The notes under the pieces: model-generated
What the model saw: the letters and a program-made list of their open reading frames with translations, nothing else
Database searches by the model: none
What the model was told of the DNA's origin: nothing
Position numbers and translations under genes: made by a program
In this document: one piece after another, positions 1-64,000 of the stretch
Layout of the letters: every line of letters starts with the position of its first letter
How positions within the stretch are numbered: the stretch's first letter is position 1
IMG/VR virus record: IMGVR_UViG_3300020193_000003
Source: a virus
Direction: 5' to 3' (one strand)
Length of the DNA: 64,000 nucleotides

Positions 1-780
1 GGAGACGACCTCGAACAGCAAGCCACGGTACCTGTACTCCCTCCTGGGGTCGAAGTACCCGCCCTGGGTCAACTTGTAGTCCCTGTCGTCGTAGATGGCG
101 GTCAGCTCGGTCGTCATGCTCATCGAGTAGCTGACGCTGAGACTGAGGAGCCTCCCGGAGAGCATGTCCTGGTCCTCCAGCTCGAGGCCGGCCAAGGTGA
201 ACACCTCCGTGACGAACCGGGAATCCTTGGGTTGCACCAGCGATGGTTGGTTCGAGTAGTTCTTGGTTTCCCACGGCTTCAGGGTCGGGTCCTCGACGAG
301 GAATTTCGCGAGTCTCTCCTCCTCGAGGAGGTGCAGGGCGAACGCGTAGGCGTCCGCAAGGTACCTGACCTTCGTCTTGCCGTTGGGGAGTTTGAGCGCC
401 ACGGTCTTGCTGTCGAAAATCCCTAGGTGCAGGCCGTCCTTGAGGAACTTTTCCGTCGCCTGCTTTTCCGTGAGCACGAGCTGCTTCTCTATGTCCAGCG
501 ACGGCAGGACCACCATGACCTTCTGGCCCTCGAATCTGTCCTTCAGGGTCATCGGTCCGACGGTCACGGAGAGCACCGTCCCGTACTCGAAATCCTCCCC
601 TCTTTTCTTCGCCAGGGGGACGATGCGTTTCCCGTCGAGGCTCAGTTTGACGGGCCTCCTGCCGCCGAGGTTTATCGTTCCGTACTCCAGCGGCTCCGGG
701 ATGTTGATCTCAATGCCACTGTCCTCCTCGACGATCGTCTGGGGCGGGGTCGGGTAACCGGCGAATATCGGGGTGGGCAT
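1..780 (-). CDS. Partial (runs off window) tail/baseplate protein, possibly baseplate hub
   Basis: Not in the ORF track. ATG at 780-778 opens a stop-free frame (MPTPIFAGYPTPPQTIVEEDSG...LSVSYSMSMTTELTAIYDDRDY...) to base 1; second gene after the tape measure gene. Confidence 0.6.
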   Translation of the reverse strand, partial: MPTPIFAGYPTPPQTIVEEDSGIEINIPEPLEYGTINLGGRRPVKLSLDGKRIVPLAKKRGEDFEYGTVLSVTVGPMTLKDRFEGQKVMVVLPSLDIEKQLVLTEKQATEKFLKDGLHLGIFDSKTVALKLPNGKTKVRYLADAYAFALHLLEEERLAKFLVEDPTLKPWETKNYSNQPSLVQPKDSRFVTEVFTLAGLELEDQDMLSGRLLSLSVSYSMSMTTELTAIYDDRDYKLTQGGYFDPRREYRYRGLLFEVVS

Positions 781-789
781 CTGGGTCGC

Positions 790-1647
790 CTATTTCTTTT
801 CGACCGCTTTATAGTCTTTTTGGTCTTTCAAATCTCTGACCAGCGCGTTGAATAGACTCGAGGCTGTCCACGTGGCCTTGTTCCCAGCTGTTTTGAGGAG
901 GATGTCCCGCACATTGCTTTCCCCGCCGTATTGGGCGGAGAGCCTGTTCAGACTTGCTATGTACTCGCCCACAGATTCACCCTCTTCAAGTGCGAATCCA
1001 TTCTTGAGGGACTTGAAGAATTTTTCTATCACCCTGTGTGCGTTGCCTGGCCCCTGCGGCTCCCCCGGCTTGCCGGTTACCCCTTGTTTCTTGTCCCTGT
1101 AAGTGAACTTTGGCAGGGTGAGGAACCTCTCGAGCGTGTCGCTCGACTCCGTGCACGACATGCTCACCTGGGCGGAGACCGTCTGCCCGAGCTCGTTGAC
1201 CCGGGTCACCTGGACGGACATCGACTGTATCTTCCACGAGGCGACGGACCCGCCCATCATCTGGTGGACGTTGATGAATATGACCGAGTTGTCCTCGGCC
1301 GCGAAGTTCTGGAGGTTGGCCAGTTCGTCATCGACGGGGTTGCGCACGCCGTCGAGGTGCTTGGCCACGAGGAAGTCGAACGACACCTTCTGCAGCGAGC
1401 CGGCCGTCGGCTGCAGGATCGGCAGCTGCAGTGGTCGCGCGAGCTCGTCAAATTGCACCGCACCCACGTCGTGCGAGAAGTTGTTGAGGCCGAACGGGAA
1501 CTCAAACTCCAGGTCGCCGGCCACCTGCACCATCCTCGGGAGGTTGGCGACGCCACTGTTCGGCGACGTCGTGGGCGGGATGGCGTTCCTCTCCACGACG
1601 ACCTTCGTCGTCGCCGTGAATCTTTCCTTACGTCCTATGAGCGCCAT
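790..1647 (-). CDS. Tail tube initiator / baseplate-type protein
   Basis: 285 aa directly after the tape measure gene; beta-rich segment (FEFPFG...LARPLQLPILQ...WKIQSMSVQVTR...AQVSMSCTE) typical of tube-fold baseplate proteins. Confidence 0.55.
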   Translation of the reverse strand: MALIGRKERFTATTKVVVERNAIPPTTSPNSGVANLPRMVQVAGDLEFEFPFGLNNFSHDVGAVQFDELARPLQLPILQPTAGSLQKVSFDFLVAKHLDGVRNPVDDELANLQNFAAEDNSVIFINVHQMMGGSVASWKIQSMSVQVTRVNELGQTVSAQVSMSCTESSDTLERFLTLPKFTYRDKKQGVTGKPGEPQGPGNAHRVIEKFFKSLKNGFALEEGESVGEYIASLNRLSAQYGGESNVRDILLKTAGNKATWTASSLFNALVRDLKDQKDYKAVEKK

Positions 1648-4600
1648 TTAGGTTCTCTCCCTGTAGGCGCGTTGCTGCTGCTCGAGCGCGGCCACGACCT
1701 GACGGGCGATGGCGGTCTCCGACTGGCCCGGTGCCCCGTAGACGTTCAGGGTGACGTTCTGGTTCATGGTCCCGGCCGTCCCGGCGACGAGGCTTGACCG
1801 CGGGGTTCTGGTGTTGCCGATCGGCGGGACGACGTGCAGGTGCCTGCTGCCGGCCCAGCCGTGGAACTCGGCGAAGCCCCCGGCGTTCGAGATCATCTTC
1901 TGGTACTGGCCGAGGTTGTCCCCGGTCAGGTCGTAGGCCCTCCCGGCGGCGTGGTCGGAGCTCATGGACCAGAGGTTGTCGAAGCGGAGCGCACTGGTGA
2001 CGGTCCGCTTCCCCGTCAGCAAAGAGTTGAACTTTGCGTGGGCCGCCATCGTCCCCCTGAGCGCCCTGGAAGTCGGGGTGTCCCCGACCCGACCCCTGCG
2101 AGGGGATCTGGTGTCGCCCTCCACCAGTTTCAGCGTGTTTCCCGTTGCCTGCCACGTGTAGTTCTTCATGTCGCCCCACCACTTCGGGGCTTCGCCCTCC
2201 CAGATTTCTGGCTTGTTGTCGAAGGCCGTCGTGATCGCGTTGCCTATTTCCTCGGCAAATTTCTTCGCATTTTGGTTCCACACGAGTCCGACGTCTCCCG
2301 CTACCTCGTAGACCTTGGAGGTCTCCGTGGCGAAAATCCCTTCGTCCAGCCGATCGGCACCAACACCAAGACCGGTCGGCTTCATAATTGCGGCTACCAG
2401 CGCCTTTCCGGCTGGGCCGACCTTCGACAGCTTGTCCAGATTGAGATTTCCGCCCTTGTCCAGTAATTGGCCCGTGCTGATGAAATTGAGGAGGTTCGTC
2501 TTCTCCTGGTCGCCAAATTTTTCGTCCCCGAAGATTTGGGTGATGATGCCCTTGAGCCTGTCGGCCGCTCCGAGGTTCTTGAACACGAACCCTTGCTCGG
2601 CCATGCCCCCCAAAATCTGTTGCATGCCGAGGCCCGAGATTTGCGATAGTTGCGTTTCGTACGCCGTTTGGGCCTCTGCCTGACCCTCGTTGGCGAACGA
2701 ACCGAGCAGACCCGCGTCCATCTTTCCGAAAGCTCCCAGATTTCCCTGAGCGAAATCTCTGGTCGCCGAGAGAACGGCGAACAGGTTGTCGGGGTTGTCC
2801 GCCTGCGTGCTGGAGACGAGCAGCCTGGCGTAATCCCTGAAGTCGTCCATCGTGGCCGTTCCGCCCAGGCCCATCAGCCTCTCCTTGCTGGCAGTGAACG
2901 CCTGAACTTCCGCTCGCCTCTTGATCGATTCGTCGAACACGTTCAGCGACGCCGTGCCGATGTCCCTGATCGCCACTTTCATCTCGTCGACGGTCTTGCG
3001 AGTGACGAGGCCCAGCGCCCCGATCTGCTCGGTGAGCGATTTCGTCGGGTCGCCCAGGTCCACGTCCATCTTGGACCCGAGCGCCATGATCTCCTGCTCG
3101 GTCTTCCCGGTCATCTTGGCAAGGTGCCGGACCACGAAATTGCCGCGCTTCATCATGATGTCTGCGACCTCAAACCTGCCGAGACCCTCCTCGGGGAGGA
3201 ACAGCTCGCCCCTTGCGCTTTTGCCCCTCGTCCCGCCCTCCGTGCCGCGCGCAAAGAAGTCCTCGGCCCTTCGTATCCTGGTGTTGGCGACTCTTTCGCC
3301 CGCTTCGTTGATCCTGAATCCGAGATTTTCTTCCTGGAACCCCGCCACCATGGCGTCAAAACTTTTCATCGCCTTGGTGTCGCCACCTTCCGCCTGCTTG
3401 AGGTACTCCTTCATCTTTTTGTATTCCGACTTCTTCATCACGCCGGTGTTCCTCATTCCCTTGAGGATCGTGGATCTGCTGGCGTTGAGGGCCATGTCCA
3501 TTGCGAGAAGTTCGGAAGGCAGCGTTGACGTCGGCATATTCGCAATTTCTCGGTTGCCCGCGACTAGGGTTCCAATGCCCATTTCGGAGATCATCTTCTG
3601 CTGCTTGTCGATCTGGCTGATCCCTCTCTGGAAGCTGCTCCCCCCCGTGGCCTGGACCAACCTGCCCGTTTTCGGGTCGACCCTCGCGCCGACCATGGCC
3701 GCGACGATCTGACCGCTCATTCTTTCGCCGATGCCGGCACCGATCTTTTTGGCCTCCCTCTCGCGGTTGCCCTGCGCCCTGAAGTAGCCGACGATGCCGC
3801 CGATCAGCGCCGAGCCCCCGATGATCGCGGCCTTGGCGACCGGACCAGAAAGTCCAAAGACGGGGCCGAGCGTGTCGGAGATCGTCTTTCCGACGGCGGC
3901 GCCGGCGAGCGCCCCGCCCATCATGGACTTGCCCGTGCTTGTCGATTTCATCAGCGTCAGACCGGCGGCGATTCCCATTCCTCGGGCCCCGAACATCGCC
4001 CCGATTCCGAGGGCGTTGTTGGCGGCCGACCGCATGTCCTTGTCGCCGATCTTTTCCGTCACCCCCGTGGAAAGGAGCATGCCGCCCATCAACCCCATCA
4101 TCGGGTTGAACGTTTTGCGCATGCTCGCCTGGGCGCTCTCGCCCAAGCCCTTGAACATGGCGCCGGTGCGACCCTTGAACTGCTGCCTCGCGAACGCCCG
4201 TTCCGCCGCCCTCTTGGATTTGCCGCCGTCGTCCCTAATTTTGCCAGTTTCCTTGTCGACCCACTTTCCCGCGCCCTGCCTGTCCTTCTCCAACATCTCG
4301 TTGAACGCCGTCAACCTCGCCGTCTGCAGCGCGGTGGCTTGAAAGGGAGCCAAATCTCCCAACCCCATCCCAGCGGCGCCAGCGGCTAGTCGCGCCTGTT
4401 CCAAATCGGCCCCCATCCTCTTGCCGCTGAGGGTCTTGAAAATGCTCTCCCTCGTGACGGGACCCGTGCTCACGCCGTCGAAGGACCCCTGTATGGTGCC
4501 GCCACGCAAGAACTCCCTGAGGGTGCCCTTCCCGTACATGAGGTCCCTCTGGGCGTTCCGCATTTTCATGTGCTGCTCGACGACGGGGGCCTGTGCCGCC

Positions 4601-6855
4601 GCAATCAACTTGGCTTGCTTGTCCGCGGGGAGCATCATGAACGCCGCCGGACCGGCGGCGCCACCACGGCCGACGTAGGTGTTTCTGACATTTTGTTCGG
4701 CTGCTGCCAAATTGTTCCTCAGATTCACCGAGTTGAGGTCGCCACGATCTATAGCGTTGAATGCCTTATCGCCTAACATGTAGGCTCGGTACGCCCCCAG
4801 GTCGGCGAAACCGGTCCTCTCAAAGCCGTTGCTCGCGAACGCCCGCACGTTTTTCCCGAGACCCATCATCTCCGCACCCTTGACCAAGGTTCTGTCGTAA
4901 ACGAAAGTACCCGGGTCGTGGTACGACCTTCCCGCATCCTTCATGTTCTGGACATAGGCCACGTTGGCCGCGACCTCGGCTGGGGTCAGCCTCATGGTGG
5001 CGGCGTTACCCGTGTACCTTGACCTCGAGAACATAGCCGGGATGCCGCCGAACATGCTCCGGGGGGAATTACGCGCCCCGTAGACCGATGCCTGGTTCGT
5101 CAGGTCCTTGACCGTTCCGCCGCCGCCGCCCCTGCGCATCCTGTAGGCCGTCCTGCTTCCCTTGAACCCGCCGAACATCAGGCCGAGGGTGAAGAGCGTG
5201 CCGATGCCCGGTCCGAGACCGCCTCCGACCGTTCCGCTGGGTCCGCCTCCGGATCCGCCCATGCCGAGGAACCCCCCACCGCCCCCCAGTTTGAACGTTC
5301 CGATCCCCCTCACGAGTGACGCCATCCCGTTGATCAGTTTGGTGAGGATGTTCACGATCGAGGTGAGCACGGGCAGGGCCTCGGTGAAGGCGACCTTGAG
5401 CGCGGCGAACCAGTCGCCTATGGCGAAGATCAGCCTCTCGAGGGCGCTCCCCCAGGCCTTGAACTGCTCCTCGTTGTCCTCGGCGAGGTAGCCGAGCTGC
5501 TCGGCGTTCCTGCCGAAGATCCTGAATATGGCGAGCAGCGGACCCTTGAATGTCTCGGTGATTATCCGCGACCCCTCGCGGAACTTCTCAAGGGAGTTCT
5601 TGAACTGGTTGAACGACTTCATGAACGAGGCCGACGTCCTCTTGAACCACTGCGACGCTCCGAACAGCATCGGCAGGTACTTCCTGACGAGGGTGACGGA
5701 GAATTTCTCGAGCGCGTTGCCTATCGTCGTGATCGCCGGGAACAGCTTGTTCTTCCCGAAGAAGGTGAACTCCGGCGCCAGTCTCGCGAACATGTTGCGC
5801 ACGTTCTTGAACAGCCCGTCCAGCACCCTTCGCGCGTCGTTGAGGAACTGTTCTCCGAAGTCGGCCATGTCCGTCGCGAGGGCGACGGTTATCTGCTTGA
5901 ACTGCGCGACGAGTGTCCCCTTCATCGACCCGAACTCGCCGCTGACGCCCGCCTGCTGGGCGAGCTTGCCGCTCGCCATGGACGCCATGATGCTCGCCGC
6001 GTCCTTGCCCTTCGACTTCTTTATCGCCTCCGCGAACTCCTTGCTGACCCCCGACGCGGCCGTGCTCGCCTTGCCGGTGACCTTGCCCTCCTTCTGCAGT
6101 ATCGCGACGAAGTTCGCCATCGCCTGGAACGACTTGGCCTGGTCCTGCGACCTGGCGGTGAAGTCCATGGCGCCGGACAGCGCCTTGGTCTGCGCCCCGG
6201 TGACCCTGCCCTGCTGGGACATCGCCTTGTACGCCTGCGTCAGGTTCATGACGCCCATCGTCGCGAGGTTGGTGTCGGTGTACAGCCCCCTCATCGCGGC
6301 CGCCGCCGCCCCGGTCGCCGAGCCGTAGACGTTGGCGCCCTTGTACTGCCATGCCGAAGCCGCGGCGTTGAACTCCCTGAACGCCGCCACCGCAGTCGTC
6401 GCGGCCACGGCCACCGTGGCCAGCGCGGCTCCGACGGCTCCGAGGGCGAGGTTGTACCCCTTGGCCACTATCTTGCCGGCCTTGAACAACAGGTTGACCG
6501 ACGCGAGCGTCGCCGCCGTTATCACGAACTCGGCGGCGAGGGCGATCAATTGGAAGAAGAGCAGTCTCGCCGCCTTCTTGAAAAAACCCATCACCCTCGC
6601 GCCCGCGGTAAGGTTCTTCTGGAGTCTCTTGCCGGAGTTGTCCAGCGCCGAGAATCTCTTCCTCATCGCGGCCATCGGCTCGTCGGCTTCCCTGGCCGTC
6701 CTCGACATCCGCCTCGTCGATTCCCTGAACCTGTCGCCGGATTCGCTCGCGCGATCGGCCGCCTCGGAGAACGCCTGTATCTCGGCGAGGACCTGCGCCA
6801 TGTCGCGGCGGTTCGCCTCGAAATCTATGCGTATTGTGACTATTTCGTCGGGCAA
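1648..6855 (-). CDS. Tail tape measure protein with C-terminal M15-like peptidoglycan peptidase domain
   Basis: 1735 aa, Ala/Gly-rich and helical with hydrophobic stretches, downstream of the chaperone genes; C-terminal SDHAAGRAYD...HLHV motif. Confidence 0.9.
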   Translation of the reverse strand: MPDEIVTIRIDFEANRRDMAQVLAEIQAFSEAADRASESGDRFRESTRRMSRTAREADEPMAAMRKRFSALDNSGKRLQKNLTAGARVMGFFKKAARLLFFQLIALAAEFVITAATLASVNLLFKAGKIVAKGYNLALGAVGAALATVAVAATTAVAAFREFNAAASAWQYKGANVYGSATGAAAAAMRGLYTDTNLATMGVMNLTQAYKAMSQQGRVTGAQTKALSGAMDFTARSQDQAKSFQAMANFVAILQKEGKVTGKASTAASGVSKEFAEAIKKSKGKDAASIMASMASGKLAQQAGVSGEFGSMKGTLVAQFKQITVALATDMADFGEQFLNDARRVLDGLFKNVRNMFARLAPEFTFFGKNKLFPAITTIGNALEKFSVTLVRKYLPMLFGASQWFKRTSASFMKSFNQFKNSLEKFREGSRIITETFKGPLLAIFRIFGRNAEQLGYLAEDNEEQFKAWGSALERLIFAIGDWFAALKVAFTEALPVLTSIVNILTKLINGMASLVRGIGTFKLGGGGGFLGMGGSGGGPSGTVGGGLGPGIGTLFTLGLMFGGFKGSRTAYRMRRGGGGGTVKDLTNQASVYGARNSPRSMFGGIPAMFSRSRYTGNAATMRLTPAEVAANVAYVQNMKDAGRSYHDPGTFVYDRTLVKGAEMMGLGKNVRAFASNGFERTGFADLGAYRAYMLGDKAFNAIDRGDLNSVNLRNNLAAAEQNVRNTYVGRGGAAGPAAFMMLPADKQAKLIAAAQAPVVEQHMKMRNAQRDLMYGKGTLREFLRGGTIQGSFDGVSTGPVTRESIFKTLSGKRMGADLEQARLAAGAAGMGLGDLAPFQATALQTARLTAFNEMLEKDRQGAGKWVDKETGKIRDDGGKSKRAAERAFARQQFKGRTGAMFKGLGESAQASMRKTFNPMMGLMGGMLLSTGVTEKIGDKDMRSAANNALGIGAMFGARGMGIAAGLTLMKSTSTGKSMMGGALAGAAVGKTISDTLGPVFGLSGPVAKAAIIGGSALIGGIVGYFRAQGNREREAKKIGAGIGERMSGQIVAAMVGARVDPKTGRLVQATGGSSFQRGISQIDKQQKMISEMGIGTLVAGNREIANMPTSTLPSELLAMDMALNASRSTILKGMRNTGVMKKSEYKKMKEYLKQAEGGDTKAMKSFDAMVAGFQEENLGFRINEAGERVANTRIRRAEDFFARGTEGGTRGKSARGELFLPEEGLGRFEVADIMMKRGNFVVRHLAKMTGKTEQEIMALGSKMDVDLGDPTKSLTEQIGALGLVTRKTVDEMKVAIRDIGTASLNVFDESIKRRAEVQAFTASKERLMGLGGTATMDDFRDYARLLVSSTQADNPDNLFAVLSATRDFAQGNLGAFGKMDAGLLGSFANEGQAEAQTAYETQLSQISGLGMQQILGGMAEQGFVFKNLGAADRLKGIITQIFGDEKFGDQEKTNLLNFISTGQLLDKGGNLNLDKLSKVGPAGKALVAAIMKPTGLGVGADRLDEGIFATETSKVYEVAGDVGLVWNQNAKKFAEEIGNAITTAFDNKPEIWEGEAPKWWGDMKNYTWQATGNTLKLVEGDTRSPRRGRVGDTPTSRALRGTMAAHAKFNSLLTGKRTVTSALRFDNLWSMSSDHAAGRAYDLTGDNLGQYQKMISNAGGFAEFHGWAGSRHLHVVPPIGNTRTPRSSLVAGTAGTMNQNVTLNVYGAPGQSETAIARQVVAALEQQQRAYRERT

Positions 6856-6885
6856 GATCGGCTCCCAGCAATCGGGCTTCCCGGA

Positions 6886-7086
6886 CTAGCCAGAGTTATC
6901 CGCTTCTTTTCGTTCCCTCTCGCGGTCCGCAGATATAACTTTAGCACAGGCGTATCTGACCAGCCACTCGTGCAGCGAGGAGTCAAGCAACCTGACGGGG
7001 TCCGTACCCCATAGCTCCCCTAATCGAGCGGCGGCTACGACGCGGTTGTCTTCCGACAACTCCTCGATTAGTTCTTCGTAGGGTTT
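6886..7086 (-). CDS. Frameshift extension of tail assembly chaperone (lambda gpGT-like)
   Basis: Slippery heptamer A AAC CCT (7086-7080); the -1 frame reads PYEELIEELSEDNRVVAAARLGELWGTDPVRLLDSS...EADNSG* to TAG at 6888-6886. Confidence 0.75.
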   Translation of the reverse strand, partial: KPYEELIEELSEDNRVVAAARLGELWGTDPVRLLDSSLHEWLVRYACAKVISADRERERKEADNSG

Positions 7087-7562
7087 TCCGTTGACTCAGC
7101 CTGGATCGTGTCGCCGAAACCGCAGGCGTCGATTATCGCCAGCGCGGCGGCCTCGACGTGCGCGTCGATGCCGAAGAATTTCTGCACGCAGTCCGGGATC
7201 GCCTTGTCGGTGCCCGTCATCTCCAGGATCGGCTTGGATGCGAACCCGACCGGCCACGAGTCGTCGAGGACCTCCTCGCCCTGCAGGAAGACGCCCTTGG
7301 TCGAGTGGGCGACGACGGTGCAGGCGAACTTGGTCGCGTCGAGACCCTTCTGTGTCTCGCTGCCGCACTGCTTCTGCCAGTTGCGGATCTGGGCTTGCGT
7401 GAGGTTCGGGCTGACGAGCAGCTTGACGCCGGGTCGCTCGGGGACCTCGATGTACACCCTCGGTCTCTCCACCTTCTTGGCAATGACGGCCTTCAGCTGG
7501 TCGAGCAGGGTTGGTTCTTGAGCGTTTGTTGGTTGCATGTTTGCTGGTGTGATTTCGTCCAT
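7068..7562 (-). CDS. Tail assembly chaperone
   Basis: 164 aa between tube and tape measure genes, ending just after a slippery site. Confidence 0.8.
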   Translation of the reverse strand: MDEITPANMQPTNAQEPTLLDQLKAVIAKKVERPRVYIEVPERPGVKLLVSPNLTQAQIRNWQKQCGSETQKGLDATKFACTVVAHSTKGVFLQGEEVLDDSWPVGFASKPILEMTGTDKAIPDCVQKFFGIDAHVEAAALAIIDACGFGDTIQAESTENPTKN

Positions 7563-7657
7563 GTTGGAAACCTAGCACATCGGATCCGTTGGCGGCGCAA
7601 CCCCCCGACGATTTACGGGGCTGCTTTATTATCTAGGGTAATTGGACTGCGGAACGC

Positions 7658-8104
7658 CTACGCCTGGATGTTCAGCGGAACGGGTCCGCCCTGGATGGAG
7701 AAGGTCATGGCGTAGGTGGCCGGTGCCCCCGACGACGCGTCGCCGTCCGGCTCGGTGAGCCCGACGAGAAGGGCGTTGTTGTACTGCCTGTCGGCCTTCT
7801 GATCCTCGATGTCGCAGTTGACCTTGTGGATGTAGATGTTGTAGAAGATCCTGCCTATGTGCTGGCGGGCGACGTTCAGGTGCACCCTGTCCGCGTCGTC
7901 GTAGTGCCTGGTCAGCGTGATGTCCCCGACCTCGGATGGGGCGCAGAGGAGTTCCGGGAACTTGCCCCCGCCCACGTAGATCTTCTCCACGGCGGCCGTG
8001 ATCTCCCCGCCGGACACCTGGGCAAAGAAGTTCTGGAAGGCGGGGGCGATCGCTCCGACCGGCTCAAGCTTCGCCAGTATCTGTCGCTGCGTGTATTTTG
8101 CCAT
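7658..8104 (-). CDS. Tail tube protein
   Basis: 148 aa directly after the sheath gene; FAQVSGGEIT...GDITLTR...TYAMTFSI pattern of T4 gp19-like tubes. Confidence 0.85.
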   Translation of the reverse strand: MAKYTQRQILAKLEPVGAIAPAFQNFFAQVSGGEITAAVEKIYVGGGKFPELLCAPSEVGDITLTRHYDDADRVHLNVARQHIGRIFYNIYIHKVNCDIEDQKADRQYNNALLVGLTEPDGDASSGAPATYAMTFSIQGGPVPLNIQA

Positions 8105-8119
8105 GGTTTAGTCCTCCGA

Positions 8120-9580
8120 CTAGGCTAGTGATGACGTGATGTTGGACTTGGAAATCTCGACCTCGATCGTCTCACCGATGGACGAGATCCTGACTCCGAC
8201 CCTCGCCTTGACCGTCCCGGTGGCGAGTTGAGTGACTGGGTTCAGCTGCGCGTTGACCGTGACCTTGTAGCCCGGGTCCAGCTGCTTGCCTGAGGCCAGG
8301 AACTTGGGGAACAGCGCGCCCGCCGTCGCCAGCGGGTCGAGGATGCCGTAGAGCACCGATTCCACCTCGGCGAACAACGATCCGCGGCCGTCGATGACGT
8401 TGAACACGAGTCGCTCCAGTCTCTCCTCGGCCTGCGAGGTGATGTAGTTCAGTATCTCCCTGGCCGTGATGAACCTGAAGTTTTCCGTGTCCGAGGATGC
8501 AGACCTCGCTCCGTAGATCCTGACGTCTCCGTTGATGACCCTGATCGGGTTCACGAAACCGTCGTTGAGCGTGTTGGATTCCGCCCCGGTGACCGTGTGG
8601 TACGTCCCGAGGGCGAAGGATGAGTTGGTCAGCGATCCGGCGTACGCCGTCCACGGGCCGAGCTCGTTGTGCAGCTTCGCCCTCTTCGCGGCGACGAAAC
8701 CCTCGCACGGGACGGAGAGGACGAGGCCGTTCCTCGTGATCTTGACCCACGGGTAGTACCAGGCGGCGTACTCGGCGCCCTCGTACTCGCTGTGATCGGC
8801 CGCTTCCTGCACCGATTCCGCAACGGTGTTCTCCCTGTCGAATCCGAGCAGGGCGACCCTGTGGGTGTCCACGGCGTGGTCGGTTAGCCCCTCCCAGATG
8901 GTCGTGCCATACAGACCGGGCAGGCAGACCGATCCGGTGCCGAGCGTGTTGGTGAATGCACCGAGCGCCGTCACGTATTGCGCCGAGGTTGGCGCACTAC
9001 CCGCGGCACCGCCCGAGAACGACACGCCGGCCGCCACGGCTGGAATTCCCGCCCCAGCGCCGACAGTCGCCGTCACGTAAAGCGAGGCCACAGCGCTGTT
9101 GTTGATCTCCTCGACCGCGTCTTCCTTGTTTGTCAGCACGGGGGTCGAATAGACGACCACGTCGTCAAGCAGGATCCTGACCCTGAAAGTCTGGCTGGCT
9201 GTCGGTTGCGTCACCTCGGCCTCGAGCTGGGTGTTGGCCCAGGTTCCCTCGCCCGATGCGGTGAGGGTAAGGACGGTTGCGGGCGTTGCGGCGGAGTTGT
9301 TCAAACTTGCCGTCGCGGCTGTCGCGCCTGTCCCGATTGCCCTAGAGACGTAGGCCCTTGAGCCACCCTCCTCGAAGAAGGTCTGGAGCGTCTGGTGGAC
9401 GTATCCACTAGATGTGTAGCCCCCGTAGATGTCCTCAAATTGATCGAGGCTCTGAACCAAGAACGCGGATCCCTCTGGTCCGCGGGTTGTCACACCGGCG
9501 ACGAAGAGCGTTGAAGTTGGCGAGACTGTCAGCGTTGACGGACCACTGACTACCGATGTCGTTAGGATTACTCCAGGCAT
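8120..9580 (-). CDS. Contractile tail sheath protein
   Basis: MPGV start, FFEEGGSRAYVSR, AAWYYPWV, VNPIRVINGDVRIYGARS, FITAREILNYI are sheath-family motifs. Confidence 0.95.
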   Translation of the reverse strand: MPGVILTTSVVSGPSTLTVSPTSTLFVAGVTTRGPEGSAFLVQSLDQFEDIYGGYTSSGYVHQTLQTFFEEGGSRAYVSRAIGTGATAATASLNNSAATPATVLTLTASGEGTWANTQLEAEVTQPTASQTFRVRILLDDVVVYSTPVLTNKEDAVEEINNSAVASLYVTATVGAGAGIPAVAAGVSFSGGAAGSAPTSAQYVTALGAFTNTLGTGSVCLPGLYGTTIWEGLTDHAVDTHRVALLGFDRENTVAESVQEAADHSEYEGAEYAAWYYPWVKITRNGLVLSVPCEGFVAAKRAKLHNELGPWTAYAGSLTNSSFALGTYHTVTGAESNTLNDGFVNPIRVINGDVRIYGARSASSDTENFRFITAREILNYITSQAEERLERLVFNVIDGRGSLFAEVESVLYGILDPLATAGALFPKFLASGKQLDPGYKVTVNAQLNPVTQLATGTVKARVGVRISSIGETIEVEISKSNITSSLA

Positions 9581-9659
9581 TTACGGTCCTCCGATGCGGG
9601 GGTTTTGTTCACTACGAATAATAGCATTCAGACTGCTTTATAGGTTACACGTTTTGAAA

Positions 9660-10109
9660 TTAGCCATTTTTGTCGTCGCTGGACGCCGCTGGCCGAATCG
9701 CATCCGACGGGGAACCGGTGCCGATGTCTGAAGAGGTTGATTTATCCGGTGCCTCGCTGGCTGCGTCTGCCTCCCGCGGCCACCCCACTGCTGGCCGCTC
9801 GTCAGAAACGACGGGGGCAGCAGGGGCCTCTTCCGAGGGCTTGGATTTTGGGGCAGCCTTCTTCTTGGGCGTCTTGTCTCCGCCCTCGCCCGCTTGTGCG
9901 CCGTTCAATTCCAGGAGGGAACCCCTAGAGATGGCCTTTTTGACCGAGCGACACGATCCGACGACGTATGCCCTATCCCCGGGCAACAGCCAGTCGCCAT
10001 CGTCGCTGGCGAGCACCGCCGTGGAGGTGCAGTTGCTCACCAGCACGTGGCCTGGTTCGGCGAGGGGGTTGTCCCCGCTCGCATCGTTCAGCAAGATGAA
10101 TTTTTTCAT
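9660..10109 (-). CDS. Hypothetical protein with low-complexity C-terminus
   Basis: 149-aa ORF abutting the upstream neck gene on the coding strand. Confidence 0.6.
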   Translation of the reverse strand: MKKFILLNDASGDNPLAEPGHVLVSNCTSTAVLASDDGDWLLPGDRAYVVGSCRSVKKAISRGSLLELNGAQAGEGGDKTPKKKAAPKSKPSEEAPAAPVVSDERPAVGWPREADAASEAPDKSTSSDIGTGSPSDAIRPAASSDDKNG

Positions 10110-10730
10110 TTAGTCCTCCGGGTCTGGGATTCCGTCCTCTAATTTTACACTGTCAACACCCAAGTCAAACTGTTCGAAGTCTGCGATCTTCTCCCGGACT
10201 ATTGGCTCCTCTATTTTCAGCTCGTAACCGACATAGGCTCCGGCAAGGTAACGGTCACCCTTCAACAGCGTCAGTTCTGAGTACTCCTCGCTGATCGTCG
10301 ACTCGTCTATCATCGCCTGCCTCTCCGGATTCCTCCTTTTCAGGCACGGGTAATCCATCAGCGCCGATCTGACGACGACTATCAGCCTGTCCCTCATCGT
10401 CGTCACGGATTTCTCCCCCTCCGTGCGCGCCCACACGTAGGTCCTCATGTTGTAGGACACCTCGTACTCCGGGTCTCCGTGTCTCATGTGACCGACCCTC
10501 GTGAATCCGCGGCCGGACAACGAGACGGTGATTATCGTCGGCCAGGCGTCCATCGTCGCTGGTTCGTAGTCCAGGTACTCGGCTGGGTCTGGCATCTCGT
10601 CGTTGGAGGCCGCCCAGTAGTTCCTGTACTTGATGAGTCTCCTCGGAATATCCAGTTTCAGGTAGTCGTTGACGAACTGTTTTGCGAACTGTGGTCCGTA
10701 CATCGCCTCGAAAGCGAGTGCCTCCGTCAT
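10110..10730 (-). CDS. Putative tail terminator / neck protein
   Basis: 206 aa between head-tail genes and sheath; overlaps the upstream gene by ATGA. Confidence 0.6.
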   Translation of the reverse strand: MTEALAFEAMYGPQFAKQFVNDYLKLDIPRRLIKYRNYWAASNDEMPDPAEYLDYEPATMDAWPTIITVSLSGRGFTRVGHMRHGDPEYEVSYNMRTYVWARTEGEKSVTTMRDRLIVVVRSALMDYPCLKRRNPERQAMIDESTISEEYSELTLLKGDRYLAGAYVGYELKIEEPIVREKIADFEQFDLGVDSVKLEDGIPDPED

Positions 10731-11443
10731 CTCAGCTCCAGCCCGCTCACGCCGTGATTGGCGGCGTACTTGGCGAACACGCTTCCGACCGCCTTCGCGA
10801 AGCCGGGCCGCTCAAAGACCAGCCTTCGCATCGGCATCTTCGTCGTTCCGTACTGGTGCCACGTGGAATATCTGACCTTGTTGCCGAACTCGACGGAGTC
10901 GTCCGTTATCTTGTCCGTGCTCAGCCCTATCGTCAGGCTCTCGAAGAGCTGACCCGTCGCCTGCATTGTGGGCTTGCCTGGGTATCTCAGCACCTTCCAC
11001 GCACCGTAGGCCGGGCTCAGTGGCGCCCAGCCACCAGAGGGGAGACCGTTGCTCAGGAAGTTCTCGGCGAACATCAGCGCCACCTGCGGCTTTATGATCG
11101 TGATCGTGGGCGGAACGCACACCTGCGCGCGCCCGTACATCTTGGCCATCATGGTGTAGACGCCTACGAAGTGCGTGAGCGTCGGGTTGGAGCTGTTGGT
11201 GCGATCGTCGCCCATCTTGTGGATTCTCTTCTCGAGGGTCCTTATTGACCTGACCGTCCTCGCATAGCTCTTGTGATTCACCTTGACGTCTATGCCGAGG
11301 CTGACCCCCCTGCCCCTGACCCCGGAGGTCCGGACGAAGTCGCGGCCAGTCGTGTCGATCGGGGCGGCCTCCCTCACCTTGTCCCCGGTGCTCTTGCGAG
11401 TCCTCTTTATTTGCTTCCTCCGCGGAAACAATTCGTCGACCAT
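10727..11443 (-). CDS. Virion morphogenesis / tail completion protein (Mu gpG-like)
   Basis: WAPLSPAY...TGQLFESL...VEFG...YSTWHQYGTTKMPMRRLV matches the family pattern. Confidence 0.75.
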   Translation of the reverse strand: MVDELFPRRKQIKRTRKSTGDKVREAAPIDTTGRDFVRTSGVRGRGVSLGIDVKVNHKSYARTVRSIRTLEKRIHKMGDDRTNSSNPTLTHFVGVYTMMAKMYGRAQVCVPPTITIIKPQVALMFAENFLSNGLPSGGWAPLSPAYGAWKVLRYPGKPTMQATGQLFESLTIGLSTDKITDDSVEFGNKVRYSTWHQYGTTKMPMRRLVFERPGFAKAVGSVFAKYAANHGVSGLELR

Positions 11444-12306
11444 TACTTGGCGATCCTCCTGCGCCTGAAGATCTTGAGCGCCAGCAGTTCCTTCTCGAGG
11501 AATCCGGTCTCAAGGGTTGACACCCCGCGCGTCGTCAGGTCCTTCACGCCCACGGTGTCGTCGTGCATGTTCTGCATCTCCCTCGTCGCCGCCCTCAGGA
11601 TCATGAGCTTCAGGACCTTGAGCTGCGACCCGTCGAGACCGCCCGAGTACTCGACCGTGAGCACGTCGTTCGGGAAGGCGGCGTACACCTCGAGACCCCA
11701 CGGTAGGACCTTGTAGTCGGAGCCGGTCGCCTCGACCGACCCGCCGCTGGCGTAGGTCTGCCCGGCGACGTCGTGCTCGACGGTGAACGTCGTGTCGGTG
11801 ACGGAGAGTATCTGCTTGTTCTGCAGGTTGAAATTGCTCGGGCTCGCCCCGTAAATCCTGAGGTACTGGCCGACCACGAAGTCGTTGTCCGCAGTGTAGA
11901 CGACGTTCGCCCCGCTGACCGATGCACCGGTGACCGTTGCGTCCCTGCGCATCGCCTCGGCCAGGTTCCTGGGTGGCATCGACGAGCTGCGGATGCTGAC
12001 GCGCGTCACCGCGGCGACGGGGGAGTTGCGGAGGGCGATCATTATCGGACCCCTGATCACGTGACGGATCGGATCGTTCGTCGTGTCAAGACTCCTGTCG
12101 TACATGTACCCGGACTCGCTCGGAACGCCGAACTCGTACGACGAGGTGACGTGGTCCTCCACGAATTCGTCCACGGACACAGGGCGACCTAGGTATGCCT
12201 CAAGCTCGCCCTGCAGGCCCTCGAGGATCATCTCCGCGGCGTCCGTCTGCCTGTTCGTCAGGCTGATGTCCATGAAGGTTTTCAATTCGGCGACCGTTAC
12301 GATCAT
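11443..12306 (-). CDS. Head-tail connector/adaptor protein with inserted beta domain
   Basis: MIVTVAELKTFM...LEAYLGRP, VEYSGG and C-terminal LALKIFRRRR resemble gp6/gp15-like adaptors. Confidence 0.75.
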   Translation of the reverse strand: MIVTVAELKTFMDISLTNRQTDAAEMILEGLQGELEAYLGRPVSVDEFVEDHVTSSYEFGVPSESGYMYDRSLDTTNDPIRHVIRGPIMIALRNSPVAAVTRVSIRSSSMPPRNLAEAMRRDATVTGASVSGANVVYTADNDFVVGQYLRIYGASPSNFNLQNKQILSVTDTTFTVEHDVAGQTYASGGSVEATGSDYKVLPWGLEVYAAFPNDVLTVEYSGGLDGSQLKVLKLMILRAATREMQNMHDDTVGVKDLTTRGVSTLETGFLEKELLALKIFRRRRIAK

Positions 12307-12315
12307 GTCCGTTTT

Positions 12316-12672
12316 TTACTCCCTGGCGTCGCCGCCCCGTCTCCTTCGGTTCCTGAAACCGGCGTTGCGCAATGCTTCGGCGAGTCTGTTCGTGACGGCC
12401 CTGATCGCCCTTCGTATCAGTCCAGGGCGGGCGGTTTGTTCAGCCGGGGTCGTCGCCGGCGGGATCGAAGCCTCCACCGCCCTGTTGATTGCCGAGGTCG
12501 TCGTTTCGTTTTCCCTGATTGGGGGCAACGCTACCGGTGGAAGCGTGGACGGAAGAATGGCTCCCTGCTCCCGCAGCGTGGCCAGCACTCGCCTTAGCTC
12601 CGCCGCGAGCTTCGCTTGAGCCATCGGTGACGAAGGGCTGAGCTCGACAGCCATGGTTTTCTTAGGGGGCAT
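12316..12672 (-). CDS. Hypothetical protein
   Basis: 118-aa ORF with a GGAG-like RBS, in line with the operon. Confidence 0.55.
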   Translation of the reverse strand: MPPKKTMAVELSPSSPMAQAKLAAELRRVLATLREQGAILPSTLPPVALPPIRENETTTSAINRAVEASIPPATTPAEQTARPGLIRRAIRAVTNRLAEALRNAGFRNRRRRGGDARE

Positions 12673-12735
12673 TGCGCTCTCCAGTTGTTGGGTTACGCAA
12701 ATTTTACAACAAGAAAGACCTCTCGGTCGGAACGG

Positions 12736-13296
12736 CTACCTGTCGGGGTTCGGTGGCCTCTCGAACTGGGGCCTCTCGTCGTGACTCGCCTCTATTGGGA
12801 TCCACGCCTTGGAGTACGAGTGCTCGGCGACCTTCCTCATTTTGACCAGCGACCCGTCCAGCAGGACCTGGAACTCGTCGGTGGTCATACCGAGGGTCAG
12901 CATCAGGGATTCCCTGCTGTGGGCGCCCGACTTGATTATGGTCCTGACCACGTGCGAGAGTCTTGCGTTCATGACCTGGCCCCTCGCCCTGTTCAGGGTG
13001 ACGTGCATGATCATTGCCTCGGTCTCGGACAGGTTCGGGAAAACGACGACGGGGACGAAGCGACCCTCGATCATGAGTTGCGGCGTCGCACTTGCGAGCG
13101 CGAGCCTCTCGTGACCGTCGACCACCAGAAGCCCCCCGTCCTCGGCCTTGCCGCATGCGACAATCGGGAAGATCCACCCGTACCTGTGCAGCGAAGTGGC
13201 CAGCAGGCTCAAATCGGGTTTGACTATGTAGGTGGCGCGCCACGGGGCGCTCCTCAGGACGCTCGGTTCCAGCTTCTCGTACCGACCCTCACTCAT
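12736..13296 (-). CDS. ParB/Srx-like protein (IbrB-like)
   Basis: SLHRYGWIFPIV, VVDGHERL, TLNRARG motifs; coupled to the PAPS-reductase-like gene. Confidence 0.85.
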   Translation of the reverse strand: MSEGRYEKLEPSVLRSAPWRATYIVKPDLSLLATSLHRYGWIFPIVACGKAEDGGLLVVDGHERLALASATPQLMIEGRFVPVVVFPNLSETEAMIMHVTLNRARGQVMNARLSHVVRTIIKSGAHSRESLMLTLGMTTDEFQVLLDGSLVKMRKVAEHSYSKAWIPIEASHDERPQFERPPNPDR

Positions 13297-14419
13297 CGCT
13301 TTCCTCTGCGTTCTCCCTCTTCGCTATTCCGAAGGCTTTCGTGCCCGGTCCCATCGGCGTCGGGGAGGCGGCGGTGAACTCGTTCAGCAACAAGGTCCGA
13401 ATCAACCAGTGGATCGGGTAGCTCTTCGGGTCGTTTCGCATCTTCATCCTGAACTTCGCGCAGAACGCCTTTGCGTAGTGACGGTCCGACTCGCTCATCA
13501 TGTGATCGTCTATGCACGCCTTCACCCCGTCCCAACCGTAGCGGGCGTAGCCCATGATCAGCTTCTCGACGTCGTAGTCGGCCCACAGCCTCCGCTGGGC
13601 GTCGATCATCGGCCAAACCCTCTGCAGCTGGTCGAAGAAGAACGGTTCGGTGACCATGAGATCGCCCATCCTCCTCGCCGCCACGCAGTACAGGGGTATG
13701 CCGACCCTCGTGTTCGATCCGGTCATCGCGGCGACGTCGTAGTACTCGCAGTACTCCGCGCCGTGCTCCTCGGCGACGAACCTGAGCACGTCGTCGCTCG
13801 TCCAGTCGTAGATTATCTTCGCAAACCTCAGCGGGAGGTTCCTGGGCGCCTTGTACGGTGCGACGATGTAGTTCTCGTGAAGCTTCTGGACGAGGGACCT
13901 GTACCTGACCATGGATTCGTTCGCCCTCACGCCCGTCAGGAAGGCCGTCCTCCCCTTCTTGCCCTGCATGGTCCAATAGTCGGTGTCCCCCATATCCTTG
14001 TCCCTGCTTAGCCCGAACGATTCCGCGTTTATGGCGAATTTCGGCATCGGCCTGACGAGACGACCCTCCTTCTCCCTCAATCCGGACCAGGTCATCTCGG
14101 TCGTTCTCTTGCCCATTGACCACACCTCAACCCCGACGGAGAGGCAGTACCACTCCATCTCTACCCAGTCATAGTTCCTGACCTTCTCCACGAAATCTAT
14201 GACCATCGGACTGACCATCTCCTCGTCCCTGAATATCGCCCTGACGGGACCGAGACCGCGCTCCTCGTGCAACTCCTTGGCGAGGTGGAGCACGGCCGTC
14301 GAGTCCTTGCCCCCGGAGAACTGCACGCAGACCGTGTCGAACGTGTCGTAGACGTGCCTGATCCTCTTTCTCGCCGCGTCCACGCATGTCATGTCAAGGT
14401 AGAGGCGCTTGCGCGGCAT
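13289..14419 (-). CDS. PAPS reductase-family PP-loop protein (IbrA-like)
   Basis: FSGGKDS PP-loop, FRDEE, GVRANES, IYDW; probable start MPRKRLYLD at 14419 (TGATG coupling). Confidence 0.88.
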   Translation of the reverse strand: MPRKRLYLDMTCVDAARKRIRHVYDTFDTVCVQFSGGKDSTAVLHLAKELHEERGLGPVRAIFRDEEMVSPMVIDFVEKVRNYDWVEMEWYCLSVGVEVWSMGKRTTEMTWSGLREKEGRLVRPMPKFAINAESFGLSRDKDMGDTDYWTMQGKKGRTAFLTGVRANESMVRYRSLVQKLHENYIVAPYKAPRNLPLRFAKIIYDWTSDDVLRFVAEEHGAEYCEYYDVAAMTGSNTRVGIPLYCVAARRMGDLMVTEPFFFDQLQRVWPMIDAQRRLWADYDVEKLIMGYARYGWDGVKACIDDHMMSESDRHYAKAFCAKFRMKMRNDPKSYPIHWLIRTLLLNEFTAASPTPMGPGTKAFGIAKRENAEESDE

Positions 14420-15216
14420 CAGAACTCCGCGTTCGTGCTTATGAAGTCGATCAGCTTGGATGCCGTGGTCTCGCCGACGTATGCGGGGTCGTTCCTCAGG
14501 TACCTGATGAAGTCGTACCATCTCTTTTGTTGCACGGCGTCGTCGAACACGAGCGTGTACTGCACTATCGCCCTCTCCCCGCCCCTGACGCCGACCGCCG
14601 TGCTTCCCCTCGTGATCGCCTCCTCCTTGTCAACCGAGTCCGTCGCGATGTAGTCGATTTCGTCATTTTCGTTTTTCGTCTCGACGATCCGTTCGTCGTC
14701 TGCGGTCTGGAACGGGTTGACTATCACCGCCGGCGTGTACCCGCCCCGGTTGTCGTTCCTTTCGTTGGTGATGATGTCCATGTTTATGGAGGCGACCTCG
14801 AACTCGTCCCAGCCGAGACCGAGAAGCAGGTCCGGATAGTCCGAGGAGATCTCCGATATGAGGTCGAGCACGACCTGCTGGTCGGTGTTTCCCAACTCCG
14901 TCGTCCTGTTGTCGGCGAGGGCGAACGCATGACCGCGACTTTCGTCGACGTCGTAAACGATCGCCGCCATTTTTTTCCATCCCAGCTTCTTGGCGGCGAT
15001 CAGCTGGTGATTGCCGGCTATCACCGAGTACTTTCCGTCCCCGGCGGGCATGACGACTATCGGCTTTATTTGTCCGAACTCCTTGTAGGAGGCGACGATT
15101 GACTCGATGTTGCCGATGCGTGGGTTCTTCTCCATCGGCCTGAGCAGGTCGATGCTGACGGCGAGCCCAGCGAGGGAGGGGTGGATGTTCCCGTCGTCGT
15201 TGTTTTCGTCGTTCAC
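14419..15216 (-). CDS. ParB N-terminal domain protein
   Basis: KNPRIG, SYKEFGQIKPIVV, VIAGNHQLIAAKKLGW, ALADNRT. Confidence 0.88.
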   Translation of the reverse strand: MNDENNDDGNIHPSLAGLAVSIDLLRPMEKNPRIGNIESIVASYKEFGQIKPIVVMPAGDGKYSVIAGNHQLIAAKKLGWKKMAAIVYDVDESRGHAFALADNRTTELGNTDQQVVLDLISEISSDYPDLLLGLGWDEFEVASINMDIITNERNDNRGGYTPAVIVNPFQTADDERIVETKNENDEIDYIATDSVDKEEAITRGSTAVGVRGGERAIVQYTLVFDDAVQQKRWYDFIRYLRNDPAYVGETTASKLIDFISTNAEF

Positions 15217-15575
15217 ACTTGTGCCCTGACGTTTGCGTTCAGCGTCCTGAGCGCGTCGATTGAGGTTCTCAGCGACAGCAGCTTCTCCCTCTTCGCCTTG
15301 ACGAGGGCCTCGGAGATCTTGTAGTCGTAGTTCTCGTCGTTCATCTGGTAGTCGGCCCAGGCCTCGCGCTCCTTGATGGAACCCTTGGCGGCGAGGTACG
15401 ACTTCGCCCAGTTCGCCTTGTACTTGGCCTCCTTCTTTGCGGAGTCCATGGAGAGCGTCTCAAAGGCCTCGGTCTCGCCCTCGAGGAGTTCCATCAGACG
15501 AAGGAGTTCCTCCTCAACTTCAACCTGGCTAATCGGAGTACTGCGAGTCACTGCACCTTCCTTCGTAGTTGTCAA
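15213..15575 (-). CDS. Helical hypothetical protein (possibly recombination mediator, UvsY-like)
   Basis: Coiled-coil-like ORF in the recombination block; start and function are uncertain. Confidence 0.45.
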   Translation of the reverse strand: MTTTKEGAVTRSTPISQVEVEEELLRLMELLEGETEAFETLSMDSAKKEAKYKANWAKSYLAAKGSIKEREAWADYQMNDENYDYKISEALVKAKREKLLSLRTSIDALRTLNANVRAQV

Positions 15576-16089
15576 CGGGCGACCAGTCGACCCCGTCGGC
15601 GACGGCTCGGCTTGCCTCGGGCCAATCGTACCTTGCTTCGCCGTGCCTAATCAATGCCATTTCCTCCAGTATCCATGCGTCGCACATGTCGTCGGCGCCG
15701 GGACCGGCCCACGCAATCCCCGTCCTGGCTGAGACGGCGGAAACGACCTCGCTCTTTGAGGAGTTGCCCTTTCCCGTGGCGAATTTGGCCCTCGTCGTCG
15801 GCGCCACCTCAACGAAAGGTATGTTGGCGGAGCAGAGGACGTACCTCACTACCCCGCCGAGCTCGCCGATTGAGAACGCCTGGCCCGAACGGGCGGCGAA
15901 CGCGTAGCCTTCCAGGACGACGGCGGTCACGCGGTGAAAGCGGACGAGCTCCATCACGGTGGTTGATATGTCGATGAGCCTCTGCGTGCCTCTGCTCTTC
16001 GGGATTATTGCGCCCCGGGAATCTCGCACCGACCACCCCGTGGACGAGAGGGACAAATCCAGCCCCATGAACATTTTTTCTTTTGCCAC
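15529..16089 (-). CDS. RuvC-like Holliday junction resolvase
   Basis: GLDLSLSSTG, VVLEGY, KFATGKGNSSK, DDMCDA acidic catalytic motifs. Confidence 0.88.
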   Translation of the reverse strand: MAKEKMFMGLDLSLSSTGWSVRDSRGAIIPKSRGTQRLIDISTTVMELVRFHRVTAVVLEGYAFAARSGQAFSIGELGGVVRYVLCSANIPFVEVAPTTRAKFATGKGNSSKSEVVSAVSARTGIAWAGPGADDMCDAWILEEMALIRHGEARYDWPEASRAVADGVDWSPVDNYEGRCSDSQYSD

Positions 16090-16270
16090 GAACGAAAACT
16101 ACCGCGCTTGGCGGGCTGCCCCCGGGGCCTTCCCCAGGGGCACGGCGCCCGATGGGGGCCTAACCCGTCGCGGATTTAACCGCCAGAACGGATCACCCCC
16201 TCCCCTTGTCGAGTTACCTGCCACGATTGTATCCTCATGGCTAATACTGAAAAGGGTAATAGTTATACGA

Positions 16271-16675
16271 TTACGTTTTTTTCCAGCCCTCAACGGAAAG
16301 ACCCAATTCAAAGGCTTTTTGCGGATATTTTCCGATTCTTTCATGACACGGCCTGCACACGGCCATGAGATTTTTCTCTTCGAGTATCGAGCCGCCCTGC
16401 GATCTGCGCACGAGCTCGTGGACGTCCTGCGCTGGTTTGCGGATGTACGTGACCCTGCCGTCATCCTTGGCGAACAAGGGGCACGCCTCGCACCATTTCC
16501 TCTCCGTCAGAATCCTTCGGACGACGGCCCGTCGCTCGACGTAAATCGACTCAGTTTTTTTGGAGCGACTCCTGAGTTTTGTTCTCTTCTTCGGGGGCGC
16601 CGAGTCTTTCGAACGCCCAGACTCCGTTGAGCGCTTTGTAGAGTGCTTCATCGGCTGGCGTCGTCTCAATGTCAT
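16271..16675 (-). CDS. HNH endonuclease
   Basis: CEAC...DVHELVRRSQGG...NLMAVCRPCH; start uncertain. Confidence 0.8.
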   Translation of the reverse strand: MTLRRRQPMKHSTKRSTESGRSKDSAPPKKRTKLRSRSKKTESIYVERRAVVRRILTERKWCEACPLFAKDDGRVTYIRKPAQDVHELVRRSQGGSILEEKNLMAVCRPCHERIGKYPQKAFELGLSVEGWKKT

Positions 16676-17099
16676 ACCTCAAAAGATACATCCTGTGGGC
16701 CTCTATGGCGTCACGGCACATCTCGTAGAGATTCTCCCGGTCGGCGCCGGTCGCCTTTTGCAGCGAGATCATGCCGGCGACGTCGGAGACGCGCTTGACG
16801 ACGTAGAACTTGAAGCGATCGGCCTTGGCGATTTTGCTCTCGTAGTACATCTTCGCTTCCACCCCCAGCCTCACGCCGTCCTCGCCGAGACTCAGGTACC
16901 TCTTGTCGTCGGCGATCATGTCCTGCGTCAGGCCCTCGATCTGCCGGTTCAAATTATCCAGCAGGGCGTTGAGTGCCCTCATCCACCTGTCCAGGTTGTG
17001 CGACTGGCAAAGGAACTGCTTGTGCTCGTCCGACGCCTTGTTCTTGACTTCCTGCGCCACCATGTGCGCAAAGGCGTCGTCGCTTATGTAGTGGTTCAT
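16551..17099 (-). CDS. Hypothetical helical protein
   Basis: Probable start MNHYISDD at 17099 (ATGA overlap with the nuclease gene). Confidence 0.65.
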   Translation of the reverse strand: MNHYISDDAFAHMVAQEVKNKASDEHKQFLCQSHNLDRWMRALNALLDNLNRQIEGLTQDMIADDKRYLSLGEDGVRLGVEAKMYYESKIAKADRFKFYVVKRVSDVAGMISLQKATGADRENLYEMCRDAIEAHRMYLLRYDIETTPADEALYKALNGVWAFERLGAPEEENKTQESLQKN

Positions 17100-17884
17100 T
17101 TTTTTTCCTTCTTCCAATACTCGCATATCGTATCCTTGAAGAAGCACCAATTGCAAAGCTTCGTCGGTTTCGCCGGCCAGTTGTTGTCGTTGAACGACGC
17201 GACGATGGCGTCGTACGTCTCGGTTATGAGCCTGTGCACCTCGTCCAGTTTCGATTGGTCCACGAGCCTGATGAACCGCTTGCCGTCCCTGAGGTACAGG
17301 AGCTCCACCGAGCCGATCGGGCGCTCGGACACCCCCGAGAGGAGCGTCGCGTAGATCATCAGCTGTATGAACTTGTCGTCGACGTACGGCTCGCGCGGTG
17401 TCTTGCCGGTCTTGTAGTCGGATATGCGAACCATCCCATCGTCGACGAACCACCTGTCGATGAAGCCCTTCACCCTGACGCCACCCACCCTGCCGTCAAG
17501 CTCCGTTTCCACGCCGCCGACGGTTACGGCCGATGGTTGCTCGACCCTGAATATGTTCTCCAGGCACCACCACGCCGACCACCTGAATTTTTGCGCTTCC
17601 TTCTCGGGCACGACACCCCTTATCCGGTCCGCCCACTTTCCGTCGGACCACACGGACGTGCTGAGCGACCTCAACGATGTCGCGGTCCTCTGATCGGGGT
17701 CCAGCGACCCGTAGAACGACTCGAGGACGTCGTGGACGAAGTTCCCCAGCAGGGTCGCCTGCGTCGGGGGTTCCTGTATCTGGTTGACGCGGGAGTACTT
17801 GTACTTCAGCGGGCACTGCGAGTACGTCGCCAGCGAGGATGGCGAGACATACTCGGGTAGCTCGTATGGGAGCGGGTCCGACAT
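17096..17884 (-). CDS. PD-(D/E)XK exonuclease, RecB/Cas4-like with 4-Cys cluster
   Basis: SPSSL..YSQCPLKY, GNFVHDVLE, GFIDR, DYKTG, CNWC...C. Confidence 0.9.
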   Translation of the reverse strand: MSDPLPYELPEYVSPSSLATYSQCPLKYKYSRVNQIQEPPTQATLLGNFVHDVLESFYGSLDPDQRTATSLRSLSTSVWSDGKWADRIRGVVPEKEAQKFRWSAWWCLENIFRVEQPSAVTVGGVETELDGRVGGVRVKGFIDRWFVDDGMVRISDYKTGKTPREPYVDDKFIQLMIYATLLSGVSERPIGSVELLYLRDGKRFIRLVDQSKLDEVHRLITETYDAIVASFNDNNWPAKPTKLCNWCFFKDTICEYWKKEKK

Positions 17885-17890
17885 GGGGCC

Positions 17891-18532
17891 CTACTCGGAC
17901 TTGATGCGATTCACCTCGGCGATGATGAACTCAAGGTCCTCCACCGACACCGAGTCGATCGATTTCGGCACGGGCTCCCCCTTCGTCCGCTCGTTCCAAC
18001 GCTCACGCATCTTGTTCTTTTGGTCCGGCTCGAGACCCTTGGCCAGCGACACGAACGTGTTCCACAGCGAGACCTTGCCGTCCTGGACCGACTCGGCCTC
18101 GAGGTGTTGCTCGATCTCTATGGCGTCGTCGCTTCGGGCCAGGTACAGCCCGACGCCGAGAGTCTGTGCCGCCTTCTTCAGGGCGTCCGATATGGCGCCC
18201 TTGAACTCGTCACCGAGGTCGAGTATCTGGCCCTGCTTGGTTCGCTTGATCTTCTGCCCGCCGAAACCGTCGCGGGCGATCGGCTGGAAGTCCGTGACGA
18301 AGTACTCGATCCTGACGTGGGCCACGACGAAATCCGGGTCGGCGGCGTCGCGCTCGCAACGAACGATGGTGAAGGACCACTTGTCCACCCCGAGGACCCT
18401 GTTCAGCCTGTTGATCACCTCGCTGACGGGGATATAGGTGAGCGCCGTGCCGCCCTTGGTGACGGTCATCTCCATCTCCTGCGGGAAGTTCTCCGCAAGG
18501 GCGGTGTACAGATTGTTGCTTTGCCCGTTCAT
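17891..18532 (-). CDS. Rad52/Sak-family single-strand annealing protein
   Basis: LTYIPVSEVINRLNRVLG..W, KGAISDALKKAAQTLGVGLYL. Confidence 0.88.
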   Translation of the reverse strand: MNGQSNNLYTALAENFPQEMEMTVTKGGTALTYIPVSEVINRLNRVLGVDKWSFTIVRCERDAADPDFVVAHVRIEYFVTDFQPIARDGFGGQKIKRTKQGQILDLGDEFKGAISDALKKAAQTLGVGLYLARSDDAIEIEQHLEAESVQDGKVSLWNTFVSLAKGLEPDQKNKMRERWNERTKGEPVPKSIDSVSVEDLEFIIAEVNRIKSE

Positions 18533-19044
18533 TCCTTTGGCCTCCTGACGATGACGCTGGTTTTGCTTTCCTCGGACACCTCACAGTACTCGTCTGCGGT
18601 CACGCCGATCCCCGAGAGCGCCTTCACCCTCCAGTACGACGGCTGCAGGTACTTCAGCATTTCCCTGCCGACCGTTTCGGGCGTCGCCCCGACCTCGCCC
18701 GTGTCAAGGTCCGTAGAGAGTTGGACGATTCGCCTGGACACCACGTCGGCGAGCTCGTCGTGCTTCCATGACTTCCTGTCGTAGGAGGTCCTCTTCTCGA
18801 GCTTCGTGCCGTCGGCGAGGACGACCTCGGGGAGGTCGGCCATCTTTTCGGCGACTATCGCCACCGAGGAGTCGTACAGCACCGACACCTCGAGCTTGAG
18901 GCGGTTGAGCTCAGACAGGTCCGAGCACGCCGATTCGACGGTCACGGAATCGTTGGCCAGGCTCCTCGTCTCCGCGTCTATCGCCATCAGCCTGCTGATG
19001 ACCTCGTTCACGAGCGACGCAATCTTGCTGGTCTCGTTGGGCAT
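18529..19044 (-). CDS. Hypothetical phage protein
   Basis: 171 aa, GAGGAG RBS, coupled to the SSAP gene. Confidence 0.7.
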   Translation of the reverse strand: MPNETSKIASLVNEVISRLMAIDAETRSLANDSVTVESACSDLSELNRLKLEVSVLYDSSVAIVAEKMADLPEVVLADGTKLEKRTSYDRKSWKHDELADVVSRRIVQLSTDLDTGEVGATPETVGREMLKYLQPSYWRVKALSGIGVTADEYCEVSEESKTSVIVRRPKE

Positions 19045-19070
19045 GTGTCACTTACTCCTCGCTACGTAGT

Positions 19071-20384
19071 TCACACGAGGATAGTGGCGGCTCTCCTAAA
19101 TGGCAAGCCCAAACCTGCCAGGAACATGTATGCGCCGACGGCGGAGTCAACCTGGTCGTCGTGAACTTTGGCCTCGGGAAAGGACGAGAACTCGTCAAGC
19201 CAGTCGGTCATCCAGGGCGCCCTGATGACCCTGACGTTCCCGTTGGCGGCGGCGGCGGAGAACGGTCTCGCCCTCGTCACCTTGTCCCCGGTGGACCTTA
19301 TTCCGATGAAGTCGTACCCCGGAACGACGTACCTTGAGTACTGGTCGACGAGCGCCTTGCCAGAGGAACCCGGCTCCTGCTCCATTCGCACGGACACGGC
19401 GGGCCCGTCCTCGGAGGCGGTTTGCGCGACCAGCTGCTCAACCTTGTCGCCCTTCACCCTCGCCCTCTTCACGTCGAGCACGTAGGCGACCCCGTCCTCG
19501 AAGAGCATGAGGGTTCCGACCGTCCAGTCCGGGTCGGGGTTCGATGCGCTCGGCTCGGTCGCGGCCAAGTCCCAAAACCTCACGGCCCTCGCCGTCGGGC
19601 CCATCTTGGGGACCTCGCTGGAGTCGATCACCACGAACGACGTCCTGTCGAACATCGTTCCGAGCGTCGTCGCCCACCAGTCGCCCTCCTCCAGCCTTCT
19701 CCTCTGGAGCGGGTCCAGCGAGGCGAGCGCTATCCGGTAGGACTCGACGTCGATGCCGGGGTTGTCCGTCAGCTTCGAGGGCACGAAGACCCTCCCCGAA
19801 TCCGTTCCCTCGACGATGAACCTCTGTCTCACCCAGTTGGGGGCGGGGTTGGAGGCCGCCCTCATCCTCAACGGCACCAGGGAGAGGGGGCCCGTCGACG
19901 GTCTCCTGAGGCGGGAGAACAGGTAGCGATAGTCGTTCTCCCTTATCTCGGTGGCCTCGTCCATGCCGATGAACTGGAACTCGGAGCCCTTGTACCTGAG
20001 GTAGTCGTTCTGGTTGTTGAGGTATCCGAACGATATTCTCGCCCCCGACGGGAAGGTGGCCACGTAGGTGTTGCTGTTCCAGTGCACGTTCTCGTGCACG
20101 GCTATCCAGCCACGGAACCTGTCCATGAGCGCCCCGGGCAACGCCAGGTCGGCGAAGGTGCGCCTGAACAGGATCGCCGAATAGCCGGGCACATCGAGGT
20201 ACTGCATGGCCGCCATGAGCAGGGCGGACGATTTTCCACCTCCCGCGGCGCCCCCGAAGAGGCCCTCAAGGCAGTTCGTCCTGAGAAAAACCTTCTGCGT
20301 CAACGAAGGCTCCTCTGGGCAAAACATGGGTTTTTTCGGCTGGAGCCACTCCAGCACCTTCTCCCAATCGACTTCTTCCATCAT
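19071..20384 (-). CDS. terL: Terminase large subunit
   Basis: Walker A GGAAGGGKS, Walker B FIGMDEA, RAASNP motif, RNaseH-like WDLAA...DWTVG...HDDQVDS. Confidence 0.95.
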   Translation of the reverse strand: MMEEVDWEKVLEWLQPKKPMFCPEEPSLTQKVFLRTNCLEGLFGGAAGGGKSSALLMAAMQYLDVPGYSAILFRRTFADLALPGALMDRFRGWIAVHENVHWNSNTYVATFPSGARISFGYLNNQNDYLRYKGSEFQFIGMDEATEIRENDYRYLFSRLRRPSTGPLSLVPLRMRAASNPAPNWVRQRFIVEGTDSGRVFVPSKLTDNPGIDVESYRIALASLDPLQRRRLEEGDWWATTLGTMFDRTSFVVIDSSEVPKMGPTARAVRFWDLAATEPSASNPDPDWTVGTLMLFEDGVAYVLDVKRARVKGDKVEQLVAQTASEDGPAVSVRMEQEPGSSGKALVDQYSRYVVPGYDFIGIRSTGDKVTRARPFSAAAANGNVRVIRAPWMTDWLDEFSSFPEAKVHDDQVDSAVGAYMFLAGLGLPFRRAATILV

Positions 20385-20449
20385 CGCTCCGAGCTTGTCC
20401 GGGTACTACATTATAGGTGTCGGCACAAATTCCAGGACGTAAATCCGCC

Positions 20450-20629
20450 ATGAACAAATTCCAAATAGCTCTCCAGAGGATAGCCACGAGACAATCAGTC
20501 GCTAACTTGCTGATGTCTTCATTTATACTGTTTACGGCAATAGGAACCTTCTTGATCAACCCACCGCTCGGCTTCATCGTATTCGGGGTCACTGCGGGGG
20601 CGGTCGGCTATCTGCTCGGCAAGGAGTAA
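20450..20629 (+). CDS. Small membrane protein upstream of portal
   Basis: About 59 aa with two hydrophobic segments; divergent from terL. Confidence 0.6.
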   Translation: MNKFQIALQRIATRQSVANLLMSSFILFTAIGTFLINPPLGFIVFGVTAGAVGYLLGKE

Positions 20630-20638
20630 TCATAGAAA

Positions 20639-22858
20639 ATGGCGTGGAACTCCCGAACCAACAAGAACCTCGGAACTGACAGGACAAAGGCGCTGAATCC
20701 TGGCGCCCCGGTGGCCTACAACCCATCGCAGGTCGGCAGGCCGTACAGGGACTCGTGGGACATCGAGCGCGCATACCGCGAGGGATTCCAGAAGGTCACC
20801 TGGGTGAATCGTTGCATCGACGCGATTTCCGGGAACCAATCTCGCCTACCCATGATCCTGCGGGAGGACAACAACCCATCGGGGAGAGTGGTCAGGAAGA
20901 CGGACAGGAAGATACTGGACATCTTCAACACCAAGGCGAACATGGGGGAGAACTCGTTCGTGTTCCGCTACAGGTTGTCGTCGCAACTGCTCATGTCGTC
21001 GCGCGGGGCCTTCATCGAGAAGATCAGGGGGCGCGACGGCGAGCTGATCGCCCTCCAGTTGCTCCCACCCCAGCACACCGCCCCGATACCCGACCCGAAG
21101 AAGTTCGTGTCCGGCTTCGAGGTGGACATGCGCAACGGAACGAAGGTGACGCTAAAACCGGACGACGTGGTGTGGATCAGGAAGCCGCACCCCCTCGACC
21201 CGTACCTGTCGCTCACGCCAATGGAGTCCGCTGGCATAGCCATAGAGATAGAGAATCTCTCCAAGCTCTACAACAGGAACTTCCTGCTCAACGACGGTAG
21301 GCCGGGCGGCCTGCTGGTCGTCAGGGGCGAGATAGACGACGACGACAAGGACGAGTTGCGCAACCGGTTCAGGGGAAACGTCGCTAGGGCGGGGGCCGTG
21401 ACCGTGCTGTCCTCGGACGAGGGCGTCGACTTCGTGGACACCGGCCAAAGCCCGAGGGACGCAAACTACGTGCAGATGCGCCAGATACAGAAGGAGGAGA
21501 TTCTCGCCGCCTTCGGAGTCCCCGAGTCCGTGATCGGCAACGCCGCCGGCCGGACGTTCGCCAACGCCGCCGAGGAGCACAAGGTGTTCTGGAACGAGAC
21601 GATGCTCCCCCACCTCGAGACGATCGCGAGGGCCCTGGACGAACTGGACGACCAGTACTACATCGACTTCGACGTGACCGACGTGCCGGTCCTCGTTCTC
21701 TACAAGCAGGAGAGGGACAGGTACCTGATGACCGAGTACCAGACGGGTCTCATCAGCGGCAACGAGTACAGGGAGGGCGCAGGGCGCAAAGTGATCGACT
21801 CCGAGCTGATGAACGCCATGCTCGCCAACCCGAACCTAACCCCGATCGGCTACACGAACAAGAAGTTCGTGCAGCAGCAGATGGGCATCCCCGGCATGGG
21901 CGGGGCGCCACCGCCGGCCGGAATGCCTGGCGGACCGATGATTCCCGGCATGGGGCAAATGCCACCGGTTCCGGGCGCCCCGGCAGTCGAGGGGGTCGCA
22001 CCCGCCCCGCAGGAGGGCATGACGGCGGCGCTGCAGGCGGAGGAGGTCGCGGCAGCGCAAGCCGGGCAGATGGCGCAGGCGTCGGCGTTCGGTGACCAGG
22101 TGACGACGAAATCGCTGTGGGACGAATGGGACGAGAAGGCCGAGAACTCACTCGACAGGTGGACCGAGATACTGGACTCGTCCCTTGAGCGTTTCGTGGA
22201 GCGCCAGCAGAGGGTGATACTCGAGAAAGCCGCCGGCTCCAAATCGAGGAAGTCGCTGGAGGCGGGGAGCCTTGACTACGAGAGCATCTTCGACCAGAGG
22301 ATATGGGATAAGCAGCTGGCGGAGGACATGCGCCCGATCCTCAGCGGGATAATGAACGACGCCGCGACGCTCGTCTCCCAGGAGGTCGGAATGCAGGCCG
22401 AGATAGACGAGAAGGAGGCGGCGGAGCACCTAAAGGAACAGATCGAGAGATTCCAGCAGATGAACGCCACCACCGCCAAGGAAATAGAGGGTGCCGTGCT
22501 GATATCGCTCTCCCTCGGCGACGGCGAGGACAAGATGGGGATGCTGAAGGCCGCCCTGCTGGCGATATTCGTCAACCTGCTGTCCAAGCGGAAGAGGAGG
22601 ACGGCGGAGCACGAGTCCCACACCGCCTACAACGCCGGGGCGTTCTACGCAGGTCGCTCGGTCGGCGCAGCCACGAAAACCTGGGTATCGGAAAAAGACG
22701 CGAAGGTCAGGCCCGAGCACGCCGCCATGCACGGCGAGACGGTGCCGATTTACGAGCCGTTCGTCTTCGGCGGAAACTCCATCAGGTACCCGGGTGATCC
22801 GATGGCGGCGATCAACTTGACGATAAATTGCCGGTGCAAAGTGAGGTTCGGGTTCTGA
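20639..22858 (+). CDS. HK97-family portal protein fused to C-terminal MuF (minor head) domain
   Basis: Portal motifs (WVNRCIDAISG, FLLNDGRPGGLL, ILAAFGVPESVIG, NEYRE), a Pro/Gly/Met linker, then MuF KTWVS..DAKVRPEH..MHG...YPGDP...INCRC. Confidence 0.92.
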   Translation: MAWNSRTNKNLGTDRTKALNPGAPVAYNPSQVGRPYRDSWDIERAYREGFQKVTWVNRCIDAISGNQSRLPMILREDNNPSGRVVRKTDRKILDIFNTKANMGENSFVFRYRLSSQLLMSSRGAFIEKIRGRDGELIALQLLPPQHTAPIPDPKKFVSGFEVDMRNGTKVTLKPDDVVWIRKPHPLDPYLSLTPMESAGIAIEIENLSKLYNRNFLLNDGRPGGLLVVRGEIDDDDKDELRNRFRGNVARAGAVTVLSSDEGVDFVDTGQSPRDANYVQMRQIQKEEILAAFGVPESVIGNAAGRTFANAAEEHKVFWNETMLPHLETIARALDELDDQYYIDFDVTDVPVLVLYKQERDRYLMTEYQTGLISGNEYREGAGRKVIDSELMNAMLANPNLTPIGYTNKKFVQQQMGIPGMGGAPPPAGMPGGPMIPGMGQMPPVPGAPAVEGVAPAPQEGMTAALQAEEVAAAQAGQMAQASAFGDQVTTKSLWDEWDEKAENSLDRWTEILDSSLERFVERQQRVILEKAAGSKSRKSLEAGSLDYESIFDQRIWDKQLAEDMRPILSGIMNDAATLVSQEVGMQAEIDEKEAAEHLKEQIERFQQMNATTAKEIEGAVLISLSLGDGEDKMGMLKAALLAIFVNLLSKRKRRTAEHESHTAYNAGAFYAGRSVGAATKTWVSEKDAKVRPEHAAMHGETVPIYEPFVFGGNSIRYPGDPMAAINLTINCRCKVRFGF

Positions 22859-22887
22859 TTTAGTAAACAGCGTTTGAGTTTACTAAA
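22859..22887. promoter_or_regulatory. Perfect 10-bp inverted repeat (operator or RNA hairpin)
   Basis: TTTAGTAAAC-9 nt-GTTTACTAAA in the AT-rich gap between portal and protease genes. Confidence 0.55.
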
Positions 22888-22944
22888 ACGAATACGAAAA
22901 CCTTACGCCAGAAACAATTCTCGTCGTTTATTATGTAACGAGAC

Positions 22945-25900
22945 ATGACCAACCAGCAAACCTCCGACGATCTGGACTACCTCTACAAGTCTCTCAACGG
23001 TCAGATAAACGTCGATGAGGCGCAGGGCATAGTCGAGGCGTTCGTCGCCGGCGTCGGCAACAAGGACGCCGTGGGTGACATCTGTCTGCCGGGGTGCTTT
23101 ACCTCGTCCCTCAAGCGCAGGAAGCCTCGCGTCGTCTGGGGCCACGACTGGAACTCCCCGATCGGCAAGGTGCTCGAGATCTACGAGGTCGGGCCCAACG
23201 ACCCGCGCCTGCCGGCAAAGATGCGCAAGGCGGGCATAGGTGGCCTCTACGCAAGGGTGCAGTTCAACCTCAAGGCGGAGAAGGGCAGGGAGGCTTTCGC
23301 CAACGTGTCGTTCTTCGGCATGGAGCAGGAGTGGTCCATCGGGTACAAGACCCTGGACGCGGTGTTCGACCCGGTGCAGACCGCCAACCTCCTGAAGGAA
23401 GTGGAGCTCTACGAGGTGTCGCCGGTCTTGCACGGAGCGAACCAGCTGACGGGGACGATATCCATCAAGGCGGACGAGGCCGAAACGCAGACCAAGGAGG
23501 GGCAGGAAAAGGCGGGCAAGCCCGTCTTGCGCGACCCCAAGGGCGGACTCACGGCGGCCGGTCGGGCCCACTTCAAGCGCACCGAGGGCGCAAATCTGAA
23601 ACCGGGCGTGATGGGCGCGGCCGACACGCCGGAGAAAATGCGCAGGAAGGGTTCCTTCCTCACCCGCTTCTTCACCAATCCGAGCGGTCCGATGAAGAAG
23701 CCGAACGGCAAGCCCTCGAGGCTTGCCCTTTCGGCCGCGGCGTGGGGCGAGCCGGTGCCGCAGAACGCGTCCGACGCATCCGCGTTGGCGGCGAAGGGTC
23801 GTCGCCTGCTCGAGAGGTACGAGAACTCGAAGAAGAACAAGAAGAAGGACGACGCAGACTCGGTGGAGAACAAGAACTATGTCGCGGCCATCTACTCCGC
23901 CACGAGCGCGCAGCAGAACGAGACGTTCGGCAGGGCATCCGAGCTGACCAGGGCGTTGGCCGCGAGGTTCGGCGGCCCCGTGAGACTGGTGACGGCCGAC
24001 AACGACATAGCGGTGTTCGAGATGGGCGCTGGCGCGTCGGTGGAGACGATGAGGGTCGCGTACCACTACGACGGCGACGAGTTCATGTTCGGCACGGCTC
24101 AGCAGGTGAAGCCCGAGACCGTCTACATCCCGATCAACCAGACGACATCCGGCCAGACGGTCGGCGGGGTCACGACGGGAATAACCCCGAACGTCGGGCA
24201 CCACGCAGGCCACGTCGGTCACGAGGGACACTGCTGTCCTTCCTGCGGAAACGGCGGCAACTGCGACGCATCGGTGGCGCTCACGCGGGGCGAGAGTCCG
24301 AGGATCGCCTTCATGAAACTGAAGTCGCTCGGCGACCAGCTCAACTTTGAGGTCGTGCCGGTCAACGGAGGTTTCCTCCTGAAGGGGTTCGGGTTCCTTT
24401 CCGTCGAGGCGCAGAACTTCGTCGTCAACAAGATAGAGCAGGGAATGAGCCGGAAGTTCGTGAACCCGACGGGGATGGCCATGCGCAGGGGTCTCGGCGT
24501 TCCGAACATAGGTGGTGCCGTGCGCGGTTTCAACGTCGACATGAACCCGTTCACCGCGAGGGACGCCGACCTGGACAAGCTGGTGCTCGAGGGCAACCCG
24601 CTCGTCAACATGGGCCGCGGAGTGCCGGACCCGACGCCGTTCGGGATCCCGGATGGGCCGCGCTTCGGTGATCCGAACATTCCGAGGGTTTCCGACAGAA
24701 TGAATCAAAGACGCCCGCTGATGATGCCGGCGGTGCCCGAGCCGACCGAGGTCCCGGAACCAGCCAAGGAACCAAAGCCGGTGACGGAACCGTCGCCGTT
24801 CGTGCCCAAGCCGAACAGGCCCCCGACCCCAGTTCCGCAACCGGAACCGGAGACGGAGCCGGTCGTGCCCGTTCCCGTGCCCGAGCCGGAGAGAGAGCCG
24901 GTCCCGGTGCGTCCGCAACCAATCAGGCCGACGGTGCCCGTGCGCCCCCTCGTTCCGACTGGCAGGAGGCGTATTCCAAAGAGGTTGGCGGAGGACTTGG
25001 CGCGAGCAGATTCGTTCGACCGCCCGAGCAGGCAGACGAGGCAGCGTCGCCTCAGGGACCAGGGAATCGACGAAATGCGGAGACTGATGCTCCTCGACGG
25101 ACCGGAAGCTGGAATGAGCAACCAGGACTCTCGCCCATTCGTCGGGCGGACGGACATCGAGTCCCGGGAACGGGAATTCTACGAATTGATGCTGGACGAA
25201 CGAAGGGCCGACGACGCACGCACGACTGGCGACACGAGCGTTCTGCGTCCCCGAATACTCGACGATATTTTGGAATATCTCGGAGACGAGAACGAAGACG
25301 ATCCGGATTACGTCCCGTCTGCCGATGAGATCGCCTCTTTGGCGCAGGAATTGGCAGAGGAGGCAGTCGAAAAATTCATAAACGAGGATTATTACGTTGG
25401 CGGCTCGTCCAGCAACCCTGTGTACAGGGGAAGGAACAACAGGGACCTGTGGCCCAGGCGCGACGAAATCTTCAGGAAATTCAGCGGAGGCGACGGGGAA
25501 GCCGGAATGAGCAGAGGCGGAGGCGGCCCCGACGAATTGGCCGACAGATTCCGTCAGGCTCGAGAGGAGAGAGAGCAGCCCGGCAGCAGAGGTCTTGACG
25601 ACGATACGTCGGCAATGTTTAGACAGGCTGAGGATTCTTTGCGCGGAAGTTTCCGTCCGAAGACCAACGAAGTTGATAGGTACGAGTACAGCGACCGAGA
25701 CAACATCAATGCCATGCGGTCGCAGGCCGAAATAATGAGGACGGACTACAACGACGAAGAAGCCGCCCAACTCTTTGAGCAGGCCGCGGACATCCTTGAA
25801 GATCGACTCGCAATGCCCAAGGACGGCGAAATCGTAGACGACGGTACCGAAGTGGAGCGCGAGCTGCTTGAGGCGGAGCGGATTGGGCTTGCGAACTTGT

Positions 25901-28900
25901 CGGCACGACGCGAGAAGATGCGGGATTCCGGGATGTCTCCGGATTATTCGGTCAGATCCCCGAGCTGGCGCGGTCAGGGTGAATTCTGGCTTGACACCTC
26001 GACGGGGAGAATCTTTTACAGGGACTCCACTGACTTCGAGGATGGGGACGGTTTTGACGGGGAATTCGTGGACATAGCGGGGGTGCAGTCGCAAGACGCC
26101 GATTGGATCCGCGAGAGTCTGCTCGCCAATTGGGACTCAATAGGTTTCAACGCCCGGGGCGACTTCGTCTACAGGGGCGTCGACTTCGGGCAGGCGATGG
26201 ATCCCAACGACCCGCCACCGCCGCTTGACAATCGCGGGGAGTTGATACCGAACCAGGAAGTGGTCATATTCAGCGCGGAGCAAATCGCCTCCAGGCCCAG
26301 GACCAGGGACGACGACATCGTCGACGGGGAGATCGTCGACGGGGATGCCGGAATGGCCGGTCCGAACAGGAACAGACGCCGTGGACGCGCCGTGAGAATC
26401 GATTCCGAAGAAACGCTCGAGGAAGTTTTCAGGAGAAGAAGGAACGGGGAAGACATCTCGGACATGATGGAGGACATTGACCTGCCGAATCCGGGAGACC
26501 GTGCCATCACGGACCCACCCCCGGGTGCGGACGCCGGAATGGCCGGTCGTGCCAGGACCAGGGAGGAGAACGCGGACCTGGGGAGAAGGATCTGGTTGGC
26601 AAGGACCCACGACAAGCTGTCGTTGGACGAGGCCGGCCGCCGCTTCAGGACGTCCAGGCAGAGGGCCAGGCAGCTTGAGCTACTCCATCACAAGTACCTG
26701 CGCAACCTTGGTCAGTACCACGCAAACAGGCTCGCACGGGCGATGGTCGACGACCCGATGACCGGTCTCACCGACGCCGAGGCGGATCTGCTCAGGCGAC
26801 GTCTCGACGGCGAATTGCTCGAGGAGGCGGCTGAGCGACTGAGGACGGACAGGTTCGCCATCAGGCGCATGGAGCAGCTCGCCCTCGCCAAGCTGAGGAA
26901 CAGGATGATCGATGATGGTCCGTCGGGTGCGATGGCCCCCAGTCGTGGAGGCAGGGCGGTGGACGCCGCCCGCCCAAAAGCACCAGGGGCCGAAAGGCCC
27001 GGAAGCCGAAGAAGAAGAAACGCAGTTGATCCGAGTTTCATAGAGATCCTCGACTCGCTGAAGGAGTCGGGCGAGGACGGCCTGACCAACGCGCAGAGAG
27101 TGCGACTGGCGGCCCTGATGCGATTCCGTCGTGTGATCAGCAACAAGATAGACCAGTTGATGGTCGGCGGGTCGCGTCGTCGCCGCCTGTCCGCCGTCGC
27201 CCCGGAGGTCGACCAGCTCAACAAGTCCATGCGCGGCCCGTTCTCTTCGCTGGCCGAGGCCGCGAAGATAACCACGGGCAGTCCGAGGGATTTTGTCTCC
27301 TCCGCCATCAAGGTTGCGAACGGTGAGCAGGATCCGCTCGACATTGACGGACCGATAAACGTCCAGGTATTCGAGGCATTGCGGGCCACGAACGACGATT
27401 TCGCCGCTGTCGCCAGGAGCCTGGGCATGGACGAGGAGGTCGTTCGCCTGCGAGCCGCGGCCCACACGTTGAGGTTGCTCGCCTCGGCGATGCCAGTCAG
27501 GATGGGGGTGCACAGGCGCCTGGAGAGCAGCGGTGACGCTCTGACGTCGATTGAGCGTTACATCGTTAGGGCGTGGCTGAACGGAGCATCGGACCTTGAC
27601 ATTGCCGAGAGGATGGGAGACGGATTCGACGCGGCGCGCGTCGGCGCCACGAAGGTGACGGCGCTCACGAAGCTTCGGGTAGACGTGAACTCACCGGAGA
27701 TGCGCAGCAGGGTGGTCGACGGGAGGATCTTCTACGACGAGTTCGGTCTGTTCGTCGAGCTGACCGACGACGCCGGGGTCACTACCTACAACAGGATCGG
27801 CGACGGGCCGATGAGCATGATGGACGACGACGCATCCGGGGGTATGTCGGCCCCCAAGCGCAGGGTCGTGTTTGCGGACTTCGGCGACGGGGGCAGGGAA
27901 TACGTGGTCACGAGGACAGTCCAGAGGGACAGGGCGAACCCGAGCATGGAGTCAGTGATGATGATGCCGGTAAGGGGCGACGACCAGGCGACGGTGTCTA
28001 CGCTCATCGGCAGGCAGCTGTTGGGCGACGATCGCGGGGCGAACCTCGAGTTCCCGGCGATTCTTTTGAAATCGGACGGAAGGATCACTGGCGTGGCCGA
28101 CCTCTCCGGCAACGCGGTTCGCTTCTACGGGTCGCGCGTCATCAACGGATCCACCCCTCGCGTCGCCGAGAGGGTTGACGCGATAAGGGCCAACGACTCG
28201 GCGGCAAGGACGAAGATGGACCAGGACGTCGAGGGCGCCGAGAGGAGGCTGAGGGGTCTCATGAGGGCGCTGGACCACCTGATTAGCACGGGCGACTGGA
28301 TCGGAGGCGATGCGAACGTCACCGGGAGGGTCCCCGAATACGCGACCATGATGAGGTACGGACTCGACTCCGACGACGACGGGACGCCGATCACTCCGCG
28401 CAACAGGACCAAGGAGCAGTTTGAGCTGGACGAGGCGGAGTTCTTCCTGTCCAGGTACCCGAACGCTTCCGATGACAGGGTGGAGCAGCACGTCCAGCAA
28501 GCCACGTCGGACAGACTCGCCCAGGTGAGCAGGAAGGTCGATATCGCAAAGAAAGAGCTCGACAGGCTCCAGCACGTCCGGGACTCCAAGGAGGTCAGGC
28601 GCTCCCAGAACGTCGTTGACCTCGAGACGCTTGACGACGAGACGGCGAGGATGCTCGCCGACGAAACCAGATTCCTTGCGTCCATGTCCGGGCAGGATTA
28701 CGACGCCGCCGGCGTGTCGAAGGGCGCTGACGGTTTCGCTTACGTGGTCCACAAGGGACCGGACAGGCTCTCGGGCGGCGTGCTTGACCCTCGCATGTCG
28801 GCGGGCGTCGCGGGCCGCGCCGGGTCGGTGGCCGGGCAGGGCGACACGAGGGGGGCGAACAGGACCTACGTAGCGAGGTTCCTGCAGTCTGCGGAGGCGA

Positions 28901-31900
28901 AGTCCGACATGGTCAGGCACTCGTCCGACCTCGCCGCGAGGATCGCCCGAGGCGAGGCGGTCGTCACCGCACACCCGTCGATACGTGGGGCGTTGAGGGC
29001 GCAATCCCAGCTCCTGTCGAGGGCATTCGGCGAAGGCGGAGTGCTGAACATGGAGAACTTCGACGAGGCGCGCGTCGCCGCGATCGTCGCGGATGTCAAC
29101 AGGTTCGTCGACGCCCAGAAACGCGACCTCCAGCGCTACCAGAAGATAAGGGATTCGTTGACGAAGTTCGGCGGGAGGGACATGGATCAAATGCTGTCCG
29201 CCGAGTCGGACGCCACGCGTGCGGTCGGTTCCCTTAACTTCTACGGAAGGTACGCCGATTTTGACCTGCCCCGCGACATCGTCAGCTTCTCGCCGGGGTT
29301 CACGGACGGGCTCACGAGAAGGTGGACCCCCGTGGACGAAACGATGCTCGACCGGTGGGAGTTGACGGGCTCGCTGCGCGGCGGGGCGTTCTTGGCGGCG
29401 GGCAGGCTGGACGCGGAGATAGTCAGGGGCGGGCTGCTCGGACCGAGCGGCGAGTCGCAGATAATAGCCCCACTCAAGCCCCTGATCGGAATTTCGACGC
29501 CGGTCAGGATCACGGACGACGTTGCGCCGAGCGACCCGAAGTTCCTGGTGCAGAGCCTCGGCCCGGCCCTGATGGCTAGGGCCATAAAGATGCACAAGCG
29601 CGACGGGTTCGTGGACATTGAGACCGTCCTGACGGACCCGGACTTGGCACCGCAGGGTTACGTCGCGCGAACCGGGGACGCCGAGGCCGGCATGGCCGCG
29701 CTGGAACCGCGCAGGCCGATCCTTGACGAGCGCGGAAGGCTCGACCCGGTTTTGACGCGCGACGAAGCATACCTGGACGACAGGGAGGAGAGGGGTCTGC
29801 CAGATGGACCGATGCAGAGACTCCTCGTCCCGCAGACTCCGTCCACGTTCATCGAGGCCCCTCCTGGTGACCTCACGCCCGAGACGAGGAGGGCTCCGTG
29901 GGCGATCGGGTACACGAGTTCGGAGGCGGACATCGCCATTGGACTGGACGAGGATTACCCGGAACGACTGGTTCACGTCGTGGCACCCTCGGCGTTGCCG
30001 CCAGACAACGCGAAATTCCCCGTGAGCGAGTCGGGCCCGCATCTGATGCTCGACCGGGAACCGCTGGACTTCCTGGTTCACGTGTTGAACGACATCAACC
30101 GCATGACGGTGGAGGAGAGGGAAGCCTCGGAGAGATCGCTCTCGGACAGGGGCTTCGAGATCGAAAGATCGGAGTTCGACCCCCCGGACGATTTCACCCC
30201 GAGAGAACGTCACCCGACCTACCTGGTCGTCGACATCAGGGGCGAGCCGCAACTTCAGGGTCCCACCGGAACCGGGACCACGAGAATCATCAGGGTCAGG
30301 GAAATCCTGAGGTTCAGACTGTCAAGCCAGGCCGACGAATCCCAGCCCGGCGGAGGACCGTTCTGGAGGCGAATCGACCCCGAGGCGGTCGCGAGAGGGG
30401 AACCTGGGAGAACCACGACCGAAAGCTTGGGGTACATGGACTTCGTGATAGACGTCGACCCAACCTACGACGGAGACCTCCTTGACGGCGAGAGAGAGGT
30501 GAGGATAAAACCGGAGAGCATCATCGGGAGAATAGTCTCCGCCGAGGAGTTGTCCGTCAGCTCCCATGTGACGAGGCAGATCTACCAAGGGGACGGCGTT
30601 CGCTTCATGAGGTACCCGCGCCCCTACGGTCGCTCCGGCGGCGACGCAGAGGCAGGGATGGCACTCGCTCCCCGTACGGCCGATCTGGTCGCAAGGACGG
30701 AGAAGTACTTCCCGTCGGACGACAGGAACGACTGGCTGATCCCAGAGTCCGTCATGCCGGACAGGGAACAGGCGGAGCTCCTCGGCCTGCTCCGCGACGC
30801 GCTCGGCGGCAAGGGGCTGACGCTGGGAGGAGAGCAGAGGTGGCGGATGCTCCTGCTCAAGGCTGAGTCCCTCCGTCGCGTGCAAAGCCTGAGGGGCGAG
30901 CTGCCGCACGAAAGGGACGAGATCGGCGTCTCGATGTACGACACGTTCGCGGCCGACACCGACACGGGATACGGGCAGCTCATTCCGTTCGTGGAACCAG
31001 GGACGACGACGCACATTCGTTACGACAAGAGCGGGAACCCAGTCGAGTACATCCCGGTCAGGATCGGCAGGAGCATCGCCGACGCCGCAACGTTCGAGTA
31101 CCACCCCGCGTCTCAGGTCAAGTACGCACTCATTCTCTCTGGCAGGCAGCTTAGGACCTGGAACCACCCCGAGGGAACTGCTCCGGGGGTTTCGCGGCGA
31201 GTAGCGAGCTGGGACGACGAGGGAGTCGAGCTCGACGTCCTCAGCGAGGAGATCCGCTTCCAGGCCTCGCGCACGAGGCAGATGGACGAACTTCTCGGCT
31301 TCACCGGCGACTCTCCGCAGAAAATAATCTTCGCTCTCCGCCGAGCGGCCAGCGACAAATCACCCAGACTCAGGGACAGGTTCGTGTACGACCCCTACGG
31401 ATACGTCGTTCTGTCCGACGCGCCGTGGAGGGAGGAGGACAGCGTCGTCGCCCTGCGCAGGTCCGAGAACTTCGCCGACCTGCAGAGACTGATCGCCGGC
31501 ATAAAGAAGGACGAAAAGTCGGTCAAGGTGACGCAGGTCGTCGGCTACAAGCCCGGCTCAAAGACGAGACCGTCGCTGGTCGACCGGGTCATCCGCTCGC
31601 CCAGGGTGGTCAGCGGCGTGGTGGACGAGATCACGGGGGAGTTCGTGCTCGACGGCAACGGAACCCCGCACGTCGTCGGGTACCTGCCCGACGGATCACC
31701 GATAGCCGTCGAGATCTCCGACTTGGTATACGACCGCGTCTCGCCGAGGCGAGCCGACGACGAATTCTCGCCGTCGAGGAACCGCGCTCCAGGCGGGGAT
31801 GCGGAAGCGGGGATGTCCTCCCCAACGAAGTCCAACCTCTACAACTACATAAGAATGCGGCTGAGGGGCGATGGCGACGACCAGGACAGGGATTACATCG

Positions 31901-34900
31901 AGATATCCAACCTGCCTGGCACCGCGAGGGCGAGGGACGGCGGGGCGTTCGACACGAGCCCGGCGGGAATAATAAGGAGGATCGTCGCCGCGGTCCGCAA
32001 GAGGGACAGGGACGCCGGAGGGAAGGTGGGCCTCGTCTTCTCCTACCCGAGCTCGGTCAAGGACAAGCCGGGCGTGAAGGAGGACAGGAACAGGACCATC
32101 TTCAACCCACTTGTCGTGTACGGCGAGTACGACAAAACCATCGGCGAGACCCGGATCCTCGTGACGGACGACCGAGGCATAACGAGGCTCGTCCCGATGT
32201 CGCAAGTTGACCTGTCCAAGCTCGCAACCGACGAGGAGAGACTCGGGGACCACTCCAGCAATTACGACGTGCAGGTCGGGGACCTCAACGCATACGTGGT
32301 CGGCGACGAATACGTGGACGGGAAGAAGCAGAGGAGAGTGTTCAGCACCGACAGGATGAAGCCAGCGAAACGCGACGACAACGAGAGCACGAAACCGGGA
32401 CCGGCGACCAGTCAACCCACCGCTGGCACGACAAGCCGGGCGGCGGGCAGCCCGGACACGCGCGAGATCCCAATCGTTGCCAGCGACGCCGACGACGACA
32501 ATCTCGCGGGCCAGATCGAAACCAGACCCGACGAGTTCGACGCAGTGACGCTCGATCCCCGGCCCGAGTACGTTGCACCCGGCGCCGGGGTCGACGGGGC
32601 GAAACCCACGGCGAGGGAGGTCGCGTGGGGCTTGGCGCGCAACGACCCCAAGGCCATCAAAGCGGGTCGGGCGGACGAAAAAAGGCTGTGGGAGCGAATA
32701 AAGCTGGGCACCCAGAAATGGATCGAAACCTGGAAAGCCAGGGCAGTTACAGACGAAGAGACCGGCGAGGAGGTGATAGACCCGAAAACGGGCCATGTCG
32801 CCTTGAGAACGCCGTTCAGGAAGGCGTGGCGACCCTGGGGAAATCCGATCGGCCCCGACGGCAGGGAACTTCCAACAGGCATCAAGGCCGAGATGGACAG
32901 AATCAGGAGCTGGCCTGAGTTCATGAACTTCATAAAGCGCAAGAAGCTCGTCTTCGTCGACTGGGAGACGACCGGCATTCCGATAGGCGAGATTGACACG
33001 GGTAGGCCCCTGCAAGTGGGCATCATCGTCGTCGAAAACGGGGATTTCGCAAACCCCAAACGACTCGAGGTGTGGATAGATCCCGCCGGCACGCCGCTGT
33101 CGGATTGGACGAAGAAGAATGTGAAGAAGAACGGCATCCCCGTCGGTCAAGCGCTAGCGACGACACCGGGCGAATTCGTGCCCGTCGACGAGGCGCGGCG
33201 CCGAATAGCGGAGGTCGTGGGGGCCGACGCGATAATCATCTCCCACAACCTCAGGAATTTCGACATGTCGCTGTGGAAGGAGGTGATGGGCGAATACCCC
33301 ATCGCCGGCTGGATGGACACGCTCGCCATCGCCAACTGGGTGTTCCACATCGACTCCTACAGGTTCAAGCAGATTCAAGCACACCTGAATGACTCTCCGT
33401 CTGCGAAGTCCGGTAAGAAAAACTACGACAGGGACATGAACCCGTTCGTCAACTGGATCTCAAAGGCCATCACGATCCGCGGGAGACATCCCCTATTCCC
33501 GCGTGCCAGGTCGTGGGGGGGAAGAGGTGGCAAACCAGACGCCCTCGACAGGATAGGACGCAGGGCCACCGGTCCGCTGAAGTACATACCAACGTTGAAA
33601 AAGGAGGGTCTCGGACAGTGGTACCCGAGGTTCTTTTCGTCCAACGCGCTCGAGGCGCTCGCCCGGTACTTCGGCGTGCCCGCAGAGGCGGGGCACGACG
33701 CAGTGGCGGACATAAACGTTACCGCCAAGGTGTTCCTGGAAATGGTGGCGCTCGCGGAGCGGTGGGGAAGGGCCGATCAGATGTTTGACCCAGAACTCGT
33801 GCGGTGGGCGCAGGCCCAGGTCGACGAGCAGTACGCGGCCGACCTCGAAGCTTGGAGAAGGCAGAGCGGCATCACGGAGCGACCACGCGAGAGATTGTTC
33901 GACCCGGAGGCGCCGACAGAGCCCAGCGGCGGAGACGCGCCAGGGGAACCGCGACCAGGGGGCGGTGGTGGTGGGGCGTCCACGCCCCCAGGCGGGGGAG
34001 ACACCCGACCACCGGGAGGCGGAGGGATGCCACCCACGGACGACGGAGACCCGAACAGGAGGCTTTTGTACCAGACGGCCTATGGGGTCCGCGTATACGA
34101 GACGCCCACGGGCATCCACTACGAATTCAAGTCGGTCTCACCCAAGGAGGGGCCGAGCTCCGCGACCGTCGCTTTCGCCACGTTCAACGAGGTGCGGGAG
34201 GGAGGATTCGCGATCGAGTTCAACTACGGCAGGAATCCGGACGGGTCGACGGCGGCGTACAGAATCATCTCAATCGAGCTGACGACCAAGTCAGGAATCA
34301 GCGGGTCGGAGGCAGCCGGGCCAAACGACTTGGTGGTCCACGGAATTGACCTCGCGGACGGGAAACTCAAGAAGTTTGATTTCGCCCAGATCAACGCAGG
34401 CGGCAACACCCCCCCGAGACCCAGCGAGCTGACGGAGCTTCCCGCGAACATATACGGTGTACGCACGGCGGCCGGCCCTGGGGGCAAACCGACGACGCCC
34501 GCCCAGTACGCCGACCACATGAGGAGGAGGGCCTTCGGGAGAAGGAGGTCGCCGGACGGACCGATCGCCGGCATGGCGGGCCTGACCAACAGGGACGGAG
34601 CGACGGACTCATCCTCCTACTGGGTCGCAACCACCGACGACGTGGCCATGGCGGACATGTCCGATGTCGAGCTATCCGAGCGACTCGCGGCGCACAGGCT
34701 CAGGTTCGAGAACGCGTTCCACTCGGGGCCGTCCTCAAACGCCGCCATGTCAAGGGCGCTCGATTCGGTCGCCGCCGCCAACAGGGTGATGAGAATCAGG
34801 TCAAACGACAGCACGGACCAAAACGGATTCTCCGTGTCGATGGGCAGGATGGGGTACAAGCTGACCGGCGAATTCAGGGCCCCACCGGGGGTCATGGACG

Positions 34901-37900
34901 GAAGCTACGAGCTCCCCGGTGAGTTCGTCGCCGACAGGGCCGAACTGGCCAGGAACGCCAACCTGTCGCTGATGCTCGACTACTCGGTCGCCAACGGGGA
35001 GATTGCGGAGGCCCTGGAGAGGGTCTCAAGGTTGTCGCGAGTCCCTAGGTCCGAGCTCCTCGGCAGGCTGTCGACGCACGACTACTCGATGTACTCGGAC
35101 GCAATCGCGTCAAGGGCGTTCAGGAACACGTCCGAGATGGTGTCCGATGGCGTCGCCACCCCCTCTTCGCTGGGAATGATAATTGACCCCGCCTCGGATC
35201 CGGCTAGCGCGGCGCGCGCCGTGGACTCGGCGCTGCGCAGGCTGGGGATCAACGCGCTGGACATTAGCAACGGGTTGAGGAGGGGAGGGAGGAACTACGC
35301 GCAAAGCGAGGCGGACGACCTCATCAACCAGTTCAACGAGTCGGTTTCGGACCTGTTCTCCTTCGACCATGACGGTAGGCGTTCCGATCCAGAGTTCAGG
35401 GTCAAGTCCGACGCAATCAAGGACAAGATAAGGGACTTGAGCGACGAGATCAGGAGGAGACACCTGTCTTCGCCGCAAACGGACGCGGAGGCCGGCATGG
35501 GTAACCCGGACCCCGACCTGCGCCGCTTGATGAGCGAGTTCACGCGACTCGCCCCCTCCATGAATTTCGAGGCCGCCACGGACGCAGGGTTTGACGAGGA
35601 TTGGAAGCGTCTCTCCGACCAGATAATCGACGACTTCGTCCGGCGGCCGGGCCGTGGGACGGAGCAGGCGTTCTCCTCGTTCGGCGATGCGCTGAAAGGC
35701 AGGGCGAGCGCTGTCGGTCGGGCTATCGACCGAATAATCGACCCGAGCAAAGCCCCCATCCCGGCAAATTCCCAATTGGGACGCGAGGTGGTCAAGTCCA
35801 CCGCGAAGATCCTCGCACTCATCTACGACCTGAGGTTCGGATCAACGGACATGCTCGGACTTCTGGCTTCCACGCCGGGGGCGGGCCCGGGCTCCGGAGT
35901 CAGCGGGCTGGACGTTACCTACAAAATGATCGATTCCGGCGCCGCCGTGCTGTTCGCCAGGGGCGGCCGAAGGGCGCTGGTTGCGTATCTGGTGGAGGCC
36001 GTGAGCCTCGGTCTGGTGCCTGCCTACAGGGCCATGGGGATTCTCGACAGGCTGTCCCCATCCCCCAGGACCGCGGCCATATCCTCGGGAGCCGAGGCGG
36101 CCATGGGCCGGTCGGGCGGTTCCTCGCCGTTCGGCGACGCCGACGGAATACCGATACTGAGCGGATCAAAGTGGTTCGACTCGCGGCTCCACGCCATGTT
36201 CGGTAGCGCAAATTACGAAAAGATAGCCACTTCGTTCGGGAACCGTTTCAGGACGCTGCCCGACAGGAGCTGGAACTCGCCGACCGACGACGACCTCGTC
36301 GACATCTACCACTACGCCACGATGCTCAACCACGACTCAATGATCGAGGACCTCGTCATAAGGGGCGACAGGGTGGACGCCGTCGACTTCTCCCAGTTTG
36401 ACGTGGCGGACGCGGGACAGACCCCCGTCGGGGTCACCGGGGTGATCGAGAGAGTCGCATCGTTCACGGGTCTACCTGCAGCGCAGGTCCTCGGCTTCGT
36501 TGAGAGAGGGCGCGACGTCGCGCTCGTGCGCCGACTCGCCGCCATGGACCCGGAGTCGAGGATAGAGCATGCGAATGCGATGCGTCGCAGACGCGCTTTC
36601 ATGAGGTTGGTCGAACAGAAGAAGGGCGAGCTGGGCGACGACTTCCCACTCTGGATGGCGGAGGCGTCGATCAGGCGAGACAGGGAGGAGAGTCGGTCCG
36701 GGGTCTTCGGCAACGATTTCGCCGAGCTTATGGACGACGAGACGAATAGGTTCTACGGCGAGACGCCAGCCTCGGCCCTCAAGAACATCTCCCGCTTCCT
36801 CGGGATGGACAAACCCCCCACGAAGATGACGCAGAGCGAACCGCGTCGCGACGGGGAGGCTGGCATGGCTGGCAAGAAACCCTTCATCAGGCAACGCTAC
36901 GACTTCAAGCCGGTCGACGGCGGCTTCGTGATCATAGACACCGACAACAGGAACGCAATTTCAAGCAGGGTTTTCAAGGACAGGAGGGAGGCCCTGCGAG
37001 GGGCCGAACGCATGGACAGGGGAGACAAGACGTTCGACCCGTTCGCCCCCCCGCCGTCGGAGCCAAAGACCGCGACGGAGGTCGTGGCGGAGGACCCGAG
37101 GATGCAGGAGATGTCCGATCCCGGCAGGCGACCGACGCTGTTTGACGACGACGGTGACGCGAATGCGGGGATGTCGAGCACCGGGTTGCCCAGCACGCTG
37201 AGGTTCGTCGCGAGGAACAGCGGGAAGCAACAGGTCAGCATGGACAACGTCCGCTCGGCCATGTCGGAGTACGAATCCGGTCGAGCGTCAATCCCCTTCC
37301 CATCACCCGACGACGCGCCGGTCTCGAGACTGATCGGCGGGTACGCATCCAGCGACTCCGCCCTGCACACCGTCCTCGGAAGGATAGAACAACTGGCGCC
37401 CACCGACGACTCCGCCGCCAAGCAGGAGGAGATGAGGGGTCTCGTACAGAATCTCTCGAAACTCCAGCGGAGGAGGAACTACTTCTACAACCAGCTGATG
37501 GAGAGACTCGACCCGGGTGACCCGGATTTCGAGACGCTTGAGTCTTGGCACTCTCAGAGGGCTGGCATCGCCAGGGAGTCCTCGAGCCGGTTCGGCGTCG
37601 GGAGCCTGCCCGTCTACATACTCCCGAGGGGTGCGGAAACGGACGACGCGCAGGCCGGCGCCAACTCGCCAAGCTACATGCGCGCCTCCGGCGACGTGTC
37701 CTCGCTAGAGGTCGTCAGCAACGACGCGGCGGACAGGATCGGATCGTTGATCGGCTCGTCCGACTACTCGGTACGGGAAAGGTACGACGAAGTAATCAGG
37801 TCGGTGCAGCGCGACGTCGCGCGAATTTCCCGCATGACTGGGCAATCGATGGTCAAGTTCGGACAGAACTCGGTCAGGATAGGGGCGCAACTGCTGGCCA

Positions 37901-38265
37901 TGGCCGACAGGACGGACGGGAGCGACCGAGAACTGCTCAGGAGGGAGCTGATATCGGCGGGTCTATCGCGGATGCTCTCCGACGGCGGCGTGAGACTCGG
38001 ACTGGCCTACCTCGTCAACGCCGTGGACGTGGGCCTGCTGACGCACTCGCAGGCGAAGGAGATCCTGAGGAGGGAGAGACGGAAGGCGAACAAGCCGAGG
38101 ACGGAAATGACCAAGCCCGAGGGGCTGATGGCGCGCGGCCAGATGTCTCGCCTCGTCTCCGAGCTGATGGGACCCGGCCTGTCGTCGAAGTCGGCCGAGA
38201 CCGCGGCGAGGGGCAAGCGCCTGTCAATGATTACGGAAACGGTGGGGTCGGTCCTTGCCGAATAG
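22945..38265 (+). CDS. Giant polyvalent protein (5106 aa): N-terminal HK97-type prohead protease plus many effector modules
   Basis: aa 1-175 carry protease motifs (D..GDI..PG.F, WGHDWNSPIGK, WSIGY, EVELYEVSPVLHGAN). Then a DUF6321-like domain, sigma70-r4-like HTHs, WYL-like segments and a DEDDh exonuclease; about 15 EAGM-type linkers. Confidence 0.9.
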   Translation: MTNQQTSDDLDYLYKSLNGQINVDEAQGIVEAFVAGVGNKDAVGDICLPGCFTSSLKRRKPRVVWGHDWNSPIGKVLEIYEVGPNDPRLPAKMRKAGIGGLYARVQFNLKAEKGREAFANVSFFGMEQEWSIGYKTLDAVFDPVQTANLLKEVELYEVSPVLHGANQLTGTISIKADEAETQTKEGQEKAGKPVLRDPKGGLTAAGRAHFKRTEGANLKPGVMGAADTPEKMRRKGSFLTRFFTNPSGPMKKPNGKPSRLALSAAAWGEPVPQNASDASALAAKGRRLLERYENSKKNKKKDDADSVENKNYVAAIYSATSAQQNETFGRASELTRALAARFGGPVRLVTADNDIAVFEMGAGASVETMRVAYHYDGDEFMFGTAQQVKPETVYIPINQTTSGQTVGGVTTGITPNVGHHAGHVGHEGHCCPSCGNGGNCDASVALTRGESPRIAFMKLKSLGDQLNFEVVPVNGGFLLKGFGFLSVEAQNFVVNKIEQGMSRKFVNPTGMAMRRGLGVPNIGGAVRGFNVDMNPFTARDADLDKLVLEGNPLVNMGRGVPDPTPFGIPDGPRFGDPNIPRVSDRMNQRRPLMMPAVPEPTEVPEPAKEPKPVTEPSPFVPKPNRPPTPVPQPEPETEPVVPVPVPEPEREPVPVRPQPIRPTVPVRPLVPTGRRRIPKRLAEDLARADSFDRPSRQTRQRRLRDQGIDEMRRLMLLDGPEAGMSNQDSRPFVGRTDIESREREFYELMLDERRADDARTTGDTSVLRPRILDDILEYLGDENEDDPDYVPSADEIASLAQELAEEAVEKFINEDYYVGGSSSNPVYRGRNNRDLWPRRDEIFRKFSGGDGEAGMSRGGGGPDELADRFRQAREEREQPGSRGLDDDTSAMFRQAEDSLRGSFRPKTNEVDRYEYSDRDNINAMRSQAEIMRTDYNDEEAAQLFEQAADILEDRLAMPKDGEIVDDGTEVERELLEAERIGLANLSARREKMRDSGMSPDYSVRSPSWRGQGEFWLDTSTGRIFYRDSTDFEDGDGFDGEFVDIAGVQSQDADWIRESLLANWDSIGFNARGDFVYRGVDFGQAMDPNDPPPPLDNRGELIPNQEVVIFSAEQIASRPRTRDDDIVDGEIVDGDAGMAGPNRNRRRGRAVRIDSEETLEEVFRRRRNGEDISDMMEDIDLPNPGDRAITDPPPGADAGMAGRARTREENADLGRRIWLARTHDKLSLDEAGRRFRTSRQRARQLELLHHKYLRNLGQYHANRLARAMVDDPMTGLTDAEADLLRRRLDGELLEEAAERLRTDRFAIRRMEQLALAKLRNRMIDDGPSGAMAPSRGGRAVDAARPKAPGAERPGSRRRRNAVDPSFIEILDSLKESGEDGLTNAQRVRLAALMRFRRVISNKIDQLMVGGSRRRRLSAVAPEVDQLNKSMRGPFSSLAEAAKITTGSPRDFVSSAIKVANGEQDPLDIDGPINVQVFEALRATNDDFAAVARSLGMDEEVVRLRAAAHTLRLLASAMPVRMGVHRRLESSGDALTSIERYIVRAWLNGASDLDIAERMGDGFDAARVGATKVTALTKLRVDVNSPEMRSRVVDGRIFYDEFGLFVELTDDAGVTTYNRIGDGPMSMMDDDASGGMSAPKRRVVFADFGDGGREYVVTRTVQRDRANPSMESVMMMPVRGDDQATVSTLIGRQLLGDDRGANLEFPAILLKSDGRITGVADLSGNAVRFYGSRVINGSTPRVAERVDAIRANDSAARTKMDQDVEGAERRLRGLMRALDHLISTGDWIGGDANVTGRVPEYATMMRYGLDSDDDGTPITPRNRTKEQFELDEAEFFLSRYPNASDDRVEQHVQQATSDRLAQVSRKVDIAKKELDRLQHVRDSKEVRRSQNVVDLETLDDETARMLADETRFLASMSGQDYDAAGVSKGADGFAYVVHKGPDRLSGGVLDPRMSAGVAGRAGSVAGQGDTRGANRTYVARFLQSAEAKSDMVRHSSDLAARIARGEAVVTAHPSIRGALRAQSQLLSRAFGEGGVLNMENFDEARVAAIVADVNRFVDAQKRDLQRYQKIRDSLTKFGGRDMDQMLSAESDATRAVGSLNFYGRYADFDLPRDIVSFSPGFTDGLTRRWTPVDETMLDRWELTGSLRGGAFLAAGRLDAEIVRGGLLGPSGESQIIAPLKPLIGISTPVRITDDVAPSDPKFLVQSLGPALMARAIKMHKRDGFVDIETVLTDPDLAPQGYVARTGDAEAGMAALEPRRPILDERGRLDPVLTRDEAYLDDREERGLPDGPMQRLLVPQTPSTFIEAPPGDLTPETRRAPWAIGYTSSEADIAIGLDEDYPERLVHVVAPSALPPDNAKFPVSESGPHLMLDREPLDFLVHVLNDINRMTVEEREASERSLSDRGFEIERSEFDPPDDFTPRERHPTYLVVDIRGEPQLQGPTGTGTTRIIRVREILRFRLSSQADESQPGGGPFWRRIDPEAVARGEPGRTTTESLGYMDFVIDVDPTYDGDLLDGEREVRIKPESIIGRIVSAEELSVSSHVTRQIYQGDGVRFMRYPRPYGRSGGDAEAGMALAPRTADLVARTEKYFPSDDRNDWLIPESVMPDREQAELLGLLRDALGGKGLTLGGEQRWRMLLLKAESLRRVQSLRGELPHERDEIGVSMYDTFAADTDTGYGQLIPFVEPGTTTHIRYDKSGNPVEYIPVRIGRSIADAATFEYHPASQVKYALILSGRQLRTWNHPEGTAPGVSRRVASWDDEGVELDVLSEEIRFQASRTRQMDELLGFTGDSPQKIIFALRRAASDKSPRLRDRFVYDPYGYVVLSDAPWREEDSVVALRRSENFADLQRLIAGIKKDEKSVKVTQVVGYKPGSKTRPSLVDRVIRSPRVVSGVVDEITGEFVLDGNGTPHVVGYLPDGSPIAVEISDLVYDRVSPRRADDEFSPSRNRAPGGDAEAGMSSPTKSNLYNYIRMRLRGDGDDQDRDYIEISNLPGTARARDGGAFDTSPAGIIRRIVAAVRKRDRDAGGKVGLVFSYPSSVKDKPGVKEDRNRTIFNPLVVYGEYDKTIGETRILVTDDRGITRLVPMSQVDLSKLATDEERLGDHSSNYDVQVGDLNAYVVGDEYVDGKKQRRVFSTDRMKPAKRDDNESTKPGPATSQPTAGTTSRAAGSPDTREIPIVASDADDDNLAGQIETRPDEFDAVTLDPRPEYVAPGAGVDGAKPTAREVAWGLARNDPKAIKAGRADEKRLWERIKLGTQKWIETWKARAVTDEETGEEVIDPKTGHVALRTPFRKAWRPWGNPIGPDGRELPTGIKAEMDRIRSWPEFMNFIKRKKLVFVDWETTGIPIGEIDTGRPLQVGIIVVENGDFANPKRLEVWIDPAGTPLSDWTKKNVKKNGIPVGQALATTPGEFVPVDEARRRIAEVVGADAIIISHNLRNFDMSLWKEVMGEYPIAGWMDTLAIANWVFHIDSYRFKQIQAHLNDSPSAKSGKKNYDRDMNPFVNWISKAITIRGRHPLFPRARSWGGRGGKPDALDRIGRRATGPLKYIPTLKKEGLGQWYPRFFSSNALEALARYFGVPAEAGHDAVADINVTAKVFLEMVALAERWGRADQMFDPELVRWAQAQVDEQYAADLEAWRRQSGITERPRERLFDPEAPTEPSGGDAPGEPRPGGGGGGASTPPGGGDTRPPGGGGMPPTDDGDPNRRLLYQTAYGVRVYETPTGIHYEFKSVSPKEGPSSATVAFATFNEVREGGFAIEFNYGRNPDGSTAAYRIISIELTTKSGISGSEAAGPNDLVVHGIDLADGKLKKFDFAQINAGGNTPPRPSELTELPANIYGVRTAAGPGGKPTTPAQYADHMRRRAFGRRRSPDGPIAGMAGLTNRDGATDSSSYWVATTDDVAMADMSDVELSERLAAHRLRFENAFHSGPSSNAAMSRALDSVAAANRVMRIRSNDSTDQNGFSVSMGRMGYKLTGEFRAPPGVMDGSYELPGEFVADRAELARNANLSLMLDYSVANGEIAEALERVSRLSRVPRSELLGRLSTHDYSMYSDAIASRAFRNTSEMVSDGVATPSSLGMIIDPASDPASAARAVDSALRRLGINALDISNGLRRGGRNYAQSEADDLINQFNESVSDLFSFDHDGRRSDPEFRVKSDAIKDKIRDLSDEIRRRHLSSPQTDAEAGMGNPDPDLRRLMSEFTRLAPSMNFEAATDAGFDEDWKRLSDQIIDDFVRRPGRGTEQAFSSFGDALKGRASAVGRAIDRIIDPSKAPIPANSQLGREVVKSTAKILALIYDLRFGSTDMLGLLASTPGAGPGSGVSGLDVTYKMIDSGAAVLFARGGRRALVAYLVEAVSLGLVPAYRAMGILDRLSPSPRTAAISSGAEAAMGRSGGSSPFGDADGIPILSGSKWFDSRLHAMFGSANYEKIATSFGNRFRTLPDRSWNSPTDDDLVDIYHYATMLNHDSMIEDLVIRGDRVDAVDFSQFDVADAGQTPVGVTGVIERVASFTGLPAAQVLGFVERGRDVALVRRLAAMDPESRIEHANAMRRRRAFMRLVEQKKGELGDDFPLWMAEASIRRDREESRSGVFGNDFAELMDDETNRFYGETPASALKNISRFLGMDKPPTKMTQSEPRRDGEAGMAGKKPFIRQRYDFKPVDGGFVIIDTDNRNAISSRVFKDRREALRGAERMDRGDKTFDPFAPPPSEPKTATEVVAEDPRMQEMSDPGRRPTLFDDDGDANAGMSSTGLPSTLRFVARNSGKQQVSMDNVRSAMSEYESGRASIPFPSPDDAPVSRLIGGYASSDSALHTVLGRIEQLAPTDDSAAKQEEMRGLVQNLSKLQRRRNYFYNQLMERLDPGDPDFETLESWHSQRAGIARESSSRFGVGSLPVYILPRGAETDDAQAGANSPSYMRASGDVSSLEVVSNDAADRIGSLIGSSDYSVRERYDEVIRSVQRDVARISRMTGQSMVKFGQNSVRIGAQLLAMADRTDGSDRELLRRELISAGLSRMLSDGGVRLGLAYLVNAVDVGLLTHSQAKEILRRERRKANKPRTEMTKPEGLMARGQMSRLVSELMGPGLSSKSAETAARGKRLSMITETVGSVLAE

Positions 38266-38313
38266 CTACTATTGCAGTCATACAACAAACAGTCTTCTAC
38301 AATTGGAGGGACC

Positions 38314-40116
38314 ATGAAATACGCCGGAACATACAATGTAAAGTCGATGACGTCCGCCTACCAATTCGCCCTTGGCGAACTGGCGATGATGGAGGAGGAC
38401 GAACCCGAGGACGAGGTGCTTCTGCCGATACCGCAATCGGAACTGTTCTACGCAAAATCGGCCATAGACGCGGTCCTCTCCGACTACGACATGAAGTCAA
38501 GCGCGGTGCCCGACGGGATCATCCTTTACGACGCGAAGACTATCGGTCCGAGCCTGATCAATGAGCTGAAGCACGCACTGAACGAGGTCCAGATCAAGGC
38601 CCTCGGGGCGACGATCGGCGGAGCTAGGCCGGCGGCCGGTGGCGGCGCCGCCGGGGACATGATCGACAGGGACTCAGACGGATACATCTACGACGGAACT
38701 CCGCAGGAGCAGAGGGTCCCGTACAAGCGACGCGACAACAAGCCGGTCGGCGGAGGCGCGCCGGAGGGGATGGAGCTGCGACGCAGGCAATTCGTGCGAA
38801 GCGAGGCCGCCAGGCAGGGCGTGCAACTCAACCGTGGTCCGAAACGATCGGAGCAGGAGAGAAGGTTCAGGACCGAGGCGAGGGCGAGATTCGACAGAAT
38901 AGCGCTCGAGGGTCAGGGCTTCATCCCGCCGGACAGGATAGAAGCGAGCGACAAGCGCAACTTCGAGAACCGGATGGGCGACGTGAACGCAGGGCGCGTC
39001 GACGATCAGGGCAGGAGCGGTTTCGGTTACGGCGGCGAGCGCGACACGTCGTTCGAGGACAACGAGTATCGCAGACAGCAGGGACTGCGCGACACCTCGT
39101 TCGAGGACAACGAGGACAGGCGCAACGAGGGCAAACGCCCACCCGACACCTCCTTCCAGGACAACGAGGACGCACGCAACAGGGGCAAGCGCCCCGCCGG
39201 GAGACCAGTTGACAGGTTGCCAGGAGCAGGCGGACCAAGCGGGAGTCTCAACCCAGGACAACGAGGGGCCAGACCCGACACGTCGTCAGAGGACGCCGAG
39301 TATCGCAGACAGCAGGGAATGCGCCCAGCAGGTAGACCCGTGGACAGGTTGCCAGGGGCTGCCGGACCAAGCGGGAATCTCAACCCAGGACAACGAGGGG
39401 CCAGACCCGACACGTCAAATCAACGAGCGGAAGACGCTCGCAATCAAGGCAAGCGCCCCGCAGGAAGGCCCGTGGACAGGTTGCCGGGAGCAGGCGGTCC
39501 CGGCTACGACGACTCGTTCAGGGACAACGAAAACCGCCGTCTGGAAGGCAAGCGCCCACCCGACACGTCCAACCAGCGAGCCGAAGACGCGCGCAATCAG
39601 GGCAAGCGGCCCGCCGGGAGACCAGTTGACAGGTTGCCAGGAGCAGGCGGACCAAGCGGGAATCTCAACCCAGGACAACGAGGGGCCAGACCCGACACGT
39701 CAAATCAACGCGCCGAGGACGCCCGCAATCAAGGCAAGCGCCCAGCCGGTAGGCCCGTGGACAGGTTGCCCGGGGCTGGCGGACCTGGTTACGACGACTC
39801 GTTCAGGGACAACGAAAACCGCCGCCTGCAAGGCAAGCGCCCACCCGACACGTCGAACCAGAGAGCGGAGAGCGCGCGTCAAGCCGGCGCTCGTCCACAA
39901 AGACCAGTGGACAGACTGCAAGAACCGGGTGGACCAAGCAGAAATCTCAACCCAGGACGACGAGGAGCCAGACCCGACACGTCGAACCAGAGGGCCGAGA
40001 GCGCGCGTCAGAATCGCGCGCGCCCGAATCGCCCGGCTGACAGATTGTCGGGGGCCAACAGAGCGCGCAGGTTCCCCAGGGGGCGGAGCGACTACTACTA
40101 CGGTGGCGAAGCGTAA
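38314..40116 (+). CDS. Repeat-rich, probably disordered head-associated protein (~600 aa)
   Basis: GGAGGG RBS with ATG at 38314; DRDSDGYIYDGTP motif; tandem R/P/G/D-rich repeats. Confidence 0.8.
   Translation: MKYAGTYNVKSMTSAYQFALGELAMMEEDEPEDEVLLPIPQSELFYAKSAIDAVLSDYDMKSSAVPDGIILYDAKTIGPSLINELKHALNEVQIKALGATIGGARPAAGGGAAGDMIDRDSDGYIYDGTPQEQRVPYKRRDNKPVGGGAPEGMELRRRQFVRSEAARQGVQLNRGPKRSEQERRFRTEARARFDRIALEGQGFIPPDRIEASDKRNFENRMGDVNAGRVDDQGRSGFGYGGERDTSFEDNEYRRQQGLRDTSFEDNEDRRNEGKRPPDTSFQDNEDARNRGKRPAGRPVDRLPGAGGPSGSLNPGQRGARPDTSSEDAEYRRQQGMRPAGRPVDRLPGAAGPSGNLNPGQRGARPDTSNQRAEDARNQGKRPAGRPVDRLPGAGGPGYDDSFRDNENRRLEGKRPPDTSNQRAEDARNQGKRPAGRPVDRLPGAGGPSGNLNPGQRGARPDTSNQRAEDARNQGKRPAGRPVDRLPGAGGPGYDDSFRDNENRRLQGKRPPDTSNQRAESARQAGARPQRPVDRLQEPGGPSRNLNPGRRGARPDTSNQRAESARQNRARPNRPADRLSGANRARRFPRGRSDYYYGGEA
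39040..40060 (+). repeat. In-frame coding tandem repeats (132/153-bp units, 285-bp higher-order period)
   Basis: RPAGRPVDRLPGAxGP starts at 39190, 39322, 39454, 39607 and 39739, with variants at 39892 and 40021. Confidence 0.9.
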
Positions 40117-40128
40117 ACGAGCGAGTCA

Positions 40129-40332
40129 ATGAACGGTAGACCAAGCGGCGAGTACACCCGCGGGAACCGTGTTATGGGTTATGATAAACCTACACAAAAT
40201 AACGCAGTCAAATTGAAATATCACTGCATTGCGACGGGCGAGAAACGCCAGTTTCCATGCGGCAGTTGCGTCAACCACAAGGGTTGCCTAGCGACGACGA
40301 TGCAATACAAGGAGCGAAAACATGGAACCTGA
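40129..40332 (+). CDS. Small Cys-rich (zinc-ribbon-like) protein
   Basis: HCIATGEKRQFPCGSCVNHKGC; the true start may be the internal Met. Confidence 0.55.
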   Translation: MNGRPSGEYTRGNRVMGYDKPTQNNAVKLKYHCIATGEKRQFPCGSCVNHKGCLATTMQYKERKHGT

Positions 40333-42181
40333 GACCGGAACACCAACCGTAAAGATCGGGGAAGACGGTCAGGTCCTGCAGTGCGCCAAGGGTGCCGAGA
40401 CGGCGGCCTGCGGCTACAAGGCCGGGGACTCCGTTTGCGCGGCATGCGGCGCCACGGCGATCGAGGTCAAGATGTACGGCGACGACGGGGCCGACGGAAT
40501 GATGTGCAAGGCGACTGGCGAGACGGTGATGGAACCCTGCGCCGAGTGCAAGGGCGACTGCTCCATGATGGCCTTCAAGGGCGAAATGCCGGAAGAGCTG
40601 CTTGCGAGATTCAAGAAGAAGAAAAAGAAGAAGAAGGGTGGCAAGAACCCGTTTGCGGAGGCGGACGAGGAAGACGAAGAGATGTCGGAGAAGGTCGCCA
40701 TGTACGGCGCCCCCCCAGCGAGGGCCTACGGCGACTTCGTGGACGACGAGGAGCTCGGGATCATGCCCGAGGACGGCGAGGAACTGGATATCGAGGAGCC
40801 GGAAATGGACGACCCGGACGAGGAGATTTCGGAGTCCATCGCCATGGGCACGCCCCCGCAAAGGAAGAGGAAGAGTGCCTACGTGGACGAACCTCGTCGC
40901 AGTAGCGAATACGAAGAAGAAGAAGAAGAAGACGAGCTCGAGGAAATGATGGACGAGCCGAACGAGGAGGAGATGGAGGAGGACGCCGAGACAATGGGCT
41001 ACGGCATGTACAGGAAGTCCGACTACGCGGACGCCCGACTCGCATCCATGGGTTTCAAGCAGGGCGAGATGGGCGAGAGCCCGTTCATTTGCGCGATAGA
41101 GAGGAAGCTGTACCCAGCGAACTCCCCGGTGTGCGAGAACTGCCCCGGTGGTTGCGTGAAGGAGGGCGACATGCCCGCGCTCCTGGAGATGGAGGGCGTC
41201 GCCGAGGACATGTTCAGGGGCAAGGTGCTGGACTCCGGCTACTCCGACAAGGCCGACATCTTCGTGATCGACGTGGAGCGCAAGGACGGAAAGCCGGTCG
41301 AGGCGTTCTTTGACGGAACCACGGGCGAGTGCATGGGTTGGCACCTGTTGAACGACGAGGTGCTCAACGTGAAATCGGGATTCCAGCCGACGCAAATGAT
41401 CGGATTCTCGGAGGCGGCGCAGATCGCGACGAAGAGCATCAACGGCGACGTGGTGTCCGTCGAGGCAGACGTGTTTGAGGGGTTCGACAGTTACGCGGTG
41501 GAGGTGGAGGGAGTGGACGGCAAGTCCTACGACGTGTTCGTGTCGCTTGACGGCGAGGTGCTCGGCTACGACACCTACACGCAACAGGAGGCCTTCGCCA
41601 TCGAGTCCGAGGCGGCGGAAATAGCACTCAAGCGCGCCTACGGCGACGACGTCAGGAAGCAGATGGCCGAGCGCGGCGACGCCATGGAGGACGGGGAGAT
41701 GCCCATCGCAAACGACTCGGACCTGAGGAACGCCGTGATGTCGTGGCCGAGGTCCAAGAAGCGCACCGAGGCGAAGGAGCACATCATGGCGAGGGCCAGG
41801 GTCCTCGGTCTCGAAAAATCGCTCCCCGACGAGTGGTTGCAGGAGAAGAAGCAGAACGAGGAGGCGAAGGGGGACGCCAACTTCCTCTCGAGTCTTGCCG
41901 AGTTCGAGCTGATCACCGAGGAGATCAAGTCGTCCAACTCCGAGGAGGATGAGGCTGAGCTGTACTTCAAGCGGATGTTCAGTGACGAGCAACGCGAGAG
42001 CGAGGCCAAGAAGGGCAACGCCCTGCCCGACGGCTCGTACCCGATAGCCAACGAAACGGATCTCAAGAACGCGATCCAGGCGTACGGCAGGGCCAAGGAC
42101 AAGGACAAAGCCAGGGCCCATATCGTCAAGCGCGCCAAGGCCCTCGGTAAAGAGGATTTGATTCCGGAAAACTGGAACTAG
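40322..42181 (+). CDS. Acidic head-associated protein: Cys motifs, PepSY-like repeats, two DUF6582-like domains
   Basis: FSEAAQIA...GDVVSVE...YAVEV..VDGKSYDVFVSLDGEVL (PepSY-like); two copies of (R)..A..G.A..DG..PIAN..DL.NA......K....HI..RA..LG....P..W. Confidence 0.8.
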   Translation: MEPETGTPTVKIGEDGQVLQCAKGAETAACGYKAGDSVCAACGATAIEVKMYGDDGADGMMCKATGETVMEPCAECKGDCSMMAFKGEMPEELLARFKKKKKKKKGGKNPFAEADEEDEEMSEKVAMYGAPPARAYGDFVDDEELGIMPEDGEELDIEEPEMDDPDEEISESIAMGTPPQRKRKSAYVDEPRRSSEYEEEEEEDELEEMMDEPNEEEMEEDAETMGYGMYRKSDYADARLASMGFKQGEMGESPFICAIERKLYPANSPVCENCPGGCVKEGDMPALLEMEGVAEDMFRGKVLDSGYSDKADIFVIDVERKDGKPVEAFFDGTTGECMGWHLLNDEVLNVKSGFQPTQMIGFSEAAQIATKSINGDVVSVEADVFEGFDSYAVEVEGVDGKSYDVFVSLDGEVLGYDTYTQQEAFAIESEAAEIALKRAYGDDVRKQMAERGDAMEDGEMPIANDSDLRNAVMSWPRSKKRTEAKEHIMARARVLGLEKSLPDEWLQEKKQNEEAKGDANFLSSLAEFELITEEIKSSNSEEDEAELYFKRMFSDEQRESEAKKGNALPDGSYPIANETDLKNAIQAYGRAKDKDKARAHIVKRAKALGKEDLIPENWN

Positions 42182-42192
42182 GGGGGATCGAG

Positions 42193-45100
42193 GTGGCTCG
42201 CCTCGAACGACACCTGAGAAAAAGCCCGGGTGAGAAGTCGCTCGGGCCGACCGTCGGCGGTGCGCCGAGGAACCTGAACCCGTTCACCGCGAGGGACGCC
42301 GACCTGGACATGGTGGTCCTGGAGGGCATTGCGACGGTCAACTTCGGTCGAGGCGTCCCAGACCCGACACCCGGCGGAGCCGCGGAGACGCCGTCGGCGC
42401 CAAGATTGAGATCGCCCCTCTACGCGACCAACGAGGATTTCGCCGTCGCGGCGATGTCCGGCCCGAATCGTCGCCCGAGCATCAGCGAGGAAAAAGACCC
42501 AGGTGACGTGAGGAATCCAGACGGTCATTTTCCGCGGCAAGCCGGACCGATGTGGAGGGACACGAGTTTCACGGCCCTGCACCTCGCGCCGAGGGAGCGG
42601 AGGGGCACGAGCCCGGCTTCGGTCAACACGTATCTCCACGCCGAATGGACCGAGCCGTACTGGGACGCCGTCAGGGACGACACGGGGATATGGAACTCCC
42701 CGCCACCGCCGGAGATGGAGGTCGAGCGCGCCATCTACGACGCAATGAAGAGAGAGACGATAGAGGTCGGCGGGTACAACGTTCCGTTCCCCCAGCACCC
42801 GAAGGAGTCCGACTACGACCAGTACACGGACTCAACGGGCGCCACCGTCAGGCACCTCACTGCCACCCGAAGTTTCCCCTTCCGCAATAGGGAGAACCCG
42901 AGGTGGACGGACGGGCACCCGCTGTACCACGCAACCCCGACCGGCGCGTTGCCGCGGATAGTCGCGGAGGGACTGGTCGCAGGCACCGACCGCCAGCTGT
43001 GGTTCGGGGCGTCACCGACGGTGTGGAACGAGCAATTCCCGCACAACGCCGCCCGCCAACTGAAGTCACCGATCAAGGGAATGTCGTTCCTGCGGATCAG
43101 CCCGACCCAAACGATGAACGAGAGGCTCTCCCGCCTCGCGAAGGTCAGCGATGTCGATCGGGCAACGGTTCCCGGGCCCCTAGCGATAGATTCGGCTGGG
43201 AATCTGATCGGGCCGAGGGATTCCTGGGCGCAAATTGCGGTTGGTCTCCTGAGCGACGCCCTGTGGTTCAACGACATCAAGATACCGACGGAAAACATCG
43301 AGGTTCTGAGTCAGACCGGAGAATGGATCCCGTTGTACAGGACGGACCTCTCGGACGTGGTTGCTGATCCCACGAGCGGGCCCGAGGCCGGGATGGCGAA
43401 AGAAAAGAATCGCGGCATCAGAAGAATCCTTGCGTCAATAACGAACGGCAAACACGGCGACGACGAGGGGGCGGACGAACAAAAACCCGCCTCCAAGCCC
43501 CCCGCCGAGGTCCCGGTGGTGGCGCAAATACCCAACCCGGAACCGAGGATCAAATACTCAGACTCCTACGGCGGCGACGACCTCATCAAGAACGAGCAGA
43601 GAATCGTGCGCATAGACCACGAGGGATTGGTGGCTGCGGGCCGCTGGAAAGACATCCACGGTGACCATTACGACTGGTGGGCGTACCCGATAGACAGGGG
43701 GAGCGGCCAGTACGGCGAGGCGTTCAACGTGGCCGGCGAGCCACTCCGGAGGTTGAGGGAAGACCCGGAATTCCTGGCCAGCCTCGCGCGGGAAATAGAG
43801 ATACAGGCCCTCGCCCTGGGTTGGTCGTTGTACGACCAGGACTGGGTGGAAAAGCTCGACTGGGAGAACGGCCAGGACTGGAGACGGGCCTACCCGACGA
43901 GGCTGTGGAAGGCAACCAGATCGGCGCAGATATTCGGGCTCCAGAGGGAGTTCGAGTCGATGCTCGCATTGCACGACTCGCTCGCAGCCGGGGGGGTGCG
44001 ATTCAACCACGAGGATTACTGGGAATCACCCGGGACGGTCGACGATGTCCCGTCGCTGGGAAAATCGTGGAAGGAGAGGCAAGAGGAGTGGAGACAGCGG
44101 TACCCCGCGAGCGACGCCACCAGCTGGACGAGCCCGCACCGCCCGCTGCCCCAGGGTCCCAAGCGGGGTTCCGACGATTCACAAATGACGCTCCTAGAGG
44201 AGGATCGGGTGTGGGACGCCTACGACAGCTACACAACTCCGATCTTCCCGGTCGTGTCCGACGCCGAGGAGCTAGCCGACATCCTGTCGGAACCTGACGA
44301 GATGATCGAGTTCGGTTACCCGTACGAGCGAATCGACAAAGAAACGAGACAGCTGATCGCCGACGACATCTTCTTCGCCGTCTCCCTGTTGATGGACGGC
44401 GAGTTCCCCGACGAGGAGTTCACGGACAGGCTGGAGTCCGCCGAACAAATGAGGCGATATGCGGACGGGCAGGAGGGCCTGTACCCGGAAGACAGGGACA
44501 TCCTGTACGCCCTTGCCGACGCGCTGGAGAACCCGGTCTCGTTGTACGAGGACATCGGCTACGAATCAACCGACTCACCGGACGGCGAGGCGGGGATGGC
44601 AAGACGCTTCCGGCGCCTGGACGAAGAACCCGATTATTCGGATATGAGTTTGAGCGACACGGAGATACAGAACTTCATAGAGTCCGAAGCCGACGAGGTC
44701 ACCGACGACCTGATCTTCGGCAGGGAGGTGTCAAGGGCGTTCGCCCAGGAAGAAGACGAACCCATCCCGCGATCTGTCATACCAGTGAGACAAATATCAA
44801 TCCCAACGCTGGAGGAAATTCCGGAGGACCTAAAACAGTCGTACATCAAGTTGTGGGCCGGAGGCGGGAGCTTCGTCGCCATAAATCGGCAGCTCGGAAT
44901 ATCCAACCATGACGGCGCCGCCATACAAACGGCGCTCCTCAGAAGCGGGGAAATCCTCCCGAGGACCAAGCGCACCTCGGGGGACTCACTGCGTCTCACC
45001 CCCGAAGACGAAAGGGTCTTCGTCGAGTGGTCCAACGAAGGGGCCGATATGGACTTGCTGACATCGGTGTTCGGACTCACCGCCGGGCAGACCGCCGAGA

Positions 45101-48100
45101 TCGCCGCAGACCTGAGAAGCCGGGGATTGATCCGCCGACGATTTCAAAAAAACTTTTTCACCGACAGTGAGCGAGACGCATTCGCGACCATCGTGAAGGA
45201 GGAACTAGCGAAAGGAAGAGGCATCTGGCCGCGTTCCGTGCTCAGGGCCCAGCGGGAGCTCGGATGGTCCAAGCAAAGAGCCCAGGCAATGCTCTTGTGG
45301 TACAAAACCCAAGTTAAGTTCGGTCTTATGCCCGGCATCAAGACCCAACTTTCCGATTCCGACATGATGAGGTTTGCCGCGCGATGGAACGACGGAGTGC
45401 CCGAGGAGCAGCTCGCGCGGGAGTTCAACGTCGCAGAGGGTTCCGTCAAATGGTTGGCTAGCAAGGCGAGAAAGCGGGGAATGCGCCTCAAGCGTCGCAA
45501 CAGCACGGACTTGTCCGCCACGGACGGGTTGCGACGGAGTCCCTCACTTTCTCGGGAGTGGTTGTTGGGAGTAGAAAACGGCACGACATCGGGCGGGTAC
45601 CAGGAGTTCATGGAGGGGATGCAAAAACGAGCGGTGGCACTATACCGAGACGGGAGGACGTACGGCCAGATCGCCAAGGAACTCGGAATCACCGGTGCTG
45701 ACGCCAAGTACCTGGTGGACAGGGCCGCGACATCCGGTGAGAAGTCCCCACGCCGTAGGGGACCAAAATCAAAGGTCGCCGCCGCGCTCGGCATCACCGT
45801 GGACGAGCTGGTTGAACGGATGGCGGCAAGATACAACGAGGGCAAGACAGGCGCCGAGATGGCCACGGAATTCGGCACCACAATCGGCAACCTTAATCAT
45901 TTCCTGAGGGTGGCGGGCAAAAGGGGTTTGTTGAAATTGAGGACGAGGCGACCGAAGACGTCAGTCAAACGCAACGTCACGGGAGCTTCCTCCCGAAAAA
46001 CGAGACCGATCGACGGATCCGACGGCGAGGCCGGGATGTCGGGCCCGGATTCGGCGGATCTGCCGGACGGAATAGACGGGGAACTAGAGGATCACGTCTA
46101 CGAGGATCCGGTGTTCGGTTTGTCCATAAAGCATCCTCTCTTCTTCTGGTTCGCCCCGATCACCCCGGAAGTTGTCGACTTGATAAACGCGTCCTTCGCG
46201 AAAAAACGGGCGTCGGCGGACGAAGCCCTGAGACAAAAGAATTGGGGAAGGTACATATACCTACACGAACGCCCCTACCGCATCGACGCCTTCGAGGACG
46301 TCATGGACGAGCTGACGGACCAGGAGTACTGGAGCCGACTCTCGGACATATGGGTGGACAGCGAGAACATCGGGGCGCAACCCGATCGTTGGAGGAACCT
46401 GCTACTGAGCGACCGCGGCTCGCGCGAGTCCTTCATGACGGAGGACGAGCGCGCGGAATTCGCGGCGTTGCAGCCACGGTTCACCGTGTACCGCGGTTAT
46501 TCGGAGAACGACCAGGAGGAGTTCGGAATGTCGTGGAGCACCGACGCGGGAGTGGCCGAGTGGTTCGCCAGGAGATTCGCAAGGGAAGACGAGAAGATCT
46601 TCATGGAGGAAATGGAGGTCTCCAAGGACGACGTCTTCGCATATCTCACGCGGCGGGGCGAGGAGGAAATAATCCTCGACATGCGCACCGCGGCTGGTGG
46701 GACGGCGAGTAGACGGGAGTTGCCGCGGAAACCCAAGACGAGAATACCCACGAGGAGCAGAAAATTGACTCCCCCGGATGGCGAGGCGGGGATGTCAAGG
46801 ACAACGGAGAGGGGCGATCTGGTCAGGCTCGGCAGAAACTCGAATTATCCCAGCGGGTTGCAACCCGGATCGCTCGGCAGGGTCGCGAGAGTGGGCCGCG
46901 ACGGAACCATCTCCGTGGAAATTGAAGGCGAGCTGATAAAACTGACCCCCGGCGAGGACCATTTCCTGGTGATCCCGAGGCAGTTTGACGTCCTGTACGA
47001 GCTGACGGACAACGACGGCAACGTGATTTACCTACCAGTCGAGGACGTGACGTACCCCCGGCTCACCAGCGCCAGGGAGGAAGCGGCAAAAGCTGGGTAT
47101 AGAGAAACAGGAATCATCCGAGGAAACATGCGAACATTTTTTGACGACGCCACGGGTACCTACAAGACGGAACGGACGGAGTTTGAGGTGATCGGCGCAC
47201 AGAACATCCGGCCGGAAACGACGGCACCGGTTACGAGGCAATCCACAGACACTCCCGACGGCGAGGCCGCGATGTCCTCCCAAAAAATCCCCAAATTCAA
47301 CGGCGGCCACAGCAGCAAGGGGAGGGGGACTCCGTCGGGTGACGGCAAGGACTTGGCGATGAGGGACGTGGCGGACAGCGCCATAGTCGAGTTGGCGAAC
47401 GACGAGAGGAGCAGTTCGCGGACGACGCTCGAGACGCTCGGGTCGTACCGGGCCGGGAGCATGGTCGTGATGCTGGCGAGAAACGGTGAGCTCCGGGGCA
47501 TCCCGCTGAGGGACGAAACCATCCAGGCAATAACGAAAGCCCACGACGACGGTGCGATGTTCGTCGTCGGGGACATGCCGGGCGTGGATTCGCAGTTCGT
47601 GGAATTTTTGGACAAAATCGGGGCCGACTACACGATCTACCATGCGGGGAGTTCGCCGAGGTTCCGTCCGCAACCGCCCGACGCGCGCGGGGACGCGCCG
47701 TCCGAACTCCTCGCGCGCGTGACCGACGAGGACGCGCAGCTCAATCTCCTTTACTCGGTCCCCGGGGTCGCCGCCAGCGTCAGGATGAGGAGCACCGACG
47801 GTGCGCCCGTCGCCCCGGGCAAGAACGCAATCATGAAGCCGTACCTCCTGGCTCCGCACATAGACGTGAACGGTTTGGACGCGTCGGACCCGGCAATCCA
47901 GTCCCTTTCGCCGGCACTGAAGGCCGCCGGGTTGGGAACCTACAAAGTCACCGGGCACTCGACCCCCAAGGTCCAGGGACCGGTGGTGAAGGAGTTCGCG
48001 GACAGGCTGATAGGTCCCAGTGCCGTCGCCGACGCCGTGCTCGGAACGTTCCCGACCGCGGACGAGATGCTGACGATATACGCAGTAAACGCACTCATCA

Positions 48101-49281
48101 GGGCGAGGGCGGAGTACCTTTCCGACTCCGTCCTCAACGCGGACCAAGTAAACGAGGCGATCCTGTTCGGAAATGTCATGCTCGTGGGCCCAAAATTGCC
48201 CCAGGACCTGTGGGACATCCCGCAGGTCGGCACCTCCTTGTACCTCGACCCGTTCAGCTACTTCAAGAACTATTCCAACTTCCTCAAGGCCGTGATCGAC
48301 GCGTTGCCGGAGCAGGTCAGATCCAGGCTGGGGGGCGGTCCCGACGACCGTGATGACGCCCAACGGTACTGGGGGGACACCTCGCTCTTCGAGGGCATCA
48401 TAATCAGGGAAGACGACGACATCTCCAGAAGGTTCGCCCCCATGATCAGGAAGCAGGCGGGAATAGTGTTGGACCACGCCAGGCGACACGGCGAGCTGAC
48501 GAGGAAGTGGGCGCAAACCGCCTACGACTTGATGAAGGAGGCTGGCCTGACGGACGCAGAGGTGGCTTTCGTTGTCAACGAACACTGGACGAAAGCATCA
48601 ACGTTCAAACTCGCCACGGTGCAACCGGGGAACGTGCTGGGTCACGCGGCGAGGCTGGGCGTGAAGGCGTTCTCCTCGAGGTACTCGCCGATAAGCCGGG
48701 CCATCACCAAGCGCATCGAAGCCGTCCAATCCGGGGGCCTCCGCGAGGAAGAGGATTTCGGCCTGCACGAGTTCTTCCACCACTACCTGGGCCAGGGTTT
48801 CACCAGGCACGGGGAGTACGTGGCGTTCAGGGGTCCGGCCGATCTGATCGATTCCTACCACGGGCACATGCAGTGGGCCTGGAACGACACCGGTCAGCTT
48901 GGGATGTTCGTCTCCAGGATCATGACGCAGGAGTTCGGCCGCGGCAAGACCGACGAGCCGGAGTTCGGGTATTCGCGCACACTCCATGACGCCATCGGCA
49001 GGGCCATCTACGACAGGCTGAAGGAGATGCTCTCCTCGGCCGAGGACAGGCGAAAAATAATGGATCAGGTGTTCCCGGAATTCCACGGGTCGCCCAGCGA
49101 GGACGAGGCGAAGATCAAGGCGCTGATCCGAAGGCAGTTCGCAGGGCGAGACCTTGAAAGGGTCCGCCAATTTGCGGATTTGATGCCCGTCCTCAGACTG
49201 CTCACGGTGCAGGACCTGCTGGTGCCGAAGATGTACTACCCCTACGGGGGAACGAGTAAAATAATCGGGGGGAGCAACTGA
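42193..49281 (+). CDS. Giant polyvalent protein (2362 aa): two ART-like, OGFr-like, HTH array, DUF4314-like, SLOG-like, zincin
   Basis: LYHAT..L..I..EGL; HYDWWAYP; 5-6 HTHs; VYRG..SWS..EEEII; FVVGDMPGVD; HEFFH; six EAGM-type linkers. Confidence 0.88.
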   Translation: MARLERHLRKSPGEKSLGPTVGGAPRNLNPFTARDADLDMVVLEGIATVNFGRGVPDPTPGGAAETPSAPRLRSPLYATNEDFAVAAMSGPNRRPSISEEKDPGDVRNPDGHFPRQAGPMWRDTSFTALHLAPRERRGTSPASVNTYLHAEWTEPYWDAVRDDTGIWNSPPPPEMEVERAIYDAMKRETIEVGGYNVPFPQHPKESDYDQYTDSTGATVRHLTATRSFPFRNRENPRWTDGHPLYHATPTGALPRIVAEGLVAGTDRQLWFGASPTVWNEQFPHNAARQLKSPIKGMSFLRISPTQTMNERLSRLAKVSDVDRATVPGPLAIDSAGNLIGPRDSWAQIAVGLLSDALWFNDIKIPTENIEVLSQTGEWIPLYRTDLSDVVADPTSGPEAGMAKEKNRGIRRILASITNGKHGDDEGADEQKPASKPPAEVPVVAQIPNPEPRIKYSDSYGGDDLIKNEQRIVRIDHEGLVAAGRWKDIHGDHYDWWAYPIDRGSGQYGEAFNVAGEPLRRLREDPEFLASLAREIEIQALALGWSLYDQDWVEKLDWENGQDWRRAYPTRLWKATRSAQIFGLQREFESMLALHDSLAAGGVRFNHEDYWESPGTVDDVPSLGKSWKERQEEWRQRYPASDATSWTSPHRPLPQGPKRGSDDSQMTLLEEDRVWDAYDSYTTPIFPVVSDAEELADILSEPDEMIEFGYPYERIDKETRQLIADDIFFAVSLLMDGEFPDEEFTDRLESAEQMRRYADGQEGLYPEDRDILYALADALENPVSLYEDIGYESTDSPDGEAGMARRFRRLDEEPDYSDMSLSDTEIQNFIESEADEVTDDLIFGREVSRAFAQEEDEPIPRSVIPVRQISIPTLEEIPEDLKQSYIKLWAGGGSFVAINRQLGISNHDGAAIQTALLRSGEILPRTKRTSGDSLRLTPEDERVFVEWSNEGADMDLLTSVFGLTAGQTAEIAADLRSRGLIRRRFQKNFFTDSERDAFATIVKEELAKGRGIWPRSVLRAQRELGWSKQRAQAMLLWYKTQVKFGLMPGIKTQLSDSDMMRFAARWNDGVPEEQLAREFNVAEGSVKWLASKARKRGMRLKRRNSTDLSATDGLRRSPSLSREWLLGVENGTTSGGYQEFMEGMQKRAVALYRDGRTYGQIAKELGITGADAKYLVDRAATSGEKSPRRRGPKSKVAAALGITVDELVERMAARYNEGKTGAEMATEFGTTIGNLNHFLRVAGKRGLLKLRTRRPKTSVKRNVTGASSRKTRPIDGSDGEAGMSGPDSADLPDGIDGELEDHVYEDPVFGLSIKHPLFFWFAPITPEVVDLINASFAKKRASADEALRQKNWGRYIYLHERPYRIDAFEDVMDELTDQEYWSRLSDIWVDSENIGAQPDRWRNLLLSDRGSRESFMTEDERAEFAALQPRFTVYRGYSENDQEEFGMSWSTDAGVAEWFARRFAREDEKIFMEEMEVSKDDVFAYLTRRGEEEIILDMRTAAGGTASRRELPRKPKTRIPTRSRKLTPPDGEAGMSRTTERGDLVRLGRNSNYPSGLQPGSLGRVARVGRDGTISVEIEGELIKLTPGEDHFLVIPRQFDVLYELTDNDGNVIYLPVEDVTYPRLTSAREEAAKAGYRETGIIRGNMRTFFDDATGTYKTERTEFEVIGAQNIRPETTAPVTRQSTDTPDGEAAMSSQKIPKFNGGHSSKGRGTPSGDGKDLAMRDVADSAIVELANDERSSSRTTLETLGSYRAGSMVVMLARNGELRGIPLRDETIQAITKAHDDGAMFVVGDMPGVDSQFVEFLDKIGADYTIYHAGSSPRFRPQPPDARGDAPSELLARVTDEDAQLNLLYSVPGVAASVRMRSTDGAPVAPGKNAIMKPYLLAPHIDVNGLDASDPAIQSLSPALKAAGLGTYKVTGHSTPKVQGPVVKEFADRLIGPSAVADAVLGTFPTADEMLTIYAVNALIRARAEYLSDSVLNADQVNEAILFGNVMLVGPKLPQDLWDIPQVGTSLYLDPFSYFKNYSNFLKAVIDALPEQVRSRLGGGPDDRDDAQRYWGDTSLFEGIIIREDDDISRRFAPMIRKQAGIVLDHARRHGELTRKWAQTAYDLMKEAGLTDAEVAFVVNEHWTKASTFKLATVQPGNVLGHAARLGVKAFSSRYSPISRAITKRIEAVQSGGLREEEDFGLHEFFHHYLGQGFTRHGEYVAFRGPADLIDSYHGHMQWAWNDTGQLGMFVSRIMTQEFGRGKTDEPEFGYSRTLHDAIGRAIYDRLKEMLSSAEDRRKIMDQVFPEFHGSPSEDEAKIKALIRRQFAGRDLERVRQFADLMPVLRLLTVQDLLVPKMYYPYGGTSKIIGGSN

Positions 49282-49484
49282 TGGAACCGAACAAACCGAC
49301 CGACGCGACGCCGATCCTGAGGGTCGAGATTCCCGCCGCCAAACTCGACGCCATCGGCAGGGCGCTGGCCGGTCCTGATCCGCAGGACGACGACGGGTCG
49401 CACGCCGAGGCTCAGGCGGAGTGGGACATGATAGTTCGCGAGAGGAGCCCGAGGACGACAAGCTACGGCGGTGCCAGTAGCTAA
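49281..49484 (+). CDS. Small acidic protein coupled to the 2362-aa gene
   Basis: TGATG overlap with a GGGGAG RBS. Confidence 0.6.
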   Translation: MEPNKPTDATPILRVEIPAAKLDAIGRALAGPDPQDDDGSHAEAQAEWDMIVRERSPRTTSYGGASS

Positions 49485-49552
49485 GAAATATACGTCTATA
49501 ATTGTTTGATGATTGTCAAATCCCGTCGCCGGGAATAGAGGATAAAGGGCAG

Positions 49553-52500
49553 ATGTCGCCAACCCCGTTCAGAATTCCGTTCAACGCGAAAATCGTCGCC
49601 AGGCACGGAACGACGTCCGTGTACGCGCTCAGGGATGGGCGCCTCGCCTTCGTCGACCACACCAAGAACCGCACCTTCTTCGACGGGAGCAGGGACGTCG
49701 GGACGGGGACCTACGGGTCCGGTCACAACTCGGCGTGGGCCGACTCGCGCATCGTCGCCGTCGCGTCCAAGGGCGGCTCCGCCTCGTTCGCACAGACCAA
49801 GGCACTCAAACCGAAACAATCCAGGGTGCCACAGGAGGCGCCGGACCAGCCGGGGGAGGAGATTCCCGACGAAGCTTTCTCGCGATTGATGCCGATGATC
49901 CCGAAGGAGTTCCTCGATTGGGCGGCGTCGTACGAGATCGGCGACCCGCTGCCCCCGATGATGCCGGGTTACGGCGGGAGGACGCTGTGCAGTAAATCCA
50001 TAAACGACACCTCCTACTCGCAGGACGACTTCGGGGTGGACCAGGTCGTCGAGCGCGTCCTCGCGGACATGGGTTTGCCAGACATAAACCCGGCCCTCGC
50101 CTTCGCCCCCGAGATCGAGACCAAGGGCCTCCCGCGGATGGAGCAGAAGGGCATCCTCGGCAGGGAGATCAGGGACATGGCGCGCAACATCGTCGACTCG
50201 ATCCTCACGGCGAGGGGCCTGTGGAAGGACGAGCTGAACAAGATTCGCTGCGGGTCGGGGCCGAACGCCAACAGGTTCACCGACATCTTCGGGACCGGTT
50301 GCGACGTGCCGGGCGCCGACATGGCCGGCAACATCGTCGGCGCGATAAGGGCTGGGGTGGACGTTCCCGGTCCGGTGGACGAGGTGGCGGGGAAGATCGA
50401 GGGGGCGAGGGAGAGCGTCGCCGACGCGGCCGACGGAATTGACGTCCCGGGCGGAAAATCGTCCCTCGGCGAAAGGCTCAGGATGGCGCTGACGAGGGTC
50501 CGGGGCGGGCACACGCCGCACTACGTGGCCGACATGCCAGGCGACATTGACCCGGCAGCCGGCATGTCAGACGTGTTGAACAGGAGGTCCGACAAGAGGG
50601 GAGGGTTCCTGTTCGTCCGATCTCTCGTTTCGCGCAACAAACGGCGCGAGCGCGCCAAGAAGGCAGTGGGTCGTTTCGAATCCGCGGAGAAGATGGCCAG
50701 GGAGGCCTTCGCCACGCGCGAGTACCGCGACTGGGAGCAGGACTTCACGCTGAGAAAAGGCAGGCTGCCGAACCAGGGCGAGAAACTCAACTGGTTGGCC
50801 GAGCACATCGGATGGAAAGGACAGTTCAGGGATGCGGCCGGCAAACTAGTGACGGACGAGCACGGCAACCCGGTGGGAAGCTTCGGGGGGTTGGCCGACA
50901 CCGCGGTCGTGGACGGGGTCGTGACCGACATGACCCATTTCGAAGCGATGGTCGAGCAGATAGTGCGCGACCCGAGATTCGTGGAGGGCGGTAATTTCGA
51001 CAGGCTGAGCGAGGCCCAGAAGAGACGGCGCAGGGAGGAGGTCGCAAGGAACATATACGAGTACGGGCTCCAGACCCTGTTTGCGATGAAGAACGCCGGC
51101 GGACCGGAGAAGATAGAGCAGATCCAACCCGACGGGAGCAGGATCCTGGTAGACAACCCGGAGCACAAGAAACGCTTCGCCGAGGTAATACCGACCCATT
51201 TCCGCGTAATTCACCCGACAGACCCCAGCAACTTCCGTGGACTCGCGGATGCGGCAGTGGTCACCGGGGTCAACAGTTTCGAACCGGGATTTGATGACGA
51301 GATCGACTTTGTCCCGTTGCTGGGGACAGATCGGCGGATGACTGCGGGACGACCGCTCACGGCGGGCGTGCAGCGCCATGGAAGGGTCGCCGGTTCTCTG
51401 CCGTTGTACGCGCATGAGAACCAGACCCGTGGAGGCGAAATTCCGTTCGTGGCCTCCATAAGCCTGAATCCGGTGTGGTTCACCGACCGGCAAACACAGA
51501 AGGACAAGCTCAAGGCCTTCGGCGGTGACCACCTGGGGATGGACATAAGCAGGGAGGCGTTCTGGGCGCACACCGCCGACCACGAGCTGAACCACGTAGA
51601 CGACTTCGCCCAGAGACTCGGGAACAAGCTCGGATACTGGGGGGAACTCGGCGGCGGCCGGGAGGAGTGGATGCGGAGGCTGTCGCAGCAAACGTACACG
51701 CGCACGCCCACGGGTGGTTATTGGTCGAACGTGATAGACCTCCGCAAGGACGCGGCCAGCTACACGTTCCTCGGGCAGCAGATCGCGGAACTCGACGCCA
51801 AACTCGCCGCGGCCACGACGACCTACGAGAGACAGAAGGCGATTTGGTTCTTCTACATGCAGAACATGAGGTTCAACGAGCGGACGATGTCCGACTTCGC
51901 AAGGTGGATGAACAGATCGGGCGCCGGTTTCACGCCCGGCAAGCGCCTTTCGAAGGCCGAGCAGGCCGCGATGCTCACAGAGATCTTTGAAAACCTGCGG
52001 GCGCGCGGCTACTCCGAGGAGCACGGGGTGCCAACCTTCAGTTTCTGGGAAGACATGATGGACACGCCTCTGGGTTACTGGGACCCAGCGACGGGGAAGT
52101 TCGAGTTCCCGATGGACCCGCGCACCGGGCGCCTGAACCCGTACCCGCTGAACGTGATGAACCTGCAGCCGAAGTGGACGGGAAGAAGAACCCCGGCGAA
52201 TGTTCCCTTCTCGGAAAACGTGGCCACATTTGGGATTGAACTCGATCCGGCACGCTTCGGGCCTGGACGGGACCCGTACGGGCAGGCGAGGCTTGACAAC
52301 TCCGTCTCCAACCTCCTGCACGGATACATAGGGGGGACCTACGCCGGCGAGGACGACTATGAATTCGCGGCGGAGCTGAGGACGCAACTGAACAAACAGG
52401 GCGCGCTCGCCGACGTCAGGGAGTTCCTCGCCGACCCCGCCCGCAACATACACCAGCTCACCGAAGCCGACTTCATGACGCTCGTGGCCAGATACGTGGG

Positions 52501-55500
52501 GACGGACGAGGTGCACAGACTCTACGGGGAACCGGTGCCGGGACCAAGAGCACTTCCCGATGGTGTTATCGGCCCGGGAGGCGGGGCACCCCCGCCACCT
52601 GGCGCGGGTGGGCCACCGGGCGGAGCACCGAGAGGACCGATGATCCCCCTCGGGCCAGGCTCGCCACCAAGGACGCCCCCTGATGGGGGAGGCGGCGCCA
52701 CTCCGCCCCCAGCCTCCCCCGGATCGCGTGGGACCGCCACCGGGCCGACGATTCCGACGGTGCCACGAGCCGACGACCCAGACATTCCCACTCCCGACGA
52801 TACGACTCCGCCCCCAGCCTCCCCGCGGTTGCGCGGAACCGCCACCAGGCCGACGATTCCGATGCGTCCGTCGGACGAAGGTCCAGAAGCTCCCGGCGAC
52901 GCCCCGGAGCCCGAGGCTCCATCGAGGGTCCGTGGCACGGGAGTCAGGAGACCGACCAGGCCGACGACCGACGACGATCTCGTAGAGCCGACGGTCAGAC
53001 CCGAAACCGACGCGGATCGCGTTTCGCCGGAAAGACGCAGAGCCGACGCGGACAGGGAAAGAAGGGTGCGCGAGCTGTTCGGCGACGAAGAAGATCCAGC
53101 CGAAAGAGAGCGTTCCGGGACGAGAACAACCGACTCCGCGGAGGAGACTTCGCCCGATCGCCCGAGAACGACGGCATCTGCCGCGAGGGACGAACTCAAC
53201 GCCGCTCGAAAGAGGGCGCGCGACAGGCGTTTCGCGGAGCGGGAGGAAGCGGACAAAAGGGCGGAAGAAGCATCCCGCAGGATGGCGGAAGCCAGGTATT
53301 ACGAGGGCGTCTACGGGGACGTCGAGCAAGCAGTGGAAGATGCAAAACGCAACATCCCGTCCGATAGTCGAATCAACCCTAGAGATCGCGAAAGGCGCGT
53401 TCGCACAATGGACGAACAAGTTGCGGCGAGGCGCAAGGCGCTTGATAAGGCATCGGCCGCGACCGATCCAAAAGAACGCAGGGGGCAGCAAATAGTCGCC
53501 GCCGCGCTAGAAGCGGAATTGATGTATAAAGCTGGGCAAATAGATTACAGAACCAACGAGCGCCGACAAGCGGACCTGTCGGTCCTGGCCGACCTAAACG
53601 GAACGCCACTCTACCGGGACGACCAAGGCATGTTCAAATTGGAAAGCAGCGTTCCGGAATGGCAGAGAACCGAGGGACCCGACTCGATCGACGATTCGGC
53701 CGAATCCGTCGCTTCTAGAACGGCTTTGGCCGAAAGAATGTTCGGAGAGAGCGAAGCCTCGGAACTCTTGGGCACTCGTTCTTCCGAGACCGACGGACCC
53801 ACCGCCGATTCGCAAGCGGACAGGTTGAGGCTGAACCAAATTCGCGAGGAACGAGTCAACGCCACGGCGCGCGTAGCGGACGCGGAAACTCGCCACGACG
53901 AAGCCCTCAGGAGGGCGAGGCGCACGGGATCCGATCCCGACAGGGGAGGGGACGGCGACCCGGCGGCGTGGGCGGATTACAGGGCGGCCTACGAAGAATT
54001 GAACGAGGCGGACGCCGAGAACGCCAGGCTGCTGCGCGAGTCCAGGGAGCTCGAGGATCGGATACCGAAGAGCGAGACACCGACGCCCGCCACGACCAGG
54101 GATCCCTCCAGGAGATCGTACGAGCGACCGGAAACTCCCGAAGGCATCATCGTGGAAGGCGAAACCCCGCAACGGCAGATACGAATGATCAACCAGACCA
54201 CGGGGGAAATAATTTACGTGGATCCGAGCAACGCTCGCATCATGGATGAAGTCAGGGCAGAGGGCTTCGCTCCGGACGTGAGGCAACCCACCGCTCCCGC
54301 CAGGAGACAGGCCAGTGGGCGAGAAAAACCGCGAACGAAACCCGCACGTGAGCCCGATTGGGTGAGACGCGAGCGGGCCCGACGTGATCGGGCGGGATTG
54401 GCCGACGATATTCCCGGATACGACGACGAGCCGGATGTGGGAATGGCGCCTCCGGTCAGGAGGGGATCGGATTCCGACGGGGTGAGGGAGTTCCTGGAGG
54501 AGGGCGACGGGGCCTTCATGACGCCCGAGCAGGCCCGCCTGCAAAGGGACGGAGCCGTCGAGCGCCGGGAGTCGGCCATCTCGCAGCGCGAGAGGTTGAT
54601 AAACGAGAGGGACGGGGTTGAGAACGGCGTCGTCGGACGCAACCTGACGGACGATCAGGCGCAGAGACGGGTTGAGGAGCTGAACCGCCAGATAGCCGAC
54701 CTGGAGAGAAGAATAGACGACCACGAGAGAACCGCGGAGTTGTTCTCGGAGCACGCACGGAAACTCGAGGAGGGAATCCCCATCAGGGGGAGACGAGGCG
54801 GCGACGCTGAAGCAGGGATGGCGCTTTACAGGCCGAAGAACGTCGTCACAACGACGAACGACCCACCGACTTCAATGAACCCGGGAACGATAACCTCGGA
54901 CGGAGGATTCCAGGCTTACACGTTTGATTTTGCGACTTACGAATTCGACGGGCCCGACGGCATGGAACGAATAATCTTCGAGGACCCGAATCTCGTCAAC
55001 ATGGACGATCCCTCGATTCGGGTCATCCCGAGAAATCCGTACGCGATCACCGGGACCGACGAGTTGAGCGAAGAGGGTCGGAGCTTGGCGCGCAGGTACC
55101 ATCTCGCAAAGGCCGGTTTGATGGAGAGGAACCGTCTCGCTGGCGAGAAGGACCAGTACGATGTTGACGGCTACGTCGATTCCCTGCTCTACAGGGCCTC
55201 GATGGGTGACCCGGAAGCCGAAGCGCTAATTGCTGAGTTGTCGGATCTTGGCGAACAAATTCGGGAAGAGGCGAGGGCACGGAGAATAGCGAAAGACCTA
55301 GATGACAGCTTCGGCGAAATAGCCCAGTCGGAGATAGACGGGTCCAAGGGTGCCGCGACGCTGAAGGCTCTGACGCCCGATAAATTGGCCCTGGTCCACG
55401 AGACGAAATACGAACCAAGAGTTCTCCCCGACGGCACCCTGGAGATCCAGCCGTTGGCCGATTTTCCGACGAACCCGCCTTCCGAAGGTCTCGACACGAT

Positions 55501-58500
55501 CGACGGGAAACCGACCTACCCGAACGTAAACTACCCGCGTCACACCGTGCACTTTGGGGTCGGCGGGTTGGCCGGTGGCCACGTTCAAAGACAGAGCCCC
55601 AAGGACATTGACCCGAACCAACGGGTGTGGGTGGTGGTGACCAATTTCGGTGAGGCCATGGATGCGAATCCCGGTTCCGTCGAAACGATGCGTCTGGAAG
55701 ACACGAGTCTCACCCCGAGAGCCGGGGAGGGACTGAGATTTCCCCCGGGGACCTTCCGGATCTTGGAACTCACGGGGGACAAGAAGGCGGATTTCGCCAC
55801 GATGAACGGGGCGATTCTGGAGGTCGGCGGAACCCCACTCCCGGCAGACATGGACTATTCAAGGTACGGCGGCTCGGCCAGGTCCCGGAGGATATCTCAA
55901 ATGGCCGCCGAGTTGGGTTTCCCCTCCGTTCTGGATGTCGACCATCCGAGCTCCCTGGGCCATCGGGGCTCAATGCGAAGGGGTAATTTCATCGATCGGC
56001 GCGAGGCTTTCGCAACGGCGTTGCCGATCGAAGAATCATCGCTCTCGATGCTCAGCGACAACAGTCTCGAGCGAATCAGCACCTCCACGCACACGTACGG
56101 CGGCGGGGTCGTTCGCTACGTGAATGATTCGGACACGTACATCGAGCTTTTCCCGCCGGACCTACAGGAGCGAATCGACCAGGGGCTCATCAGCAAGCGC
56201 GACGCACGCAGAGAACTAACTGGCAGAGTTGAAGCCCGCAGGGCGGCACGGGCTCAATCCGCCGACGGGCCGAGCGCCGGCATGGCGAGGGGGACGAGCG
56301 AGGAAATCTTCATGCGACCCGACGGAACCTTCGACATCGGCCCGGACACGGGTGGGCGCTCCGCCCTGCGACCGAGTCGCATTGACGAAGAAGTTGTGAA
56401 CCAGGCAGTGATCCAGGCTAGGCAGGAGGTGGTCAGCGAGGTTCTCGACAACCCGTTCGCAACCGACCAAGACTTCGGGCGCGCCTCGCAGGCGATCGAC
56501 CTGATGGAGGATGCGATCGGCGCGGACGCTGCCGAGCGGCTCAGGAACAGACTCGCGAGGGCGCGGGCAAGGCGAGACAGAAACAGTCCCCAAACGATGC
56601 CGGAAATTAGACCGTACTTGATCAGGCCCCCGCAATACGGCGACGACTCGTTCGGGAACCGCAACCGCGTCGGCGACATGGCGCGCGCCATGTCGCGCCC
56701 CGACGACCCGAGGAATCCGCCTCGCACCGCCACGGCGAGATTGGCGCACATGGACACCGCCAACTCGTCCGTCGCAAGGGACATAACTTACGACCCGCAA
56801 AACGGAGACCTCACGGTCACCTACAACGACGACAGGGTCGTCACGTTCACCGACGTGCCGTACGAGCGCGTGCGCAAGGCGGGTTTCGACGACCTGCCGG
56901 ACGACCTGATCAGCGAACTGGAGAACGAACAGAACCAGATGCGCAGCAGGCCAATCGGCAGGATGTCCGACGGCAACCGGGCCCGCAGGAACGTCTCGGG
57001 CCCGAGACGATTGCTCTCCGAGGGGAACTTCCGGTCCAACGAACGACGGCAACCACCCGGCGCTGAGCAGTTCGACGATGGGCCGTCGGCCGGCATGGGC
57101 CGAACGTACGAAACCCTGGTCGGCACGCACGCCAACGTCGTCTCCAGAAAACGAGACGAGTTGGCGAAGGCGCAACAAACGCTTGACGGGATAGGCACCC
57201 GCAGGGACAAGGGGTTGGTGACCGAGGACGAGGCCAAGGCGGTCGCCTCTGCGTTCGCGGACCTGTTCTCCGGGGACATGAGGGTGCAGAGCAATTTTGA
57301 GGGGAGACTGAGGACGGAGTTGCTCAGCGACGGTCGCACCATGGTCAGGTTGGATGCGCAAGTGAACTGGGAGGAGATGGTGCAGGTCCAGGACCTGACG
57401 AGCATCCCCATAACCATGCAAATAAAGTCCGCCGACGGAAAAACGATTTACGGGTACGCCTCAAGGAGGCTGGAGATAGGCGAGGACGGAATCACCGTCC
57501 ATCACGGTTCCCTCACCATCTCGCCGGAGTACCGCGGCAAGGGGATAGCCAGCGAGTTCAACGCAAGGAACGAGAACCTCTACAAAGCCCTCGGGGTCAG
57601 GAGCATAACGACCAGCGGATCCTCCTCCTCGGTTACGAGCACAAACAACCCGTTCGAGGACCAGGTGATCGGAACCGGCGCGACCCACTGGGCCCGCAAC
57701 GGGTTCACCTGGAGGGACGATGACGCGAAACAAAAATTCATCGGAATCATAGACTCGGCATTGTCTAGGAAGCCGGGAATCTTCTCGGACGAGGAGAGGC
57801 AGAGGATATCCTCCCTGTACAAGAGGGGCCGATCCGGGGACTTTCAGACGTCGGCGACCGCGGAAGAGCTGGTTGATTTCGAGGCCGCCGACAGATTGTT
57901 CGCCGAGGAAGGCGCGATCATCGGGTACAGGAGGGACCTGGCGCCCGCCGAGATTGCTGCTCCGAAACCGTCGAGACTCACCAGGATCGCCGACAGGCTC
58001 GGCCGGCGCTCCCGAAACCGGCGCGACGAAACGGACGGTCCGTCGTTCGAGCCGCCTCCCTGGGACCCGGATGCCGAGCTGGAGGAGGCGCTGGATGACA
58101 GGCGGGCCCGCCGAATCGCGGAGTCGCTGGCGGCGGCCGAGCTCCCGGATTTCGTCAGGGATTGGGACCCGGAAGCAGGGATGGCGGAGACGAGGAGGGC
58201 GAGATCGGCAGCGAAGAGACGAAACGCGGCCATGGCGAGGAACGTTGGCCCGGCACTCAAAGGGGACACGGATGTCAAAGAGAAAAGCGTGGACCCGGCG
58301 CCGCCGCCGTTCTCGCGAAGGGACTCGCAGAAATTGACCCAGGTGACTGCGGATTCCGACGCGCTCAATGCGTCGATCGTCCAGCAGAGAAAGGCCCTCG
58401 TCGACAAGTACGCACCGGGCAGGCACGGAGAGCCAGTTGAGTCCTATGCGGACGAGCTCATGGACAGCATGGGCGTCGCGCGCGAGACGGGCCTGAAGGG

Positions 58501-60097
58501 CAAGCCCATGACGTTCGGCGAGCAACTGGACCAAGCCATGGACTTCTTCCTCAGGACAGCCGAACAGGACGGCAAAGAAGATCAGGTCGCCGACCCGAGG
58601 GACAGTCTTGAGGACAGGGATGTCTCCTTCATGAAGGGGGCGGCCAAACTGGCGGCCCTCGAGCTGGCCCAGACCGAGGAGGGAAGGAAGAAGGTCAGGG
58701 AGGCGATGGCGACGGCGATTCTCGATACTTTGGCTGGGGCCGAGCCAGCACTGGAGAAGGACCCGTCACTGAGGCGGGCCACGACCATCAGAATCCACAT
58801 GAACGACAGGTCGGATCTGAGAAAGTTCGCCGGGTACGCAAGTTCGGAGATCGATGGGGATGGCAGGGTGGGGCTCGTCGTATCGCTGGTTCCCAACGTG
58901 CTGGTCTTTGACTCGAGCTTGTTCGTAGGATCCGACGAAGGCCCGTTGTCCAAGGGGCAGGGTCTGTCCGAAGTTTTCCGCTTCGCCGGCTCCGACGATT
59001 ATCACTTCGGGCTCGGCGTGCACGAGTACGCGCATTTGGAGCACTACAGGTCGTGGTACGCGAGCCTCGGGTTGCGGGTCGGACGGGACGCGCCACCGTT
59101 GTCGGCGCAGCCGAAAGGTCGCCTCGGCGACAGCCTGATCGGGGCGGAAATATCCCGGAAACACAACTTTCCGATGGATGCAACCTGGGACGAGGTTCGC
59201 GAGACGTTCGCCAAGACACTCGGCAACCAATGGGATGCGCGGCAATTGGCCGACCAACACAACATCATGCATATCTCTCATGCCCCCAGCCTCGACGATT
59301 CCATCTACGAGATAGTTGAACAAATTTCCCATGGAAGCAAAAAGGAACAATTACGACAAATAAGGGGAGCCTGGTCCAAAGACATTGGCGGACAAATAAC
59401 GGATGTTTTGACCCCGGCTGGAGCAACCAACTACAGGGCGCAGGATTTCGGCGCCATGCTCAGCGCGCTGACGAGCTACGAAAGAAGCCTGGAGAATCCG
59501 TTTTTGGGCATGAATCCGGAGAACCTGACAGAGGAGCAAAAGCGGTGGGTAATCGAAAGGATAAAAATGCCGGAAAAAATTGGTAGCAAATTCCTCGCGT
59601 TGGAAGGCAGGGATGGGTGGGACGACGAAGTGAAGTTCCTTGACGCCCCGGCGGTGAGAAAGATCGTGAACGATGTGCTTGAGGGGCAAACGCCGGAAGA
59701 GTTCCTGGCCGAGCACAAGAGGATCATGGACCAGGTGCTTGGTTACGACTCCGGGTTCGCCTCGACGCTTGGCGTGCCGACCGACGAGGTCATGCGGGTT
59801 CTGGGCAGGTCGTCGCTGTACGGGCAGACGAACATCATGGAGGCCGTCGCCGAGGCCCGAGTGGTGACCCTCTATGCGGAGCGTTTCCGCGAGTCGCTCA
59901 GCATCAAGCAGCTTGAGCAAGTCGAGGAGATGAGGGAAATGCTGGAACGGGTGCTCCCGGACCCGTCCGGCGGCGTGGCGGTTCGGAACCTGACGCCGGA
60001 GGCGAAGGAACATTTTGCTAGACTGGCGAGGATGTTGGGCAAACTTCCGATACTGAAACTCGACCCTGAAGCACTCAAAGCGGCACTCAGGGCGTAG
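49553..60097 (+). CDS. Giant polyvalent protein (~3514 aa): two zincins, Pro-rich linker, coiled coils, KTSC, GNAT
   Basis: Probable ATG at 49553; HELNH (51581); HEYAH (59021) with YGQTNIMEAVAE; KTSC-like SSVARDITYD..L.V.Y...F.DVP; GNAT ISPEYRGKGIA...WARNGF; six AGM-type linkers. Confidence 0.88.
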   Translation: MSPTPFRIPFNAKIVARHGTTSVYALRDGRLAFVDHTKNRTFFDGSRDVGTGTYGSGHNSAWADSRIVAVASKGGSASFAQTKALKPKQSRVPQEAPDQPGEEIPDEAFSRLMPMIPKEFLDWAASYEIGDPLPPMMPGYGGRTLCSKSINDTSYSQDDFGVDQVVERVLADMGLPDINPALAFAPEIETKGLPRMEQKGILGREIRDMARNIVDSILTARGLWKDELNKIRCGSGPNANRFTDIFGTGCDVPGADMAGNIVGAIRAGVDVPGPVDEVAGKIEGARESVADAADGIDVPGGKSSLGERLRMALTRVRGGHTPHYVADMPGDIDPAAGMSDVLNRRSDKRGGFLFVRSLVSRNKRRERAKKAVGRFESAEKMAREAFATREYRDWEQDFTLRKGRLPNQGEKLNWLAEHIGWKGQFRDAAGKLVTDEHGNPVGSFGGLADTAVVDGVVTDMTHFEAMVEQIVRDPRFVEGGNFDRLSEAQKRRRREEVARNIYEYGLQTLFAMKNAGGPEKIEQIQPDGSRILVDNPEHKKRFAEVIPTHFRVIHPTDPSNFRGLADAAVVTGVNSFEPGFDDEIDFVPLLGTDRRMTAGRPLTAGVQRHGRVAGSLPLYAHENQTRGGEIPFVASISLNPVWFTDRQTQKDKLKAFGGDHLGMDISREAFWAHTADHELNHVDDFAQRLGNKLGYWGELGGGREEWMRRLSQQTYTRTPTGGYWSNVIDLRKDAASYTFLGQQIAELDAKLAAATTTYERQKAIWFFYMQNMRFNERTMSDFARWMNRSGAGFTPGKRLSKAEQAAMLTEIFENLRARGYSEEHGVPTFSFWEDMMDTPLGYWDPATGKFEFPMDPRTGRLNPYPLNVMNLQPKWTGRRTPANVPFSENVATFGIELDPARFGPGRDPYGQARLDNSVSNLLHGYIGGTYAGEDDYEFAAELRTQLNKQGALADVREFLADPARNIHQLTEADFMTLVARYVGTDEVHRLYGEPVPGPRALPDGVIGPGGGAPPPPGAGGPPGGAPRGPMIPLGPGSPPRTPPDGGGGATPPPASPGSRGTATGPTIPTVPRADDPDIPTPDDTTPPPASPRLRGTATRPTIPMRPSDEGPEAPGDAPEPEAPSRVRGTGVRRPTRPTTDDDLVEPTVRPETDADRVSPERRRADADRERRVRELFGDEEDPAERERSGTRTTDSAEETSPDRPRTTASAARDELNAARKRARDRRFAEREEADKRAEEASRRMAEARYYEGVYGDVEQAVEDAKRNIPSDSRINPRDRERRVRTMDEQVAARRKALDKASAATDPKERRGQQIVAAALEAELMYKAGQIDYRTNERRQADLSVLADLNGTPLYRDDQGMFKLESSVPEWQRTEGPDSIDDSAESVASRTALAERMFGESEASELLGTRSSETDGPTADSQADRLRLNQIREERVNATARVADAETRHDEALRRARRTGSDPDRGGDGDPAAWADYRAAYEELNEADAENARLLRESRELEDRIPKSETPTPATTRDPSRRSYERPETPEGIIVEGETPQRQIRMINQTTGEIIYVDPSNARIMDEVRAEGFAPDVRQPTAPARRQASGREKPRTKPAREPDWVRRERARRDRAGLADDIPGYDDEPDVGMAPPVRRGSDSDGVREFLEEGDGAFMTPEQARLQRDGAVERRESAISQRERLINERDGVENGVVGRNLTDDQAQRRVEELNRQIADLERRIDDHERTAELFSEHARKLEEGIPIRGRRGGDAEAGMALYRPKNVVTTTNDPPTSMNPGTITSDGGFQAYTFDFATYEFDGPDGMERIIFEDPNLVNMDDPSIRVIPRNPYAITGTDELSEEGRSLARRYHLAKAGLMERNRLAGEKDQYDVDGYVDSLLYRASMGDPEAEALIAELSDLGEQIREEARARRIAKDLDDSFGEIAQSEIDGSKGAATLKALTPDKLALVHETKYEPRVLPDGTLEIQPLADFPTNPPSEGLDTIDGKPTYPNVNYPRHTVHFGVGGLAGGHVQRQSPKDIDPNQRVWVVVTNFGEAMDANPGSVETMRLEDTSLTPRAGEGLRFPPGTFRILELTGDKKADFATMNGAILEVGGTPLPADMDYSRYGGSARSRRISQMAAELGFPSVLDVDHPSSLGHRGSMRRGNFIDRREAFATALPIEESSLSMLSDNSLERISTSTHTYGGGVVRYVNDSDTYIELFPPDLQERIDQGLISKRDARRELTGRVEARRAARAQSADGPSAGMARGTSEEIFMRPDGTFDIGPDTGGRSALRPSRIDEEVVNQAVIQARQEVVSEVLDNPFATDQDFGRASQAIDLMEDAIGADAAERLRNRLARARARRDRNSPQTMPEIRPYLIRPPQYGDDSFGNRNRVGDMARAMSRPDDPRNPPRTATARLAHMDTANSSVARDITYDPQNGDLTVTYNDDRVVTFTDVPYERVRKAGFDDLPDDLISELENEQNQMRSRPIGRMSDGNRARRNVSGPRRLLSEGNFRSNERRQPPGAEQFDDGPSAGMGRTYETLVGTHANVVSRKRDELAKAQQTLDGIGTRRDKGLVTEDEAKAVASAFADLFSGDMRVQSNFEGRLRTELLSDGRTMVRLDAQVNWEEMVQVQDLTSIPITMQIKSADGKTIYGYASRRLEIGEDGITVHHGSLTISPEYRGKGIASEFNARNENLYKALGVRSITTSGSSSSVTSTNNPFEDQVIGTGATHWARNGFTWRDDDAKQKFIGIIDSALSRKPGIFSDEERQRISSLYKRGRSGDFQTSATAEELVDFEAADRLFAEEGAIIGYRRDLAPAEIAAPKPSRLTRIADRLGRRSRNRRDETDGPSFEPPPWDPDAELEEALDDRRARRIAESLAAAELPDFVRDWDPEAGMAETRRARSAAKRRNAAMARNVGPALKGDTDVKEKSVDPAPPPFSRRDSQKLTQVTADSDALNASIVQQRKALVDKYAPGRHGEPVESYADELMDSMGVARETGLKGKPMTFGEQLDQAMDFFLRTAEQDGKEDQVADPRDSLEDRDVSFMKGAAKLAALELAQTEEGRKKVREAMATAILDTLAGAEPALEKDPSLRRATTIRIHMNDRSDLRKFAGYASSEIDGDGRVGLVVSLVPNVLVFDSSLFVGSDEGPLSKGQGLSEVFRFAGSDDYHFGLGVHEYAHLEHYRSWYASLGLRVGRDAPPLSAQPKGRLGDSLIGAEISRKHNFPMDATWDEVRETFAKTLGNQWDARQLADQHNIMHISHAPSLDDSIYEIVEQISHGSKKEQLRQIRGAWSKDIGGQITDVLTPAGATNYRAQDFGAMLSALTSYERSLENPFLGMNPENLTEEQKRWVIERIKMPEKIGSKFLALEGRDGWDDEVKFLDAPAVRKIVNDVLEGQTPEEFLAEHKRIMDQVLGYDSGFASTLGVPTDEVMRVLGRSSLYGQTNIMEAVAEARVVTLYAERFRESLSIKQLEQVEEMREMLERVLPDPSGGVAVRNLTPEAKEHFARLARMLGKLPILKLDPEALKAALRA

Positions 60098-60109
60098 GGG
60101 GGTGGCACC

Positions 60110-60316
60110 ATGCGCGAGCGCGTTTTCGTCACGGACCGGCGTCATTTTTACATCATGTCCGAGGACCAAAAAGAGACGTGGTACAAGGTGGTGGTGCGAA
60201 ACTCCACCCTCGAGCCGCACGAGTGGGCCTGGCTGCAGCTCAACGAGCCCGAGGAGAAGCCGACGACCATAGACGACGACAATCTGGAAGAATGGCGCAA
60301 AGTCTGGAATAGCTAG
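60110..60316 (+). CDS. Small hypothetical protein after the ~3514-aa gene
   Basis: 68 aa, 12 nt downstream of the giant ORF. Confidence 0.6.
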   Translation: MRERVFVTDRRHFYIMSEDQKETWYKVVVRNSTLEPHEWAWLQLNEPEEKPTTIDDDNLEEWRKVWNS

Positions 60317-60406
60317 ACAATTGACTGGCTCGTCGCAACCCGTCAATGGGGTACAATCAAATAGCCAGCCTCAGGTGGCCATCCACGGCAAGGGCGTAAG
60401 TTACCG

Positions 60407-63157
60407 ATGACTCGTAGAAAGATAGGTTTTGGGCGCAGGGGTCGCGACTCGTTCGTCGACGACAAGACCGACGTCGCCCTGTCGTCCGTGACGCAGCTGG
60501 CGGAGACCTTGAGGACGAAGGTCATGCGACCCATCGGCGCCGGGCTCCTCCCCCCGCCCCACCTGGTGAGGAACGCCGACTCGGACCCCTACATCTACGA
60601 GGGGATCCCGTGGATCAACAGGGGCCGCGGGATAATCGACCCGACGCCAGGCAACGTGCAACCACTCAACAGAAGGCTGAGAAGGGAGGCGCAGGCAAAC
60701 CTCGGAACCCCGGCGCGAATCGTCGCGATGCGACCAAGTCCCATGGTCACCATGAGCCACGCGGACGGGCCCGTGGCGGCCATGGTCGATCCGAGAATTC
60801 TGTCTCGCCCAGAGAACATCATCCCGATCGACGAATTCTCGGGGCCGATGCAGGAGATTGAAACCCGCGTCGACGCGATTCTCGGGCCCAAACCGGCGAC
60901 GCTCAAGGAGGCGACGGACAACCTCAAGAAATTGGAGAACATCGTCAATTCGGGGGTCGCCAACGGCAACAACTTCCTGCTTGACCTCCCGTATTTTGCG
61001 GCGCAAATGCAACCAGGGTTGGCTCGGGTCAGCCCCAGGTTTGCCGGGCCGGCCACGCCGATGTCCAGTTACGACTACGGGTTGTACTACGGGATTGCGG
61101 TCAACCTGATCGATTATCCCGAGGCCTTCAGGGATGTTCATTTGACGATCACGACGATCAACAATCCCGACGAGCAAACCCCAGAAACAATTGGGGCGAA
61201 CACGGCGTCCCCGCCGTCCTACTTCAAGATTTCCCCGAAATCCGAGTCCAGGAGGGAAGTTCCGGGAGGAACGCCCATGATGCTCCTGAGTCAGGTCAGG
61301 GCGGACACCGGTGTCAACGACATGTCGGGAGCCAAAATTCACCCAACCGGAGGGAAAGCCACCACCGGCGCGCGCCTGCCGCAAATCGTTTCCTTTCCCA
61401 CATACAAGAGCGACGGCCAGAAGGCAACCAAATTGATGTACGGCCAACAAGCCATCCACGAACTTGAAATTCCGGAAGATTACATTGAGAAATTGGAGCA
61501 AAATCTGGCTTTTTGGGAAAAGGTCCTTGCGGCGACGGGGGTGGCGCGACAATCGCTCATCGACTCCACGGTCTCGTCCGTGGCGCTGGGTTATTTGCAG
61601 GAAATGCAAAACCTGCAAGGGAAAATATCGCAACTCAAAGACATGACGTCCCAAACGCCCCATCCGAACGCCCTGCAGTCGGTCCGGGCGCTGGAACAGA
61701 GAATGTCGGAACTCTACTCCGAGTCCCAAAAAGCGGTCGCGATGGTGACGGCGATGCACGAAATGGGCCACGTGCTCGACTATGTGGGCGAGTACAGAAG
61801 CTCCCCGGACTATTTGAACGCAATCGCCCAGACGTCCAGTGGCTTGAACAGCCAGTACGAGATGGATCGCGACTTGGGCGTCGCCCAAGCAATTGCACAG
61901 GGTTTGGACCACCCCATAAAGGCGGACCTAGCGGAAAATCTGTCAAGGAAGTTCGTCAAGGAAAAACTCCTGCAAATGATTGGGATCATATCCAGGAGGA
62001 AATCATTGCCGCAGGTGCGGGCGATGGCGCAGGTCGTCGGAGACGGGCTCATGGCGATGGATGCCTCCCTGAAGGGCATGCTCCGCAAGCGGGCTTCCCC
62101 GGCCGACACCGAATCCGACGTCAAAATTGTCACTCGCGTTTGGTACGACATCCTCGCCCGCGAAGTGGGCGACATCAACAGTAGAATTATGCCGGGAACG
62201 CTGATCGCGCCGCTTGTCAACTCGCAAGTTATTGAGCCCAGGCTGGTGTCCGATCCAGCGAAATTGACGAAGATGGCCGAACAGGCCATAAGCCAGATCA
62301 GGAAAATAGGGGAGGACAGCATCGCCGCGTTCGCCGACCCCGGGGCCAGAGAGCAGTACGACTTCTACGTTGAATCCATAGATGCCCTCATCAAGGCGGC
62401 GGAGGAAAGAATCAGTCTCTTTCCTCGTCCCCAACAACGTGCGATCGCACTGGCGGTGACGGCGATAGCGGCCCACAACAGCTACCTGGAAGGGTTCAAA
62501 GCCTTCATGCTCAACACGAGCCAGGAGATGAATGATCTAGCGCAGGAAGAACAAGCTCTCGCGTATCTAGCCCCCTGGTTCGGGAACAACGTTACCCAGG
62601 AGGACATGGACCAGGCAGTCCTCAACAACGGCAGGAAGATCATGACCGATTTGTTGACCGTCAACCCCGCGATGGTCCGGGAGTTCATGGAGATCTACGG
62701 ACGCAACGAAGGCAAACCGTGGTTTGACGGCGCCGGAGCGTTTGATGCGACCGAGTACCTGAAGGACATCCTGGGGGGTGGGCCAAACAACCTGAAGGGC
62801 ATAACTTTTGCCGAGCTGGTGATGGTGATAAACCAATGGCACGGAACCCAAGGAACCAACGGTTGGAAGAATCTCACCGACAAGGAGATAGGGCTCATTC
62901 GGTCCGCCGTTGACAAACTCACCGAATACGGCGGTCCGGCGGATTACGATTTCGTGATTCCTTTGCCAAAGTTCCAAATGTCAACCAACAAGGAAACCTA
63001 CGCCGAGCTGCATCCGATGATCCTGATGAGAATGGAGCGAATGTTGCAAAGGCTCACCGCCGAGGAGAGGCGAGCGGTGGAGCGTCTGTACGAAGAGATG
63101 ATCGCAAGGGCCAGAGCCGTCATAAACCGCACCAACCAGGGAGGCACAACGCCATGA
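60407..63157 (+). CDS. Zincin-like metallopeptidase-containing protein with shared N-terminal motif
   Basis: RNADSDPYIYEGIPWINRGRGIIDPTPG; DGPVAAM linker; HEMGH (61757) and TNKETYAE. Confidence 0.8.
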   Translation: MTRRKIGFGRRGRDSFVDDKTDVALSSVTQLAETLRTKVMRPIGAGLLPPPHLVRNADSDPYIYEGIPWINRGRGIIDPTPGNVQPLNRRLRREAQANLGTPARIVAMRPSPMVTMSHADGPVAAMVDPRILSRPENIIPIDEFSGPMQEIETRVDAILGPKPATLKEATDNLKKLENIVNSGVANGNNFLLDLPYFAAQMQPGLARVSPRFAGPATPMSSYDYGLYYGIAVNLIDYPEAFRDVHLTITTINNPDEQTPETIGANTASPPSYFKISPKSESRREVPGGTPMMLLSQVRADTGVNDMSGAKIHPTGGKATTGARLPQIVSFPTYKSDGQKATKLMYGQQAIHELEIPEDYIEKLEQNLAFWEKVLAATGVARQSLIDSTVSSVALGYLQEMQNLQGKISQLKDMTSQTPHPNALQSVRALEQRMSELYSESQKAVAMVTAMHEMGHVLDYVGEYRSSPDYLNAIAQTSSGLNSQYEMDRDLGVAQAIAQGLDHPIKADLAENLSRKFVKEKLLQMIGIISRRKSLPQVRAMAQVVGDGLMAMDASLKGMLRKRASPADTESDVKIVTRVWYDILAREVGDINSRIMPGTLIAPLVNSQVIEPRLVSDPAKLTKMAEQAISQIRKIGEDSIAAFADPGAREQYDFYVESIDALIKAAEERISLFPRPQQRAIALAVTAIAAHNSYLEGFKAFMLNTSQEMNDLAQEEQALAYLAPWFGNNVTQEDMDQAVLNNGRKIMTDLLTVNPAMVREFMEIYGRNEGKPWFDGAGAFDATEYLKDILGGGPNNLKGITFAELVMVINQWHGTQGTNGWKNLTDKEIGLIRSAVDKLTEYGGPADYDFVIPLPKFQMSTNKETYAELHPMILMRMERMLQRLTAEERRAVERLYEEMIARARAVINRTNQGGTTP

Positions 63158-63522
63158 ACGACGAGGAATTTATCAAAATAAGACGGGAAATAGAGTCGAT
63201 GACCAAAGACGATATCCACACCAAATTCAATTTGCCCAGAGAGATGGACTTGAGCGAGTTGCCGATGATAGACGCGACCGCGGACAGGTTCTTCCCACCA
63301 CGCGTCCATCCGTTGGCGAAACAGATGGTTGCACGCCTACTGGACCATTCGATTCAAAATGGAGATAGTCCGTTGCAAACAAGGATAACTATGTCAATTG
63401 CTGTACCGATTATCGCAAAAGCGTTCGCGGGCGGAAACGAGGCGACCTCGGTCGACCTCGAGATTGACGAGCTTGAGCGAATCGGCGACAAAATACGGAG
63501 GTTGATCGACGATGAAAACTGA
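63154..63522 (+). CDS. Small acidic protein coupled to the 916-aa gene
   Basis: ATGA overlap, GGAGG RBS. Confidence 0.65.
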   Translation: MNDEEFIKIRREIESMTKDDIHTKFNLPREMDLSELPMIDATADRFFPPRVHPLAKQMVARLLDHSIQNGDSPLQTRITMSIAVPIIAKAFAGGNEATSVDLEIDELERIGDKIRRLIDDEN

Positions 63523-64000
63523 TGACACGGGAGTGAAGGCGGATCCGCTTGGCGGCCTGCTGCCGCAGGAGGTCGTCACCGGCGACATAATGCGCGGCTA
63601 CGGCCCGCGGCGCGGGAACCTCGAGCGGTTGCTGCGCTACTGGAGACCGATAATGAAAAAGCCTGGCGGCTTCCGGAGATGCAGGGTGATCCTGGCGAAC
63701 CACCCCGAGCTCTACCCGCTGAACAACATCTGCGCCTGGTTGCACCACGAGACGACGGGCCTCTGGCCCAACGAGGGTTGCCACCACCCGGGGATGAAGA
63801 ACTGCAGGAGGAAGTTGCGCGGAGTGGTGAACGGGTCGCTGTGGAGCGACTCGGATTTTGACGACCGCATCAGGAAGCTGACGAGGAGGGTGACCAAGAA
63901 GAAGGACCTTCGGTCCAGCGGTGGAATCGACGCGGCGCCACCGTACGAGCCGTTCGTCCCCGTCATCACCGACGACGACTGGGACCACGCCTGGAAGGTC
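63512..64000 (+). CDS. Partial head-associated protein (runs off window)
   Basis: Not in the ORF track. ATG at 63512 with GGAGG upstream; open frame MKTDDTGVKADPLGG...LLRYW...PGGFRRC...CAWLHHETTGLWP. Confidence 0.65.
   Translation, partial: MKTDDTGVKADPLGGLLPQEVVTGDIMRGYGPRRGNLERLLRYWRPIMKKPGGFRRCRVILANHPELYPLNNICAWLHHETTGLWPNEGCHHPGMKNCRRKLRGVVNGSLWSDSDFDDRIRKLTRRVTKKKDLRSSGGIDAAPPYEPFVPVITDDDWDHAWKV

Follow-up and report, generated by a model that had tools for sequence, protein, structure and literature searches.

Recurrent Met-anchored linkers as putative processing sites in the giant proteins of an uncultured phage

Closest described systems and the giant proteins of this locus

Polyvalent proteins of phages and conjugative elements were described by Iyer, Burroughs, Anand, de Souza and Aravind in 2017, with self-processing by zincins being predicted (PMC5512222). 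Such phage proteins have been predicted since then to be cut into working parts, although cutting sites for them were lacking. The locus described here is similar in that giant multidomain phage proteins lie near head-morphogenesis genes (portal, MuF) and HExxH zincin-like modules lie amid unrelated domains, delivery with the DNA having been predicted for the polyvalent set. By contrast, the cleavage site is undefined in that set, whereas here an explicit, repeated, lineage-variable and Met-anchored linker bounds every module. In addition, assemblin-like peptidases are reported there only as C-terminal domains, while one putative polyprotein here follows an S78 protease, and few modules here match the conflict domains that define that set.

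Short consensus sites are also known for the prohead proteases T4 gp21 (L/I-x-E), phiKZ gp175 and SPN3US gp245 (A-x-E) (PMC10052503, PMC7411985, PMC9026906). In those phages a single short consensus marks many cuts in capsid-packaged, ejected proteins and also serves for the removal of N-terminal address peptides, and we infer a similar arrangement for the cuts and leaders here. However, the enzymes concerned belong to the T4 type (S80/U9), cut after a Glu in the P1 position and act mostly on products of separate genes with one to few sites, whereas the protease domain here is HK97-type (Peptidase_S78 by Pfam), and the motif is Met-centred with no Glu fixed across lineages and differs from the site in the capsid protein itself. 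Microbacterium phages of cluster EK and phage Burro encode virion-associated gene products of more than 4,400 aa described as 'likely processed' (PMC7302621). The likeness lies in actinophage-like character and in 13-kb genes with a virion-associated, apparently processed product, but no linker code was described there, those phages are small with one such gene each, and no sequence similarity was found. RNA-virus and retrovirus polyproteins follow a similar logic (one product, embedded protease or proteases, a short consensus per joint, protease-site co-evolution), although the present case concerns a dsDNA tailed phage and accessory cargo instead of a replication or structural core, and no homology is involved. 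The novelty claimed in the initial annotation, to which no described dsDNA-phage polyprotein system with so regular a code was known, was therefore too strong, given the predicted zincin self-processing (PMC5512222) and the regular prohead-protease motifs (PMC10052503, PMC7411985). The concept itself is known; the novelty lies in the scale and in the explicit, co-evolving code, which is Met-anchored and varies between lineages.

The window analysed is a stretch of 64,000 nt from the 142-kb genome of an uncultured phage, a further 46 kb downstream being covered via the relatives G002 and G003. Four large ORFs (A to D, Table 1) lie directly 3' of the portal-MuF gene and 5' of the capsid gene, following the gene order in relatives. 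They are regarded as real because identical proteins were recovered from ENA and JGI samples, on 4-5 independent contigs; ORF A also has giant relatives (P0003-P0018), and in close relatives roughly 45% of the genome is taken up by 7-9 giant genes. ORFs A, B and C consist of 6-15 linker-bounded modules each, with module sizes of 62-1418 aa, and the Pfam matches Sigma70_r4, HTH, RNase_T, KTSC and DUF4314 are each confined to one module. For conflict-system effector domains (ART, nucleases, methylases, anti-restriction), Pfam and PHROG gave weak or generic matches only. Most modules are without recognisable function, and to call them effectors would be to presume their role. No match was obtained when the N-terminal 300 residues of ORF A were searched against PDB sequences, or by tblastn of modules A13-A15 and D against 50,697 GenBank phages. 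The MuF domain is fused to the portal and not to cargo proteins, which differs from the layout of MuF polymorphic toxins, where an N-terminal MuF domain is joined to a toxin at the C-terminus. The shared segment is a candidate capsid-address or docking element judging from its recurrence, and gene position and fusion suggest that the giant proteins may be packaged in the capsid. There are four HExxH motifs in the system (one each in B and D and two in C); ORF A, which has the most linkers, carries no HExxH and yet carries the S78 domain, a point against the zincin reading set out below.

Table 1. Features of the window (a slash marks the joint in a motif; scores are from the linker PSSM)
Feature	Positions	Strand	Met codon	Score (bits)	Remarks
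DEPMAAM/R, tape measure	6661..6684	-			residues 58-65 of 1735-aa tape-measure-like protein (gene 1648-6855, minus)
Portal + MuF-like domain fusion	20639..22858	+			739 aa; Pfam Phage_portal 8.6e-51, Phage_Mu_F 8.6e-11
ORF A	22945..38265	+			5106 aa; S78 protease, DUF6321, shared leader segment, then ~14 linker-bounded modules
Peptidase_S78 (HK97-type prohead protease)	23017..23481	+			A25-179; Pfam 1.4e-11, phrog_80 9.7e-28
DUF6321 domain	23530..23745	+			A196-267; Pfam 2.8e-27
Shared segment NPFTARDADLD..LEG..GRG.PDPTP	24532..24669	+			in ORF A; recurs in A, B, D and relatives' giant proteins
DGPEAGM/S (A724)	25099..25119	+	25114	23.5	
GDGEAGM/S (A855)	25492..25512	+	25507	26.6	
DGDAGM/A (A1137)	26338..26358	+	26353	20.1	
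GADAGM/A (A1199)	26524..26544	+	26539	22.0	
DGPSGAM/A (A1330)	26917..26937	+	26932	9.5	weak; kept in G002 relative P0003
DDASGGM/S (A1634)	27829..27849	+	27844	18.6	
GDAEAGM/A (A2250)	29677..29697	+	29692	25.2	BLAST HSPs stop here
GDAEAGM/A (A2572)	30643..30663	+	30658	25.6	
GDAEAGM/S (A2957)	31798..31818	+	31813	26.4	
DGPIAGM/A (A3877)	34558..34578	+	34573	>18	joint /M[SA]GLTNR
TDAEAGM/G (A4185)	35482..35502	+	35497	>18	cassette module A12 begins
SGAEAAM/G (A4387)	36088..36108	+	36103	>18	cassette module A12 ends
RDGEAGM/A (A4641)	36850..36870	+	36865	>18	orthologous joint /M..R.F[IV] kept across lineages
GDANAGM/S (A4743)	37156..37176	+	37171	23.5	
ORF B	42193..49281	+			2362 aa; leader with K/SLG + shared segment, 6 linkers, C-terminal HEFFH module
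DFAVAAM/S (B88)	42439..42459	+	42454		leader-type, weak; [DN]FA[VIL]AAM conserved in G003 proteins
SGPEAGM/A (B401)	43378..43398	+	43393	23.9	
PDGEAGM/A (B802)	44581..44601	+	44596	25.5	
SDGEAGM/S (B1282)	46021..46041	+	46036	26.0	
PDGEAGM/S (B1534)	46777..46797	+	46792	>18	160-aa module begins
PDGEAAM/S (B1694)	47257..47277	+	47272	>18	HEFFH module begins
HEFFH (B2192)	48766..48780	+			zincin-type motif; conserved in G003 and G004
ORF C	49502..60097	+			3531 aa (3514 from first ATG); 4 strong + 2 weak linkers, two HExxH modules
IDPAAGM/S (C355)	50549..50569	+	50564	6.8	weak; FDPAAGM in G003
HELNH (C694)	51581..51595	+			
EPDVGM/A (C1648)	54428..54448	+	54443		weak
GDAEAGM/A (C1773)	54803..54823	+	54818	25.6	
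DGPSAGM/A (C2261)	56267..56287	+	56282	20.9	
DGPSAGM/G (C2532)	57080..57100	+	57095	21.3	
WDPEAGM/A (C2894)	58166..58186	+	58181	24.9	HEYAH module begins
HEYAH (C3174)	59021..59035	+			homologous module in L024
ORF D	60407..63157	+			916 aa; disordered conserved leader (1-125), leader linker, helical body
DGPVAAM/V (D126)	60767..60787	+	60782		leader linker, weak; SDGVSGRM/A in G004, IEGM/RSRR in G006 instead
HEMGH of D	61757..61771	+			

The repeated linker and its variation among relatives

Scoring of the in-frame motif D-[GAP]-[ES]-A-G-M-[ASG] in ORFs A to D with a PSSM built from core copies gave 22 strong copies (above 18 bits) and 5 weak ones. All motif positions listed in the initial annotation were recovered to within a few codons, and its count of about 28 copies was reduced by the exclusion of AQAGA near 37645, because this sequence is without Met and not conserved in relatives. 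The motif is far above background frequency, with EAGM being observed 13 times (0.19 expected), [ES]AGM 15 times (0.36 expected) and AGM 20 times (2.6 expected), while shuffled proteins gave 0.12 matches above 10 bits and never exceeded 14.4 bits. It is also confined to these genes: a six-frame PSSM scan of the whole 64 kb gave no match above 10 bits outside ORFs A to D in their frame, and both confinement and enrichment were seen across the whole records of relatives. The linker flanks are poor in hydrophobic residues (0.214 versus 0.274; 0 of 2000 random draws as low), and in a weak structure model of A4150-4900 all four linker sites have pLDDT below 40 and lie between better-folded blocks. 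This agrees with the earlier placing of the copies in flexible linkers between domains. The best reading is that the linker is an exposed stretch with Met as the sole residue invariant across lineages and small residues around it.

Metagenomic relatives carry linkers at the same module boundaries with the Met constant in every lineage and the upstream residues recoded: DxEAGM in the window, G002 and G003; DGPTASM in P0008; GDSGAM/DTGRM in G004, P0010 and P0011; GPVG[ARS]M in P0012-17; PSGSM in G012; and xGMRSxR in G006 and P0018. The joint at A3877, for example, persists in 11 relatives, although the residues upstream of it are specific to each lineage. Alteration of many sites in concert points to one changing reader. 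The modules also move as units, with 43% of BLAST HSP ends falling within 15 aa of a linker site compared with 8% at random. Module A12 is present in the window and G002 but missing exactly linker-to-linker in G003, G004 and L005, and the 160-aa module B1534-1693 has moved linker-to-linker to a different position in G004. Module swapping exactly at the motif, for which the initial annotation had suggested looking in related genomes, is observed.

Shuffling of modules at joints would also be compatible with a linker that is never cut and serves as a short linear motif or flexible joint for docking (to the capsid interior, a chaperone or the ejection channel), or as a recombination-favouring joint with partly fixed codons, given that about 13 of the motif's 18 bases are held constant by the encoded amino acids and could provide microhomology. 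However, third codon positions of the linkers vary freely (GAA/GAG, GCN, GGN), leaving no gene-conversion signature, and a passive joint leaves both the invariant Met and the concerted recoding of dozens of sites unexplained. Moreover, the same motif stands at the end of the D and B leaders and ahead of each HExxH module, as is typical of a propeptide junction. We therefore consider an uncut linker to be quite improbable.

That an invariant Met is followed by A/S/G, as in ordinary N-termini, raises the question of whether translation also starts there, internally and in frame, the motif serving as ribosome-binding site plus ATG and nested products being made. In the window, the 18 nt upstream of linker Met codons pair with the anti-SD at -6.0 kcal/mol, compared with -4.2 for other internal ATGs and -6.9 for true starts. 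By contrast, in G003, which shares the EAGM motif, linker ATGs and other ATGs did not differ (p = 0.46), the difference in G006 was not significant, and the TASM and PVGAM motifs are not purine-rich. This inconsistent SD-likeness among lineages, together with the synonymous codon variation, indicates that selection acts on the peptide, as originally suggested. Since conservation is at the peptide level and internal starts cannot terminate the upstream product, we regard this explanation as very remote.

Proposed processing and its candidate enzyme

We suggest, with a probability of roughly one half, that the linkers are endoproteolytic processing sites of virion-associated polyvalent polyproteins, cut by a co-evolving phage endopeptidase that is most likely zincin-type and above all D. 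The giant ORFs would be chains of independently folding modules joined by short exposed Met-anchored linkers, and the endopeptidase would cut at or adjoining the linker Met to release modules, including the four with HExxH, either during assembly or after ejection. The enzyme would most likely be the system's own zincin-type metallopeptidase, chiefly the stand-alone D (HExGH...E), the leader of which itself ends in the lineage's linker, and the hydrophobic Met would suit the S1' pocket of zincin-type enzymes. The earlier idea of polyproteins cut by one site-specific protease is thus retained as the best explanation of lineage recoding, cassette indels and low-confidence linkers, while the released products may be called putative effectors at most. 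The putative sites can be read from sequence in several natural versions, making the prediction directly testable, and the linkers give a rule by which about 20,000 residues of uncharacterised protein can be divided into single domains, as a basis for structural and functional work. If true, processing would reveal the way in which a phage can package and deliver many tens of proteins in the form of a few chains, and would define a new family of metallopeptidases that recognise a simple site as well as a set of naturally orthogonal protease/site pairs.

The same cleavage could be performed inside the procapsid by the S78 prohead protease of ORF A, between Met (P1) and a small residue (P1'), in the manner of T4 gp21 and phiKZ gp175 acting on internal and ejection proteins. 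An intact S78 domain opens ORF A, and repeated linkers occur only in lineages with S78 fused to long cargo. Known assemblin-fold proteases take a small P1' residue (K/S in HK97, A/S in herpesvirus assemblin and 80alpha), which M/[SAG] fits. Cutting of many head proteins at one motif by prohead proteases is established (PMC10052503, PMC7411985), and a GANM is conserved in the capsid protein at residue ~121. However, the S78 domain is nearly invariant while the linker differs by lineage: none of 16 relatives shows a change at His67, Ser131 or His163, mean column identity is 73% with invariant catalytic residues across all linker classes and linker-less relatives, and its variation tracks neither linker class nor linker presence. 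The linker-less L080 and L085 have S78 domains that are 72-74% identical (78-81% over the longer tblastn match, residues 11-418). The capsid protein has EFK/SL at residue ~110 in every lineage, linker-less ones included, and neither this site nor GANM, identical in all of these lineages, follows the linker code. The protease N-terminus likewise keeps [FY]K/[SA] in all lineages, and the linker motif is absent from both the capsid maturation site and this N-terminal site. The specificity of S78 therefore looks fixed and HK97-like. Among cultured phages, the closest S78 domains belong to actinophage proteases with ~40% identity, and no repeated linker was found in one 'capsid maturation protease', Gordonia phage DalanDe gp27 (1633 aa). 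Cutting by the head protease, as the initial annotation implied, is disfavoured and we judge it unlikely.

D is the best candidate for the linker protease, and is called zincin-type solely from an HExGH (residues 451-455) and distant Glu residues (E863, E867) that are invariant across an alignment of 12 homologues. It is present in six of six linker-bearing records and in none of seven linker-less ones, three of the latter being at least 87% complete. D diverges fast, with 49%, 27% and 20% identity among lineages. A Pfam search of all 12 homologues with E up to 1 gave nothing meaningful. The AF2 model of D has an overall mean pLDDT of 60 (leader below 40); Foldseek against PDB and VIA-align wide with this model gave transporters or helical bundles only and assigned no family, and anthrax lethal factor appeared in a fold search with Z 6.8, within noise. 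Among 1.84 billion sequences the family has 31 representatives, all from this clade or matching the shared leader segment only, and none of these provided an independent contrast for D. As linker-bearing lineages cluster in the S78 tree, the association of D, linkers and protease fusion may reflect a single origin instead of independent association. Prediction of a complex in which the S78 domain and residues 290-916 of D were combined with a linker peptide of 36 aa scored 0.00, weighing neither way. A zincin is nevertheless favoured over S78 because S78 is nearly invariant, the capsid site is HK97-like, D co-occurs with linkers and the tape measure of some lineages carries the lineage motif.

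In some lineages the lineage motif lies near the N-terminus of the tape-measure protein, which is not capsid content, and this argues against an S78 protease confined to the procapsid. The G004 tape measure is the top non-head match for its own lineage motif (13.7 bits with shuffle p 0.014, and 11.9 bits with shuffle p 0.026), as is that of G012 (10.5 bits, p 0.058). In the window, DEPMAAM/R is possibly a linker of the D-leader subtype, its 3.2 bits with the general PSSM being not significant. A broader picture, which we offer tentatively as somewhat less probable than the processing itself, is that of a dsDNA myovirus clade using RNA-virus-style polyproteins for accessory cargo, with up to ~45% of the genome devoted to 7-9 giant proteins and some 50 or more swappable modules. 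An otherwise unknown zincin family (D) would read a Met-anchored code present in the tape measure too, both the protease and its code would have been rewritten together at least six times to give orthogonal pairs, and cutting may take place after ejection, turning one threaded chain into many enzymes in the host.

Both cargo and tape measure would enter the host, and lineage-specific motifs could track host specificity if a host protease cuts the linkers after ejection. We consider such a host enzyme highly improbable: we know of no bacterial endopeptidase with such a site, and the system has five proteases of its own.

Linkers of the giant head-region proteins

The window comes from an uncultured myovirus and lies on a 142-kb contig, the longest with ORF A; the gene order is listed in the table below. 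Proteins identical to the window ORFs were found on several independent contigs, which excludes an assembly artefact as their source. At its start ORF A has an intact Peptidase_S78 (HK97-type prohead protease) domain followed by DUF6321, and the closest cultured relatives of its protease are actinophages (~40% identity). ORFs A-D are strongly depleted in cysteine (10 in 11,915 residues, 0.08%, versus 0.32% in other window proteins).

Coordinates of features in the window and of related sites
Feature	Position	Strand
Large terminase, Erf/Rad52-like, PAPS-reductase-like, head-tail adaptor, neck, sheath, 1735-aa tape-measure-like protein	1-20384	-
PAPS-reductase-like gene (phrog_2302, 3e-71)	13289-14521	-
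Portal-MuF fusion, first plus-strand gene	20639-22858	+
ORF A, 5106 aa	22945-38265	+
Repeat protein, ~600 aa	38314-40116	+
619-aa protein	40322-42181	+
ORF B, 2362 aa	42193-49281	+
ORF C, 3531 aa	49502-60097	+
ORF D, 916 aa	60407-63157	+
[FY]K|[SA]L(G) site in A (residues 12-19, YLYKSLNG)	22978-23001	+
[FY]K|[SA]L(G) site in B (GEKSLGP)	42226-42246	+
[FY]K|[SA]L(G) site in capsid proteins of G002-G006 (related records)	residue ~110	
~45-aa shared segment, A	24532-24669	+
~45-aa shared segment, B	42271-42372	+
~45-aa shared segment, D	60563-60652	+
~45-aa shared segment, variant (A2)	near 38650-38720	

The initial annotation had read these proteins as polyproteins cut by a site-specific protease at a recurrent linker, and at every coordinate where this had been placed a copy or near variant of D-[GAP]-[ES]-A-G-M-[ASG] was present. 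A matrix from the core copies gave 22 matches above 18 bits, all in ORFs A, B and C, and five weaker matches, among them the copy that closes the leader of D; shuffled proteins never exceeded 14.4 bits, and EAGM was observed 13 times versus 0.19 expected. The motif was also confined to these proteins: neither the remaining genes of the window nor the other reading frames gave a match above 10 bits, and in the relatives' whole records each lineage motif was restricted to giant head-region proteins. Third codon positions of the copies vary, and the flanking residues include few hydrophobics.

The linkers also bound exchangeable modules. In BLAST comparisons of window proteins with relatives, 43% of alignment ends lay no more than 15 residues from a site, versus 8% at random. 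Swapping exactly at the motif, as had been suggested, was seen for module A12 (residues 4185-4386), which is present in the window and in the related record G002; G003, G004 and L005 lack it, the gap running precisely from one linker to the next, and in protein P0005 it is found at another position. Likewise, the 160-aa module B1534-1693 occupies a different position in G004 with 71% identity, compared with ~38% for its neighbours. In a weak AlphaFold model of A4150-4900 (mean pLDDT 51, six sequences), each of the four sites fell in a stretch with pLDDT under 40, flanked by better-folded blocks.

Concerted change of the linker between lineages

A metagenome search for long relatives gave 16 giant S78-headed proteins, and a scan of viral contigs gave 204 related loci. 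Close relatives use the window motif; in more distant ones it is absent and each carries its own repeated Met-ending peptide (DGPTASM|S; GDSGAM and DTGRM; GPVG[ARS]M; PSGSM; xGMRSxR). The joints are orthologous, as the M[SA]GLTNR module is preceded by DGPIAG, DGPSAG, DGPTGS, GTDSGA, GVTGA and others, depending on lineage. Because dozens of sites have altered in concert at the peptide level, a single changing recogniser is suggested, and we regard this recoding, seen in sequence comparison, as the strongest evidence that the motif would be read by a specific factor.

An alternative is that the linker, with its ATG, serves as a ribosome-binding site. Pairing of upstream bases with the anti-SD was indeed stronger at motif ATGs of the window (-6.0 kcal/mol) than at other internal ATGs (-4.2) and approached that of true starts (-6.9). 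However, no difference from other ATGs was found in G003, which has the same EAGM motif (p = 0.46), the difference in G006 lacked significance, and the motifs of other lineages are not rich in purines. We therefore rejected this reading; the pairing in the window is a side effect of Gly, Glu and Asp codon use. The observation behind the proposed cleavage code stands and is extended, and its interpretation is partly supported: a processing code is the likely meaning of the linker, with a predicted cut by a candidate enzyme.

Candidate readers of the linker

Mean column identity in the S78 domain is 73%, and His67, Ser131 and His163 are conserved in all linker classes. The domain is equally conserved in relatives without any linkers, including loci L080 and L085 (72-74% identity within the aligned domain, 78-81% over a longer tblastn match) and G005-type phages with a 560-aa unfused protease; judged by these alignments, it is nearly invariant and looks fixed. 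The capsid protein, located in five related records, does not follow the linker code in these; its ~110-residue delta domain ends in EFK|SL in all lineages, very like the HK97 capsid cleavage site K|SLGS. Since both this boundary and the [FY]K|[SA] at the protease N-terminus are constant across lineages, the specificity of the head protease appears fixed and distinct from the linker sequence. The wider HK97-like motif [FY]K|[SA]L(G) occurs at the boundary of the capsid delta domain, at the protease N-terminus and in the leaders of B and A2. All lineages keep it, with or without Met-linkers, and it is probably the genuine target of S78.

The tape measure may carry the linker motif too. In G004 it holds the two top non-head matches to the lineage matrix in the whole record (13.7 and 11.9 bits; next best 5.2; p 0.014 and 0.026 by shuffling), both close to the N-terminus and ten residues from each other. 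The best match in the G012 tape measure is NLSGAM at residue 57 (p 0.058), and that of the window has DEPMAAM at residue 64, the subtype of the D leader, which is not significant with the general matrix. No motif was found at the corresponding part of the tape measure in linker-less lineages. As the tape measure is not capsid content, this argues against a capsid-confined S78 as linker protease; packaging of the giant proteins in the capsid is itself inferred from gene position and the S78 fusion.

Four HExxH modules, with the motif at B2192, C694, C3174 and D451, each start at a linker. D is a conserved stand-alone protein. Its first 125 residues form a disordered, highly conserved leader, which closes with the linker type of its own lineage (ADGPVAAM, SDGVSGRM or IEGM-RSRR) and is followed by a body with an invariant HExGH and two invariant Glu. 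D diverges fast (49%, 27% and 20% identity) and would be a zincin by its motifs, Pfam and fold searches being uninformative as to family. Every one of the six linker-bearing records tested contained D, and all seven linker-less ones lacked it, including three that are at least 87% complete. However, this association may stem from one origin, because lineages with linkers group together in the S78 tree and the D family is restricted to this clade.

Relation to known systems and accompanying genes

Polyvalent proteins have been described with predicted zincin-mediated processing but without sites (Iyer et al., PMC5512222), who also noted that the virion RNA polymerase of N4 is packaged without being cut and that P1 DdrB is cut. 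Many packaged proteins of T4, phiKZ and SPN3US are cut by the head protease at one motif (PMC10052503, PMC7411985, PMC9026906), and in Microbacterium phages there are virion genes longer than 4,400 aa, described as 'likely processed' (PMC7302621). The window system fits the polyvalent kind and adds to it a linker code that is explicit and co-evolving, a polyprotein headed by S78 and unusual scale: from portal to capsid gene, giant genes total roughly 20,000 codons in G002/G003. Between these two genes, G002, G003 and G004 (loci L106-L122) have seven to nine giant genes, the longest of 6466 aa in G004, which make up roughly 45% of the genome. G005-type relatives share portal, protease and capsid protein, with far smaller cargo genes and neither linkers nor D.

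The PAPS-reductase-like gene neighbours ParB-like, RuvC-like, PD-(D/E)XK and Rad52/Erf genes, a set kept in all relatives that may be a DNA-modification or recombination module. Most of the 600-aa protein after ORF A is made up of ~9 highly charged tandem repeats (RPAGRPVDRLPGAGGPS...DTSNQRAEDARNQGK); the protein has zero cysteines and no family match, and may be scaffold-like. The N-terminus of the 619-aa protein is rich in cysteine (13 Cys); further features are a poly-Lys run, extended acidic regions and, at the C-terminus, a pair of repeats like the protease's DUF6321 region (weak phrog_80 match). Homologues of this protein come after the protease gene in all lineages, linker-less included. 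Otherwise unrelated giant proteins have in common a ~45-aa segment, NPFTARDADLD..[VL]LEG...N.GRG.PDPTP, carried near the N-termini in relatives, which may serve in docking or as a capsid address, or may form a calcium-type DxDxD loop. Finally, in locus L024 (IMGVR_UViG_3300020204_000176), of a lineage without repeated linkers, a 1206-aa protein (ORF at 14448) is homologous in its C-terminal half to the C2894-3531 HExxH module and has a single DGPASM ~60 residues N-terminal of HEGAH.

Follow-up and report, generated by a model that had tools for sequence, protein, structure and literature searches.

A 5106-residue polyprotein headed by a prohead protease and divided by genome-specific linkers in an uncultured phage: a candidate for packaged and processed virion cargo

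A single open reading frame (ORF) of 5106 amino acids begins with an HK97-type prohead protease and continues, from its ATG start and uninterrupted by stops, through about 15 modules that are separated by a short repeated linker peptide. It occupies positions 22945 to 38265 on the plus strand of the window, that is, the whole 64,000-nucleotide stretch of viral DNA that was analysed. The source is an uncultured phage of about 140 kb with a probable Actinobacteria host. The best explanation of this gene is that it encodes a real virion "polyvalent" polyprotein, in which a head protease was fused to cargo, the chain would be packaged and cut, with the S78 protease as the favoured enzyme, and the modules would be delivered to the host. 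A probability of about 55% is given to this reading. The analysis shows the ORF, its domains, the linker pattern with its genome specificity, the turnover of modules and the tag, from which packaging, cutting and delivery are inferred.

The N-terminal part is a member of the Peptidase_S78 family (PF04586; E = 2.9e-11, 44.2 bits against a cut-off of 21 bits, 151 of 165 profile positions) and also matches phrog_80 (E = 1e-27). The catalytic residues of HK97 gp4, His65 and Ser114, align with His67 and Ser131 of the polyprotein; both columns are invariant, and both residues are kept in 35 relatives. The AF2 model of the domain has pLDDT values of 65–86; herpesvirus assemblins and T4 gp21 make up most of its top Foldseek hits, although the E-values, 0.03–0.8, are weak. 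The gene belongs to the head module and starts 86 nt behind the portal gene, which ends at 22858. The earlier note had placed an S78 protease at this canonical site and proposed a profile search for it, and both the match and the conserved residues bear it out. The protease domain is N-terminal in the polyprotein and in all 16 giant relatives. A short form of the gene was also found. Viral contigs yielded 204 relatives, of which 78 loci were retained; in these, most protease ORFs that are complete within their locus have 560–730 amino acids, are closed by a stop codon and are followed directly by a gene for a scaffold-like protein. This stop-closed form is taken to be the ancestral state.

The 5106-residue frame is genuine and is neither a chance ORF nor a misassembly, because an identical protein is recorded on four contigs, the frame is kept in a related genome, selection acts along it and giant relatives exist. 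The IMG/VR record G001, which is 95% identical, keeps the ORF open at 5467 amino acids, and all of its indels are in-frame. The dN/dS ratio is 0.33 overall and, in bins of 300 codons, never reaches 0.8. The same N-terminus and architecture are shared by at least 16 other relatives, with lengths of 2918–5467 amino acids. An assembly artefact or a missed stop behind an ordinary short protease gene has a negligible probability, since independent assemblies carry ORFs of 2770–5467 amino acids, in addition to the four identical copies, the purifying selection along the whole ORF and the solely in-frame indels. The earlier claim that the protease reads through without a stop holds, and some 4400 residues of modules other than the protease are joined to it in frame. 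Behind DUF6321 there is a conserved run of Lys codons, and a programmed frameshift there was considered and rejected, because the run reads AAG AAG AAC AAG AAG AAG and contains no slippery A-run. Internal promoters and terminators showed no excess over shuffles.

The linker D-x-E-A-G-M-[A/S] occurs at about 14 positions of the polyprotein and recurs in two other giant ORFs of the window (Table 1). EAGM is present in 13 copies in the 10,999 amino acids of the three giant ORFs, where 0.17 are expected and 2000 shuffles gave at most 2; it is absent in all six frames from all other ORFs of at least 300 amino acids in the window. Related genomes have linkers of their own throughout their giant ORFs: DSGAM, 22 times in G002; PSGSM or VSGSM, 19 times in G003; and G[M/F]RSR in G005, where five ORFs carry G[M/F]RS. 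The same junction can bear different linkers in different lineages, and the site at Met 3877 reads SGAM/SGLTNR or SAGM/SGLTNR in relatives. The genome-specific linker looks like a cleavage site.

Table 1. Features of the polyprotein gene and its neighbours in the window (nucleotide positions; a slash in a linker separates the Met from the residue that follows).
Feature	Position	Strand	Residues	Evidence or details
Portal protein, 739 aa, with MuF domain at its C-terminus	20639..22858	+		Pfam Phage_portal E = 8.6e-51
Peptidase_S78 (HK97-type prohead protease) domain	23017..23481	+	25-179	Pfam
DUF6321 domain	23530..23745	+	196-267	Pfam E = 4.2e-27; AF2 confident helices
Tag NPxTARDADxDxxVLEGxPxxNxGRGxPDPTP, ~35-50 aa	24529..24678	+	529-578	tblastn, HMM, alignment
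Pro/Glu-rich disordered spacer, tag to first linker	24712..24984	+	~590-680	Translation; pLDDT <50
Linker 1, DGPEAGM/S	25099..25119	+	Met 724	
Linker 2, GDGEAGM/S	25492..25512	+	Met 855	
Linker 3, DGDAGM/A	26338..26358	+	Met 1137	
Linker 4, GADAGM/A	26524..26544	+	Met 1199	
Module 5, two sigma-70 region-4-like HTH units	26539..26931	+	1199-1329	Pfam, PHROG
Weaker linker, DDGPSGAM/A	26917..26937	+	Met 1330	
Weaker linker, DDDASGGM/S	27829..27849	+	Met 1634	
Linker, GDAEAGM/A	29677..29697	+	Met 2250	Module 8 boundary
Linker, GDAEAGM/A	30643..30663	+	Met 2572	
Linker, GDAEAGM/S	31798..31818	+	Met 2957	
DEDD (DnaQ/RNase T-like) exonuclease within module 10	32923..33735	+		phrog_192 E = 8.4e-14; Pfam RNase_T E = 8e-6
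Linker, DGPIAGM/AGLTNR	34558..34578	+	Met 3877	
Linker, TDAEAGM/G	35482..35502	+	Met 4185	
Linker, GAEAAM/G	36088..36108	+	Met 4387	
Linker, RDGEAGM/A	36850..36870	+	Met 4641	
Linker, GDANAGM/S	37156..37176	+	Met 4743	
Acidic Met-rich scaffold-like protein, 619 aa	40322..42181	+		
Second giant ORF, 2362 aa	42193..49281	+		N-terminal tag 42259-42414; C-terminal HExxH; 5 EAGM-type linkers, Met at 43393, 44596, 46036, 46792, 47272
Third giant ORF, 3531 aa	49502..60097	+		Two HExxH modules; 4-5 linkers, Met at 54818, 56282, 57095, 58181
916-aa protein	60407..63157	+		N-terminal tag 60536-60691; zincin motif HEMGH at nt 61757

Every linker contains an ATG in frame, and in several EAGM copies the sequence GGAGG lies 5–8 nt upstream of it, which would suit Shine–Dalgarno-led internal starts of once-separate genes whose modules are translated separately. 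This explanation is very improbable and is largely refuted by three observations. The linker is conserved as a peptide and not as DNA, since its Ser is encoded by codons of either family, AGY or TCN, and variation at synonymous sites is free. The motif differs from genome to genome, whereas the anti-Shine–Dalgarno sequence is universal. In the G005/P0017 lineage, the Met is replaced by Phe. In addition, 15 kb without any stop codon are maintained in many lineages.

The recognizable domains of the polyprotein are S78, DUF6321, the sigma-region-4-like HTH and the DEDD exonuclease, together with about ten modules without a family. Module 5 matches Pfam Sigma70_r4 below the cut-off (E = 1e-4) and the sigma factor family phrog_351 (E = 7.6e-5); it occurs in all relatives except P0017, and the relatives bear PF04545/PF08281. 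Among GenBank phages, residues 296–2952 have no match and the part beyond 2952 has a single weak one, and a PDB sequence search with the protease and the 4383-residue cargo gave no useful match. Nor did a search of the ESM Atlas with module 7 yield anything informative. A search for shorter homologues found just four, on contigs of 2.2–18.5 kb. Since these probably represent pieces of polyproteins of the same kind, the modules have no known stand-alone genes. Comparison of the relatives in a module matrix revealed that whole modules are gained, lost and relocated, with the breaks at linkers. For example, G001 has an additional 127-residue module inserted exactly at linker 1, and module 8, which is bounded by the linker at Met 2250, is missing as a unit in P0004–P0007. 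Five modules are present in all relatives and are therefore a conserved backbone, not freely swappable cargo. The earlier picture of a single effector string gives way to one of about 15 modules parted by a genome-specific linker, five of them always kept.

The tag lies in a stretch that is predicted to be disordered (AF2 pLDDT <50) and was found in 37 clusters among 1.84 billion proteins, always as a single copy per giant protein and confined to genomes with giant forms; Pfam has no entry for it. It is N-terminal in other giant ORFs that have no protease, but in the polyprotein it stands directly behind the ancestral ~530-residue protease part; by this placement, the gene looks like a protease fused onto an already tagged cargo protein. 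The distribution of the tag suggests a shared targeting signal for the giant proteins. In the 2362- and 916-residue ORFs, the tag is followed by an [IV]AAM site, which recalls T4, where the targeting peptide is cut off.

In relatives, the major capsid protein (MCP) gene comes only downstream of all giant ORFs, which lie between the portal and protease genes and the MCP, so the polyprotein gene is inside the head-morphogenesis block. The genomic contexts of P0005–P0017 refer to those with IMG/VR loci. The scaffold-like gene, which adjoins the protease gene in short-form relatives, encodes a protein with 7% Met over its first 330 residues; the family-wide median is 5.4% against a background of 2.4%. 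Residues 640–735 of the portal are a Phage_Mu_F domain (Pfam, E = 8.6e-11) with nothing behind it. The earlier note had proposed that the protease replaces MuF as the carrier of the cargo; MuF does exist here, as a part of the portal, and has no payload. A carrier role of the protease is only partly supported. The fused protease in the head block agrees with it, but the fusion is not required to explain packaging, because the cargo has its own tag, which is also found on giant ORFs without a protease.

According to the proposed mechanism, an ancestral head protease gene of about 530–700 codons (S78, DUF6321 and two small domains) would have been joined, in frame, to a giant gene for cargo further downstream that already had its own N-terminal tag of about 35 residues. 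The chain would be made late, probably in few copies, and would enter the procapsid by co-assembly through the protease/scaffold part, the tag or both; the same tag would load the other giant proteins of the phage. Inside the procapsid, a phage endopeptidase, with the S78 domain itself as the favoured candidate acting next to Met, would cut at the linkers. This would free the sigma-region-4-like DNA binders, the DEDD exonuclease and many modules without a known family, which would remain in the head until they pass into the host together with the DNA. Several observations count against this explanation: the N-terminal region of the MCP and the scaffold-like protein have loose small-Met sites and not the lineage linker; zincin modules are found together with linkers and show the faster divergence; the 3531-residue ORF has linkers and no tag detectable by tblastn or HMM; and 560 kDa of cargo per protease copy is a heavy capsid load.

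The tagged 916-residue HEMGH protein is a rival candidate for the cutting enzyme, and it is quite conceivable, although less likely than the main reading, that this zincin metallopeptidase or the terminal HExxH modules cut the linkers in place of S78, N-terminal to Met or Phe (G/M), either in the capsid or after ejection, which would leave architecture and packaging unchanged. The S78 domain is 62–86% identical among genomes with the unlike linkers EAGM, DSGAM and PSGSM, which is awkward for an S78 enzyme that reads the whole 5–6-residue motif. In contrast, the homologues of the HExxH modules of the 2362-, 3531- and 916-residue ORFs in G002 and G003 are just 24–39% identical, in parallel with the divergence of the linkers. 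G005, which has linkers, has HExxH modules, and G006, which is free of linkers, has none among its structural ORFs. The S1' pocket of thermolysin-like zincins is hydrophobic, which suits the interchange of Met and Phe. The 916-residue zincin bears the same tag as the cargo, and zincin metallopeptidases have been proposed as the processing enzymes of polyvalent proteins (PMC5512222). However, the protease polyprotein itself has no zincin, giant S78 forms co-occur with linkers just as well, and the zincins may serve as effectors instead of processing the chain. In 34 loci, there is a Met-rich acidic scaffold-like protein, also in zincin-free genomes, which hints that S78 acts at Met.

It is improbable that the giant protein is packaged or used without being cleaved, perhaps as a scaffold of an inner body or for ejection, with the linkers as hinges or as binding sites for a genome-encoded partner. 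Packaging without processing is known for N4 vRNAP and several polyvalent proteins (PMC5512222), and the five modules kept in all relatives would fit a structural role, but a genome-private motif of 5–7 residues that stays the same at over 20 joints between modules is what a protease code looks like. This motif always has a hydrophobic Met or Phe between small residues, and whole modules turn over at these sites. Slightly more improbable still is a polyprotein that is not capsid cargo and is made and processed in the cytoplasm, yielding many proteins per message in a fixed ratio. The HTH and exonuclease modules could work in the infected cell; however, the fusion partner is an enzyme that works inside procapsids, the gene lies between the portal and the MCP alongside other tagged giant ORFs, and the shared tag suggests common targeting.

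A wider generalization of packaging and cutting by a phage protease, to which somewhat less than even odds are given, is a two-part loading grammar. Each chain would carry one tag of about 35 residues that takes all of its modules into the procapsid, and a genome-private pentapeptide code (EAGM, DSGAM, PSGSM, G[M/F]RSR and others) that a co-evolving phage protease cuts; modules would be pluggable at any linker, and at least a quarter of the genome would be an injected arsenal that is rapidly reshuffled. Such a private code might stop the protease of a co-infecting relative from processing foreign cargo. If true, a tailed phage would deliver dozens of proteins with its DNA through one targeting signal and one cleavage code, in a modular, readily evolving system comparable to the polyproteins of RNA viruses. 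This would make testable the addressing of cargo to capsids beyond T4 and phiKZ, the specificity of prohead proteases and the host effects of about 30 uncharacterized modules. The tag and linkers could be put to use in filling capsids with foreign proteins, and the modules, most of which have no known family, would be a store of early-infection functions yet to be explored.

Among published concepts, the closest is that of the polyvalent proteins found in phages and conjugative elements (Iyer, Burroughs, Anand, de Souza and Aravind 2017, PMC5512222), in which many unrelated domains, including peptidase, DNA-binding and nuclease domains, are joined in one polypeptide in a phage virion-gene context. 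Their embedded peptidases, among them an assemblin-like one, were proposed to free domains that enter the host with the DNA (PMC5512222). The polyprotein has as many unrelated domains as the 2–15 or more of that class, and its gene context, a head-protease fusion between portal and MCP, is virion-associated. In contrast, the assemblin-like peptidase of polyvalent proteins, if present, is C-terminal (PMC5512222), whereas here and in the 16 giant relatives the protease is N-terminal. A genome-private linker at every joint, its sharing across giant ORFs and a common 35-residue tag are not described in PMC5512222, a text in which the word "linker" was searched for and not found. The scale also differs, with 5106 residues and about 15 modules in one protein and about 11,000 residues over three ORFs, and most modules belong to no known family.

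The proposed scheme can be likened to T4 and phiKZ, in which cargo is directed to the core of the procapsid by a short N-terminal peptide and cut at a short consensus by the head protease, and the products are ejected into the host. The T4 internal proteins IPI–III and Alt have a capsid-targeting sequence cut by gp21 (PMC9026906, PMC9958956), and the inner-body and ejection proteins of phiKZ and SPN3US are cut by their own prohead protease (PMC9026906, PMC9958956, PMC5694885, PMC7411985). However, those cargos are separate genes with a signal each, whereas here a single tag would be enough for all modules of a chain. The gp21-type protease (S77) cuts after Glu at (L/I)-x-E sites, whereas the linkers here end in Met, and the protease is S78 and itself belongs to a chain. 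The shared tag seen here may be a counterpart of the T4 targeting peptide, and one linker-bearing ORF has no copy of it detectable by tblastn or HMM. In the MuF polymorphic toxins of temperate phages (Jamet et al. 2017, PMC5576092), a head-internal domain likewise carries a variable C-terminal payload. Their carrier is an N-terminal MuF with a single C-terminal toxin domain and an immunity gene, whereas the payload here stands behind the protease and tag, and the polyprotein has no MuF. RNA-virus polyproteins also have one ORF, an embedded protease and short conserved sites between products; this is an operational analogy only, since their proteases and domains are unrelated and the present case is a dsDNA tailed phage.

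HK97 gp4 and other S78 prohead proteases, among them those of cultured actinophages, share the family and gene neighbourhood of the protease part, whose lineage is actinophage-like. HK97, Streptomyces phage Gilgamesh and Gordonia phage DalanDe have neither the tag nor the linker code. DalanDe encodes a 1633-residue "capsid maturation protease" with the protease in its C-terminal part. The nearest cultured match of the portal is the "portal and MuF-like fusion protein" of Gilgamesh, which has a protease–NUDIX fusion (gp52) and, after the portal–MuF fusion, a giant gene of 4624 amino acids (gp48) that is separate from the protease and free of a repeated linker.

The earlier note had placed an S78 prohead protease directly after the portal gene, open into a giant reading frame, and this proved correct: a single 5106-aa ORF, the protease polyprotein, occupies that place (table), with TerL upstream on the minus strand. 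The profile search that it proposed returned Peptidase_S78 at polyprotein residues 25-179 above the cut-off (44.2 vs 21 bits), and Pfam also places DUF6321 at residues 196-267. His67 and Ser131 align with His65 and Ser114 of HK97 gp4 and are invariant in 35 relatives. AF2 modeled residues 1-723 at a mean pLDDT of 60, with a confident protease domain; the top PDB fold matches were herpesvirus assemblins and T4 gp21, with weak E-values. The identification of the N-terminus as a protease is sound. Relatives differ in a 39-aa Cys-rich insert (GPCWPGYKQVGMKKGK…NCVP) that separates the protease domain from DUF6321: some lack it, and in others it stands once or in duplicate. It is carried by G001, the nearest IMG/VR record (L010, after window residue 186), and by the relatives P0005, P0006, and P0014.

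Coordinates of the features in the window
Feature	Position	Strand	Remarks
Portal gene	20639-22858	+	Phage_portal with C-terminal Phage_Mu_F domain; polyprotein starts 86 nt after it
Protease polyprotein	22945-38265	+	5106 aa; ATG start, no clear Shine-Dalgarno
Tag in polyprotein	residues 529-578
Polyprotein module 5			two sigma-70 region-4-like HTH units
Polyprotein module 10			DEDD exonuclease
Basic low-complexity protein	38314-40116	+	~600 aa
Scaffold-like protein	40322-42181	+
2362-aa ORF	42193-49281
Tag in 2362-aa ORF	42259-42414		very N-terminus
3531-aa ORF	49502-60097	+	two HExxH motifs
916-aa ORF	60407-63157		tag near N-terminus

The giant ORF is not an artefact. In G001 (~95% identical at the nucleotide level), the same place holds a 5467-aa ORF with in-frame indels only, and the codon-wise dN/dS is 0.33 for the whole comparison and stays under 0.8 in each 300-codon bin. 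The identical polyprotein is on record from four contigs, the longest of 142 kb. At least 16 relatives, of 2918-5467 aa, also have N-terminal S78 and DUF6321. No slippery sequence was found downstream of the protease, and promoter-like or terminator-like sites are not enriched in the polyprotein gene.

The polyprotein is divided into ~15 modules of 62-920 aa by a linker, D-[G/A]-E-A-G-M-[A/S], present in 12 clear and 2-3 weaker copies. The motif occurs five times in the 2362-aa ORF and four to five times in the 3531-aa ORF, and in no other window ORF of at least 300 aa in six frames. Exact EAGM was counted 13 times in 10,999 aa, where 0.17 occurrences would be expected; none of 2000 shuffles gave more than 2. 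Relatives use recurring joints of their own, always containing Met (SAGM or DAGM; PTASM; DSGAM; DTGRM; GPVG[A/S]M; GMRSR). Among related genome records, G002 (109 kb, whole record) carries 22 DSGAM-type linkers, spread over its protease polyprotein plus three further giant ORFs (the longest named has 6494 aa); G003 (74 kb, whole record) carries 19 of PSGSM/VSGSM over four ORFs; and G005 uses G-[M/F]-R-S in five ORFs. A single junction, such as the one before "GLTNR", bears different linkers by lineage. Synonymous sites in linker DNA vary freely and Ser codons are both AGY and TCN; therefore, selection acts on the linker peptide and not on an RNA or DNA signal. Internal Shine-Dalgarno/ATG starts at the linkers were rejected on this codon evidence, the replacement of Met by Phe, and zero stop codons. 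Because the linker is identical at every giant-ORF joint within a genome and different between genomes, the best reading is that it is the site recognized by an endopeptidase that the genome itself encodes.

The S78 domain has about an even chance (roughly 0.5) of being this linker-cutting enzyme. S78 is the enzyme known for processing head-internal proteins, and it stands at the head of the largest chain. The scaffold-like protein is strikingly Met-rich in 34 loci (median 5.4% vs 2.4% background), among them genomes that have neither zincin nor linkers, a hint of Met-directed cutting. However, the S78 domain is 62-86% identical between genomes whose linkers differ, and the lineage-specific linker motif is absent from the MCP N-terminus and the scaffold-like protein. 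Cutting by a phage zincin, a metallopeptidase with an HExxH motif, in place of S78 is the less likely alternative. In its favor, the remaining giant ORFs and the 916-aa protein with its tag contain HExxH modules, the zincin homologues in G002 and G003 are just 24-39% identical, and the linker-free genome G006 has no HExxH modules in its structural ORFs. The linker Met/Phe would also suit a hydrophobic S1' pocket, and zincins were put forward as polyvalent-protein processing enzymes by Iyer et al. (PMC5512222).

A second shared element is a tag of ~35 aa, close to NPxTARDADxDxxVLEGxPxxNxGRGxPDPTP, found as a single copy in each of three window ORFs (table). There are five copies in G002 and three in G003; in both genomes the protease polyprotein has one, and the rest stand at big-ORF N-termini. 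Searched with the tag profile, 1.84 billion representative proteins gave only 37 clusters, all of large proteins (most 850-6391 aa) with a single tag each; two short tag-bearing proteins are probably fragments. The tag lies at residues 23-330, or at ~530-585 in protease-headed proteins, and matches no known Pfam family. The AF2 model puts it in a disordered region that leads into a Pro-rich spacer, a setting that a docking motif would be expected to have. Both the 2362-aa and the 916-aa ORF have an [I/V]-A-A-M site behind the tag. The linker-bearing 3531-aa ORF has no detectable tag, and G002 and G003 likewise have an untagged linker-bearing ORF directly after a tagged one, a pattern that calls for some explanation of how the untagged product is targeted.

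From 204 relatives in viral contigs, 78 loci were kept. Most protease ORFs complete within their locus are stop-closed at 560-730 aa and consist of S78, a middle region, and two small domains; in these short forms, the homologue of the acidic scaffold-like protein follows directly. Among the 78 loci, the tag is found only where the protease ORF is giant; in the giant protease ORFs themselves, it lies just behind the ancestral part. The simplest reading is that the protease gene was fused in frame to a downstream giant cargo gene that already carried the tag. This weakens the proposal that the protease serves as the carrier, since the cargo would bring a putative address of its own, common to unfused sister ORFs. 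The fusion is nonetheless conserved in all giant-form genomes seen.

Few modules belong to recognizable families (table), and PDB sequences, GenBank phages, and ESM Atlas gave no explanation for the rest. Most of the modules detected across the 16 relatives either match over at least 90% of their length or are absent altogether; partial matches (25-82%) involve mainly distant relatives and modules 3, 10, and 12-15. Module 8 (2250-2571) is missing from P0004-P0007 with linkers as break points, module 12 differs in position between P0004 and P0007, and G001 has an extra 127-aa module beginning exactly with DGPEAGM. Modules 1, 5, 11, 13, and 14 occur in all relatives except P0017, the most distant, which shares only the protease domain. 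This pattern of presence and absence shows that the polyprotein, the "effector string" of the earlier note, is a conserved backbone with variable inserts and not a pure effector array.

The head-module order is portal, protease polyprotein, scaffold-like protein, tagged giant ORFs, and MCP. Since the MCP follows all giant ORFs in G001, G002, and G003 (phrog_10, E 9.5e-63 in G002), the whole 40-60-kb block lies inside the head module, which supports a putative head-internal location of the giant-ORF products. Tagged, linker-punctuated ORFs of 6494 aa (G002 69391-88872) and 5441 aa (G003 57157-73479) stand just before the MCP gene, and the G001 counterpart is ~5250 aa (sequence L117:12893 onward into L118). 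The very basic protein behind the polyprotein consists of tandem repeats of ~45 aa (…RPAGRPVDRLPGAGGPSGNLNPGQRGARPDTSNQRAEDARNQGK…); its gene has GGAGGG as a strong ribosome-binding site, and the protein is not conserved at that position in G002. The scaffold-like protein contains repeats of the EEMMP type, and its Met content reaches 18.7% over 150 aa; it has a PepSY-like middle part and, at its end, two copies of a DGSYPI…DL.NAI…GRA motif. The 2362-aa ORF strongly matches phrog_4776 in the 46078-46683 region (E 4e-57, function unknown), with HTH/sigma-r4-like matches at ~45300-45800.

Judged from sequence, the product is a protease-headed, tag-bearing, linker-punctuated polyprotein, probably of the virion, and the genome encodes several such chains. 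No account of such an architecture turned up in literature searches. The observation of the earlier note was confirmed and its interpretation partly supported: virion location, packaging, cleavage, and delivery are proposed. Polyvalent proteins embody the same concept, but the assemblin-like peptidase listed among their domains is stated to be always C-terminal, in contrast to the N-terminal S78 here, and regular linkers and a tag are not described for them (PMC5512222). Operational parallels are the internal proteins of T4, whose capsid-targeting sequence gp21 cuts, and the ejection proteins of phiKZ/SPN3US (PMC9026906, PMC9958956, PMC5694885, PMC7411985). The window system differs from these: each multi-module chain has a single tag, the sites contain Met, and the candidate enzyme is of the S78 type. 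Identity with MuF toxins (PMC5576092) was rejected for the polyprotein. Among cultured phages, the nearest ones are all actinophages: Streptomyces Gilgamesh, Gordonia GMA6 and DalanDe, and Brevibacterium Cantare. The 1633-aa protease gene of DalanDe carries S78 in its C-terminal part, unlike the window. Gilgamesh shares the portal-MuF fusion and has its own S78-NUDIX fusion, but its giant gene 48 (4624 aa) is separate from the protease and has no Pfam match or repeated linker. That S78-NUDIX fusion is gene 52 (L114, 37883-39808), annotated as 'hydrolase'.

Follow-up and report, generated by a model that had tools for sequence, protein, structure and literature searches.

Why should giant proteins encoded between the protease and capsid genes of a phage carry the same short acidic peptide? 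The question is raised by a 64,000-nucleotide stretch of viral DNA (IMG/VR record IMGVR_UViG_3300020193_000003; hereafter the window), which is the head module of an uncultured phage with a genome of ~145 kb. Some 60 kb, ~40% of the genome, are spent in these phages on giant proteins between the protease and capsid genes. The phage's host group is probably the actinobacteria. The nearest annotated relatives of its portal protein belong to actinophages, among them Streptomyces phage Gilgamesh with its portal and MuF-like fusion. The capsid protein of the lineage is closely related to that of HK97 (E ~1e-47).

The shared peptide and its carriers

The peptide, which we call the tag, spans ~38 residues and consists of a D-x-D-x-D acidic loop followed by E-G and then by G-R-G-x-x-D-P-T-P. 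Four of the six large head-module proteins in the window are tagged, with one copy each and with a shorter form in one of the four; the original prediction had placed the motif in these four proteins, and all four peptides do lie there in plus-strand reading frames. With a profile built on the copies, each carrier gives a single match (domain E-values 1e-13 to 1e-23). Two regular expressions, each describing half of the motif and drawn up once the motif was known, matched the ORF set of the window four and three times, where 2000 shuffles give expectations of 0.003 and 0.001, and neither had a further match in the six-frame translation of the window.

The head module, whose genes described here are all on the plus strand, starts with a 739-aa portal-MuF fusion that lacks the tag (positions 20639-22858; Pfam Phage_portal 8.6e-51, Phage_Mu_F 8.6e-11). 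Behind it lies a 5106-aa polyprotein (22945-38265) that leads from an S78 prohead protease (residues 25-179) and DUF6321 (196-267; both by Pfam) through two more folded domains, the tag and a proline-rich spacer to ~4400 aa of cargo modules, with fourteen E-A-G-M-type linkers between the modules. AlphaFold places domains at residues 20-160, 200-300, 330-385 and 440-500, and gives residues 501-611 a pLDDT below 50. The tag cassette of this protein (24487-24657) comprises R-G-L-G from residue 515, the profile match at 531-568 and the peptide itself at 540-571 (24562-24657), from the start of the acidic loop to the end of D-P-T-P; it is kept in all relatives, down to 62% identity.

Behind the N-terminal part of the 614-aa protein (38272-40116) come K-A-L-G (residue 109), the short-form tag (at 123-161, with the loop and hence the peptide starting at residue 132, position 38665), P-E-G-M (164) and highly basic tandem repeats. 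The protein is a candidate DNA-associated internal protein. Its orthologues in other phages combine DUF6321, the tag and basic repeats, and one relative has a paralogue of it after the capsid gene. In the 2362-aa cargo polyprotein (42193-49281), K-S-L-G (residue 15) precedes the tag (26-63, positions 42268-42381; peptide 35-66, 42295-42390) and V-A-A-M-S (85-89, 42445-42459), ahead of linker-joined modules; both sites flanking its tag are kept in three of four genomes. The 916-aa H-E-x-x-H protein (60407-63157) follows the same order, with K-V-M-R at residue 38, the tag at 48-84 (60548-60658; peptide 56-84, 60572-60658) and V-A-A-M-V at 123-127. AlphaFold gives residues 1-135 of this protein a pLDDT below 50 and builds a confident folded body from ~136, just past the downstream site of the tag; a fold search with the protein returned no significant match. 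The proteins of 2362 to 5106 aa hold sigma-70 region 4, RNase_T-like and other modules between their linkers. As predicted, the tag precedes the first E-A-G-M-type linker in every carrier of the window, these linkers being at residues 721 (721-724, positions 25105-25116) in the 5106-aa protein, 85 in the 2362-aa protein and 123 in the 916-aa protein, with P-E-G-M at 164 in the 614-aa protein.

The predicted number of four carriers proved too low for the lineage, as complete relatives encode two more giant carriers, of ~1850 and ~5250 aa, past the point where the window stops. The tag occurs in two flavours, one in the 916-aa and ~1850-aa proteins and the other in the remaining carriers. Two of the six large proteins in the window are untagged. 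The 3531-aa cargo polyprotein (49502-60097), predicted as ~3514 aa with a leader of another kind, does have such a leader, conserved in all four genomes: residues 238-267 (50213-50302) take the form R-C-x-x-G ... R-F-T ... C between divergent flanks. Since this sole tag-free giant has a conserved leader of its own, each giant bears one tag or the other. The very acidic 619-aa protein (40322-42181) ends in two D-G-S-Y-P-I-type repeats, and its C-terminus weakly matches the C-terminal part of PHROG 80, a head maturation protease; it is possibly a scaffold and would hence be one candidate partner of the tag.

Conservation and distribution

We compared the tag across four related genomes, within the ORFs of at least 80 aa retained by a simple greedy ORF call. 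One tag copy was present in each of five to seven proteins per genome, all of them encoded between portal and capsid or directly behind the capsid gene, and none of the other ORFs had a copy; the profile matched none of the tail, replication, portal, capsid, acidic 619-aa or 697-aa proteins of these genomes. When the most distant genome is set against the others, the tag forms an island of identity in otherwise unalignable leaders. Within that genome, the five copies agree at 28-32 of 38 residues, whereas the codon is the same at only about half of the conserved positions, and synonymous sites are near saturation. As the residues are shared with only about half of the codons the same, selection maintains the sequence and recent gene conversion is ruled out as the source of the similarity within a genome. 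The peptide is under strong purifying selection. It is also predicted to be disordered, the tag region having a pLDDT of 26-38 in the 5106-aa protein and under 50 in the 916-aa protein.

The window peptide is a lineage-specific form of a widespread tag, D-x-D-G-D-G-x-V-Q-D-G-T-P-x-E-R-P. An exhaustive search found this wider tag in at least 978 protein clusters at E <= 0.001, and another search gave at least 634 matches. The family is apparently previously undescribed: the literature on the motif, on DUF6321 and on D-x-D-x-D-G in phages yielded no description of it. Carrier domains include the S78 protease with or without DUF6321, ART-PolyVal, ADP-ribosyl exotoxin with NUDIX, zeta toxin and sigma-70 region 4, and polyvalent-type carriers also have zincin-like and HTH domains. 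DUF6321 was rejected as a universal partner because it is absent from five other tag-bearing records (one complete, four being fragments of 8-45%). In a complete 61-kb phage, an 885-aa carrier is encoded between the MuF/ART genes and the protease/capsid genes, and a 78-aa carrier elsewhere lies between protease and capsid genes. Restriction to head modules, which holds in the four related genomes, is looser in this wider family, where a few short-form carriers occupy tail or lysis neighbourhoods: some have tail fibre genes as neighbours, others precede the major tail protein or adjoin an endolysin-like gene and replication genes.

Among cultured phages, Gilgamesh, a relative by its portal, encodes a 4624-aa protein after the portal-MuF gene, and this protein lacks the tag. 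A tblastn search of tag regions and small carriers against 50,697 deposited phage genomes returned nothing useful for the tag, the short acidic queries probably having been masked; the N-terminal domain of one small carrier family matched Arthrobacter phages, where it occurs without the tag.

Flanking sites and comparison with known systems

Nearly all copies are bracketed by an element resembling K-[AS]-L-G upstream and by an A-A/G-M linker downstream. In 11 of 22 copies, a K-[AS]-L-G or R-G-L-G word precedes the profile match by ~10-16 residues, and such words are rare elsewhere. On the other side, at least 8 of the 22 copies have a linker within the next 60 residues, against a background of 8% (P = 2e-4 in a post hoc test). 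More broadly, a Lys/Arg site is found 4-25 residues before the tag both in the window lineage and in polyvalent proteins with several copies. The upstream word recalls HK97, where gp5 has K-S-L-G at residues 103-106, its known cut (the solved mature chain covers 282 of 385 residues); the lineage's own capsid protein aligns an R-G-S-G-L-G region with this position. HK97 gp4 and gp5 offer the same S78 protease family and, in the gp5 cut, the element upstream of the tag; K-[AS]-L-G is the best candidate cut site. HK97 differs from this phage in having no cargo proteins. Duda et al. are said to have found in 2013 that a short C-terminal part of the HK97 protease is enough to bring foreign proteins into the capsid; the HK97 protease tail and the tag have no similarity. 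Encapsulin loading peptides offer another likeness, being short terminal peptides that dock diverse cargo enzymes on the inner face of an HK97-fold shell, but they have another consensus and no protease step, and belong to cellular nanocompartments rather than virions.

Could the tag then mark a cut rather than a destination? In that case it would extend a processing junction on the P' side and, through recognition or presentation, guide the S78 protease to the upstream K/R-[ASG]-L-G. The basic site ahead of each copy, with one junction per module, fits such a role, as does its identity with the K-S-L-G cut of HK97 gp5. So does the arrangement of protease fusions, in which the tag sits exactly at the point where cargo joins protease and where the short forms end. 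In the window lineage, however, a protein has a single tag against up to 14-16 linkers of another kind, so most joints are managed without it; the presumed cut region of the capsid protein has no match to the tag profile; and many small carriers bear the tag at their extreme C-terminus, where there is nothing to release. We regard a role as such a processing junction as unlikely.

Three further ideas about the tag fared poorly. Mimicry of the capsid protein's N-arm was rejected, as the tag has no profile similarity to HK97 gp5 or to the lineage's capsid protein; docking of the tag on its own protease module is absent from the model (pLDDT 26-38); and an origin as the protease's own targeting tail is weakened by the short proteases of related phages, which stop just before the tag position and lack it.

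The systems closest in proposed function are phages that address proteins to the head. In T4, the internal proteins IPI-III and Alt have removable targeting peptides and are packed into the head and injected (PMC9958956, PMC7411985). Like the tag, the T4 CTS is a short peptide common to otherwise unrelated proteins and placed in a leader near protease sites, and both T4 cargo and tag carriers include ADP-ribosyltransferase-type enzymes (PMC9958956, PMC7411985). The two have no sequence similarity and their layouts differ; any likeness would be functional only. The CTS comprises ~10-20 residues at the extreme N-terminus, whereas the tag comprises ~25-38 residues, begins at residues 26-540 in the window, never at the extreme N-terminus as in T4, and may also be internal, C-terminal or repeated. 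The CTS is removed by a gp21-type protease that cuts after Glu in (L/I)-x-E; tag phages have a Peptidase_S78 and flanks of K-[AS]-L-G and A-A/G-M, and the best candidate cut is upstream of the tag.

In giant SPN3US/phiKZ-like phages, head and ejection proteins have N-terminal propeptides; those of the head proteins, as in SPN3US, are proposed to target them to the prohead and are removed by the prohead protease (PMC7411985). Long disordered leaders are common to the head proteins of SPN3US/phiKZ-like phages and to tag carriers (PMC7411985), but the former have another protease family and cutting motif, and no such shared conserved peptide is described there. Polyvalent proteins, as presented in the parts of Iyer et al. 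2017 considered here (PMC5512222), are very long multi-domain effectors for which packaging in the capsid and delivery along with the DNA are predicted, as we propose for the carriers, and the window carriers likewise combine many unrelated effector domains in one polypeptide. The MuF domain and peptidases are named there as packaging and processing parts (PMC5512222), and a term search of that text found neither an acidic tag nor a prohead-protease fusion (PMC5512222). From the portal-to-capsid position of the carriers and the prohead protease fusion, we infer that they would be packaged in the capsid and delivered.

The original prediction also likened the acidic spacing to a DxDxDG calcium-binding loop. 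The spacing is there, with EF-hand loop positions 1, 3, 5 and 8 kept in all copies, but Gly6, the loop glycine, is confined to the short form and to the wider family; the long form of the window has K, M, P or other residues there. The short form reads D-x-D-G-D-G-x-[IV], its eighth loop position being hydrophobic. At position 12, where an EF-hand has a bidentate Glu or Asp, the tag has T, N or I. An acidic residue is found at position 10, and G-x-P follows in place of a helix. Pfam gave no EF-hand match; the best hits in a search of solved structures were calmodulin loops, weak (E 0.002-0.08) and covering 8-11 residues. These weak EF-hand loop matches are what suggests that the tag may bind calcium.

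The role of the tag

On balance, we give about even credence to the tag being a capsid-loading or anchoring tag coupled to protease processing, like the T4 CTS in role and unlike it in sequence and layout. Of the predicted analogy, what stands is one copy per tagged head giant and none elsewhere in the four genomes, along with selection, disorder, candidate protease-site flanks, an exclusive second tag and membership of a protease-fusion/polyvalent family; what falls away is any relation in sequence, in protease type (S78 rather than gp21) or in the position of the best cut. The tag would act as a portable address for head cargo, with one copy per tagged giant in a disordered leader, and its binding to a common component of the procapsid during assembly would bring the protein into the head. 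Candidate partners are the HK97-type capsid protein, through its inner face or its N-terminal scaffold domain, the acidic scaffold-like protein, and the core; the EF-hand-like acidic loop may make a divalent cation necessary for binding. The maturation protease or proteases would then separate cargo from anchor and cut the chains into modules, an uncoupling suggested by the position of the tag cassette between K/R-[ASG]-L-G and an A-A/G-M linker, and the released modules would be delivered together with the DNA.

Part of the evidence argues against loading. On the 5106-aa protein, itself a protease fusion, a loading tag seems superfluous, and related phages have short proteases without the tag. 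In other phages, moreover, proteins have two to five copies, each just after a K-[AS]-x site, and carriers of multi-enzyme cargo often have one copy ahead of each module. Such numbers exceed the needs of loading, and each mature module would keep its tag; as it recurs before each module, the tag may thus remain on mature cargo rather than being a leader that is removed.

A tag retained in this way might act after assembly, as a signal for retention or for ordered exit through portal and tail, or, once injected, as a cation-dependent switch or a signal acting on the host side. A cut at the upstream Lys site, if this is where it falls, would leave the tag at the N-terminus of each released module; 144 of 309 copies in a set of 222 carriers do lie within 120 residues of the N-terminus, and some small carriers have peptidoglycan-binding domains and would work at the cell envelope. 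The copies at extreme C-termini are at odds with a model in which the N-terminus goes first, the second site after the tag in the window lineage would strip the tag from its cargo, and no known ejection or host-targeting signal is similar to it. We consider a post-assembly role distinctly improbable. That the tag has no address or signal role at all, being a small cation-binding spacer or a leader inherited through duplication and recombination of cargo genes, is very improbable: its two leader flavours share flanks, as paralogous leaders would, and its first half resembles EF-hand loops, but it is strongly conserved where its surroundings have diverged past alignment and synonymous sites are near saturation, is borne at either end by many unrelated protein families, and is mutually exclusive with the alternative second tag.

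Returning to loading or anchoring, we tentatively extend it, with considerable doubt, to a general portable loading and retention peptide of HK97-type phages, which would dock in a cation-dependent, encapsulin-like manner on a conserved site inside the HK97-fold shell or its scaffold domain. Paired with a K-[AS]-L-G cut ahead of it, the peptide would act as a modular joint of a 'cut-and-tag' kind, by which dozens of injected enzymes could be added, swapped and individually anchored, and the R-C-x-x-G...R-F-T...C tag would be a parallel route.

How head proteins are selected in tailed phages other than T4 is largely unknown, and the tag provides a concrete handle on this question. Common to almost all of the giants and to about a thousand protein clusters of uncultured phages, it lends itself to mutation, reporter fusion and pull-down of partners, and it would allow virion-delivered effectors to be predicted from sequence alone. 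If the tag is sufficient for loading, it would be a tool to pack foreign proteins into HK97-type capsids.

The head module and its giant genes

The phage head module occupies the + strand of the window from 20.6 kb onward. It opens with a portal-MuF fusion (20639-22858, +) whose closest annotated relatives are actinophage portals, followed on the same strand by a 5106-aa protein that starts with an S78 prohead protease and then DUF6321, a 614-aa protein with basic repeats, an extremely acidic 619-aa protein (40322-42181, +) and, last and in that order, proteins of 2362, 3531 and 916 aa. Many relatives of the window are present in IMG/VR, and we compared three large contigs (88-117 kb, completeness estimated at 59-79%). 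These carry an HK97-type capsid gene 60-66 kb downstream of the protease, and the interval holds the same giant genes together with further ones of 697, ~1850 and ~5250-6466 aa. The giant genes (up to 6466 aa) between prohead protease and capsid gene (window 22945-63157; relatives' records L086-L102) take about 60-66 kb, roughly 40% of a genome estimated at 145-150 kb.

The capsid protein of the lineage is closely similar to HK97 gp5 (E about 1e-47). One relative's capsid protein (L083 943-2331) is longer than gp5 at the N-terminus by about 165-185 residues; where it aligns with the gp5 cut, its sequence shows an R-G-S-G-L-G region instead of K-S-L-G, and K-S-L-N lies ~40 residues further upstream. 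The 619-aa acidic protein, which may be a scaffold, has Cys-rich N-terminal stretches and two C-terminal repeats, D-G-S-Y-P-I ... A-I ... G-R, a motif that also terminates many actinophage head-protease proteins (weak PHROG 80 match). The 916-aa protein (60407-63157) contains an H-E-x-x-H motif, and its model, of fair confidence (pTM 0.63), shows a largely helical body; Foldseek returned no significant PDB match for this protein, and no Pfam or PHROG family was assigned.

Tag copies and flanking elements in the window lineage

The original prediction had placed an acidic peptide (hereafter the tag) in four head-module proteins as a candidate capsid-targeting signal, and all four copies, of about 38 residues, were found where they had been located. 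Post hoc regular expressions for the tag halves gave 4 and 3 matches in the window against 0.003 and 0.001 expected, with no other match in its six-frame translation. A profile built from the copies detected exactly one tag per carrier across the four genomes: at about residues 520-610 of the protease polyprotein, 123-161 of the basic-repeat protein (short form), 26-63 of the 1866-2457-aa protein, 30-85 of the 913-956-aa protein, 218-277 of the 1848-2040-aa protein and 119-157 of the 5244-6466-aa protein. In one genome only, another basic-repeat protein, encoded directly downstream of the capsid gene, is also tagged. The profile matched neither the portal, capsid, acidic and 697-aa proteins nor tail and replication ORFs of these genomes. 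The ~5250-aa proteins of two relatives (L101/L090) have a small Cys-containing domain, G-C-x-G ... W-M-P-C, at residues 40-100 ahead of the tag; this domain also occurs twice at the N-terminus of P0163, an unrelated zeta-toxin carrier.

Profile searching found no acidic tag in the 3531-aa protein, the sole giant head protein without one. It bears an unrelated leader, R-C-x-x-G ... R-F-T ... C (residues 238-267, window 50213-50302), and the expectation that the large untagged protein has a distinct leader is upheld; the leader is retained in all four genomes.

Upstream of the profile match, K-[AS]-L-G or R-G-L-G occurs at a distance of ~10-16 residues in 11 of 22 copies, mostly continuing x-T-[IV]-G-G, and a second leader flavour has K-[VLM]-[ML]-x-P-I-G instead. 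K-S-L-G forms residues 103-106 of HK97 gp5 and corresponds to the known maturation cut, because the solved mature chain comprises 282 of 385 residues. Downstream, an A-A/G-M-type linker lies within 60 residues of the tag in 8 or more of the 22 copies, compared with a background of 8% (P = 2e-4, post hoc), with an F-A-x-A-A-M variant conserved in two protein families. E-A-G-M-type linkers ([DGP]-x-[EDAPSV]-[AG]-[AG]-M-[SAG]), which are not the same as the HK97-type K-S-L-G site, reach a density in the giant head proteins 4-13 times that of other ORFs, depending on the genome; the 5106-aa protein has 14, and many sites lie in window 25105-60000. Each of the four window carriers has both flanking elements, in agreement with the proposed placement of the tag ahead of the linker.

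The wider tag family

More distant protease fusions have a shorter tag form after the same protease module. IMG/VR was searched by a degenerate DNA scan for D-x-D-G-D-G-x-[IV]-x-[DE]-G-T-P, and among the matches listed a longer consensus emerged, [FY]-x-P-x-A-x-D-x-D-G-D-G-x-V-Q-[DE]-G-T-P-x-[EQ]-R-P. Among 1.84 billion cluster representatives, all searched with the profile, 978 proteins matched at E <= 0.001 (141 at 1e-10), many with 2-5 tag copies, and a search of 5.8 billion proteins gave at least 634 matches. The window's long form is limited to the window lineage, its 41 matches falling without exception in head-module families. Carrier domains comprise S78 protease with or without DUF6321, ART-PolyVal, ADP-ribosyl exotoxin with NUDIX, zeta toxin, sigma-70 region 4/HTH and PG_binding_1, a set that corresponds to the polyvalent virion cargo repertoire (PMC5512222). 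DUF6321 was rejected as the tag's universal partner, since five further records with the tag lack it, only one of the five being a complete genome.

Two other large phages have four giant ORFs apiece with one tag per ORF. A complete 61-kb phage encodes an 885-aa carrier between its MuF/ART and protease/capsid genes; protease and capsid genes flank a 78-aa carrier, and a carrier of 169 aa directly follows a capsid-like gene. Counting against a purely head-internal role are three carriers: one of 106 aa upstream of the major tail protein, one of 147 aa amid tail fibre genes, and one of 97 aa that has a peptidoglycan-binding-like domain and adjoins an endolysin-like gene and replication genes. 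Restriction to head modules stands in the four lineage genomes, but a few short-form carriers of the wider family lie near tail or lysis genes. Small proteins with 1-2 short tags and a peptidoglycan-binding domain include P0062, P0072 and the one at L104 204-494; at least one such carrier adjoins an endolysin-like gene outside the head module.

Interpretation of the tag

A literature search found no published description of the tag. Among solved structures, the only matches were weak ones to EF-hand loops of calmodulin, along the D-x-D-G-D-G-x-[IV] stretch (E 0.002-0.08). The supposed likeness to a calcium-binding loop is partial, since the tag loop has neither the position-12 acid nor the exiting helix of an EF-hand, and Gly6 is missing from the long form seen in the window; the tag may plausibly bind calcium. 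The tag region is probably disordered, as modelled by AlphaFold: in a model of protease polyprotein residues 1-620 it has pLDDT 26-38, four domains are fairly confident (block pLDDT mostly 65-85), and the tag is not docked on the protease module of the same protein. Residues 1-135 of the 916-aa protein fall below pLDDT 50 and a confident body directly follows.

The best explanation, to which we give an even chance, is that head cargo proteins share the tag as an address or anchor whose action is coupled to processing by protease. Functional precedents exist in the T4 capsid-targeting sequence and in the propeptides of SPN3US. Unlike the T4 sequence, the tag is longer, is not always N-terminal, is likely cut upstream of itself and can recur ahead of each module, and because of these four departures two rivals remain. 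The tag may, with lower probability, belong to what the protease recognises at the junction: in protease fusions it sits exactly at the cargo attachment point, related ~560-aa proteases stop at that position and lack it, and multi-copy proteins have a K-[AS]-x site 4-25 residues ahead of each copy and a module after each. That it works on mature modules, during exit or inside the host, is slightly less probable still.

The most distant of the four genomes has 62% identity in the protease region, and in its leaders the tag alone can be aligned with the others. Its five copies have 28-32 of 38 residues in common, but their codons agree at no more than about half of the conserved positions; because the codons differ, the tag is held by selection on each copy rather than by recent copying. 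An inert inherited spacer is unlikely.

Streptomyces phage Gilgamesh (MN234216.1) encodes a 4624-aa hypothetical protein (20697-34571) directly after the portal-MuF gene and before the capsid gene. It has the same architecture, with neither acidic tag nor R-C-x-x-G leader, and this cultured phage could be used to study giant head-module proteins experimentally.
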